The position numbers and the translations under genes were made by a program. Positions 1 through 32,000 of a stretch of DNA of 32,000 nt are shown here, piece by piece. The notes below the pieces were generated by a model that ran no database searches, was not told the DNA's origin, and was given only the letters and a program-made list of their open reading frames with translations. The stretch spans positions 330,001 through 362,000 of the forward strand of contig JACKFV010000001.1 of the NCBI GenBank assembly GCA_020632335.1. The letters are read 5' to 3'. Every line of letters starts with the position of its first letter. Within the stretch, counting starts at the first letter, position 1. The stretch comes from Candidatus Saccharimonadota bacterium. GTDB taxonomy: Bacteria; Patescibacteriota; Gracilibacteria; UBA4473.

Positions 1-3000
1 AGGTCTCGGGGGCGTAGCGGGTATTCTCGGTGACGTAGTTGGCGTCTGGGTCACCCTCCAGCACGAGGTCTTGCAGTGTCTGCCGCACCAAAGCCGTCAC
101 CACGGTGGGGTCCAGGGGGGGCTCGGGAGCGTCGTGCAGTGGGAGGCGCGGCGTGTAGGGGTCGCCATTCAGGCCCGCTATACCAGTAGTCCGGAAGGTA
201 AGACGGTATCCCGGCACGGCCGTAGCGGTAGGCACGGTGAAGTCTGGGAGCTCATTCTCACAGGCATCGGTGAGGGGGTCACCGTTCTCCGCCGCGTGGA
301 TCTCAGCCATGTTACAGCGCATGTCGGTCTGCAGCTGGCGGGTCTGCTCGGTCAGGCCTTCCAGCCCCTGCAAGCTCTGCCCGTCCACCTCTATGACCTC
401 GGTATCGTGGGGTTTCTCCACCACCGGCGCTGAGGACTGGTCACGCGGCAGGCGCTGGGTGCGGTTGAACCGCAGCTGGTTGGCCCCCGTCAGCGCGGCC
501 TCTTGCGGGGGCAGCACGTTCTTCTTGAGGAGATTGATAACCTTCAGCAGTACCTTCACGGTACTCAGCACAGTGCGCAGTTGCTGCTTAACCTGCGGGA
601 TGTCCGGCGCAACGCCTATTTCTGGCAAGGACGCGATGGGGAAGGAGAAGGTCTCGGGCACGGTGATGGCCAGATACTTTGGCTCTGGGAGGAGCGTCAT
701 GGGCTGGAAGGGCGGTACGGGTGCGGTAGCTGGCAGCTGCGCGGGGGTATAGGGCTGCTGCAACTCCTCGGGGGTATCCAGCGTGGACTCGTAGGCGCTC
801 ATGCCGAGGGACGCATCGGGGAGGGTAAAGTCGCTCAGCTGGGGGATAACCGGGATAGAACTCTGCTGCGGCAGCAGCTGCATCTGCGGCAGGGGGAGGT
901 TCTGCGAAGCGCTGACGCCGCTAAACGACACCGAGAGGTCGGTGAAGTCCGGGAGGCTGATGTCGGGGAACTGGACGTTCTTCAACACCATTTTGGTCAG
1001 CAGCTGGATGATCTGCCCGCGCTCCATATTCCCGGTATGGAACTGCTCGCTCATACCGTCGAACATGCTGAAGATATCGGCGTACTGGCTCACCACCTGC
1101 TGGAAGGCCCCGGTGGCCTCCTCGTGCTCGGTCAGGCGCTGGCGCTGCGCGTTGCCCCAGTCGTTCAGCGTGCCCTGCAGCGCCTCCAGGCCCTCGGTGA
1201 TCTTCTCGGGCACGGTGGAGAGCTGCTGCTGCACGGTGAGCAGCTGCTGCTTCTGCGCGTCATAGCCCTGCAGGCGGCTGTCTTGCTGGCTCAGCTCATC
1301 GCGGCGCTCGGCGGTCTTCTCGAGGAAGTCCTGGGTCTGGTTCTCTATGGTGGTGGCGCGCGTCTCATACTCGGCCGCAAAGGCAGGGTCAGCGTAGGGT
1401 TTTTGCTTATAAATGGCAATTTCGTCCCGCCACTGGCGCTTGAACCGCTCTAGCTCTTGCCGGTGCTGCGGCTCCCAGCTATCCAGCGCCTGCAGGTAGT
1501 CCTCGCGCTGGTGGTCCCATTCCTCCAGCGTGGCGGGGCTGAAGACGGGATAGGGCACCTGCACGGGCTCCTCGGCGGTATTGGCCAGGGGGTGGTCATT
1601 CAGGTTGCTCAGCTCGTCCTGGCTCTCTTGCCGACTACTGCTGGGGCTAAGGCCCTCTACCACCGGCAGCGTAGCCTTGACATCTGGCACGTTGACCGCG
1701 CTGAGGTCCCGCCCAGACTCGCCCATGAAGTCGGTCAGCGGGTCGCTCTGCTTCTGCCGCGCGCCCAGGTGTACGTCTCCCGCGCCGCTCTTGCTGAGGA
1801 AATCATTACTGCTGAGCGCGTCGGCCAGTGGGATGTCGACGCTCGGGGGGCAGAGCCCTGGCAGCTGCACCTGCAGCCCCATATACAGGCACTGGGGCTT
1901 GATCATCAGCGGCTCTAGCGCTCCATAGTTCATCAGGCAGGCGGCCATACCTACATTCCCCGAGCTAGTAGGCATGACGTAGGCACGGAAGGTGGAGGTC
2001 TGTGGCGTGCCCGGCAGCGGGAACCAGAACACCGGCACCCCCGGCATAGCAGGCCCCGCCACAGTGATGGGCGGCGTATAGATATTCATCTTGCCCGGGC
2101 CGAGAAAGGACAGCGTATCCATCTGGAAGCCAAGGCTCAGGCCCTTGGTCTGCCCAGCGCACATGCCGCCACTGCTGGTGACGGTCTGCTCGGTCTCTAA
2201 CTGGGTCTGGAGGTCCGTGCTCACGCTCGTCCAGGCCTGCTTGCCGGGCGCCGACTGGTCACTCTCGGGCAGTACGTCCCACTGGTCGGGCAGGCCGTCA
2301 CCGTCACTATCACCGCGGAGGAGGTCCAGTACGTTGATATTCTCGATGATTTCCAACGCGTCTGGAGGCAGCAGCGGGCCGGTATCAGGCGCTGTGGGAG
2401 GCTCCGGCGGGAGGGCCGTACCGCAGGGGCTGGTGGTCAGCGGCAGCTGCGCGGGCGGCAGGGGGTAGGGGTCCCGGATATCGCTTGGGGGGAGCGCAGG
2501 CGCCTGCACCCCTCCACGGGCCACGGCGGGGTCTATCGGCTGCCAGTCATAGGGGACGTAGGTCCCGTTAACATTATCGTGGCAGCGCAGCTCTCCGGAG
2601 TCATATCGCACGATCACCTCGGTGTAGGCGTCGTTATCTACATTGACCGGGTAGATCTCTTGCACATGGCTGATGAGCGGTACCTGCCCGCCCATATGCT
2701 TGGGCCCGCCGTAGTTGTAGAGGGCATAGACGGTGTCTTCTATGCGGATGAGGAGGTCATCGGTGAGCGGCTCTCCGGGGGTGTCGAGGTTGGCCACAAA
2801 GAGCTGGTCTATCGGCGCGTTGGTAGGGCCCTCCCACACGGGGTAGCCGATGTCGGTCGCGATGTACTCTTTCTCCCGTGGGCTATCAGTCCCCAGGCGT
2901 ATATAGGGATCACCCATCAGCAGGAGCATATCATTCGCCCCGTACTGCGCCGCGTGCCCGGCGGTGGTGCTCACCCCATGGGCAAACTGTGAGAGGGGCT

Positions 3001-6000
3001 GCCAGGCGCCATTCCAGTTGCCGCTGGAGGCCCTGGTGACGTCTTCTATGCCCTCGCGGTCGCTGCCCAGGGCGTTGTAGGGTTCGGCAGAGCGGGTAGG
3101 GTCGATGAAGAGAGTACAGAGCGGCGAGACGCTACTCTCCCCCGTGAGACCGGGTAGTTGTTGCGCAGTGAAGAGCTCCAGGCTGCGTACCGTCCCACAG
3201 CGTACTGCGGGCGCGCGCACAATGCCGATGAACTCGCCGTCATAGCGCAGGTCCCACTCGGTGATCTTACGGGCGTCGCTGGGGGTGAGGGTCACGCGGG
3301 TATTCACGATGTATACGCCGTCGTTCTTATACGCTATCACGGGCACACCGCGCACCCACAGTACCCCCTTACGGAGCACGGCCTCCTGACGGGTGAGGAT
3401 GCTGTCTCGTATCGCCAACGCCCCACCAGAGAAAGCTCCCGGCGCTGAGCGGTAGCTGGAGAGCGGCACAAAGCTGCTGGGCTCAGTAAAGAGCGTGGTG
3501 GTCTGCGCGATGAGCTGCTGGCCGTACCAGAGCTGGGTCGTCTGTGGCGGGGTGAATTCCATCCGTAGTGAGGGCCCCACTGTCCCGTCCCTCCCCACAT
3601 AGCCGTACTGCAGCCGGGCGTCTGGGTCTTCGGCCAGGGTGGCCACCACGGGGGTTTTTTTGGTCGCCAGCGCGTGAGCAGCAATGTCCGCTGGGCCGTC
3701 AACATCCAGCCCCTGCACGCCCGTGATCACGCTCATGAGCGAGAGAGGAATGATGTCTTGCTGCGGCCCCGTGCGCACGACCTCCACCGTGAAGGTCGCC
3801 GGGACTACCCCGGGGATGGATTCGGCCACCATGTACAGCGTGCCATAGGTAGGCATACCCGTGATGGGATGCGCCCCCAGCGACGGCGCGGTACTCAGCT
3901 GCCACTGGATGTTTTGCCCTGCGGGGGCCACCATATGCGCCATAGCGTCGAAGTCATCATAGGCCGGCAGCAGCGGCACGGCGCCGCCCATGCCCTGTAT
4001 GGGGTTGCGGTAGCGGTCAAATACCTGCAGCTCTACCCCCACGCTCTGCCCCTGCGCCACGGTATGGTGGGCAAGTTTGGCCTCTATCTTGGCCGGGGAG
4101 CTGGGCGTCACGGTAAAGTGGTAGTACTGCGGCGGGATTCCCTCAGCCACCAGCACGCCCTCGGCCAGCCCAGCGCGGATGCCTGGCCCCACCGTCATAG
4201 CGCCATAGCCCCCGCGTATATACGCCTCGGATTCGACAAACTGCCCCACATAAGGGTTCTCAGCAATCACCTCCGCCACAAAGTCGTAGTCCTTCAGCAG
4301 CGCTCCGTCACTATGGTAGGCAGTGAACTGCACCAGCCGCGGGGTAGACTGGCCGGCCTCGACCGTGAGCGTCGGGGGGTCAAAGACCAAGTAGGGATCT
4401 GGATCAATGATGAAGCTGACCTCGCTCTCCAGCTCTAGCTCGGGGGAGAGAATCGCCAGCCGCGCCACGCCCTCGGTATCTGGCCGGGCACGGAGCTTCA
4501 GCGGGGCACTAGCGTCTCTACTGGCCAGGAGGGTTGTGATGCCCTCCTCTCCGGCGCCCTCCAGCTCTATCTTGCCATCCAGGCTGATGACGATGTAGGT
4601 GATCTCTGTCTCTGGTGCGGTATAGAGCGAGCGCTCGCCGTCGGCGTACACGGCATTACCGGCACTATCCAGCGGGAGGATCTTGGTCTGCAGGTACTCC
4701 TTACGCTGCAGCAGGTACTTGCTCTGGCGGCGCATGCCCAGCTGCGCCACGTCATCTGCCACCGCGCCCAGGGTCGTCTGGCTCAGCAGCGTACCGTCTG
4801 GATGCAGCAAGATGATGGTTACGCGGCCGGCCTGCGCGCCGCTGGTGGCGGTGGTGGTGGCCCGGCCATTCATGGGGATGATCGCCGACTGGCTGAACTG
4901 TAGCAGGGGGCTATCGGTCAGCAGCTGCAGGGTCATGCCATCCAGCGCGGTGGTGATGGCACCGGTACTATCACGGACGATGAAGTCCAGCTGGAGTGAT
5001 GGCGCACTGGGGTCACTCCTCAGTGGCAGCGGGGCAAACCCGGGCACCGTAGAGGAGGTGGCGTTCTGCGTAGTCGTCGCGCTAGCCTGCAGGGTGAGCT
5101 GCTGCGTGGCCTGCTTGGGGGTGTAGGTGGCGTTACAAAAGATGAAGTCTAGCACAGCGTCGTCCCAGGTGGGGGGCTGCAGCGGACGCTCCAGGCAGAA
5201 GTCTGGCTCTACGATGGCGCTACAGAGCTGGGTATATTCGGCCTCGGTCACCACTGCGGGGAGCCGGTGCTGCAGCGGCAGAAGTACCGCACGCCACAGC
5301 TGCTGCTCCAGCGAGGTAAATGACGAAAGCTGCAGGATAACAGACCAGTCGGGTCGCACCCGGTAGAGCGACAGCAGCGACGGCCGCTTCTCGCACAGCA
5401 CCATCATTGTCTCGGCCGCAGCGGTGGCCTCGGCGTCGGTGTAGTCGCTCAGCAGCTCCCAATCGCCCTCGTCGCGGTCTGGGGGGGTGGTGCCGGGAGT
5501 CGTCGGCCGGGGGGGGGTATCATCAGAGGGTGTCTCTGTTGGGGGGGGGGTCTCAGGCGCAGGGGTACTCGGGGGAGTCTCAGGCTCAGGGGGGAGTATA
5601 GTGGCGCAGTCCGGGCCCGCCACCGGCACGCAGGGGTCACGGTCGTCGGTGTCTAGTGGCGTGCCACCGTCGGGGAAGGTCTCATCGCCGTCAGCGTCCG
5701 TGCAGCCCTCAGGCGTAGTACTAGCCCCTGGGAGCGTCCCCGGGCAGGCGTCGTCCTCAGTGGGAACGCCGTCACCGTCTGGGTCTGTAGGGTCACAGGC
5801 GTTGCGTGGGTCTGCTGGGCAGGGGTCCTCGGCGTTGCTGGTGCCGTCGTTATCCTGGTCACAGAGTGGAGAAAGTAGGTTCGGGATGCAGGGGTTGGCG
5901 TCGTCTGGGTCGGCTCCTGGGGTGAGCGGTGGGAGGTCTGGGAAGGCGCCATCGTCATCGGCGTCGGTACAGCCGGTGCCATCTACCACCCCTTTCGGAG

Positions 6001-9000
6001 AAGTCAGCGGGCAGGTATCGTCCTCATCTGGCACCCCATCACCGTCGCTATCGGGCAGGGGCGCCGAGGGGTCACAGGCATTGCTGGAGTCAGTGGGGCA
6101 GGGGTCGTCTATGCCCACCAGGCCGTCGTTATCCTCATCACAGAGGGGATGCTGCGGGTTGGGGACGCATGCATTGGTGTCCTCGGGGTCGAAGAGAGGC
6201 GCCGTCACCAGCACGTCTGGGGAGTAGCCGTCGAGGTCGGTATCCGTGCAGCCGGCCTCGTCGACCACCTCCTGAGGGGCAGTAAATGGGCAGTCGTCCT
6301 CAGCGTCAGGGATGCCGTCGTTGTCGGTATCGCTGCCGCCTGGAGTGGTAGTGCCGGTGGTCACTCCGCTCGTCGTGCCGCTTGTGGTACTCCCGCTAGT
6401 GCTGCCTGTGGTGGTACCAGTGGTCTGGCCGTCTGTGGAGCCACTGGTAGTGCCGTCAGTGGATCCGGTGGTGCTGCCGGTGCTGGTACCGTCTGTGGAG
6501 CCGCTGGTATTCCCATCAGTAGTACCAGTAGTATTCCCATCAGTGCTCCCGTCTGTGGAGCCCGTGGTGCTGCCGGTGGTGTCTCCGCTAGTGGTACTGG
6601 GGGGCTGGGGCGGCGTGGGGGGTTGCACGGTCGGGAGCTCGCTCGGGGCACCATCACGCACGATGATCTCCACCGTATAGTCCCCATTTTGTGGGGGGAG
6701 CTGCGGCGGGGTAATGGGGGTGGGCTGGTAGTCAGGCGTCTCATCAGCAGGGATCTCCTTTGGCGCCTCCAGCACCAGCGACTCCAGCGGCGGCAGCGTC
6801 TCACTATAGAGGAAGCCCGCTTCGGCCTCCAGCGCGGCGTCATAGGCCGGGCCACGGGTGGTGAGCCGCGTGTGGCGGTTCTCCGTCACGATGTCTACCG
6901 TGGGCACCGGCAGGCTGTTATTGGTCAGTCGCATATCGCTCACCTCATAGCCGCGGTAGTTCCAGCTGCCGTCGTACCAATCGTGCAGCTCCTCACTGGG
7001 TTCGCGGTAGGTGCCGTCGTTATCCTCGCCCTGGTGCGCCAGACTGAGTGACTGCAGCACAAAGACATTTTTCTCGTCGATGGGGGTCTGTATCCACTCC
7101 AGCGCTTCCTTCAGCAGGCGGAAGTCTATGTCCTCCGCGAGCGCATTGGCGTCGTAGTAGGGGACCAGCGGGTGGAGCTCGTAGTACTGGGTGATGTACT
7201 CCAGCGAGGACTCACTAGCGGTGGGTGAGACCTTGGCGTAGTTATTGGCCGCGTCTACCAACCAGCAGCTCTCTATCCAGGTCACGGCGGTGATGTCTGG
7301 CGCGCTTTGGGTCAGCGCCTCATAGGCCGCGATGGCGTCGGCGTCCATACGCTTGTACTGGTAGGCCTCGTCACGGGTGAGTTTCTCCTCCGTGCGGGCG
7401 TAGCTACAGTGCATCTCCACGTCAGCGGGGGTGTAGCTGAGGTCTCCCAGATGGGTAGCGTCTTGGTACTGTTCCCACGCGGTTTTCAGCCAGGGCTCGA
7501 AGAGCGTCTCTCGATAAATAGCGGGCCACTCTATGGTGCGGGTGGCGGCCAGCTCGGCCTGGGTGATGGCGTTCTCGGCCGTGATGGTCTCTTGCAGTGC
7601 CTGCTGGCGGTCGTCTAGCATCTGCAGTACTCTGGCCTTGAAGGCCTCTACGGTGGCGGTGGTACTGGGTACGGGGGGAGTCGCTAGCTCGGTATGGGTG
7701 AAGATATTCGGCAGGTTGAAGCGGTAGGGGTTCCCACTCCCGAAGTACCACGAGGCTCCCCAGGGGCGGTCCTGCGGGGTCTTGGGGGCGGTGAAGTCAT
7801 CTACCTGCAGCGCGATGTCCTCGGTGGTGGGCATGAGGTGCTCCATATAACTCCAGAAACGGTGCACATCCATCAGCAGCCGGCCTTCATCTACCTCCCA
7901 CACCCGCAGCGGACTCTCGGGCACGTAGGGCTGGGTCTGCGCATACTGGGTATAGCTGGGCAGCGTCTCGGTGGGGCTGAAGGGATAGCGAGGGGCCACC
8001 AGCACGGGCTCGCAGGCGTAAGTGCCGGTGTCGAGCGAGCGGCCATACTGCGCGATGCCGGCCTCGGTATAGGTGGGGATGTCAGCATCGCGGACGTCCC
8101 AGTGCAGCCGCGGGATGAGGCTACACTCGGGCTCGGGCAGGTGGCCGTCCCACGGGGAGCAGGTGTCGGTGCTGGTGTCGCTCTCGGGAGGGGTCTCGTT
8201 CACACTAGCGGCGGTGTCGGCCTCGGTGAGGGTGCCCAGCTGGCTGATGGTTGCCTCGCCGGCCAGTACAGCACCCCCGGCACCACGGGCAAGACTCTGC
8301 CCGAGCCGCTGCAGGCGCTCTTGCTCCGCCGCGATAGGCCCCGGTTTAGGGTTGTCATTCAGCTGCCCGCGGCAGCAGCGCTCGGTCATGGTGGTCATGC
8401 GCGGGTTCTCGTAGTACAGGCTATAGAGCCGCTCGTCGTCTTTGCTGAGCATGGGTTCTTCTGCGGGCTCACCGGCATAACCCTCCACCTGGGGGTAGCC
8501 GCGCGACCAGCTGCAGTAGGGCGCCTCCAGCTGGCTGCGGTAGTGGGTACGCCACATTTGGTCAGCCGGGAAGAGGTCTATGAGGCCATACTCCGCGCCG
8601 GCAAACACCAGCGACTGCGGCGTCATGAAGTCCCTCAGGCGCCACCAGGGGTGCTTCTCCTCCATCACGCTGACCATACTGCCAAAGCGCGTGCCCTCCA
8701 GCTGCTGCATGGCGTGGGTCTGCACGGCGTCGTTAAAGCGCTTGAGGTAGAGCGCAGAGGCCATATCCTTAGCCGTGACGTGCTGGAGGGTGGTCTGCCG
8801 CTGGGTGGTACTCCACCGGCCGGCCTCGTTCATCAGCTGCTGGCTGTGGGAGAGGAAGCTCTCGTAGGCCTCGGTATAGCGCTTGGTGAACTGCTGAACG
8901 CTATTCTTGGTAAGGAGGTCTGGCAGGCGGTCTTGGTCACCGGAGGGGATTTCATCGGGCACCAGCTCTGGGGGGAGGAGGTCCCAGGGGATTTCCTCCA

Positions 9001-9952
9001 TAGGGTTGGAGTCGCCAAACAGCGCTTCGGCCCATTCGTCGGTATAGCGGCCATAGGCCCAGTTCTCGAGGTTACGGGCAAAATTCTCGTACTGTGCGCG
9101 GTCATAGCGGGTCATGCCCGGGTTCTGGTACGGCCCGTCAAAGAGGAAGGACCGCATGAGCGACTCCTCGTACGGCACGCTGTAGCTCTTGTCCCACGTC
9201 TCATCGTGGAAGTAACGCAGGCGGTCCGGGTCATCCGCATGGCGGTCATAGAGCCGCGCCAGGGCGTCAAAGTAGGTGCGATAGTCCGCGATGTCGTCGA
9301 AGCGAATAAGGCTCACCACTGCCTCCCAGACGTTATCAGCGTCCTCAGTGCGGGCGTCCTCATCATTCACAAAGAGGCCTTTCTCCTCATTCCACTCATA
9401 GAGCGGCGCGAGGAAGTCCCCGTAGGGGAAGGGGCTCTGCCACACATGGCCGTTTTTCTCCACCACGGGGAGGGGTACCTGCCCAATGAGGATCACGCTG
9501 TCGAGGTAGCTATGAGCCAGCCGTAGGTCAAAATGCGGCGCGAGTACGCCCGCGTGGTGGTCATCTACCCCGGGGGTGGCGGTGGGCTCTAGGCCTTGTA
9601 GGTAGAGGTAGCGCAACCCCGAGTAGAGGGCAAAGACACTGGCGTCCGCGGGCACGGGCACCACCACCGGGGCCACTGCGGCCTGGGCACTGAGGTCCTG
9701 CGCGTAGGCATCTATCTTCCCTCCTAGGGCGTTATAGAGGTTCTCCTCCACCAGCAGTACGGCCAGGGGCGTCATAACCGGTGGCGTGGCGGGCCCCCCC
9801 GGCGCAGCGGTACGGTTGACCAGGTGGTACGCCGGCAGATAGCCCAGTGGTGCGGCGATGGCCACCCAGTGCGGCACGAGCAGACTCACCAGGCACAGGG
9901 CCCCCAGGAAGGAACGCAGGTATCGACGCATTACTGCTGCAGACGGGATCAT
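1..9952 (-). CDS. Giant secreted/surface protein, 3' end beyond the window (at least 3317 codons here): signal peptide, unassigned N-terminal region, S/T/G linker, TSP3-like Ca-binding repeats, P/T linker, Big-like beta domains, coiled-coil region
   Basis: Manual translation of the minus frame (plus-strand codon starts congruent to 2 mod 3). The N-terminus reads (MIPSAAV)MRRYLRSFLGALCLVSLLVPHWVAIAAPLG. Spot checks near 9540-9420 (PHFDLRLAHSYLDSVILIGQVPLPVVEKNGHVWQSPFPY), 8458-8402, 6340-5620, 4100-4020, 3718-3662, 1501-1442 and 19-2 (TRYAPET) all fall in this one frame with no stop. The track lists no minus ORF in this frame over 10 kb, which fits one ORF lacking a stop in the window. Alternative starts are ATG 9931 and ATG 10027; 9952 is favoured because TATCGT ends 6 nt upstream. 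Confidence 0.85.
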   Translation of the reverse strand, partial: MIPSAAVMRRYLRSFLGALCLVSLLVPHWVAIAAPLGYLPAYHLVNRTAAPGGPATPPVMTPLAVLLVEENLYNALGGKIDAYAQDLSAQAAVAPVVVPVPADASVFALYSGLRYLYLQGLEPTATPGVDDHHAGVLAPHFDLRLAHSYLDSVILIGQVPLPVVEKNGHVWQSPFPYGDFLAPLYEWNEEKGLFVNDEDARTEDADNVWEAVVSLIRFDDIADYRTYFDALARLYDRHADDPDRLRYFHDETWDKSYSVPYEESLMRSFLFDGPYQNPGMTRYDRAQYENFARNLENWAYGRYTDEWAEALFGDSNPMEEIPWDLLPPELVPDEIPSGDQDRLPDLLTKNSVQQFTKRYTEAYESFLSHSQQLMNEAGRWSTTQRQTTLQHVTAKDMASALYLKRFNDAVQTHAMQQLEGTRFGSMVSVMEEKHPWWRLRDFMTPQSLVFAGAEYGLIDLFPADQMWRTHYRSQLEAPYCSWSRGYPQVEGYAGEPAEEPMLSKDDERLYSLYYENPRMTTMTERCCRGQLNDNPKPGPIAAEQERLQRLGQSLARGAGGAVLAGEATISQLGTLTEADTAASVNETPPESDTSTDTCSPWDGHLPEPECSLIPRLHWDVRDADIPTYTEAGIAQYGRSLDTGTYACEPVLVAPRYPFSPTETLPSYTQYAQTQPYVPESPLRVWEVDEGRLLMDVHRFWSYMEHLMPTTEDIALQVDDFTAPKTPQDRPWGASWYFGSGNPYRFNLPNIFTHTELATPPVPSTTATVEAFKARVLQMLDDRQQALQETITAENAITQAELAATRTIEWPAIYRETLFEPWLKTAWEQYQDATHLGDLSYTPADVEMHCSYARTEEKLTRDEAYQYKRMDADAIAAYEALTQSAPDITAVTWIESCWLVDAANNYAKVSPTASESSLEYITQYYELHPLVPYYDANALAEDIDFRLLKEALEWIQTPIDEKNVFVLQSLSLAHQGEDNDGTYREPSEELHDWYDGSWNYRGYEVSDMRLTNNSLPVPTVDIVTENRHTRLTTRGPAYDAALEAEAGFLYSETLPPLESLVLEAPKEIPADETPDYQPTPITPPQLPPQNGDYTVEIIVRDGAPSELPTVQPPTPPQPPSTTSGDTTGSTTGSTDGSTDGNTTGTTDGNTSGSTDGTSTGSTTGSTDGTTSGSTDGQTTGTTTGSTSGSTTSGTTSGVTTGTTTPGGSDTDNDGIPDAEDDCPFTAPQEVVDEAGCTDTDLDGYSPDVLVTAPLFDPEDTNACVPNPQHPLCDEDNDGLVGIDDPCPTDSSNACDPSAPLPDSDGDGVPDEDDTCPLTSPKGVVDGTGCTDADDDGAFPDLPPLTPGADPDDANPCIPNLLSPLCDQDNDGTSNAEDPCPADPRNACDPTDPDGDGVPTEDDACPGTLPGASTTPEGCTDADGDETFPDGGTPLDTDDRDPCVPVAGPDCATILPPEPETPPSTPAPETPPPTETPSDDTPPRPTTPGTTPPDRDEGDWELLSDYTDAEATAAAETMMVLCEKRPSLLSLYRVRPDWSVILQLSSFTSLEQQLWRAVLLPLQHRLPAVVTEAEYTQLCSAIVEPDFCLERPLQPPTWDDAVLDFIFCNATYTPKQATQQLTLQASATTTQNATSSTVPGFAPLPLRSDPSAPSLQLDFIVRDSTGAITTALDGMTLQLLTDSPLLQFSQSAIIPMNGRATTTATSGAQAGRVTIILLHPDGTLLSQTTLGAVADDVAQLGMRRQSKYLLQRKEYLQTKILPLDSAGNAVYADGERSLYTAPETEITYIVISLDGKIELEGAGEEGITTLLASRDASAPLKLRARPDTEGVARLAILSPELELESEVSFIIDPDPYLVFDPPTLTVEAGQSTPRLVQFTAYHSDGALLKDYDFVAEVIAENPYVGQFVESEAYIRGGYGAMTVGPGIRAGLAEGVLVAEGIPPQYYHFTVTPSSPAKIEAKLAHHTVAQGQSVGVELQVFDRYRNPIQGMGGAVPLLPAYDDFDAMAHMVAPAGQNIQWQLSTAPSLGAHPITGMPTYGTLYMVAESIPGVVPATFTVEVVRTGPQQDIIPLSLMSVITGVQGLDVDGPADIAAHALATKKTPVVATLAEDPDARLQYGYVGRDGTVGPSLRMEFTPPQTTQLWYGQQLIAQTTTLFTEPSSFVPLSSYRSAPGAFSGGALAIRDSILTRQEAVLRKGVLWVRGVPVIAYKNDGVYIVNTRVTLTPSDARKITEWDLRYDGEFIGIVRAPAVRCGTVRSLELFTAQQLPGLTGESSVSPLCTLFIDPTRSAEPYNALGSDREGIEDVTRASSGNWNGAWQPLSQFAHGVSTTAGHAAQYGANDMLLLMGDPYIRLGTDSPREKEYIATDIGYPVWEGPTNAPIDQLFVANLDTPGEPLTDDLLIRIEDTVYALYNYGGPKHMGGQVPLISHVQEIYPVNVDNDAYTEVIVRYDSGELRCHDNVNGTYVPYDWQPIDPAVARGGVQAPALPPSDIRDPYPLPPAQLPLTTSPCGTALPPEPPTAPDTGPLLPPDALEIIENINVLDLLRGDSDGDGLPDQWDVLPESDQSAPGKQAWTSVSTDLQTQLETEQTVTSSGGMCAGQTKGLSLGFQMDTLSFLGPGKMNIYTPPITVAGPAMPGVPVFWFPLPGTPQTSTFRAYVMPTSSGNVGMAACLMNYGALEPLMIKPQCLYMGLQVQLPGLCPPSVDIPLADALSSNDFLSKSGAGDVHLGARQKQSDPLTDFMGESGRDLSAVNVPDVKATLPVVEGLSPSSSRQESQDELSNLNDHPLANTAEEPVQVPYPVFSPATLEEWDHQREDYLQALDSWEPQHRQELERFKRQWRDEIAIYKQKPYADPAFAAEYETRATTIENQTQDFLEKTAERRDELSQQDSRLQGYDAQKQQLLTVQQQLSTVPEKITEGLEALQGTLNDWGNAQRQRLTEHEEATGAFQQVVSQYADIFSMFDGMSEQFHTGNMERGQIIQLLTKMVLKNVQFPDISLPDFTDLSVSFSGVSASQNLPLPQMQLLPQQSSIPVIPQLSDFTLPDASLGMSAYESTLDTPEELQQPYTPAQLPATAPVPPFQPMTLLPEPKYLAITVPETFSFPIASLPEIGVAPDIPQVKQQLRTVLSTVKVLLKVINLLKKNVLPPQEAALTGANQLRFNRTQRLPRDQSSAPVVEKPHDTEVIEVDGQSLQGLEGLTEQTRQLQTDMRCNMAEIHAAENGDPLTDACENELPDFTVPTATAVPGYRLTFRTTGIAGLNGDPYTPRLPLHDAPEPPLDPTVVTALVRQTLQDLVLEGDPDANYVTENTRYAPET
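5640..6340 (-). repeat. Thrombospondin-type-3-like calcium-binding repeat region inside the giant CDS (protein-level repeats)
   Basis: Codon-by-codon translation gives DTDNDGIPDAEDDCP...GCTDTDLDG...CDEDNDGLVGIDDPCPTDSSNACDP...DSDGDGVPDEDDTCP...GCTDADDDG...CDQDNDGTSNAEDPCPADPRNACDPTDPDGDGVPTEDDACP...GCTDADGDE. The DxDxDG loops have conserved Cys spacing and recur in modules of roughly 75 aa. Confidence 0.7.
6338..6600 (-). repeat. S/T/G-rich low-complexity linker with 60-nt (20-aa) periodicity inside the giant CDS
   Basis: The motif cgtctgtggagcc recurs at about 6431, 6491 and 6551. Translation reads ...TTSGDTTGSTTGSTDGSTDGNTTGTTDGNTSGSTDGTSTGSTTGSTDGTTSGSTDGQTTGTTTGSTSGSTTSGTTSGVTTGTTTPGG. 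Confidence 0.6.
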
Positions 9953-10044
9953 AGCCACACGATAGGCCAGCACCGTAAAAAGCACAAAACTGCTCGACAC
10001 TTTCTCTTGCCTGTGGTATACAGTCATTGTTACATATACTTCTC

Positions 10045-10332
10045 ATGCAGTACCTCACACACCTGGCCTCAGCACATTTTGGCGCTCGACTCCTGAATCA
10101 AAGGAGTATTGGTGAGCAGCTTAAAATAGTGGGTGGATCCATCGGTGAAGGCCTGGGACAGATACCAGAAGCCGCTGGCAGAACTCCAGAGACCGCAGCA
10201 GAGGTAGTAGGTACCACCGCTAAAACAGCTATAGATGGGGGTGCTGCTATGGTAAAAAAAGCCACTAACCTAGGAAAAGAGCATAACAAAACCCCTGACA
10301 GCGACCCCGACAACAAGAAGGGCAAGAAGTAG
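10045..10332 (+). CDS. Small hypothetical protein, Gly/Ala-rich with Lys-rich tail (start uncertain; the track ORF begins at TTG 10027)
   Basis: The ORF ends 25 nt upstream of a good rho-independent terminator on the same strand. It lies in an AT-richer patch whose codon usage differs from its neighbours. No clear promoter or RBS was found, and the overlapping minus ORF 10098..10337 cannot be excluded. Confidence 0.35.
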   Translation: MQYLTHLASAHFGARLLNQRSIGEQLKIVGGSIGEGLGQIPEAAGRTPETAAEVVGTTAKTAIDGGAAMVKKATNLGKEHNKTPDSDPDNKKGKK

Positions 10333-10356
10333 AACACTACCGGTAGCAGCAGCTAG

Positions 10357-10384
10357 AACCCCTCAAAAGTGCTTGAGGGGTTTT
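10357..10384 (+). terminator. Rho-independent terminator
   Basis: The stem cccctcaa (10359-10366) pairs with ttgagggg (10373-10380) around a 6-nt loop and is followed by TTTT (10381-10384). Confidence 0.6.
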
Positions 10385-10406
10385 ATGTATTCGCTATGCT
10401 GCGGCT

Positions 10407-10826
10407 ATGATACCTGTGTATATCCCCCAAGATTTCTTCGACCTGCGCGACAAGACGCTGGAGATCCACCGCTACACCGTGGCCGAGCACCCCAATGGCG
10501 TGGTGACCACCCTCTACGCCACTACCGAGAGTGACCAGGCACTGGTGCTGTACCTGCTGTGGCGCAGTGATACCGTGGAGGGTTATGCCGGTGTGCGGCT
10601 GGATAACGAGGAATACGCGCACCACCACCTCTCCATCGCGGAGTACGAGACGATAGTGGAGACGACCCTGGGGGAACTCAAGCGCCGCAAGGAGTACAGT
10701 GACGCGCTGGCCGCCAAGGAAGAACGCCTGCAACGCCAAGAGGCGCTCAACGCTGAGGAGCAGCAGAACCGAAGCGACGCTGAGGCTTTCATCGACCAGA
10801 TGCAGGAGGGCGACGCGTGGACCTAG
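10407..10826 (+). CDS. Hypothetical protein (139 aa) with an acidic, coiled-coil-like C-terminal half
   Basis: The translation looks protein-like, whereas the overlapping minus ORF 10383..10886 looks like an antisense shadow. TATGCT (10395-10400) ends exactly 6 nt before the ATG, and TTGAGG lies 16 nt upstream of it. Confidence 0.6.
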   Translation: MIPVYIPQDFFDLRDKTLEIHRYTVAEHPNGVVTTLYATTESDQALVLYLLWRSDTVEGYAGVRLDNEEYAHHHLSIAEYETIVETTLGELKRRKEYSDALAAKEERLQRQEALNAEEQQNRSDAEAFIDQMQEGDAWT

Positions 10827-10842
10827 TGTGGACCTGATAATG

Positions 10843-11700
10843 CTAGCGACCCTCACGCTCAGCGCTCTGCCGCAAACTCTCCTCAAAGGCGTCTAGGTGA
10901 AACACCCGCGTGTGCCACTTGCCGTCATCGCCCTGCTCTAGGTACTGCAGTACGCCCCCCGTAGCCGAGAGGAACTGCACGGGCGCGGTACTGAGTTGCG
11001 TCTGGGTGTACTCGTCGCCACGCATCCAGAAGAGTAGCACCCCCCCTGTAGATGGCAGATCATAGCCCACCGTCACCCGGGGGGTGGGGGTCGTCATCGA
11101 AGTGGGCACTCCCACCGCAGGAGTAGTCTCTGATAGAGGTTCTCCGGTGTCGGTATTCGTAGAAGAGGCTTCTGGAGATGCTTCTGGAGCCTCAGGTGTG
11201 GCGGTCGCCTCGCTAGCTACAGGAGCAAGGGGGGTATCCGGAGTGGTAGTGGGCACCGGGGGAGATACTAGAGGCGGCTCTATAGGGGCTGTAGTGGCCT
11301 CCTCAGGAGGAGCAGAGGGCTGCTCCAGTGCTTTTATCGGCTTGGGGACGGTGGCACGCTTCTCGGCTACTACTCGGTCAGCCAGCTCTTGCAGTGCTCT
11401 GAGTTCGGCCTCCAGCGCGGGGTTGGGCACCGCCGGGAGCACCACGGTATCCTCACTGGCCTCCATTTGCTCGATGGCGCGTTTCTCCGCCGCGGAGAGA
11501 AAGCCCTGCGCAGCGGTCATCCCCACGTCATTACTCACGCGCGTCACGGGCACGGTACTCTGTATCTTGAGCGGTTCGAAGTCCTGCACCAGCTCGGAGA
11601 AGAGCACCCCACGCTCATCTTGTAGGGCACTGCGTTCGCTCTGGAGGCTACAGCCCGTAACGAGCAGACTCAGCAGCAGAACGAGCCAAAGAGGGTTCAT
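10843..11700 (-). CDS. Lipoprotein with a Pro/Thr/Glu-rich linker
   Basis: The N-terminus MNPLWLVLLLSLLVTGCS carries a lipobox (VTGC). A long P/T/E/A-rich stretch follows. TAGAAT (11707-11712, minus strand) ends 6 nt before the ATG. Confidence 0.8.
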   Translation of the reverse strand: MNPLWLVLLLSLLVTGCSLQSERSALQDERGVLFSELVQDFEPLKIQSTVPVTRVSNDVGMTAAQGFLSAAEKRAIEQMEASEDTVVLPAVPNPALEAELRALQELADRVVAEKRATVPKPIKALEQPSAPPEEATTAPIEPPLVSPPVPTTTPDTPLAPVASEATATPEAPEASPEASSTNTDTGEPLSETTPAVGVPTSMTTPTPRVTVGYDLPSTGGVLLFWMRGDEYTQTQLSTAPVQFLSATGGVLQYLEQGDDGKWHTRVFHLDAFEESLRQSAEREGR

Positions 11701-11741
11701 CAGGGTATTCTACACCAGGCAAGATAAAGAAGGCAAGCGTT

Positions 11742-14456
11742 TTAGCTATCCATCCCTCCCATGGCTCCTGGGGGCGGTGCCATACGCATGGCGTCTGTGG
11801 GGGCCTCTGTCGGCGCGCTATAGTGGGTGCTGGCTATCTGCTCCAGCTTGGCCAGGTTAGTGATGCCCAGCCGCGCCTCTATCTCGGCATCTACAAAGTC
11901 CTTCTGCCGCCCGTACTTCAGCCGGCTGTACTGCTTGAGCACGTCGCGCACCTTGGCCACATGGAGCTCGGGCTGGTAGATAGTAGCGAGGGAGAATGGC
12001 CTGCTGGTGGTGTTATGAATGTTCAGCTTGAGGTAGGCTTTGTAGTTCCCGATGCTGAGGATATCCTGCGCGCTAAGCAGTGGCGCGTACTCCTTTTCGA
12101 GGAATTCAGCGTCGTCTGCCCCTACCTTGAAGCTCATCATTGTCCCCACATTCCCAAAGACCGCATCGCGCACGCGGTTATCCTTCTGCCCGATGGCAAT
12201 GCCGGCTGCTGCCTCGCTCAGCTGCGCGATGTACTGGTGGGCCATGGTTAGCCCCAGGCGGTACTTACGCGCCTCAGAGAGGATCCCCGCGAAGGTATCG
12301 GTGGCGAAGTTCTGGAACTCATCCACGTAGAAGAAGAAGTCCCGGCGGTCCTCCTTGAGCATATCGGCCCGCGCCATAGCGCACATGTTGACCTTACTCA
12401 CCAGCACCAGCCCCAGCAGCTGCGCGTTTATCTGCCCGATTTTTCCCTTACTCAGGCTCACGAGGAGGATCTTCCCCTCGTCCATAATCTTGCGAATATC
12501 AAAGGCGCTGCGCGTCTGCCCGATGATATTCCGCATGGTCACGTTGGTGATAAATGGCCCAAACTTCGAGGTAAAGTAGGGGATCATCTCCTCCTTCTCT
12601 CGGGCACCGGTCTTGGCCATTTCGTTCTCCCAGAAGGCCCGCACAATGGGGTTCGTTACCTTGGTGAGCTTGTACTTCTGGTAAGCGTCGTCGATGAAGA
12701 GCCGGGGGATATCGATGAGCGTGGCAGGCTCCTCCTTATCGCTCATCAGCGTCAGGCAGCCATTACGGAAGTAGTGCTGTATCCGCGGGCCAAAGATCTC
12801 ATTCCCAAAGAGTTTGATGAAGATCTCCATGGCGTCTAGGCTGGCACGCTCGGCTTGCTCGGTGGTCTCTACCTGGAGGAGATTGAGGCCCATGGGGCGC
12901 TCTATATCTGAGGGGTCAAAGACCACCACGTCCTTAGCGCGGTGCTTGGGGACGCGGCTGAGGATATCGTCGATGAGGTCCCCATGCGGGTCTATCACGC
13001 ATACGCCGTCGCCATTAGCGATGTCTTGGCTGGCCATATTCTCCAGCAGTACGGACTTCCCCACCCCGCTCTTCCCCACCACATAGCAGTGCCGCATGCG
13101 GTCCTCACGCAGGATGCGCACTTTCTCCCGCTTACCACGGTAGGTCGTCTCACCGAGAATAATCCCCTCCTCGGGCAGATTTACCGGTGGGGGCAGCACC
13201 TTGTACTCCAGCCATTTTATCGTGCTGATCTTGTTATACCGCGCGTCGGGGAAGTGGTACATGGTGGCCAGTTCCTCGGGGGTGAGGATAGAGTCGTGCT
13301 CGAGGAAATCAAAGAGTCGCAGGTCAAAGTTATGCAGCATAATGGGCGCGTTCAGGCTGTCTATGGGGATGATACGCCGGTTCTCGAACTGGTTCATCCC
13401 CCGCGCAAAGAAGACATTCCACGCCACAAACATGGCGTTGAGGACGGAGTCGGTACGGGTATTAGACTCAGTGGCCACTACCAGCCGCACCGCACAGACA
13501 AACCCCGGCTGATTCGCCTTATCCCCAATGCTCTTGGCGATTTCCTCGTCTGTCTGCAGCATGCGTACGTAGTGGTCGCCTCCGGTGGCGCCCGGCGCGT
13601 TGGTTAGCCCCAGGTCGTCCTCCCGCCCCGCGGTACCAAAGAGCAGCAGCTGGAAGGGCAGCAGCAGGTACTTCAGCACCGTGCCGATGACGGGGATATT
13701 GATCTCCCAGCGGTTGTATTCCCCCTTGAAGAGGTCGGTCCCCTTCTGCCGAGCCTTGGGGCGCCAGCGGTGGTTACGCGGGTGCATGACGATCTGCACG
13801 GCGGCTTTGTCTCGCTCGGTCAGTCCGCTGAAGCTATTAGCGATGGTATTGAGCGGGTCGTCCTCGATCTTCTTATAGGTCTGGATGGGGAACCAGTACT
13901 GCTTCTTCAGGTGCAGGTAGTAGCCGTTGGCGCTCAGGCCCTGGTCTCGGAATTTACGCATCATGAAGCGCTCCTCTAGCGGGATCTCCATGACCTCAGC
14001 TGACTCGTAGAAGCTGGTGATCTGCTTCTCCACGATATTCTGGTAGTACTGGTCACACACCACTACAAAGCTCAACTCCTCGTTCTCGTACTGCAGCTCG
14101 AAGGAAAAGTAGGGTTTGCCCCATATCCAACGCTTAATGAAGATGTTATAGAGGTTGAGGTCTCGCGTCTCGTGCAGCGCGCGGAAGAGCTGCTCGGCCC
14201 GCCCCACCGCCTCGCGGAAGTCCTTCTCTGTCCGGCGTTCGTTATCCAGCTTACTGTCGTTGCGGGGCAGGATAATCTTCAAATGCGCTAGCTCGGGCTG
14301 TTCGTACCAGCGCTTCCAGTACCGCAGCATGGCCCGGAGGAAGTAAAAAAGCGTGAGGATATCCAGCACGCGGAGGAACCACACAAAGGGGAGCCACTCC
14401 AGCAGCGGCTGCAAGAAGCTAAACAGTTGCAGTATCCAGAGGAGTATACTTCCCAT
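11742..14456 (-). CDS. Membrane-anchored TraD/VirD4/TrwB-like (type IV coupling-protein-like) P-loop ATPase
   Basis: The N-terminus is hydrophobic (MGSILLWILQLFSFLQPLLEWLPFVWFLRVLDILTLFYFL). Walker A is VVGKSGVGKS and Walker B is FFFYVDEFQNF. The TMAHQYIAQL motif and the overall layout are typical of coupling-protein/HerA-like ATPases. Family assignment is by eye. Confidence 0.8.
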   Translation of the reverse strand: MGSILLWILQLFSFLQPLLEWLPFVWFLRVLDILTLFYFLRAMLRYWKRWYEQPELAHLKIILPRNDSKLDNERRTEKDFREAVGRAEQLFRALHETRDLNLYNIFIKRWIWGKPYFSFELQYENEELSFVVVCDQYYQNIVEKQITSFYESAEVMEIPLEERFMMRKFRDQGLSANGYYLHLKKQYWFPIQTYKKIEDDPLNTIANSFSGLTERDKAAVQIVMHPRNHRWRPKARQKGTDLFKGEYNRWEINIPVIGTVLKYLLLPFQLLLFGTAGREDDLGLTNAPGATGGDHYVRMLQTDEEIAKSIGDKANQPGFVCAVRLVVATESNTRTDSVLNAMFVAWNVFFARGMNQFENRRIIPIDSLNAPIMLHNFDLRLFDFLEHDSILTPEELATMYHFPDARYNKISTIKWLEYKVLPPPVNLPEEGIILGETTYRGKREKVRILREDRMRHCYVVGKSGVGKSVLLENMASQDIANGDGVCVIDPHGDLIDDILSRVPKHRAKDVVVFDPSDIERPMGLNLLQVETTEQAERASLDAMEIFIKLFGNEIFGPRIQHYFRNGCLTLMSDKEEPATLIDIPRLFIDDAYQKYKLTKVTNPIVRAFWENEMAKTGAREKEEMIPYFTSKFGPFITNVTMRNIIGQTRSAFDIRKIMDEGKILLVSLSKGKIGQINAQLLGLVLVSKVNMCAMARADMLKEDRRDFFFYVDEFQNFATDTFAGILSEARKYRLGLTMAHQYIAQLSEAAAGIAIGQKDNRVRDAVFGNVGTMMSFKVGADDAEFLEKEYAPLLSAQDILSIGNYKAYLKLNIHNTTSRPFSLATIYQPELHVAKVRDVLKQYSRLKYGRQKDFVDAEIEARLGITNLAKLEQIASTHYSAPTEAPTDAMRMAPPPGAMGGMDS

Positions 14457-14519
14457 TCATCGCCAGTATACGAGAAAAAAGCGTCACTGGCTACCCAAAT
14501 CTCTGGTAAATAGAAGGGG

Positions 14520-14798
14520 TTAGGCGCTCACCACATGTACGAACTTCCGGGTGTAGCGCCGACCGTCAAATCGCGTCACGGCCTTCTCGGTGAACTGCAC
14601 CTGCCCTGCCTGGGTCGCAAAAATCGTCCTATCCTTGCCCAGCCCCACGCCGTCTCCCTGGCGGAACTTGGTGCCCTTCTGGCGGATAATCACCTCCCCT
14701 GCCTGCACGAGCTGCCCGCCAAAGCGCTTGACCCCCAGGCGTTTACTCGCGGAGTCTCGACCATTCTTACTGGAGCCGGCGGCTTTCTTATGTGCCAT
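14520..14798 (-). CDS. rpmA: 50S ribosomal protein L27
   Basis: [28 protein letters not shown]...IIRQKGTKF...GKDRTIFA matches the conserved L27 pattern. Confidence 0.95.
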
Positions 14799-14822
14799 GG
14801 ATTGCTTGCCAAATCGTGAGTG

Positions 14823-14850
14823 ACTGTACCACCTAGAGCGCGCCTGTCAA
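14823..14850 (-). promoter_or_regulatory. Candidate rpmA promoter (TTGACA, 16 nt, TACAGT)
   Basis: On the minus strand the -35 TTGACA is at 14845-14850 and the -10 TACAGT at 14823-14828. This leaves a leader of roughly 18 nt before ATG 14798. Confidence 0.4.
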
Positions 14851-14858
14851 ATATTCTG

Positions 14859-14886
14859 TTGACACTCTCTCTGGCGGCCCTACAAT
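14859..14886 (+). promoter_or_regulatory. rpsU promoter (TTGACA, 16 nt, TACAAT) placed for a leaderless transcript
   Basis: The -35 is at 14859-14864 and the -10 at 14881-14886. The ATG at 14893 lies exactly 6 nt after the -10, and no Shine-Dalgarno sequence is possible in that gap. Confidence 0.55.
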
Positions 14887-14892
14887 GCGGGC

Positions 14893-15102
14893 ATGATACA
14901 GGTGAAGAAGCACGAGAACGAATCCAGCGACAAGCTGCTCAAGCGGCTGAGCAACCACGTGAAGCACACTAAACTGCTGCAGCAGTGGCGTAAGCGACGT
15001 TACTTCACCCAAGAACCACGGAAGAATGTAGCCCGTGCCGCGGCCGTGGTACGAGAAGCGCACCGCAAAGAAAACCTCAAAAAGCAGTACCAGAGCCTCT
15101 AG
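14893..15102 (+). CDS. rpsU: 30S ribosomal protein S21
   Basis: This is a 69-aa basic protein. MIQVKKHENESSDKLLKRLSNHVKHTKLLQQWRKRRYFTQEPRK follows the S21 pattern (V.V..nE..d.alrrfkr...k.g.l.e.r.r.y.kP). Confidence 0.75.
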   Translation: MIQVKKHENESSDKLLKRLSNHVKHTKLLQQWRKRRYFTQEPRKNVARAAAVVREAHRKENLKKQYQSL

Positions 15103-15139
15103 AGCGCTGCGTACACCTGCAGGGGAGGGGGAGTAACAG

Positions 15140-15160
15140 GGTCACAAGCGTGGCCTTTTT
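15140..15160 (+). terminator. Rho-independent terminator after rpsU
   Basis: The stem ggtcac pairs with gtggcc (one G-U pair) around the loop aagc and is followed by TTTTT (15156-15160). Confidence 0.5.
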
Positions 15161-15196
15161 ATTTGCTGGGCGCAGCGGACTCACTACCATGGGGGC

Positions 15197-16114
15197 ATGG
15201 TATTTCCGCTCCCCCTGCAGTCGCTGTGGCAGCTCTGGCGGCTGCGTACCCGCAAGGAGCTCCTCCAGTGGGGCATTGCAGCGCTACAGGCCGTGGAGTC
15301 GGCGCCATTAGACGCTGAGCTGCTCCTCACCAGCAGCCTGCAGGTGAGCCGCACCGCACTGCGCACGGGAAGCGAAGAACCGGTATCCCTCCAGCAGAAG
15401 CAGCGCTATCTCTCGGCCATCACCGCCCGACGAAGTGGCACGCCGGTGGCCTACATCACCGGGCAGAAGGAGTGGGCCGATATGACGCTCACCATAACGC
15501 CAGCGGTGCTTATCCCTCGGCCGGAGACGGAGGAGCTGTGCCATATCATTGTGGAAGAGGCGCGCGATACCCCCCCCAGGAGCGTGCTGGACGTGGGTAC
15601 GGGGTCGGGGTGCGTGGCGCTCTTTATGGCTCGGGCCTACCCGCAGGCGGTGGTCACGGCGCTGGATAGCTCAGCAGCGGCACTGGCTATAGCACGAAAA
15701 AACGCCCAGACGCAGCAGCTTCCGCTCCAGATGCTGCACAGTGACCTGCTGCGGAAGGTAGCACGCAAGACCGTCTATGACCTCGTTATCGCGAATCTGC
15801 CCTATGTGCCTGATGACCGGCCGCTGAGCGCCGAGGTAGAGCGAGAACCCCAGAGCGCTCTGCGAGGGGGGAAGGGCGACGGTAGTGGGGTGATGAGGCG
15901 CTTCCTCCGGCAGCTGGTGGACTGGGAGATAGCGTGGCGGGAGTGCTGGCTGGAATTTGACCCACCGCAGAAGGATGCCCTCTTTAGCTATGCGGAGAGC
16001 CTGGGCATCACCGAGTGCGTCTTCTATAAGTCCCTCGACGACGAGTGGAGGTTCGTGCGGTTGCAACGCACCACGCCATCTCTGTCAATCCCCTCACAGA
16101 CAGCAGGCGTATAG
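15197..16114 (+). CDS. prmC: Release-factor glutamine N5-methyltransferase (HemK/PrmC family)
   Basis: The SAM-binding motif is VLDVGTGSGCVAL and the catalytic NPPY-type motif is IANLPYVP. TACCAT (15185-15190) ends 6 nt before the ATG. Confidence 0.85.
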   Translation: MVFPLPLQSLWQLWRLRTRKELLQWGIAALQAVESAPLDAELLLTSSLQVSRTALRTGSEEPVSLQQKQRYLSAITARRSGTPVAYITGQKEWADMTLTITPAVLIPRPETEELCHIIVEEARDTPPRSVLDVGTGSGCVALFMARAYPQAVVTALDSSAAALAIARKNAQTQQLPLQMLHSDLLRKVARKTVYDLVIANLPYVPDDRPLSAEVEREPQSALRGGKGDGSGVMRRFLRQLVDWEIAWRECWLEFDPPQKDALFSYAESLGITECVFYKSLDDEWRFVRLQRTTPSLSIPSQTAGV

Positions 16115-16137
16115 CGTCACACGAGTGGCCTTTTTGC

Positions 16138-16165
16138 TTGCCTTTATATCACAAATCTCTACATT
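16138..16165 (+). promoter_or_regulatory. Candidate promoter for tRNA-Ala(GGC) (TTGCCT, 16 nt, TACATT)
   Basis: The -35 is at 16138-16143 and the -10 at 16160-16165, which is 14 nt upstream of the tRNA 5' end. Confidence 0.4.
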
Positions 16166-16179
16166 TCAGCAGAGTATAG

Positions 16180-16256
16180 GGGCCTATAGCTCAGCTGGCT
16201 AGAGCGTTCGCATGGCATGCGAGAGGTCGTGAGTTCGAATCTCACTAGGTCCACCA
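16180..16256 (+). tRNA. tRNA-Ala (anticodon GGC), CCA encoded
   Basis: Hand-folded cloverleaf: acceptor GGGCCTA/TAGGTCC with the G3:U70 Ala identity pair, anticodon loop ATGGCAT, and T-loop TTCGAAT. Confidence 0.9.
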
Positions 16257-16311
16257 TTGTGTGTCGTACTCAACAGCTTGTATCTTATGACGATGATGGT
16301 AGAGTAGAAAA

Positions 16312-16866
16312 ATGCAAGTGGTAAACAAACACATCAAATTCCTCCTCTCCACGAATGGAGTTATTCTCTTCTCTGGTGCGCTGCTAGGGCCAATATATGC
16401 GCTTTTTGTCGAAGAGATTGGGGGAGATATTCTAGACGCAGGATTGGCTGGGGCTGTATTTGCTTTGTCTGCAGGGCTCACAAGCCTTATTGTGGGATTC
16501 AAGGGAGATACAATTCAAAATAAAGCACATGTTTTAGCGCTCGGGTATGGAGTTATTGCTCTCGGTTTTTTCTCCTATACGTTCGTGAATTCGATGACAA
16601 CATTGCTGGTAGCACAGGTCATCGTCGGCTTCGGAGAAGCTCTCTATAGCCCTATGTTTGATGCGCTCTATTCACGACATCTTGATGAAGGGCATTTTTC
16701 TTCTGAATGGGAAATTTGGGAGTGTATGAATTACTGGGTGAGCTGCATTGCAGCTTTGATAGGGGCCTTCTTTGTAGAGCAATACGGGTTTACACTTCTC
16801 TTTATTGTTATGGGAATACTGGCTCTATTGAGCGCCATACGGGTTTTGTTATGGTCGAAAAAATAG
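16312..16866 (+). CDS. Six-helix membrane protein resembling one half of an MFS transporter
   Basis: Six hydrophobic segments are visible. GFKGDTIQNK resembles MFS motif A between helices 2 and 3 of a half-domain. The segment is AT-richer than its flanks. TAGAGT (16300-16305) ends 6 nt before the ATG. Confidence 0.7.
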   Translation: MQVVNKHIKFLLSTNGVILFSGALLGPIYALFVEEIGGDILDAGLAGAVFALSAGLTSLIVGFKGDTIQNKAHVLALGYGVIALGFFSYTFVNSMTTLLVAQVIVGFGEALYSPMFDALYSRHLDEGHFSSEWEIWECMNYWVSCIAALIGAFFVEQYGFTLLFIVMGILALLSAIRVLLWSKK

Positions 16867-17104
16867 ATTATTACGACCTCCAGCGCCCTCCCCTCATTTT
16901 CCCCGTGACCACTTGTCATCACTCGGTGTAAGTACTGCCTCTGAAACAAGCTCCGTTTTTCCCCTGTCTGTGCTATGCTCTTGATAGTCCTGATAGACAA
17001 ATCGTCGTACTGTTTCGGCTGAAAGTGCCAGAGCTGCCTTACTCAGCCCACCACAGTGCGCCAACAAAAAAGACCAGTGACAGCATCGCACCAGAGACAG
17101 AAAG

Positions 17105-17180
17105 TGGTTGCGGGGGAAGGACTCGAACCTCCAACCTTCGGGTTATGAGCCCGACGAGCTGCCAATTGCTCTACCCCGCG
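17105..17180 (-). tRNA. Initiator tRNA-fMet (anticodon CAT), CCA encoded
   Basis: The reverse complement reads CGCGGGGTAGAGCAATTGGCAGCTCGTCGGGCTCATAACCCGAAGGTTGGAGGTTCGAGTCCTTCCCCCGCAACCA. It has the C1-A72 mismatch and three G-C pairs in the anticodon stem, both initiator hallmarks. Confidence 0.9.
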
Positions 17181-17195
17181 ACGGAATAAAAGAAA

Positions 17196-17272
17196 TGGTG
17201 GAGCTACAGGGATTCGAACCCTGGACCCCATGCTTGCAAAGCATGTGCTCTAGCCAGCTGAGCTATAGCCCC
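17196..17272 (-). tRNA. tRNA-Ala (anticodon TGC), CCA encoded
   Basis: The reverse complement starts GGGGCTATAGCTCAGCTGGCTAGAGCACATGCTTTGCAAGCATGG and ends TAGCTCCACCA. It carries G3:U70 and the anticodon loop TTTGCAA. Confidence 0.9.
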
Positions 17273-17288
17273 ACAAAGAACCAGGCCA

Positions 17289-17316
17289 AATGTACTCTGC
17301 TGCAGAGGAGTGTCAA
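17289..17316 (-). promoter_or_regulatory. Candidate promoter for the tRNA-Ala(UGC)/tRNA-fMet pair (TTGACA, 16 nt, TACATT)
   Basis: On the minus strand the -35 is at 17311-17316 and the -10 at 17289-17294. The tRNA 5' end lies 16 nt downstream of the -10. Confidence 0.5.
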
Positions 17317-17460
17317 ATAAGATTTAGCTGTCCTGCGCTTTGCCGTTTCTCCAGACTCCTGATCATTCCTCTCCTCAATATCCCCCCTCAATGAGGTATA
17401 GATATAAACAGTCATGTGGCTCTCAGCGCCTCTGTAAAATCAGTCCAAAAATAGAGAGGC

Positions 17461-17550
17461 TGGCGGACAGGGAGGGATTCGAACCCTCGGTGATGTTGCC
17501 ACCACACACGCGTTCCAGGCGTGCCCATTCGACCACTCTGGCACCTGTCC
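17461..17550 (-). tRNA. tRNA-Ser (anticodon GGA), long variable arm, CCA encoded
   Basis: The reverse complement reads GGACAGGTGCCAGAGTGGTCGAATGGGCACGCCTGGAACGCGTGTGTGGTGGCAACATCACCGAGGGTTCGAATCCCTCCCTGTCCGCCA. The anticodon loop is CTGGAAC. Confidence 0.9.
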
Positions 17551-17558
17551 ACTCCTTC

Positions 17559-17586
17559 TGTATAGGGCGATAGAGGACGCTGTCTA
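17559..17586 (-). promoter_or_regulatory. Candidate tRNA-Ser promoter (TAGACA, 16 nt, TATACA) only 8 nt from the mature 5' end
   Basis: On the minus strand the -35 is at 17581-17586 and the -10 at 17559-17564. The tRNA +1 is at 17550. Confidence 0.45.
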
Positions 17587-17603
17587 GAAAAGTCCGGCAC
17601 AGA

Positions 17604-17631
17604 TTGACATGCTGCCAAGAATATGTATAGT
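17604..17631 (+). promoter_or_regulatory. Near-consensus promoter (TTGACA, 16 nt, TATAGT) in front of an unlisted 59-codon ORF
   Basis: The -35 is at 17604-17609 and the -10 at 17626-17631. The ATG at 17640 lies 8 nt after the -10. Confidence 0.45.
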
Positions 17632-17639
17632 ATTATGTT

Positions 17640-17819
17640 ATGCGACGCGCCATCACCCAGTTCCAGAACTTCTGCACCCAGCACATCATGGGCAACGCCG
17701 TCCAGGGGGTAGTGGGGCGCAATGCAGAGGTAAAAGCACTCCAACAGCAGCACAACGCCACTTACAATACACAGCGGCAGCAGCTCCTCCGGCAAGTACA
17801 GCAACGGCAAGCGGTCTAG
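17640..17819 (+). CDS. Candidate small protein (59 aa, Gln-rich), one codon below the 60-aa cut-off of the ORF track
   Basis: The manual translation is MRRAITQFQNFCTQHIMGNAVQGVVGRNAEVKALQQQHNATYNTQRQQLLRQVQQRQAV. A strong promoter lies directly upstream. The stop TAG overlaps the stop of the convergent gene within the palindrome CTAG (17816-17819). Confidence 0.35.
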   Translation: MRRAITQFQNFCTQHIMGNAVQGVVGRNAEVKALQQQHNATYNTQRQQLLRQVQQRQAV

Positions 17820-18430
17820 AGGCACGCCGCCTCACATGCCTGGGTGGTCGTGAAGGGAAGCTCCGCCGTGCACCCCAGTACCGCACCCCGCTCACACGCG
17901 CCGGTATCTGGGTTAAAAAACACCCCCGTGAACTGTTTCTCGCAGCGGTCTATGCCCCGTAGTGGCGCTGTACAAGACCCCGCCACCGCGCTATCCGCCT
18001 TACAAAACCCGCTATAGAGGATCTCCGCGCCATGGCGCTCGGCCTCACAGTGGCTCCCAAACCCCATCTTCTGCCCCAGCAGCAGCCCGCACACGGGGTC
18101 ATTTTCCTTCTCGCAGACTCGCTCGCTATCCACCACCGTATTCACGCACACCCCGCGCAGGTCCTCGGTAGTGGGGTCATAGTCGCAGTAGAGCGCTGGG
18201 TGACAGTCCATACCCGTGGTCCCACCGCAGGCCTCCCCCTCGGCAGAGACCACCGTGGCCTCCATCTGTACGTCGGTCAGGGTGGATTCCCCGTTGTCGA
18301 GCTGAAACACCACTGGCGCCTTGCGGTCTTCATCCTGCCCCACCGGGCGCCACGATTCCCCCTCCAGCAGCTGCCAGAGCCACCAGGCGGCCCCCAGTAT
18401 CAGTACGGTAATGAGGAGTTTTCGAAGCAT
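17816..18430 (-). CDS. Secreted or anchored Cys-rich protein with a Kazal-like and a Kunitz/BPTI-like module (putative protease inhibitor)
   Basis: The N-terminal hydrophobic helix is MLRKLLITVLILGAAWWLW. The Kazal hallmark is CEKENDPVCG...HCEAERHGAEILYSGFC. The C-terminal CTAPLRGIDRCEKQFTGVFFNPDTGACERGAVLGCTAELPFTTTQACEAAC has spacing C-x9-C-x15-C-x7-C-x11-C-x3-C, against C-x8-C-x15-C-x7-C-x12-C-x3-C in BPTI. VFFNPDTGAC aligns with BPTI YFYNAKAGLC. Confidence 0.8.
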   Translation of the reverse strand: MLRKLLITVLILGAAWWLWQLLEGESWRPVGQDEDRKAPVVFQLDNGESTLTDVQMEATVVSAEGEACGGTTGMDCHPALYCDYDPTTEDLRGVCVNTVVDSERVCEKENDPVCGLLLGQKMGFGSHCEAERHGAEILYSGFCKADSAVAGSCTAPLRGIDRCEKQFTGVFFNPDTGACERGAVLGCTAELPFTTTQACEAACL

Positions 18431-18431
18431 C

Positions 18432-18461
18432 AAAAAAGCACTACGCGGTAAGTGTAGTGCT
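18432..18461 (-). terminator. Rho-independent terminator after rpsG
   Basis: On the minus strand agcactac pairs with gtagtgct around a 9-nt loop and is followed by TTTTTT (plus-strand A-run 18432-18437). Confidence 0.6.
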
Positions 18462-18495
18462 TCTCTCGTCCTTGTCTAGTCTCCTGCGCAGAACC

Positions 18496-18987
18496 CTAGT
18501 ATCGCGCCAGGTGCGCAAAGGCCCTATTCGCCTGCGCTACGCGGTGGACTTCTTCTTTCTTCTGCACGGCATAGCCGGTGTCGTTACTCGCGTCATGCAG
18601 CTCCAGTGCCAGCCGCTTGTACATCGGGATGCCCTTACGCTTGCGCGCGCCGTCCAGTATCCAGCGGATAGAGAGCGTCTGCTGGCGCTTGGGGGTCACC
18701 TCCATAGGGATCTGATACACCCCACCACCGATACGCTTCGGCTTCACCTCCATATTGGGCGTTGCGTTCTGCAGCGCTATTTCAAAGCTCTGCTTGGGGT
18801 CCTCGTGCCCTCGGCGGTGCAACTCGTCAAAGGTATCGGTTAAGATACGCTGTGCGATGCTCTTCTTCCCATCATGCATGAGGCAGTTCACCATCTTGCT
18901 CTGCAGAGGATCTGAATAGCTAAAGGGGTTACTGTACTTCATTTTAGGGGGAGTAGCCTGGTCGGTAGCTGCGGGGGTATCTGCCAT
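18496..18987 (-). CDS. rpsG: 30S ribosomal protein S7
   Basis: The conserved S7 sequence is present (...KSIAQRIL...GGGVYQIPMEV...RWILDGARKRKG...AFAHLARY), and the gene sits immediately after rpsL. Confidence 0.95.
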   Translation of the reverse strand: MADTPAATDQATPPKMKYSNPFSYSDPLQSKMVNCLMHDGKKSIAQRILTDTFDELHRRGHEDPKQSFEIALQNATPNMEVKPKRIGGGVYQIPMEVTPKRQQTLSIRWILDGARKRKGIPMYKRLALELHDASNDTGYAVQKKEEVHRVAQANRAFAHLARY

Positions 18988-18998
18988 AGAGAAAGAGA

Positions 18999-19409
18999 TT
19001 ATTTAGATTTTTTGGCGCCGTATTTACTACGCGCCTGTTTACGTTTGCCCACGCCTTGCAGGTCCAGCGCGCCCCGCACAATGTGGTAGCGCACCCCCAC
19101 CAAGTCCTTCACTCGGCCCCCACGCAGCAGCACCACACTGTGCTCCTGCAGGTTGTGCCCCTCTCCAGGGATGTAAGCATTCACCTCGTACTTATTCGTC
19201 AGCCGCACCCGTGCTACCTTCCGCAGTGCCGAGTTTGGCTTCTTTGGCGTCATGGTACTCACCTTCACACACACCCCACGACGCTGCGGCCCAGGGTTGG
19301 GCGCTGACTGCGTTTTCAGCGAATTAAAGGTAGTCTGCATGGCCGGAGCCTTGGACTTTCGGCGTTTATCCGTCCGGGCATTTCTCACGAGTTGGTTGAT
19401 AGTAGGCAT
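18999..19409 (-). CDS. rpsL: 30S ribosomal protein S12
   Basis: MPTINQLVR...[18 protein letters not shown]...[34 protein letters not shown] is canonical S12. Confidence 0.97.
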
Positions 19410-19420
19410 ACGAAGGAGAG

Positions 19421-22400
19421 TTACTTACGAGGAAGAGAAGTGAGTTGTTCCTCTGTCAGAGCGGCTTTATAAGTGGGTCCTGCCGGAATCAGCCGGCCAA
19501 TAATAACATTTTCTTTTAGGCCGTCAAGCGTGTCGACCTTTTGCATCACTGCGGCGTCCACCAGCACACGTATCGTCTCTTGGAAGGACGCGGCTGACAG
19601 CCAGCTATCCGTCCACAGGCTAATGCGCGTGAGCCCCAGCAGCAGCCGCTCATAGATGATGGGTTGCTTGCCCTCGGCCTGTAGCTGCTCGTTGAGGCGC
19701 TGAATCATCACAATGTCTTTAATTTCACCAGAAAGCAGCACGCTCTCCCCGGGGTTGATGATGCGTACCTTGCTCACCATCTGCTTCACGATAAGCTCGA
19801 TATGCTTCTCGTTGATGCTCTGCCCCTGCGACTCATAGATATTCAGCGTCTCGGCCATGATGTAGCGCTGGGCGTCTTCTATGCTCGTCAGCTCGATGAG
19901 CTCTTGTAGGTTGATATGCCCAATGGTGAGCGGCTGGCCCCGCAGCACGTGGTCGCCCTCCCGCACCAGGAGCGTCCGGCTGGCGGGCACTTTATACTCT
20001 TTCTTCTGCGCGCTGGACTGCTTAATGGTGATGTGGCTCTCGGTCACGTCTACTACCTTCCCGTCACAGCGGGCCTTCAGCGTAGCGCGCCCCTCCAGGG
20101 CCTTGGCGATGGTCTGTCCGCTCTTCACGCTGTCACCCTTCTTCACGACCGTCTGGTACTCCTCATTTGTGTGATGGAGGTCATCCATCGCCTCCGTAGC
20201 GGTGATGGTAATCTTCACGTCGCGCTTGCCCTTCTTGAGTTCTACTCGTCCCGCAATCTCGCTCAGCTTCGCCGCCACCTTAGGGTTGCGAGCCTCAAAG
20301 AGCTCCTCCACCCGCGCCAACCCGTCGGTCATCTCCGCGCCCTCGCTCGCCGCGCCCCCACCATGGAAGGACCGCATCGTCAGCTGCGTCCCCGGCTCGC
20401 CGATGCTCTGCGCCGCGATAATGCCCACCGGTGTGCCGATCTCCACCTGCTTGTTTTTTCCCAGGTCATACCCGTAGCACTTCTTACAGACGCCTCCCAG
20501 CGTCTTACAAAACATCACCGAGCGCAGCGTCACACTCGGCACCTGCTCGGCCTCCAGCACCGCCACCTCGGCATTCCCGAGGATAGTTCCCGCTGGCAGC
20601 AGCTCCTTCTTGCCCTTCATCACCGGCAGCGCCAGCGTACGGCCATACACCCGCTTGGCAAAGTGCATGCCCATCTCCGCGCTCTCTTCTTGCGTGATTT
20701 CTCGGTAAATAGTGGTACCACAGTCGTCCTCACGCACGATCACATCCTGCACACTATCCACCAGCCGTCGCGTCAGGTAGCCGGCCTGAGCGGTCTTCAG
20801 CGCCGTATCGGCCTTCCCCTTCCGCCCCGCGTAGCAGTTGATGAAGTATTCGAGGATCTCCACCCCATTGAGCATAGAAGACGTCACTGGCAGCTCAATC
20901 GTCTTCCCAGAGGTCGAACTCACCAGGCCCTTCATGCCCGCTACCGTCATCACCTGCCCCAGCGACCCCCGCGCCCCAGAGTGGTACATGGCGTAGATGT
21001 CATTATGCTCCACGTCCTTGTACTCGTTCAGCATGTCTTCTTGCACGTCACCCTTCACCCGGTGCCAGAGGCTTACCACCTGCTGATAGCGCTCGGCCTC
21101 GGTCAGCAACCCCCGCTGGTAGAGCTTCATGAGGTGCTTCACCACCTTGCGGGCCTTCTCCAGCATAGCGTCCTTCTGTGGGGGGAGGAGGTAATCATAG
21201 GCCGAGATACTCACCCCTGACTGGGTAGCAAAGCGGTACCCCAGGTTCTTCATCCGGTCAGCCAGCTCCGCAGAGGCTTCCATTCCTGCATTGTCATAGA
21301 CCTGCTGGAGGATTTCCTTCTGCTTGCGCTTATTCAGCTGCTCATTCATAAAGGGCGTCCCCGCTGGCAAGATGCCCTGTAGCAGCAGCCGCCCTGCGGT
21401 GGTCTCTACCACTTGGCCTCCCATGCGCACTCGCACCAGGGCATTTACCGCGATGTCTCCCCCCGTAAAGGCCAGCAGTGCCGCCTCCACCGAAGGAAAC
21501 CCATGCCCGGTACCACGGGCTCCCGTCGCTACTCCCGTCATGTAGTAGATCCCCAGCACCACGTCTTGTGAGGGGTTGGTGATGGGGTCCCCACTGGCGG
21601 GCTTCAAGAGATTCCGCTTAGCGTTGATCAGGTCCCGAGCCTCGGCCTGCGCGTGCACGCTCAGTGGCAAGTGCACGGCCATCTGATCCCCATCAAAGTC
21701 CGCATTGAACGCACTACACACCAGCGGATGCAGCTGGATCGCCTTGCCCTCCACCAGGAGCGGCTGGAAGGCCTGAATCCCCAGCCGGTGCAGCGTCGGC
21801 GCGCGGTTCAGCAGCACATACTTGCCCTGTATCACCTCCGCGAGGATATCCCACACCACGCCCTCGCCCTCTTTTATCTGCCGCTCGGCAGCCTTAACGT
21901 TATACGCCAGTTCAAACTCCAGCAGTTTGGCAATTACAAAGGGCTTGAAGAGCTCCAGTGCGATGTATTTCGGCAGTCCACACTGGTCCAGCTGTAGCTG
22001 TGGGCCGATCACAATCACCGACCGCCCAGAGAAATCTACCCGCTTCCCGAGGAGATTTTGCCGGAATCGCCCCTGCTTCCCCTTCAGCATGTCGCTCAGA
22101 CTCTTGAGTTTGCGCTTCTGCACATAGTTGATCCCCGCTCGACTATTCCGCGTTGAGTTCGCGATAAGGATATCCACGGCCTCCTGCAGCATGCGTTTCT
22201 CGTTCCGGCAGATGATATCGGGTGCCCCCAGCTGAATGAGTTTCTTCAGCCGTGCGTTACGGTTAATCACCCGGCGGTAGAGGTCATTGAGGTCACTGGT
22301 GGCAAACTGCCCACCATCCAGCTGCACCATAGGCCGCAGGTCTGGTGGCATCACGGGGATGACCGTCATCACCATATGTTCGGGCTTGGTACCGTTCTTG

Positions 22401-23281
22401 ATGAGCGCACCGATGAGCCGCAGCCGCTTCATAATCTTCTGCTGTTTCTGGCCCTTGGTGGTCTTCAACTCCTCCTGTAGTGCGCGCTCCAGCGCTACCA
22501 GGTCCATCTTCATGAGGATCTCGCGGATACTCTCAGCGCCAATCCCCGCGCGGAACACATGCCCAAATTTCATACTCAGCCCCCGGTACTCGGTCTCCGT
22601 CAGCACCCGCCCCACCACGATGGATTCCAGGTCACGCTTCGCCGCTTTGAAGTTCTCGTGCGCCTCGTCTACTATTGCCGCCAGATCCGCCTCCAGCTTC
22701 TGCAACTCCGTCTCACTCACGTCCCCCGCGCGGAAGGCCGTCTTGGCCGCTTTCAGGCTCACGCTGTTATCTTCTTTAATCCGCTGCAGCACCCGCTCGT
22801 ACTCCTTATTTAGCTCTGTGATGGCCTCTTGCTTACGGTCGGCGTTCACGCTCACCACAATGTAGGACGCGAAGTACACCACCTGCTCTATCTTCTTCAC
22901 GGCGAGGTCCAACAGCAGGCCGATCTTACTCGGCGTGGAGCGGAGGAACCACGGGTGCATCACCGGCACGCCCAGCTTGATATGCCCCATGCGCTCCCGC
23001 CGCACGATGCTGCGCGTCACCTCCACCCCGCACTTCTCACAGATAATCCCCTTATAGCGGATACGCTTGTACTTCCCACACCCACACTCCCAGTTCTTCA
23101 CCGGGCCGAAGATCCGCTGGCAAAAGAGCCCCCCCGGCTCGGGCTTCTGCGTGCGGTAGTTGATGGTCTCGGGCTTGGTGATCTCCCCGCTGGACCACGA
23201 AGAAATCTCCTCAGGAGTCGCAATGGAAAGGGCTATCGCATTGAAATCCTCGAGGCGCTTAATAGGTTTTTGTTGACGCAT
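19421..23281 (-). CDS. rpoC: DNA-directed RNA polymerase subunit beta-prime
   Basis: The N-terminal zinc motif is [23 protein letters not shown] and the catalytic motif is [14 protein letters not shown]. The ORF is 1286 aa and has a full N-terminus. Confidence 0.97.
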
Positions 23282-23367
23282 AGGTATACGGGGGCTAGCC
23301 TAGACTGGCAAAGTCTAGACGCCTAAGCGCGGTTGTCAACTGTATCTGGGCGAATCACTAGGCAGAC

Positions 23368-24852
23368 TTATCCAGCCTTGGGGAAAAATTTCTCCCGGGC
23401 ATAGCGGAGGAAATAGCCCGGGTTCAGCGGCTCTCCCGTCACCCGTTCACAGAGCTCCCCAGCAGTATAGAGGTCCCCCGGGGTGTGGATGTGCTCCCGT
23501 AGCCACTGTAGTAGTGGAGCAAACTCCCCCCGTGCTATGAGTGCGTCTGCATCGAGCTCTCGCTGCATCGCCACCATATACTGCGCGGCGTAGAGCGTCC
23601 CCAGGCTATAAGTAGGAAAGTAGCCCATACTCCCGTGTGCCCAGTGCACGTCTTGCAGGCACCCCAGCGCGTCGTGGGGGACTTCCATGCCCAGGAGCTC
23701 TTGCATCTGTGTATTCCAGTATTCGGGCACCTCCGCCACCAAGAGTGCGCCAGTCAAGAGATCTTTCTCTATCCCAAAGCGGAGCGCGATATGCATATGG
23801 TAGGTCAGCTCATCAGCCTCCACGCGTATGTAGTCTGGGCGCACCAGATTCATCGCTGCGTAGCATTCCTCCTCACTCACGTCGTGCAACTGCACGGGGA
23901 AGACCGCGCGCAGGAGGGGATAGAGCCACTGCATAAAGGCTCTACTGCGCCCGATGTTATTCTCCCAGATCCGTGACTGCGATTCAGCCGTGCTGAGGTT
24001 AGAGTACGTCCCCTGTGGGAGCCCATAGTGCTCTAGCCGCAACCCCTGGCTGTGCATGCTGTGCCCCGCTTCGTGGATGGTACTGCCGATGCCGTCAAAG
24101 AGTTTATACGGGTCTAGCCGGGTGGTCATCCGTACATCTTGTGGATGGAAGCTGGTGCTGAAGGGATGGAGCGCTTCGTCCAGTCGGCCACGAGTGAAGT
24201 CAAACCCCACGGCAGCCGAGAGCATTTTGCTCAGCTGGAATTGCTCGTCATGCGGGTAGGCACGCTCTTCGAGGAAGTCCATACGCACAGAGAGCCCCGC
24301 CATGACCTGCGCTATCAGCTCCTGCAGCGCCGGGAGCAGCGTCGCGAAGATGCCCTCCACCGCCGCAGTCGTCATGCCCCGGTCATAGTCGTGCAGCAAT
24401 GCATCATAGGGGTGGTGCTCATAGCCCAGCAGCTGCGCCTTCTCTTGGTTCATCGCCACTACCTGCGTGAGGAAGGGCGCGAAAATCGCAAAGTTCTTCT
24501 CCGTCTTCGCCCGTGCCCATGCCTGGTGCGCCAGAGTAGTCAGCGACGCCATACGCTCCACAAAGCTCGCGGGGATCCTCCTCGCCCGCTCGTATTCCTC
24601 CTGGGTGATGTGCACATTCTGCCGCTGCTCGGGTGTTAGGCTCGGGTCTTGTAGCAGCGTCTGCAGCCCCTGACCAAAGCTCTCTGCCGTGAAGAGACTA
24701 TGGGCCATACTGCTGAGCGTCCCCAGTTGCTGGCCTCGGAGAGCATGGCTGCCACTCGGCATATAGGTCTCGGTATCCCACCCCAGCACCGCTGCAGCAC
24801 CAGAGAGGTCCGTAATTTTCCTCAGTGTCTGCTGATATGTCGCAAAGTTCAT
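23368..24852 (-). CDS. M32 (Taq-type) metallocarboxypeptidase
   Basis: Motifs present are HEAGHSMH (HExxH), LHPFSTSF (HPF), DVRMTTR, IRVEADELTY and GCLQDVHWAHG. The start is moved to MNFATYQQ (ATG 24852) because TATGGT ends 6 nt upstream. The longer start at 24936 would also overlap the upstream gene. Confidence 0.9.
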   Translation of the reverse strand: MNFATYQQTLRKITDLSGAAAVLGWDTETYMPSGSHALRGQQLGTLSSMAHSLFTAESFGQGLQTLLQDPSLTPEQRQNVHITQEEYERARRIPASFVERMASLTTLAHQAWARAKTEKNFAIFAPFLTQVVAMNQEKAQLLGYEHHPYDALLHDYDRGMTTAAVEGIFATLLPALQELIAQVMAGLSVRMDFLEERAYPHDEQFQLSKMLSAAVGFDFTRGRLDEALHPFSTSFHPQDVRMTTRLDPYKLFDGIGSTIHEAGHSMHSQGLRLEHYGLPQGTYSNLSTAESQSRIWENNIGRSRAFMQWLYPLLRAVFPVQLHDVSEEECYAAMNLVRPDYIRVEADELTYHMHIALRFGIEKDLLTGALLVAEVPEYWNTQMQELLGMEVPHDALGCLQDVHWAHGSMGYFPTYSLGTLYAAQYMVAMQRELDADALIARGEFAPLLQWLREHIHTPGDLYTAGELCERVTGEPLNPGYFLRYAREKFFPKAG

Positions 24853-24893
24853 GCCCCTACCATAAGGAGTCCTTCCACCGAAGCAAGTGAATC

Positions 24894-27623
24894 TTACCCA
24901 CGTCGTCGCCCGTAGTAGAACACCAGCCCGCCACACACCAGGGCGATGAAGATGGGGAGCATTCTGCCTACCGCACCGGTACTGACGTTCTCCGTCACGG
25001 GGATGGGGGACGAATCACTGCAGTTGGGGCCGGCGGTTACGGCGTTGCTCGGCTCGCCCTTCAGGCCCTCGCTGTCGATAGCCGTCACGCGGAAAGTGTA
25101 GTCCTCACACGCGGTCAGCGGCTCCACCAGCCACTTGGTGCGGTTGTCGGGCGTCAGCTGCTCTTTGCACACGGGGGCATCACCAGTGCTGCAGTACTGC
25201 ACGATGTAGGCCTCTATATCCGAAAGGCTGATGCTGGGGGTCCAGAGGAGGCTGACGGCCATATCTTCGGGGAAGGCCTGGAGGTTACTGGGGGCGGTTG
25301 GCGCATTGCCGGCTAGCGGGTCGTCACTGGGAGGATTGGGGCACATGGGGTCGTGCTGCTTGTCCGTGGTGCCTACGGCGCAGGGGGTCAGTGCGGACTC
25401 GAACATATTGGGGACCTTATCGCCATCGTCGTCGGTGTCGGTGCCCTGCTCATCACTGTCGGGGATGCCATCACCGTCGGTGTCCCTCGTCGTGATATTG
25501 GCCGGACTAAACGCCCCTTCCACCAGAAGCGCCGCCACGCCATACGCGTCGTAGATCACCGGGCGGGTTGTCTCGGGGTCCTGATTATCAGGGGTGCCGT
25601 TGCCATTACTATCGACGGTATTGCTCTCCAGCGCGTCCAGCACGCCGTCGTCATCGGTATCCATCATCTCCTCGGTGTTGAGAATCCCATCACCGTCCAG
25701 GTCATCGGTCTGGTTCTCTAGCACGTCTGGCAGGCCATTTGTATTCCCGTCCCAGTAGTTGGCGCGCACGGGCAGGCCGTCCAGCTCATTGGGGATGCCA
25801 TCGCCGTCGGTGTCGTTGTCGGTATCCATCACATCAGGGATGCCGTCGCCGTCTTCGTCAGCGGTATTACTCTCGGCCCAGTCAGGCACGCCGTCGCCGT
25901 CGCTATCGTACATTTCTAGTAAATCAATCGCCCCATCGCCATCACTATCGGCAAAGAGGAGATCCTCCCGCAGGTCATAGGGGGCCTCTTCGCTGGCAGA
26001 CTCACCGCAGATGGTGATGGTCGCGGCGGCTTTCTGATCCACACTATTACCCAGGGTATCAGCCGCCTGCACGTCTATGGGGTAGTCACCACAGGCCGAG
26101 GGGCCGATGAAGGTACCGGTGAATACCTCACCGCTGGGGCTAAACTCTTTGATTACCCCCTCGAAAGTAACCGTCACGCTGGAGAGGGGCTCTGAGGCCT
26201 TGACGTTGACCGTGAACTCGGTAGACGGGTCCAGCGTGGTGCTGGGCAGCACTTCCACATTCAGCGCCTGGGGGGGGCTACGGTCTATCTGCACCTGTAC
26301 GGGGTCTGACTGCACCGCGGCGTCGCCCGCACACTGCACCACAAAGGTATGCGCGCCGTCACCCAGCGTGGGGGTCTGCTGCACATAGGTACCGTTGAGC
26401 TCTATGCTGACATTCTCGAAGATCGTCTCGGTGTTATCCAGCACGTCTACCGCGCCACTGGCGCACAGGGCCTCCCCGCTGATGGTCAGGCGCTGGTTGT
26501 TATACGTGCCCGCGCGGGGCGTTTTTATCGTCACAAAGGGCGTCCCGGTCATGGGCGCGCCCGCATCTTCGCCGATCACCACGCCGTTCCACTCGCCATT
26601 AATGCGGATGTCGCTGAGGTCATAGACGCTGAGGAACTGGCTGCCTGGAGTCAAGAACCGCACCGCCAGCGCAAAGGAATGCTTGCCCTGGTCAGCAGGA
26701 GTGAAGGTGTAGTCGGTGGGCAGCACCGCGCTATCATCCGACGAGCTAAACCGTACCGTGCCGCGGTAGTCGGGCAGCACGTTGCCGTCGGCGTCGCGGG
26801 CCTCTACCGTTAGGGTCTGGTTGACATTCTGCTGCACGCTGTCGGGGAGTCCCACTACCGTGAAGTAGGCCACCGTGGCCTCCAGGAGGTCTTGGGTGTC
26901 ATTAAAGAGCTGCGCCTGGAGAAAACTCCCCAGTCCACGTGCTGAGCGGCTAGCGGTGATGTCCGCCTCCGGGGCGCTCTGGAGGAAGGGGCTGGGGGTA
27001 AAGACCACCTGCGGACGGGTCTGCAGCGTGATGTCCTCGGCCGTGATGGTGAGGATCGACACGCCAGATTCCGTGCTGGTGAGAGTGATGATGGCCTGCC
27101 CGCGACTGTCGGTGCTGCGCGGGGACTGCACGGCGTCTGCGGCACGACTGGAGTGCACCGTGAAGGGCGTATTACTCATGGGGTTCTTATAGGCGTCTAC
27201 CAGCTGCAGGGTGAGTACGGCGGCGGTCTGTCCATCGGCCACGGTGGAGCCCTCCCCCACCGTCACAGTAGACTGGTAGGCGCTTGGGAGCCCTGGAGCC
27301 ACGCTAAAGCTGGTACTGACGTCTTGCCCACTGCCGCGCAGCACGTCTGCCCGGTAGCGCCCTGCGGCCGTCACGTGCGTGGCATAGATGCTGCTCTGCA
27401 CCTCTCCCCAGGCGTCGGCCGTCAGTGTGATGGGCACGCGGGTACTGTTGGGCTTAGTGATGGCGAGGGTAATAGCCTCCTCACTCGTGAGCCCGGTAAT
27501 GCGAACGGGGGCGTCCTGCCCGGCGCTGGTGTCGCTGATCTGCATCCAGACGCTGGCCGCGGCCATGAGCGGCGCCAGCCCCACAGAGAGGATCGAGAGC
27601 AAGAGAGAGTACAGGAAGCGCAT
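24894..27623 (-). CDS. Type-I anchored surface protein: signal peptide, Big-like domains, Ca-binding DxDxDG repeats, FN3-like domain, C-terminal TM anchor
   Basis: The signal peptide is MRFLYSLLLSILSVGLAPLMAAASV. A Big_1-like segment reads TVADGQTAAVLTLQLVDAYKNPMSNTPFTV...TDSRGQAIITLTS. The repeats read DSDGDGAIDLLEMYDSDGDGVPDWAE...DEDGDGIPDVMDTDNDTDGDGIPNELDG...DTDGDGIPDSDEQGTDTDDDGDKVPN. The C-terminus is MLPIFIALVCGGLVFYYGRRRG. Confidence 0.85.
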   Translation of the reverse strand: MRFLYSLLLSILSVGLAPLMAAASVWMQISDTSAGQDAPVRITGLTSEEAITLAITKPNSTRVPITLTADAWGEVQSSIYATHVTAAGRYRADVLRGSGQDVSTSFSVAPGLPSAYQSTVTVGEGSTVADGQTAAVLTLQLVDAYKNPMSNTPFTVHSSRAADAVQSPRSTDSRGQAIITLTSTESGVSILTITAEDITLQTRPQVVFTPSPFLQSAPEADITASRSARGLGSFLQAQLFNDTQDLLEATVAYFTVVGLPDSVQQNVNQTLTVEARDADGNVLPDYRGTVRFSSSDDSAVLPTDYTFTPADQGKHSFALAVRFLTPGSQFLSVYDLSDIRINGEWNGVVIGEDAGAPMTGTPFVTIKTPRAGTYNNQRLTISGEALCASGAVDVLDNTETIFENVSIELNGTYVQQTPTLGDGAHTFVVQCAGDAAVQSDPVQVQIDRSPPQALNVEVLPSTTLDPSTEFTVNVKASEPLSSVTVTFEGVIKEFSPSGEVFTGTFIGPSACGDYPIDVQAADTLGNSVDQKAAATITICGESASEEAPYDLREDLLFADSDGDGAIDLLEMYDSDGDGVPDWAESNTADEDGDGIPDVMDTDNDTDGDGIPNELDGLPVRANYWDGNTNGLPDVLENQTDDLDGDGILNTEEMMDTDDDGVLDALESNTVDSNGNGTPDNQDPETTRPVIYDAYGVAALLVEGAFSPANITTRDTDGDGIPDSDEQGTDTDDDGDKVPNMFESALTPCAVGTTDKQHDPMCPNPPSDDPLAGNAPTAPSNLQAFPEDMAVSLLWTPSISLSDIEAYIVQYCSTGDAPVCKEQLTPDNRTKWLVEPLTACEDYTFRVTAIDSEGLKGEPSNAVTAGPNCSDSSPIPVTENVSTGAVGRMLPIFIALVCGGLVFYYGRRRG

Positions 27624-27750
27624 GCGGGTCGGGGCTAGTATGCTGGAAATTGTTGACAGAGCAATCTCTCTGGTGCGAAAGGCTCTTGACAGGGGGAGAA
27701 TCTCCAGCTGTCGTTATAGTCTAGCACGACTCTGTGGGGGGCTGCAAGTA

Positions 27751-27779
27751 TTGACACGATGTGAAAAATCAACCATACT
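27751..27779 (+). promoter_or_regulatory. Candidate ssrA promoter (TTGACA, 17 nt, CATACT)
   Basis: The -35 is at 27751-27756 and the -10 at 27774-27779. The mature tmRNA 5' end lies 33 nt downstream of the -10, which implies a processed precursor. Confidence 0.45.
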
Positions 27780-27812
27780 CTGGCCAGTGACAGGGGGCGT
27801 CTTTCACACATC

Positions 27813-28258
<446 letters not shown>

Positions 28259-28264
28259 GTACGT

Positions 28265-28340
28265 GGGTGAGTAGCTCAGTCGGTAGAGCACCTGGCTCTT
28301 AACCAGTTGGTCGAGAGTTCGAATCTCTCCTCACCCACCA
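28265..28340 (+). tRNA. tRNA-Lys (anticodon CTT), CCA encoded
   Basis: GGGTGAGTAGCTCAGTCGGTAGAGCACCTGGCTCTTAACCAGTTGGTCGAGAGTTCGAATCTCTCCTCACCCACCA folds as a cloverleaf with one 27:43 mismatch. It starts 6 nt after the tmRNA. Confidence 0.85.
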
Positions 28341-29704
28341 TTGACATCGCACAGGTTATCAGAACCCCCTTGAGGGGTTTTTGGTGTATTTGGAGGCGTT
28401 TTTATTCCTCCGTCAGAATCTTCATTCGGCGAAGGAAACCATAGGTCGATAGAAATATCGTTTCCTTTGATTTTGATTTTCTTGATGATTTCAAAATACA
28501 GCTCTCTTTTTTCGTCGTATGTGAGAGCTTCAAAATTCTTTCGATATTTTCGAGTGGCTCGCTCAATAGAAAAGAGTTTTTCCTGTTTCTGTTCTTCTGT
28601 AACGAGCTTTCCCGAAAGCACTTCTCTTTCATCTTTGAAATCCGCAATTTCTTTTATGATAATTTCCAAATCCAAGGCGACTTCATCGGGTGTATAAGTG
28701 CCTCTTCTTACCAATTCTTTTACTGTTTTTTCTCCTTCAGCTAATCTGGCAATTTCGGTTGTAATATTCTTGATTCTCAGATTGATTGCTTCAATCTCTT
28801 CTGGTTTTCTTTGGTCGGCAATCATTTTTTCCAATAATTTTCTTGGATTTCTAAAAAATGGTTCAACATATTGCCAAACAATACCGTCAAGAATCTCCTC
28901 TGATATTCCGTGCGAAGGACATTTGAAAGGTGTGCCACTTCCTTTGTTTTTACAGCGATAGTTTTTTGTTCCTTTTCCTGCCTTGTAGCCAGTGTATTTC
29001 AAACCACAGCCGTCTTCACCGCACCAAATTTTTCCAGTAAAAAGATAGTCATTTTTCCTTCCTCCTGATTTTGCTTTATTCTCTTTGAGCCTTTCTTTTG
29101 CTCTCTTGAAAATTGGCTCATCAATAATCGGAGCACAATCATACTTCTGCCACTCACTTTTCGGTTTTTCTATATTCTTCCTCGTCTTTTTGTCTCTGGT
29201 GTAGCGATTGTAATAATAACGACCGATATAATGCTCTCTTTTGAAAATCTCTCGAATAAACATTTTCCTTACGATAGAGGCTTCTTTTTCGTTGATAACC
29301 AAGGTTTGCGTTTCTTCATCAACATCGTAGCCGTAAGGAATTGAGCCACCAACATACTTTCCTTCTTTGGCTTTTGTCATTTTTCCTTCCATCGTTCTTT
29401 GCAGTATCAACTCTCTTTCAAATTCAGCGAGAGCACCCATCATTTGAAAAACGAGTTTCCCGACTGCCGAAGTGTCAAATTGTTCTGTGGCTGATTTGAA
29501 TTGTACCTCGTGTTCACCCAAGAATTTCACATATCGCAAAAGATATTCGAGCTTCCTGAAAAAACGGTCTATTTTCCAAACTAAAACCAAATCGAACTTT
29601 TTATCGACTGCGTCTTGTAAAAGTCTCTTGAATGCGGGTCTCTCATCACTTGCTCCGCTTTCTCCCTCGTCTCTGTATATCCATTCTTTTTTAGGACTTG
29701 GCAA
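28331..29704 (-). pseudogene. Large serine recombinase, 5'-truncated with the catalytic-Ser region missing
   Basis: The resolvase-domain remnant starts at ...WIYRDEGESGASDERPAFKRLL...VWKIDRFFRK, which corresponds to roughly residue 45 onward of this domain. The recombinase domain, the zinc ribbon (CGEDGCGLKYTG...YRCKNKGSGTPFKCPSHG) and the coiled-coil region are retained. The first three codons (TTG CCA AGT) are contributed by the IS end that begins at 29694. Confidence 0.75.
28363..28382 (+). terminator. Rho-independent terminator after tRNA-Lys
   Basis: The stem aacccc pairs with ggggtt around the loop cttga and is followed by a T-run. Confidence 0.5.
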
Positions 29705-30068
29705 TTTAGTATAGAGAAGTAGAGTGAGAGTATGAAATGTCCAAACTGTACGGCAACGGAAAACAGAAAATCAGGGAAGATACGAGACAAACAACGATAC
29801 GAATGTAAGAAGTGTGGGTGCCACTTTACGCAGTCCTATAAAGGGTTTGTGCCGCCTGTGCTCAAACTTTTGGCCTGCGTATTATATATGAATGGGCTCG
29901 GATTTAGGAGAATCGCAGCCCTCTTAAATGTGAGCCATCAGAGCGTGCAGCAGTGGATAAAACGCTACGCGAGTCAGATGCAAAAGCAGTTTCCGATTGA
30001 CAAAAAAGCCCGCCATGTGCGGGTTATTCAGCTGGATGAGATGTGGCACTATGTGGGTAAAAAAAACG
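29694..30068 (+). repeat. Left 375-bp inverted repeat (IS end, insA, and A8 slippery run)
   Basis: This is the reverse complement of 30424-30798. I saw one mismatch (C at 30049 against T, synonymous His). The two InsA copies are identical through VGKKN in the track translations. Confidence 0.85.
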
Positions 30069-30082
30069 GGCATTGGCACTAA
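29732..30082 (+). CDS. Orphan IS1 InsA copy (zinc finger plus HTH), no InsB downstream
   Basis: MKCPNCTATENRKSGKIRDKQRYECKKCGCHF... has a CxxC...CxxC zinc finger followed by an HTH (GFRRIAALLNVSHQSVQQWIKRY). The sequence diverges right after the A-run. Confidence 0.7.
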   Translation: MKCPNCTATENRKSGKIRDKQRYECKKCGCHFTQSYKGFVPPVLKLLACVLYMNGLGFRRIAALLNVSHQSVQQWIKRYASQMQKQFPIDKKARHVRVIQLDEMWHYVGKKNGHWH

Positions 30083-30760
30083 AATATAGATAATACAGGG
30101 GCGAAGAAAAAAGCCAGAGCGTGCTGGATACCATGGCAACACTCTTTGAGTAGCAGAGAGTTTTTCTATGGAATCGAGCGAGATAATGCCGCACTCTGCA
30201 GTTGGCCGACTCGATGCGTTGGGTGTGTTTTTTCCCGATGAGGTGCTGGCTTGGGGGCAGGATTTTTCGGTACACTTTCCAACTATCAGTCGCATAAAAG
30301 TCGCACTGGATGTGGCTTATTTGGTCTAGGAGTCTTCGGAGCGTCTTGCTTCCTCGGCTCCCAATTTCGAACCCGAGGACCTCTCCTGTGTCCGCGCAAA
30401 GAGCAATCCAAATCCACAATTTTCGTTTTTTTTACCCACATAATGCCACATCTCATCCAGCTGAATAACCCGCACATGGCGGGCTTTTTTGTCAATCGGA
30501 AACTGCTTTTGCATCTGACTCGCGTAGCGTTTTATCCACTGCTGCACGCTCTGATGGCTCACATTTAAGAGGGCTGCGATTCTCCTAAATCCGAGCCCAT
30601 TCATATATAATACGCAGGCCAAAAGTTTGAGCACAGGCGGCACAAACCCTTTATAGGACTGCGTAAAGTGGCACCCACACTTCTTACATTCGTATCGTTG
30701 TTTGTCTCGTATCTTCCCTGATTTTCTGTTTTCCGTTGCCGTACAGTTTGGACATTTCAT
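30024..30760 (-). CDS. IS1-family transposase InsAB' (requires a -1 frameshift on the A8 run at 30426-30433)
   Basis: The InsA frame is 30326..30760. The -1 frame (track ORF 30024..30419) gives WIWIALCADTGEVLGFEIGSRG...YATDSWKVY...GKKHTQRIESANCRVRHYLARFHRKTLCYSKS. The DDE candidates are in LDEMW, TDSW and IESAN. The 3' end runs into the left repeat, so the natural stop is uncertain. Confidence 0.7.
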
Positions 30761-30798
30761 ACTCTCACTCTACTTCTCTATACTAAATTGCCAAGTCC
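30424..30798 (-). repeat. Right 375-bp inverted repeat
   Basis: See the left copy. Identity ends immediately after the A8-CG run. Confidence 0.85.
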
Positions 30799-30998
30799 AT
30801 TTATTTATCACCTTTTAAAAATTTACTGTTTCTATTATATTCAATACAGTATTATTTCGTTAGGTTTTTTAGTTTTGATGTATTACTAGGTATCTTATCG
30901 AGGAATCTGAAAATGTGATAACCTGTGATATGCGTACTACCAGAAATAGTAAACCAGAGACACAGCAAAACGTGCACTTTTTAGATTAGAAGCGCTCT

Positions 30999-31628
30999 CT
31001 AGGCGTCACGCTTACGCAGCACGGTGTCAATGATGCCGCTCTTCCCGTATGCCGCGGCCTCAGGCGCGGTGAGGTAGTTGTCGCGGTCCATATCGCGCAC
31101 TATCTTGTCATAGTCGTCCTCACCCGTGCGCTGCATCACTATCCGATAGAGTTTCTCACGGGTGCTGAGCAGGTGCCGCGTATGGATCTCTATATCGCTT
31201 GCCTGGCCACTCAGCCCCCCACCCCCTATAAGCGGCTGGTGGATGAGGATCTCGCTATTCGGCAGAGCGTAACGCTTCCCTGGGGCACCGCACATCAGCA
31301 ACATGCTCCCCATGCTGGCCGCTAGCCCCACGCAGATGGTCGCCACATCGGGCTTGATAAAGTCCATCACGTCAATGATCGCCATGCCCGCAGAGATACT
31401 CCCCCCAGGGGAATTAATATACAGTGTGATGTCCTTGCTGCTATCCACCGACTCGAGAAAGAGCAGCTGCGCAATGATGAGATTGGCCATGTCATCTCCC
31501 ACCGGCCCGGTAGCAAAGACAATTCGGTCCTTCAGCAGGCGGCTGAAAATATCATACGAGCGCTCTCCCAGGGGGGTTTTCTCCACCACCATGGGGACGA
31601 GCTGGTTCTGGAAAGGGTCTGTAGACAT
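30999..31628 (-). CDS. clpP: ATP-dependent Clp protease proteolytic subunit
   Basis: Canonical ClpP sequence is present ([15 protein letters not shown]...[14 protein letters not shown]...[11 protein letters not shown]...ILIHQPL...[15 protein letters not shown]). The start is set to MSTDPFQ (ATG 31628) because TATAGT (31635-31640) ends 6 nt upstream. Confidence 0.93.
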
Positions 31629-31634
31629 GCCCCC

Positions 31635-31661
31635 ACTATAGCAAATCTCGACCAGATGCAA
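31635..31661 (-). promoter_or_regulatory. Candidate clpP promoter (TTGCAT, 15 nt, TATAGT), leaderless geometry
   Basis: On the minus strand the -10 is at 31635-31640 and the -35-like TTGCAT at 31656-31661. Confidence 0.45.
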
Positions 31662-31703
31662 CACCACAAGCCCCTTGTAATACCCGTAAAATATGGCACT
31701 ATA

Positions 31704-32000
31704 CTAGTTTGCCCGGTACTGTATCTGCAGGTTTTTGCCGTTGTAGTCGCGGTCTATGCTCTCGGCCAGCAGCGGCTGGAGGTTGGGGGGGAGCATCTCC
31801 TGCAGCTGGAGGAGGAACTGGAGGGATTCTTCACTGGTGGGCAGCGCACGCAGCAGGTCGCTCATGGCTCGTATTTGCTCCAGCTGGAGGGGACTGGTGA
31901 GGATCTGCCCCACGGCCTGCTGCAGGTACTGCTGCTGCAGGTACTGGATGTCTGGCCACTGGCTCAAGCTCACCACCTGCTGCAACTGCCCCAGCACCAC
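31704..32000 (-). CDS. C-terminal part of a Gln/Leu-rich hypothetical protein (5' end beyond the window)
   Basis: The frame is open to the window edge and the GTG 'start' at 32000 is an edge artefact. The gene lies upstream of clpP, but no recognisable trigger-factor sequence is present. Confidence 0.5.
   Translation of the reverse strand: MVLGQLQQVVSLSQWPDIQYLQQQYLQQAVGQILTSPLQLEQIRAMSDLLRALPTSEESLQFLLQLQEMLPPNLQPLLAESIDRDYNGKNLQIQYRAN

Follow-up and report, generated by a model that had tools for sequence, protein, structure and literature searches.

Introduction

The molecules by which CPR/Patescibacteria, which depend on other cells, make contact with their hosts are largely unknown. Among the closest described systems are the large extracellular proteins of 1,219-3,861 aa encoded in Ca. 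Peribacter genomes (58.5% GC), which are thought to act in attachment and to be the main site of variation between strains (PMC4736985). Similarly, the giant surface proteins of Vampirococcus have been proposed to mediate host attachment (PMC8080830), and Peregrinibacteria are enriched in proteins of more than 5,000 aa (PMC11573180). Here we analyse a stretch of 32,000 nucleotides (the window), whose first 10 kb were ascribed, in a preliminary description made from the letters alone, to a single unlisted reading frame on the minus strand. We read this locus as a genuine gene of Ca. Peribacteria (Peregrinibacteriota, CPR/Patescibacteria) for a giant exported adhesin-like surface protein, and put the probability of this explanation as a whole at roughly 0.6.

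Results

A giant gene that runs off the window

Translation of the reverse complement of 2..9952 in a single frame gave 3,317 codons and zero stops, as the preliminary description had claimed; we estimate from base composition that such a run would arise by chance with a probability of about 1e-37. On the minus strand the ORF listing shows nothing of 150 aa or more in this frame because it omits ORFs that run off the end of the sequence. Indeed, the frame crosses the window edge and has no stop inside the window, which also agrees with the earlier account. The nearest in-frame stop upstream is TGA 10045-10043, followed by candidate starts at ATG 10027, ATG 9952 and ATG 9931. The two starts first put forward, 9952 and 9931, are both in frame, but the second is to be preferred over the first because the alignment of P0001, the closest homologue, starts at Met1 of that protein and sets it against Met 9931. 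By this alignment ATG 9931 appears the likeliest start and gives 3,310 codons, as against 3,317 from the alternative ATG 9952. No match to the sigma-70 consensus was found in the region between this start and the upstream TGA.

Codon composition is that of a coding frame. GC content at the three codon positions (GC1/GC2/GC3) is 0.655/0.472/0.794 in the giant frame, 0.62/0.375/0.771 in rpoC and 0.581/0.352/0.796 in the gene for a 904-aa neighbour, the giant-frame GC3 thus matching that of both. The plus-strand ORFs that overlap it (7694..9526, 503..1453 and others) have a GC1 of 0.75-0.85 and a GC3 of 0.60-0.68, as is expected of the opposite strand of a GC3-rich gene. A Pfam search of these overlapping ORFs gave no match, and the two that were looked up (7694..9526 and 6149..7051) are absent from a collection of 15 billion proteins in which genuine neighbours are present; the suspicion that they are antisense artefacts is therefore well founded. 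Exact look-ups of neighbouring proteins assign them to a Ca. Peribacteria MAG (MCB9809666-679, on a 630,865-bp contig). The giant frame itself is confirmed as a genuine gene by its open frame, its coding-type GC and its homologues. Its higher overall GC results from amino-acid composition, that is, from codon positions 1 and 2. Horizontal acquisition of the gene was considered and rejected, since the excess lies at these two positions and GC3 equals that of the neighbours.

P0001 continues for about 870 aa beyond the last block that aligns to the giant protein. Judged by this collinearity, an estimated 750-900 aa or so would lie outside the window, for a total of some 4,000-4,200 aa, and positions 2-9931 are probably the 5' three quarters or so of the gene. 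Neither the genome contigs nor the metagenome contigs searched contain an exact copy of a 49-mer taken at the window edge, and a metagenome scan guided by the final 500 visible residues returned no relative.

Predicted export signal and modular architecture

The N-terminus (MRRYLRSFLGALCLVSLLVPHWVAIA, followed by AP) has the appearance of a Sec-type signal peptide, as had been noticed at the outset: its n-region contains three Arg, residues 8-26 make up a hydrophobic core (Kyte-Doolittle 2.1), and there is a cleavage motif of the A-x-A type. Residues 1-26 are the sole strongly hydrophobic segment in 3,310 aa, the visible part being otherwise without a transmembrane segment; the N-terminus contains no lipobox, and homologues likewise begin with a hydrophobic stretch. 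There is no LPxTG motif in the visible 3,310 aa, and the C-termini of close relatives contain neither a transmembrane segment nor an LPxTG motif; P0001 and P0008 end in ...RGDFY...VFEI.... The protein is strongly acidic (14% D+E against 6% K+R). Its visible part has 39 Cys (1.2% overall), which are concentrated in three repeats, and eight DxDxDG motifs, with the strict form DxDxDGxxDxxD at aa 1201, 1294 and 2541. The parts of the protein are listed in Table 1.

Table 1. Features of the giant gene and its predicted product, in N- to C-terminal order after the first two rows.
Feature	Residues (aa)	Window positions	Strand	Basis
Giant protein ORF; stop beyond the left window edge		2..9931	-	stop-free frame, GC3, collinear homology to P0001, P0008, P0056 and others
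5' leader or promoter region, reaching the in-frame TGA; holds ATG 9952 and ATG 10027		9932..10045	-	stop/start list, sequence
Predicted Sec signal peptide	1-26	9854..9931	-	hydropathy, basic n-region, AxA motif
Family-defining N-terminal module; alpha/beta core at about aa 54-228, then a helical region	54-483	8483..9772	-	BLASTP, profile, AlphaFold
Lineage-specific region	484-1112	6596..8482	-	BLAST coverage of 0-5 subjects across 156 family members
Ser/Thr/Gly(Asp)-rich low-complexity linker	1113-1197	6341..6595	-	imperfect 12-60-nt tandem repeats
Three Cys-rich repeats (93, 89 and 66 aa)	1198-1445	5597..6340	-	motif and Cys positions, repeat identities, DNA repeats
Pro/Thr/Glu-rich linker	1446-1490	5462..5596	-	24 Pro in aa 1401-1500
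Conserved middle module, beta-rich	1604-2487	2471..5122	-	collinear alignment to P0001, P0004
Conserved C-terminal module	2536-3187	371..2326	-	alignments to P0001, P0002, P0004, P0008
Last 123 visible residues; protein continues past the window	3188-3310	2..370	-	collinearity with P0001

The N-terminal module aligns to P0001 with 28% identity (BLASTP, E = 2e-44) and to P0002 with E = 2e-20. Its AlphaFold model, built on an alignment of 23 sequences, is confident in the core only (core pLDDT 80-95, mean 63; an alignment of 5 sequences gave pLDDT 40), and in this model the core adopts a three-layer alpha/beta fold. The module has no match in Pfam or among PDB sequences, and a Foldseek search of the PDB gave no significant neighbour, the best hits (E = 0.058 at best) being generic flavodoxin-like or Rossmann-like folds. 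A peptidase C25/caspase-like fold was considered and dropped, with caspase-11 ranked 37th at E = 0.42. In the lineage-specific region that follows, only aa 690-961 (window 7049-7864) align, and then to a few of the closest relatives, P0001 among them.

Of the residues at aa 1101-1200, 57 are Ser or Thr and 22 are Gly; the low-complexity linker in this stretch is encoded over tandem DNA repeats at 6356-6520 and a repeat family, D1, at 6358-6600. It leads into the three Cys-rich repeats, which share identities of 53, 52 and 41% with a DNA repeat period of 267-279 nt, and which together carry seven DxDxDG motifs of the calcium-binding type, like those of thrombospondin type 3. The Pfam TSP_3 profile matches here below threshold (E = 0.0016, 18.5 bits against a cutoff of 25), and a PDB sequence search matched these repeats to the OmpA-family structure 5wtl (E = 9e-4; TSP3-like).

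The middle module aligns to P0001 998-1919 (E = 1e-32) and P0004 2006-2464. Transitive alignments at 21-25% identity suggest that it contains degenerate Ig-like repeats of the Big_1/invasin type, for example at about aa 1951-1979, and degenerate FG-GAP-like repeats at about aa 2375-2460 (window 2552-2809). In P0001 the corresponding stretches score below threshold for GH2_C5 (Ig-like) and FG-GAP (1809-1826), while P0002 has Invasin_D3, Big_1 and FG-GAP_3 domains above threshold, the last in the homologous stretch at P0002 2473-2534. In the window protein itself Pfam gave no Big_1 or Invasin_D3 match at E <= 1 and no match to the FG-GAP or FG-GAP_3 profiles.

In the C-terminal module a DSDGDGLPDQWD motif (2276-2311) comes first, followed by a segment rich in Cys, Pro and Gly and then by a helical or coiled-coil stretch at about aa 2795-2975 (window 1007-1549); after these come a Pro-rich segment with LPxxP and an amphipathic helix. 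A weak SMC match at 2809-2971 is a coiled-coil signal; a profile of the module found coiled-coil noise only in the PDB, and Pfam gave no match.

The preliminary description called the protein functionally opaque and most of its length devoid of nameable motifs. As far as curated libraries go this stands, for over the whole window protein Pfam returned nothing above threshold (TSP_3 being its only sub-threshold match) and NCBIfam nothing meaningful. It is overstated, however, in that degenerate adhesin-type elements are recognisable and the protein belongs to a family that can be traced.

An unnamed family of giant proteins

With the window protein and four homologues as its input, a profile of the N-terminal module retrieved 503 cluster representatives, 303 of them at E <= 1e-30. 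The module lies nearly always within the first 110 or so residues, and the proteins are mostly 3,400-6,066 aa long. Genome contigs yielded 117 loci that encode the family, and nearly all of the 80 that were kept are titled Peribacteria, Peregrinibacteria, Gracilibacteria or Patescibacteria. The giant protein matches P0001 at E = 1e-79; two other homologues, P0002 and P0004, bear names that assign them to Peregrinibacteria. When more homologues were sought with a word-indexed profile, only two proteins came back. Database names across the relatives (P0001-P0156) are 'hypothetical', 'S-layer homology domain-containing' and 'DUF11 domain-containing', and above-threshold domains among them include Invasin_D3, Big_1, FG-GAP_3, DUF11, SLH and TSP3_bac. 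To rank the window protein among the largest bacterial gene products, as had been done, overstates its rarity, given the length of these representatives and the large extracellular proteins documented in Peribacteria and Peregrinibacteria.

The relatives align collinearly in three to four blocks. For example, aa 1604-2487 and 2489-3187 of the window protein match residues 998-1919 and 2162-2796 of P0001, and the order of middle and C-terminal modules is the same in P0008, P0056, P0139, P0047 and others. On these alignments the window protein is a divergent member of an unnamed giant family found in Peribacteria, Peregrinibacteria and Gracilibacteria MAGs. The order that its members share is a signal peptide, an N-terminal alpha/beta module, a variable region, a beta-rich module of Ig-like and FG-GAP character, and a C-terminal module with Cys/Pro-rich and coiled-coil segments.

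The window copy carries an insert of its own of about 1,100 aa, made up of the Ser/Thr/Gly spacer, the three disulfide-capable DxDxDG repeats and the proline spacer. Its N-terminal module matches 32 of 45 highly conserved columns, the lowest count of 23 members, and replaces residues that are invariant in the other 22 (H203E, G204A, G145S, I206V and N224L). The family's W-H-G-V-I, FDxNH and G145 thus read W-E-A-V-V, FDALA and S145 in the window copy. The fold-defining GxxPxPVVxKxG, PYxDF, W202, Y281 and R295 are kept. In the C-terminal module the conserved CPxCxxxRG has become HTGNMERG, with loss of the CxxC positions. The lost residues in the two modules could reflect a changed function or decay.

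Genomic context

Giant genes of the family's larger branch lie immediately downstream of a same-strand cassette that encodes proteins of about 460 and 205 aa, PilB/T2SSE, PilC/T2SSF and either one N_methyl pilin or two. Where 7 kb or more of sequence was available upstream, this cassette was present in 31 of 37 in the larger branch and in 0 of 8 in the branch that resembles the window copy; no PilB, PilC or pilin gene lies within the window. Relatives in the latter branch conserve upstream genes for proteins of about 590, 800 (polytopic) and 1,800 aa, which are missing at the window copy, and the upstream neighbours of the window gene have a counterpart in no relative.

A functional link to the adjacent VirD4-like ATPase was considered and rejected, the VirD4-like gene, a 285-aa lipoprotein and a 139-aa ORF all being without a counterpart near any relative. 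Plus-strand ORFs separate the VirD4-like/lipoprotein gene pair from the giant gene, and the deposited genome annotates one of them (10407-10826). Patescibacteria commonly have orphan VirD4-like genes (PMC12102498). For the 285-aa neighbour the only contig found was a 2.7-kb one from Logan. A diversity-generating retroelement target was likewise rejected, the window having neither a reverse transcriptase nor any template/variable repeat pair.

Discussion

A proposed surface fibre and its alternatives

Taken together, we infer that the most likely role of the protein is that of a surface fibre for host attachment. The giant protein would be exported by the Sec pathway and, if it is extracellular and binds calcium, could form a long calcium-stiffened fibre that projects from the cell envelope. 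Such a fibre may then mediate contact with or attachment to another cell, presumably the host of this metabolically dependent bacterium, or to a surface, while its variable and low-complexity parts might lend strain-specific reach and specificity. At about 12 kb, the gene would take up roughly 1% of a genome as large as those completed for Ca. Peribacter (about 1.25 Mb), which points to strong selection to carry it.

We tentatively propose, as a possibility that we hold well short of probable, a more specific history. The ORF may have arisen by neofunctionalisation, as an offshoot of an undescribed family whose main branch, behind PilB-PilC-pilin genes, could be the missing host-contact element of a pilus-based episymbiotic or predatory apparatus; the window branch would have been uncoupled from it, with its WHG and CxxC motifs replaced and an insert of about 1,100 aa, predicted to bind calcium, gained.

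The alternative that survives best, although we consider it unlikely, is that the giant is a type IV pilus component or accessory, such as a pilus-tip adhesin like PilY1/PilC, rather than a free-standing fibre. The pilus cassette that precedes the giant gene in the larger branch is consistent with this, as is the requirement of host adhesion in Patescibacteria for type IV pili (PMC12102498). Against it, the linkage is missing from the window branch and from the window itself, the signal peptide of the window protein is of the Sec type and not a prepilin signal, Pfam found no match to PilY1 or Neisseria_PilC, and even in the pilus-linked loci the four genes downstream of the giant carry ordinary signal peptides or anchors and not prepilin motifs.

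Rather less probable is a structural part in the envelope, as an S-layer-like protein or cell-wall scaffold and not a host-contact adhesin. Peribacteria invest heavily in envelope components, with S-layer genes reported (PMC4736985), the giant is highly acidic with calcium-binding-type motifs, and distant members of the family do contain SLH domains (55.6 bits in P0002, and also in P0004). Yet neither SLH nor any other S-layer domain was found by Pfam or NCBIfam in the visible 3,310 aa, the closest relatives (P0001) are also without SLH, and a gene of about 12 kb is of unusual size for the subunit of a lattice-forming S-layer.

Somewhat more doubtful again is the reading that the gene is disrupted or in decay, or an assembly chimera, and simply happens to be open within the window. 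The divergence of the window copy at conserved positions, with its lost Cys motifs, would fit a pseudogene, as would upstream neighbours that are conserved in no relative; moreover, a search of 5.8 billion proteins returned no self-match although the neighbours are in the collection, so the giant may lack a protein record (for example through a pseudogene flag). However, the source contig is apparently absent from DNA and gene-position indexes too, and the missing self-match may thus be an artefact. A decaying gene would not be expected to retain 3,310 stop-free codons with normal GC3, nor collinearity with full-length relatives across all modules. Least probable of all is a secreted enzyme or toxin carrier whose N-terminal module or unseen C-terminus acts as a catalytic or toxic domain on a host or prey cell, for although the alpha/beta core is of the general kind seen in many hydrolases, the family conserves W-H-G and other polar residues, and related CPR bacteria are predatory (PMC8080830), the core has no significant structural neighbour, no enzyme or toxin family was matched in Pfam, NCBIfam or the PDB, and the conserved His is lost from the window copy (H203E).

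We therefore return to the adhesin-like surface protein as the preferred explanation. The lineage is known for its giant exported proteins, a documented hallmark, and the finding of one in the window is otherwise expected; a family of about 500 clusters with two conserved modules outside Pfam and the PDB, and with a sister branch behind type IV pilus genes, provides targets for work on host attachment, namely the N-terminal module, the C-terminal module and the predicted calcium-binding repeats.

Comparison with known systems

In design the protein resembles the giant adhesins of other bacteria (the invasin/intimin Big_1 type, the RTX adhesins LapA, SiiE and MpIBP, and Ebh), which likewise combine a long acidic repeat-containing extracellular rod with calcium elements and Ig-like domains. 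RTX adhesins, however, carry a C-terminal T1SS signal and RTX nonapeptide repeats, whereas the window protein has a Sec-type N-terminal signal and no RTX family among its Pfam matches; its visible part is also without a beta-barrel anchor, and it has a small number of degenerate repeats instead of long regular arrays. With thrombospondin type 3 and TSP3 repeats (PF02412, PF18884) it shares Cys-flanked DxDxDGxxDxxD motifs (three matches to the strict form and eight to a relaxed one), but the canonical arrangement is not that of its 89-93-aa units, each of which has six Cys and three motifs. Its Pfam score, 18.5 bits, is below the gathering threshold of 25. PilY1/PilC tip adhesins are similarly Sec-exported, large and calcium-binding, with a beta-propeller, and the larger branch of the family adjoins pilin genes; the window protein, by contrast, does not match the PilY1 domain in sequence, has three to four times their size and belongs to the branch that is unlinked to pilus genes.

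Closer in lineage are the giants of Vampirococcus lugosii (Moreira et al. 2021, PMC8080830), a related CPR lineage, which measure 1,392-4,163 aa and contain integrin/FG-GAP, DUF11 and fibronectin-type domains, with a proposed role in host recognition and attachment; the likeness is by description, and those proteins have recognisable Pfam/SMART domains where the window protein has none above threshold. The large extracellular proteins of Ca. Peribacter riflensis (Anantharaman et al. 2016, PMC4736985) come from the same class of organism and are also very large and predicted to be exported. The resemblance is again one of description and not of sequence, and that paper stresses proteins with about 7% Cys as against 1.2% in the window protein, but the short indels by which those strains vary fit the tandem-repeat Ser/Thr/Gly linker found here. 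Finally, the members of the unnamed family, although only 21-30% identical to the window copy, have the same order of N-terminal, middle and C-terminal modules behind a signal peptide, at lengths of mostly 3,400-6,066 aa.

Coding status and start of the giant frame

Translation of the reverse complement of window positions 2..9952 yielded 3,317 codons without a single stop, just as the preliminary description had claimed for a minus-strand ORF of more than 3300 codons. The frame closes upstream at a TGA (10045-10043), and from base composition the probability of an open frame of this length is about 1e-37; it was missing from the mechanical ORF list because ORFs running off the source are not listed. 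Its GC1/GC2/GC3 values of 0.655/0.472/0.794 carry the same signature as its neighbours, for which GC3 is 0.771 (rpoC), 0.796 (the 904-aa protein) and 0.778 (the 909-aa Ig-like protein). The overlapping plus-strand ORFs, previously suspected of being antisense artefacts, indeed behave as such: GC1 of 0.75-0.85 with lower GC3 is what a GC3-rich gene would show on its other strand, none matches Pfam, and the two that were looked up (7694..9526 and 6149..7051) are absent from a 15-billion-protein collection in which the true neighbours are present. With neither an in-frame stop nor homologues and coding-like bias for the plus-strand ORFs, the giant-ORF observation therefore stands.

Three candidate starts are available (ATG 10027, ATG 9952 and ATG 9931). 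ATG 9931 was taken as residue 1 because Met1 of P0001, the closest homologous giant protein, aligns there and because the resulting N-terminus resembles a textbook Sec signal. It reads MRRYLRSFLGALCLVSLLVPHWVAIA, with AP after the predicted cleavage point, and its basic n-region, hydrophobic core (Kyte-Doolittle 2.1) and AxA motif fit the classic signal peptide that had been proposed.

Anatomy and conserved modules

The visible 3,310 aa are modular and very acidic (D+E 14.1%, K+R 6.1%), with no transmembrane-like segment apart from the signal peptide and no LPxTG motif. In the Cys-rich repeat region Pfam TSP_3 scores 18.5 bits, below its cutoff of 25, and there is a weak match (E = 9e-4) to the TSP3-like part of the OmpA-family structure 5wtl; the curated libraries gave no further signal there. 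A further DSDGDGLPDQWD motif opens the C-module; after it come, in order, a Cys/Pro/Gly-rich segment, a helical/coiled-coil stretch (about aa 2795-2975), an LPxxP segment rich in Pro and finally an amphipathic helix.

Features of the giant protein (aa numbered from ATG 9931) and of its surroundings (window coordinates)
Feature	Location	Strand	Basis or remark
Signal peptide (predicted)	aa 1-26	minus	sequence features
Conserved N-module	aa 54-483	minus	alignment and profile
Lineage-specific region	aa 484-1112	minus	only aa 690-961 align, to few relatives
Ser/Thr/Gly-rich spacer	aa 1113-1197	minus	encoded by imperfect 12-60-nt tandem repeats
Three Cys-rich repeats (93/89/66 aa, 41-53% identical)	aa 1198-1445	minus	seven DxDxDG motifs, ~6 Cys per full unit
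Pro-rich spacer	aa 1446-1490	minus	sequence
Conserved middle module	aa 1604-2487	minus	alignment
Conserved C-module	aa 2536-3187	minus	alignment
Last visible residues	aa 3188-3310	minus	then window edge
Small ORF	10027-10332	plus	ends ...DNKKGKK
GC-rich hairpin and T run	10336-10390	plus	CCCCTCAAAAGTGCTTGAGGGG
ORF	10407-10826	plus	annotated in deposit
Lipoprotein, 285 aa	10843-11700	minus	lipobox LVTGC
VirD4/TraG-like ATPase, 904 aa	11742-14456	minus	Walker A motif GKSGVGKS (aa 461); hydrophobic segments at the N-terminus
MFS_1 fragment, 184 aa	16312-16866	plus	'MFS transporter' in deposit
Region around rpoC	17412-24936		
rpoC	19421-23281	minus	
Surface-type protein, 909 aa	24894-27623	minus	Big_1/Invasin_D3 and fn3 domains
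tmRNA gene	27813-28258		
Low-GC island	28265-31000		41-44% GC vs ~60%
Large serine integrase	28331-29704		phrog_95, E = 1e-85
Inverted repeat, 382 nt	29694-30075 / 30417-30798		99% complementary, 341 nt between arms

No Pfam family was consistently matched by 23 members of the N-module, and its profile found nothing among PDB sequences. An AlphaFold model built on the 23-sequence alignment is confident in the core (pLDDT 80-95, about aa 54-228), which is predicted to be a beta-alpha-beta-alpha-beta sandwich with two beta-hairpins; the helices that follow are poorly modelled. Foldseek found no significant PDB neighbour for it (best E = 0.058), the matches being generically flavodoxin-/Rossmann-like, and a suspected fold of the peptidase C25 or caspase type was dropped as unsupported for this reason. 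Similarly, the C-module gave nothing against Pfam, and its six-sequence profile returned only coiled-coil noise from PDB (geminin, HA2 and apolipoproteins, all E >= 0.009).

In the middle module the clearest signals come from relatives. P0002 has above-threshold Pfam matches to Invasin_D3/Big_1 (1911-1998), the Ig-like GH2_C5 (2013-2107) and FG-GAP_3 (2473-2534), together with a weak DUF11, and P0001 has sub-threshold matches only, to GH2_C5 (1328-1360) and FG-GAP (1809-1826). By pairwise alignment these Ig-like and FG-GAP segments map to about aa 1951-1979 and 2376-2396 of the window protein. Because the window protein itself has no Ig-like or FG-GAP Pfam match, we describe its segments as seemingly degenerate Ig-like and FG-GAP-like and claim no membership.

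A populous family of giant proteins

A search of 5.8 billion proteins with the giant returned only four matches: P0001 (3,666 aa, 'hypothetical', E = 1e-79), P0003 (5,257 aa), and P0002 (4,988 aa) and P0004 (5,433 aa), the last two from Ca. Peregrinibacteria and named 'S-layer homology' and 'DUF11'. The aligned parts fall into three to four blocks in conserved order, with 21-30% identity. When the N-module profile was searched exhaustively against 1.84 billion cluster representatives, 503 proteins were found at E <= 1e-3, 303 of them at E <= 1e-30, with the module nearly always starting in the first ~110 residues. Family proteins mostly measure 3,400-6,066 aa; those that are shorter seem to be fragments truncated by contig ends. 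We compared 156 proteins, namely the 150 best of the 503 profile matches and six from earlier searches; 147 gave BLAST matches to the window protein, concentrated at aa 100-400, 1800-2500 and 2600-3000. A locus scan using one genome per GTDB species revealed 117 family loci. Nearly all of the 80 kept are titled Peribacteria, Peregrinibacteria, Gracilibacteria, Altimarinota or Patescibacteria, and the two exceptions, titled Bacteroidales and Nitrospirota, are probably mis-binned.

The giant is a divergent member of a populous, unnamed and uncharacterised family. Of 45 N-module alignment columns with at least 80% conservation in the 22 remaining sequences, the window copy matches 32 (71%) and ranks last, all other members reaching 80-100%. 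Its changes at positions invariant in the other 22 are G145S, H203E, G204A, I206V and N224L, and the C-module motifs 'CGGCGLP' and 'CPxCxxxRG' appear as 'GGMCAGQTKGLS' and 'HTGNMERG'. The structural hallmarks GxxPLPVVxKxG, PYxDF, W202, Y281 and R295 are kept. The changed residues suggest that a putative functional site has either diverged in function or come under relaxed constraint.

Gene order around relatives of the giant

Immediately upstream of the giant gene of P0002, P0003 and P0004 stand, in order, genes for a ~460-aa protein, a ~205-aa protein, PilB/T2SSE, PilC/T2SSF and one or two N_methyl pilins; downstream of it are four genes for small or medium predicted exported proteins. The same cluster was seen in the larger, more distant branch at loci L003 (1610-26709), L005 (765-28076), L006 (351-28435) and ~30 further loci; at L003 and L005 it lies directly downstream of rplJ-rplL. 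A pilus-associated role is a rival reading of the giant. Among fetched loci with at least 7 kb upstream, PilB/PilC lie upstream on the same strand in 31/37 of the more distant branch vs 0/8 of the window-like branch (tblastn of at least 100 bits to the window N-module). Conserved upstream of the latter are ORFs of ~590 aa (soluble), ~750-835 aa (a polytopic membrane protein predicted to cross the membrane 6-8 times) and ~1,800 aa, at L007 (2-9792), L010, L012, L015, L016 and L002 (23071-25320); none of the three matches Pfam. The window carries neither arrangement. Two conserved modules unmatched in Pfam and PDB, together with this clean split into pilus-linked and unlinked branches, could matter to CPR biology, the evidence for these family-level observations coming mostly from outside the window.

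The window neighbourhood

By exact look-up the neighbouring proteins are MCB9809666-679, encoded by a 630,865-bp contig of a MAG deposited as 'Candidatus Peribacteria bacterium'; Peribacteria are a class of Peregrinibacteriota, within the CPR. The window GC of ~58-64% is in keeping with Ca. Peribacter riflensis, for which 58.5% was reported (PMC4736985). Two plus-strand ORFs separate the lipoprotein gene from the giant gene, which is therefore probably its own transcription unit. The smaller one, not found in the protein collection, is followed by a hairpin that may be an intrinsic terminator. The window holds no other type IV secretion genes beside the VirD4-like gene, and neither this gene, the lipoprotein gene nor the 139-aa ORF has a counterpart near any relative. 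Since VirD4-like genes often stand alone in Patescibacteria (of 5,713 reported homologues, only 148 are near virB4; PMC12102498), we treat the adjacency as coincidental. The 90% cluster of the 904-aa protein includes a fragment labelled Bdellovibrionales, probably a mis-binned contig.

The window also carries prmC, several tRNAs and clpP. The MFS_1 fragment, about half a transporter in a 47% GC patch between tRNA genes, probably represents a truncated remnant. Gene order around rpoC departs from that of the usual rpoBC and str operons: an M32 carboxypeptidase gene takes the place of rpoB ahead of rpoC, and rpsL and rpsG come after rpoC, with a 205-aa ORF of unassigned function and a tRNA cluster in place of fusA/tuf. 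The second surface-type gene shares with the giant gene a DNA repeat encoding DxDxDG-type motifs (repeat families D2 and D5). Directly after the tmRNA gene, the low-GC island runs from tRNA-Lys(ctt) and contains the integrase and IS/transposase-like ORFs; it is probably a mobile element integrated at the tmRNA/tRNA-Lys site, and no att-like direct repeat was found at it. Candidate explanations for the inverted repeat, which adjoins the serine recombinase/invertase gene and overlaps transposase-like ORFs, are an invertible segment, a pair of IS elements and an assembly artefact.

Proposed role

We put the probability that the frame is a genuine gene encoding a giant exported member of the Peribacteria/Peregrinibacteria/Gracilibacteria family at roughly 0.9, and we lean slightly towards adhesion or contact as its role. 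On the reading best supported here, this acidic, modular protein would be exported through Sec without spanning the membrane and would reach out from the cell envelope as a long fibre. Its spacers, rich in Ser/Thr/Gly or in Pro, would serve as extended linkers, its DxDxDG repeats, capable of forming disulfides, as calcium-stiffened rods, and its Ig-like and FG-GAP-like parts as the shaft or as binding elements. Each of the two novel conserved modules would be a functional end particular to the family, one perhaps serving as anchor and the other making contact, and the fibre would attach to a host cell or surface. The C-termini of close relatives show a conserved '...RGDFY...VFEI...' segment and neither a transmembrane helix nor a sortase signal.

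The giant might instead serve as an envelope scaffold, or as a carrier of an enzyme or toxin. The giant's self-match was not found in the 5.8-billion-protein search, though its neighbours sit in the same collection; the gene may have no protein in the deposited annotation, for example if a feature past the window edge led to a pseudogene flag; alternatively, the source record itself may lie outside the searched collections, which is supported by its DNA and gene positions likewise not being found there. As for a pseudogene, outright decay is opposed by the intact 3,310-codon frame and the normal codon signature.

Although this large ORF is real, proteins of its kind had been reported from the Peribacteria lineage before. 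An attachment role for the giant agrees with proposals made for large exported proteins in Ca. Peribacter (PMC4736985) and for giant surface proteins in Vampirococcus (PMC8080830), and with the finding that Peregrinibacteria are enriched in huge proteins (PMC11573180).

Follow-up and report, generated by a model that had tools for sequence, protein, structure and literature searches.

Sigma-70-type promoters set 6 nt from the start codon suggest leaderless mRNAs in a Candidatus Peribacteria genome

Bacterial transcription usually starts 7 nt downstream of the -10 hexamer, within an overall range of 6 to 9 nt in which the choice can vary by 1 to 2 nt, and a pyrimidine at -1 followed by a purine at +1 is the known start preference. 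Deinococcus deserti is near 60% leaderless. Published leaderless genes carry a Pribnow box 6 to 8 nt from the start (PMC6028130), and GeneMarkS-2 predicts 25 to 50% leaderless in the bacterial genomes of its group C, which include Actinobacteria (Mycobacterium tuberculosis, Streptomyces, and Corynebacterium) and Deinococcus-Thermus (Deinococcus deserti) (PMC6028130). The architecture itself is known from GeneMarkS-2 group C, that is, from Actinobacteria and Deinococcus. The 32-kb stretch of DNA analyzed here (the window) resembles group C in having a -10 TAnnnT 6 to 8 nt before the start of first-in-operon genes, and, as predicted here from sequence, in that such genes lack a 5' UTR and a Shine-Dalgarno motif, the start codon being the 5' end (PMC6028130). 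It differs in that leadered and operon-internal genes of group C use Shine-Dalgarno sites, whereas 0 of 18 starts do so here; in that the -35 TTG is well conserved; in that the apparent leaderless share, about 65% of transcription units in the 32-kb window, exceeds the predicted 25 to 50% (PMC6028130); and in that the host belongs to the CPR/Patescibacteria. Shine-Dalgarno use on the remaining genes is a feature of the GeneMarkS-2 dual model rather than of leaderless genes as such. What is new is the lineage, together with the fact that genes outside the leaderless set have no Shine-Dalgarno motif either; no report of leaderless mRNAs in CPR/Patescibacteria was found in the literature searched.

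Two other GeneMarkS-2 groups share parts of this picture. Group B genomes (Bacteroidetes and cyanobacteria) likewise have genes without Shine-Dalgarno motifs, ribosomal-protein genes included, but their mRNAs are leadered and an A-rich non-Shine-Dalgarno signal precedes all genes, internal ones as well, whereas the element described here is a promoter, complete with its -35 box, that internal genes do not have. A ribosome-binding signal of the group B type was rejected, as the motif is missing at rpsL, rpsG, L27, and rpoC and invariably comes with a -35 TTG. In the archaeal group D (e.g., haloarchaea), many transcripts are leaderless and the distance between promoter and start codon is constant, but the archaeal TATA box is about 26 nt upstream; an archaeal-type arrangement was also set aside, given a motif at -12 to -7 with a bacterial -35 box. 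A leaderless share well over half is a level otherwise typical of haloarchaea.

The initial annotation had listed eight sites of the form TTGnnn-(15 to 18)-TAnnnT-6-ATG, and all eight are present, with matching coordinates, hexamers, and spacings. On the plus strand, the rpsU (bS21) promoter has 11 of 12 consensus matches (positions 14859 to 14892, TTGACA-16-TACAAT, 6 nt, ATG 14893), and the rpsU terminator, a hairpin plus T run at 15138 to 15157 on the same strand (-12.1 kcal/mol, z -3.0), lies directly 5' of the -35 box of the prmC promoter (15163 to 15196, TTGCTG-16-TACCAT, 6 nt, ATG 15197). The promoter of the half-size MFS gene (16278 to 16311, plus strand, TTGTAT-16-TAGAGT, 6 nt, ATG 16312) is directly preceded by tRNA-Ala (16180 to 16256), and that of ORF10407 (139 aa; 10373 to 10406, plus strand, TTGAGG-16-TATGCT, 6 nt, ATG 10407) has a -35 box overlapping a hairpin at 10352 to 10385. 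The remaining four are on the minus strand: the giant gene (9953 to 9987, TTGTGC-17-TATCGT, 6 nt, ATG 9952), the lipoprotein gene (11701 to 11736, TTGCCT-18-TAGAAT, 6 nt, ATG 11700), the M32 carboxypeptidase gene (24853 to 24886, TTGCTT-16-TATGGT, 6 nt, ATG 24852), and clpP (31629 to 31661, TTGCAT-15-TATAGT, 6 nt, ATG 31628). The lipoprotein promoter occupies the whole 41-bp spacer after the ATPase gene, and the M32 promoter likewise lies within a 41-bp intergenic spacer.

A scan of both strands adds to these a 59-codon ORF and an IS-borne HTH gene that is present twice. The HTH promoters, which have the same sequence (TTGGCA-16-TAGAGT, 6 nt), lie at 29698 to 29731 on the plus strand (ATG 29732), in an inverted-repeat arm, and at 30761 to 30794 on the minus strand (ATG 30760); as the repeat is 99% identical, the two genes were counted once where distinct sites are given. 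The 59-codon ORF promoter (17604 to 17639, plus strand) allows two readings, TTGACA-16-TATAGT at 8 nt from ATG 17640 and TTGACA-18-TAGTAT at 6 nt from it. The 8-nt reading of this promoter and that of the VirD4-like ATPase gene (14457 to 14493, minus strand, TAGCCA-17-TATACT, 8 nt, ATG 14456) had been proposed as close variants, and both are found as described. Ten distinct sites result when the 59-codon ORF is included and the HTH copies are taken as one.

Among 17 curated genes, a set from which the 59-codon ORF was left out, 10 have TAnnnT exactly 6 nt before ATG, against a background frequency for TAnnnT of 0.80% across the window (binomial P of 2e-17) and of 1.74% when the same upstream regions are sampled at other offsets (binomial P of 4.5e-14). 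A -35 TTG at a spacer of 15 to 18 nt accompanies 10/10 of these TAnnnT-6 sites, compared with a background of 5%, and ATG is the start codon at all of them. When TAnnnT-Nk-ATG was counted over the whole window, k = 6 gave 16 matches, 11 of which begin genes or likely genes (ORFs of 50 aa or more), while every other k within 3 to 11 gave 2 to 13 matches per spacing, mostly intragenic; the spacing profile peaks solely at k = 6. The compound pattern (TTG at a spacer of 15 to 19, TAnnnT, k = 6, and ATG) occurs at 12 sites in the 64 kb of sequence on both strands, and 11 of these are gene starts; the other begins a 4-codon ORF within the MFS promoter. The contention that the geometry exceeds chance holds at a P of 4.5e-14 or lower.

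Our preferred reading, to which we assign a probability of roughly 0.8, is that sigma-70-type promoters are set so that RNA polymerase would start at the A of ATG, giving mRNAs without a 5' UTR or ribosome-binding site. Under this reading, a promoter with a -35 TTGnnn, a spacer of 15 to 18 nt, and a -10 TAnnnT would direct polymerase to the A, and the ribosome, with initiator tRNA, would probably recognize the 5'-terminal AUG directly and not through Shine-Dalgarno pairing, as it does elsewhere among bacteria that make leaderless mRNAs. Since the -10 hexamer ends 6 nt before ATG, the usual start point falls on the A, and a pyrimidine stands just before that A at 8 of 11 sites (7 of 10 with the identical HTH copies as one); we infer the start point from this usual 7-nt distance and the pyrimidine(-1)/A(+1) context. 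The 6-nt gap and the pyrimidine found at -1 in most cases support the earlier proposal that transcripts begin at the A. About 10 to 11 of the approximately 16 protein-coding transcription units in the 32-kb window have the leaderless layout; beyond these, the ATPase gene has a predicted leader of 0 to 1 nt and the 909-aa Big_1/fn3 surface protein gene (promoter at 27624 to 27664, minus strand, TTGCTC-16-CATACT, 13 nt, ATG 27623) a predicted leader of about 6 nt. To call the genome predominantly leaderless is an extrapolation from some 16 transcription units in 32 kb.

As the choice of start can vary by 1 to 2 nt, some transcripts may have leaders of 1 to 3 nt. It is unlikely, though worth weighing, that the promoters are real but that at many of them transcription starts 1 to 5 nt before ATG to give very short leaders and no 5'-terminal AUG. 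Such an arrangement would fit the 6- to 9-nt span of bacterial start sites, and some latitude in the spacing is evident from the ATPase (8 nt) and 909-aa (13 nt) genes. However, ten sites are at exactly 6 nt, the modal distance, and the pyrimidine before the A at 8 of 11 starts is the preferred start context; moreover, the published dRNA-seq studies cited in PMC6028130 operationally class transcripts with leaders of up to 5 nt as leaderless.

The motif is a promoter of the sigma-70 type rather than a signal for the ribosome, because the same bipartite motif, TTGACA-16/17-(T/C)AnnnT, also precedes untranslated RNA genes, namely, the tRNA-Ala/tRNA-Met operon (17289 to 17316, minus strand, TTGACA-16-TACATT), which provides independent evidence for the promoter consensus, and the tmRNA gene at 27813 to 28258 (promoter at 27751 to 27779, plus strand, TTGACA-17-CATACT). 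A promoter scan independently selects rpsU, the lipoprotein gene, the ATPase gene, the 59-codon ORF, and both HTH copies. We regard as very improbable the converse idea that the transcripts are leadered from unseen upstream promoters and that TAnnnT is a non-Shine-Dalgarno ribosome signal, like the A/T-rich signatures of Bacteroidetes (GeneMarkS-2 group B). The window lacks Shine-Dalgarno motifs, so that its leadered genes need some other signal, and the relatives likewise lack them; nevertheless, TAnnnT-6 is always paired with TTGnnn at promoter spacing, the motif occurs before tRNA and tmRNA genes, and it is missing before operon-internal rpsL and rpsG and before L27 and rpoC, where such a signal would be most needed. 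Further, strong hairpin-plus-U terminators stand directly 5' of the prmC and ORF10407 promoters, leaving no room for a start farther upstream, and where the spacer measures 41 bp, a promoter farther upstream would fall within the preceding gene.

The genes outside the leaderless set also lack the conventional signal. Of 18 starts in the window, none (0/18) has a Shine-Dalgarno core (GGAG, GAGG, or AGGA) in the 20 nt that precede it, and the Shine-Dalgarno spacing profile there is flat, without a peak, whereas the same analysis gave clear peaks in control sequences from Clostridia (64 of 164 ORFs at k = 8) and Actinobacteria (44 of 400 at k = 6). Leadered promoters without a Shine-Dalgarno motif precede rpmA (L27; 14799 to 14850, minus strand, TTGACA-16-TACAGT, 24 nt, ATG 14798) and rpoC (23282 to 23339, minus strand, TTGACA-16-TAGACT, 30 nt, ATG 23281), and the motif is missing from the 909-aa gene as well; the initial annotation had not pointed out these three leadered genes. 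The operon-internal rpsL and rpsG starts (18988 to 19420, minus strand; ATG 19409 and 18987) each lie 11 nt past the preceding stop codon, and the pyrimidine runs noted upstream of them on the coding strand (ctctccttcgt and ctctttctct, respectively) were confirmed, with no Shine-Dalgarno core within 20 nt. As leadered (L27 and rpoC) and operon-internal (rpsL and rpsG) genes also lack the motif, initiation in the window appears Shine-Dalgarno independent throughout.

Most of the start codons could be checked without recourse to the geometry. At 7 of the 10 distinct sites, an in-frame stop lies 4 to 21 codons upstream with no intervening start codon; for ORF10407 it is 11 codons upstream, and the ATPase gene has an in-frame stop immediately 5' of its ATG. 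ORF10407 (GC3 of 0.80) and the 59-codon ORF (GC3 of 0.73 and GC2 of 0.33) have composition typical of coding sequences of the same genome. The lipoprotein N terminus, MNPLWLVLLLSLLVTGC, has a signal peptide and lipobox from residue 1, and the 909-aa surface protein has a signal peptide from residue 1. The geometry had also been credited with settling three start ambiguities, and this stands for M32, where the Pfam match runs from residue 6, and for ClpP, where it runs from residue 21 and the N terminus from ATG 31628 is typical of ClpP, but not for the giant gene. The N terminus of the latter from 9952 resembles a signal peptide; with four GTG codons and one ATG in frame upstream, its start is ambiguous and less secure than any other examined. 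The giant gene start was chosen partly by the geometry itself. Although three of the eight originally listed starts (M32, clpP, and the giant gene) were selected via the geometry, chance, or start codons picked to suit the pattern, is already refuted as an explanation by the tests run, namely, the binomial P, the 7 of 10 distinct sites without an alternative start codon, the domain coordinates and N-terminal sequence confirming the M32 and ClpP starts, and the spike at k = 6 alone.

The RpoC encoded in the window is identical to MCB9809677.1, from an uncultivated Candidatus Peribacteria (CPR) MAG, and its closest relatives have 64% RpoC identity. Six contigs of the Peribacteria/Gracilibacteria class (L081, L083, and L086 to L089; RpoC 55 to 64% identical) were compared, and all but L087 share the rpoC-rpsL-rpsG arrangement. 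No Shine-Dalgarno motif was found before called starts in these six contigs, where the upstream sequence is pyrimidine or A rich. Unlike in the window, the majority of their genes seem to be leadered, the promoter lying 17 to 60 nt from ATG; a few have -10-like boxes 6 to 10 nt from ATG, as in the window, but in none of the contigs does the spacing profile peak at 6 nt, so that there is no comparative support for a conserved geometry.

The leaderless layout allows intergenic spacers to shrink to about 41 bp, the length of one promoter, which is consistent with a small, gene-dense CPR genome. It is possible, at somewhat worse than even odds in our judgment, that this Peribacteria lineage has abandoned Shine-Dalgarno-guided initiation entirely, with well over half of its transcription units leaderless genome-wide and the rest relying on unstructured pyrimidine- or A-rich leaders. 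If so, since the relatives lack Shine-Dalgarno motifs and yet are mostly leadered, promoters would have shifted onto start codons recently, within a single clade. The CPR ribosome is reduced, with a short bS1 and frequent loss of bS21 (PMC9297842), and this reading, if true, would tie the reduced ribosome to a 5'-terminal AUG that is recognized directly. Reliance on leaderless translation would then have been shown in a CPR organism for the first time.

A TAnnnT hexamer lies exactly 6 nt before the ATG in 10 of the 17 curated protein genes of the window, and every sequence, hexamer and distance quoted in the initial annotation, which had described this layout at eight genes, is present. TAnnnT occupies 0.80% of window positions and 1.74% of the remaining offsets upstream of these genes, giving binomial probabilities of 2e-17 and 4.5e-14, respectively, and bearing out the earlier judgment that the matches cannot be chance. 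At all ten sites a TTG stands at the -35 position (background, 5%). Nine of the sites are independent, since two of the ten are copies within a 382-nt, 99% identical inverted repeat. A further site precedes the 59-codon ORF (17640-17819, + strand), where the hexamer may be read as TAGTAT at 6 nt or TATAGT at 8 nt, and the VirD4-like ATPase gene (11742-14456, -) had rightly been described as a near variant, with a gap of 8 nt between -10 and ATG. When both strands were scanned for TAnnnT-Nk-ATG, k = 6 gave 16 matches, and ORFs of 50 aa or more begin at 11 of them; other values of k gave 2 to 13 matches each, scattered within genes. Adding a TTG at a spacer of 15 to 19 to the k = 6 pattern yielded 12 sites in the window, 11 of which are gene starts.

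On sequence grounds, the motif is a promoter rather than a ribosome signal, because the -35 box is always there, RNA genes use the motif, the operon-internal rpsL (S12) and rpsG (S7) lack it, and terminators abut it. Untranslated RNA genes are preceded by such promoters, namely, the tRNA-Ala/Met operon (TTGACA-16-TACATT) and tmRNA (TTGACA-17-CATACT), and the bipartite motif is absent before rpsL and rpsG, each of which begins 11 nt past the preceding stop codon. The terminator of rpsU (15138-15157) directly adjoins the -35 box of prmC (15197-16114, +), and a strong hairpin with a U-run at 10352-10385 (-19.8 kcal/mol, z -4.85) overlaps that of ORF10407, a 139-aa ORF (10407-10826, +), so that neither gene has space for an upstream start. 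A promoter consensus scan independently reported the promoters of rpsU, the lipoprotein gene (10843-11700, -), the ATPase gene, the 59-codon ORF and the HTH genes, with 12 promoter-like sites in 9.5-20.5 kb versus 4.0 +/- 2.0 in shuffles and none across the giant gene's 10 kb.

Several neighboring features deserve mention. In the hairpin region (10352-10392, +), UUUU follows the hairpin, the 3' arm of which is TTGAGG, the -35 of ORF10407; the only candidate plus-strand transcript for it to terminate is that of ORF 10045-10332. That ORF was not counted: its TATACT lies 4 nt before the ATG without a -35 box, its GC3 of 0.46 is atypical, and it has no Pfam match. TAGCCA-17-TATACT at 16201-16173 was likewise rejected as a promoter, being the antisense strand of tRNA-Ala (16180-16256, +). 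The promoters of the L27 gene (rpmA; 14520-14798, -) and the bS21 gene (rpsU; 14893-15102, +) stand back to back (14823-14886), their -35 boxes forming TGTCAA-atattctg-TTGACA; L27 is predicted to be leadered (24 nt) and bS21 leaderless. Two 41-bp spacers between same-strand neighbors, at 11701-11741 (ATPase to lipoprotein) and 24853-24893 (909-aa gene to M32 peptidase), each contain exactly one -35/-10 promoter and nothing more, showing how the layout serves genome compaction.

Because 6 nt separate the -10 hexamer from the ATG, a transcription start at the usual distance of 7 nt past the hexamer would fall on the A. The base before this A is a pyrimidine at 8 of 11 sites (7 of 10 with the identical HTH copies counted once), which fits the established start-site preference for pyrimidine at -1 and purine at +1, the topic of PMC12641261. 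For the window genes with abutting promoters, we consider leaderless transcripts probable (roughly 80%); the main alternative is that the transcripts carry very short leaders of 1 to 5 nt. The apparently leaderless share is 10 to 11 of about 16 transcription units, a small sample from a 32-kb window. The 6-nt spacer between -10 and ATG is G-rich, with GGGGC at prmC (GGGGGC, 15191-15196), clpP (GGGGGC, 31629-31634) and the M32 gene (AGGGGC, 24853-24858) and GCGGGC at rpsU (14887-14892). These similar spacers could represent a putative discriminator-type element, which under the leaderless reading would stay untranscribed. A displaced Shine-Dalgarno sequence was rejected as their explanation: the GGGGC runs stop within 0 to 1 nt of the ATG, leaving too little distance, and they precede the predicted transcription start.

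Longer gaps between -10 and ATG are found at L27 (TTGACA-16-TACAGT, 24 nt), rpoC (TTGACA-16-TAGACT, 30 nt) and the gene for a 909-aa Big_1/fn3 protein (24894-27623, -; TTGCTC-16-CATACT, 13 nt). GGAG, GAGG or AGGA within 20 nt upstream was found at 0 of 18 starts, including these three as well as rpsL and rpsG, for which the absence of a Shine-Dalgarno sequence had already been noted. The pyrimidine runs described before rpsL and rpsG are located on the coding strand, which disposes of the suspicion that the wrong strand had been read. A start-independent profile of the window also gave no Shine-Dalgarno signal; the same profile, applied as a control to loci that came from an RpoC scan of GTDB species representatives, peaked clearly at k = 8 in Clostridia (64 of 164 ORFs) and at k = 6 in Actinobacteria (44 of 400). 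Because no start carries a core and the profile is flat while the controls peak, initiation in the window looks independent of Shine-Dalgarno pairing in leaderless and leadered genes alike. No rRNA gene, sought for its 16S anti-Shine-Dalgarno sequence, is present in the window or in the loci of five relatives; in Bacteroidetes this sequence (a CCUCC tail) is retained without being used. A TTGACG-16-TATTAT with an extended-10 TG (19527-19500, -), within the 3' end of rpoC and 84 to 90 nt upstream of rpsL, could be a candidate internal promoter for rpsL-rpsG; it may also be coincidental, since it overlaps conserved rpoC coding sequence for 15 residues.

ATG is used at all ten distinct sites (identical HTH copies counted once, 59-codon ORF included), and at seven of these an in-frame stop lies 4 to 21 codons upstream with no ATG, GTG or TTG in between. 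The geometry had been credited with settling three start-codon ambiguities, and protein evidence agrees for two. The M32 carboxypeptidase (23368-24852, -) read from 24852 has a Pfam match beginning at residue 6, and a start at the GTG upstream would make it 28 residues longer; ClpP (30999-31628, -) read from 31628 has a normal ClpP N-terminus over 38 residues, and its upstream GTG would add 13 residues, which include the promoter itself. The giant gene is still a weak case, with four GTG and one ATG in frame upstream. The lipoprotein has a signal peptide and lipobox from residue 1, and ORF10407 (GC3 0.80) and the 59-codon ORF (GC3 0.73) resemble real genes of this genome in codon-position G+C. 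A longest-ORF rule would lengthen ClpP by 13 residues and M32 by 28, and the promoter-ATG rule gives start calls at single-base precision.

The window has a G+C content of 59%, and its RpoC (19421-23281, -) is 100% identical to MCB9809677.1 (P0001), annotated as "Candidatus Peribacteria bacterium" in the protein database comparison, where its cluster has a single NCBI member. As the second-best match among 5.8 billion proteins is 64% identical and GTDB species representatives reach at most 51% among the matches listed (the top ones being CPR, Chloroflexi and Actinobacteria), the source organism is, by RpoC comparison, an isolated lineage within the Candidate Phyla Radiation (CPR). A described member of the class, Ca. 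Peribacter riflensis, has a 1.25-Mb genome with 58.5% G+C (PMC4736985).

Genes were mapped with Pfam, ARAGORN and Rfam. The giant secreted protein (start 9952, -) exceeds 3317 aa and leaves the window; its ORF (1-9952) has a signal-peptide-like N-terminus and a sub-threshold TSP_3 repeat, with no significant Pfam domain in the part inside the window (>3317 codons). The half-size MFS gene (16312-16866, +; 184 aa) matches positions 4-171 of 347 of MFS_1, has a GC3 of 0.43 versus 0.7-0.8 in other genes, sits between tRNA genes and may be a fragment of foreign origin or a pseudogene; it nevertheless has a complete leaderless-type promoter. Genes for tRNA-Met, tRNA-Ala and tRNA-Ser (17105-17550, -) and a 204/205-aa ORF (17816-18433, -) complete this region. 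The S7, S12 and RpoC genes (18496-23281, -) are contiguous, fusA is absent after rpsG, and the upstream neighbor of rpoC is the M32 gene rather than rpoB (whole region, 18496-24852). The bS21 gene (Pfam, 28.1 bits versus a cut-off of 27) is present, whereas Peregrinibacteria have been reported often to lack it (PMC9297842).

After tmRNA (27813-28258, +) and tRNA-Lys (28265-28340, +; together 27813-28340) comes a low-GC (42%) island (~28.3-30.8 kb; region 27751-30800), apparently an integrative element, now decayed, at a tmRNA/tRNA site. Its serine recombinase gene (28331-29704, -) appears to lack the N-terminus, because the Resolvase match begins only at profile position 34. The 382-nt, 99% identical inverted repeat (29694-30075 and 30417-30798, with 341 nt between the arms) carries in each arm a promoter and the first ~111 codons of a zinc-finger/HTH_23 gene, the two copies differing solely at the C-terminus (116 versus 144 aa). 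With its DEMWHYVGKK motif, we take this gene to resemble IS1 InsA.

Contigs of six related organisms (L081, L083 and L086 to L089; RpoC 55-64% identical, 37-56% G+C, ~20 genes per contig) were also read. Shine-Dalgarno motifs were absent before called starts in all six, and none showed a spike at 6 nt; their best promoter matches are mostly 17 to 60 nt away from the ATG, and a minority are 6 to 10 nt away. On these small samples, the absence of Shine-Dalgarno sequences seems to be a clade trait, and the tight promoter-ATG abutment seems particular to, or far stronger in, the lineage of the window. With no more than 64% RpoC identity, even the nearest relatives are too diverged for a comparison of orthologous promoters. 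Five of the six (L081, L083, L086, L088 and L089), those with 62-64% RpoC identity, also have the rpoC-rpsL-rpsG arrangement; in L087 (55%), a Na/Ca-exchanger gene separates rpoB and rpoC.

CPR ribosomes are reduced, and we know of no study of translation initiation in this group; the length of bS1, IF3 and bS21 are among the factors known to influence the translation of leaderless mRNAs. A study of CPR ribosomes found the anti-Shine-Dalgarno motif lost only in a Parcubacteria subgroup, bS1 short, and bS21 often lost in Peregrinibacteria (PMC9297842). The layout itself is already known: in GeneMarkS-2 group C, first-in-operon genes have a Pribnow box 6 to 8 nt before their start, and Actinobacteria and Deinococcus-Thermus share the layout of the window (PMC6028130). 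The window differs from group C in that its remaining genes lack Shine-Dalgarno sites, in that its apparent leaderless share is high, in a small sample, and in its lineage, which is new for the trait. As the layout matches group C and no paper in the literature searched ties CPR, Patescibacteria, Saccharibacteria or Peribacteria to leaderless mRNAs, we regard it as a known leaderless kind in a new lineage. Gene finders that expect ribosome-binding sites will misplace starts in genomes of this kind. Should the pattern hold across the genome, the CPR would join Actinobacteria and Deinococcus-Thermus as groups with leaderless-dominated expression, and there would be a concrete case, open to testing, in which leaderless and leadered genes both initiate without Shine-Dalgarno pairing.
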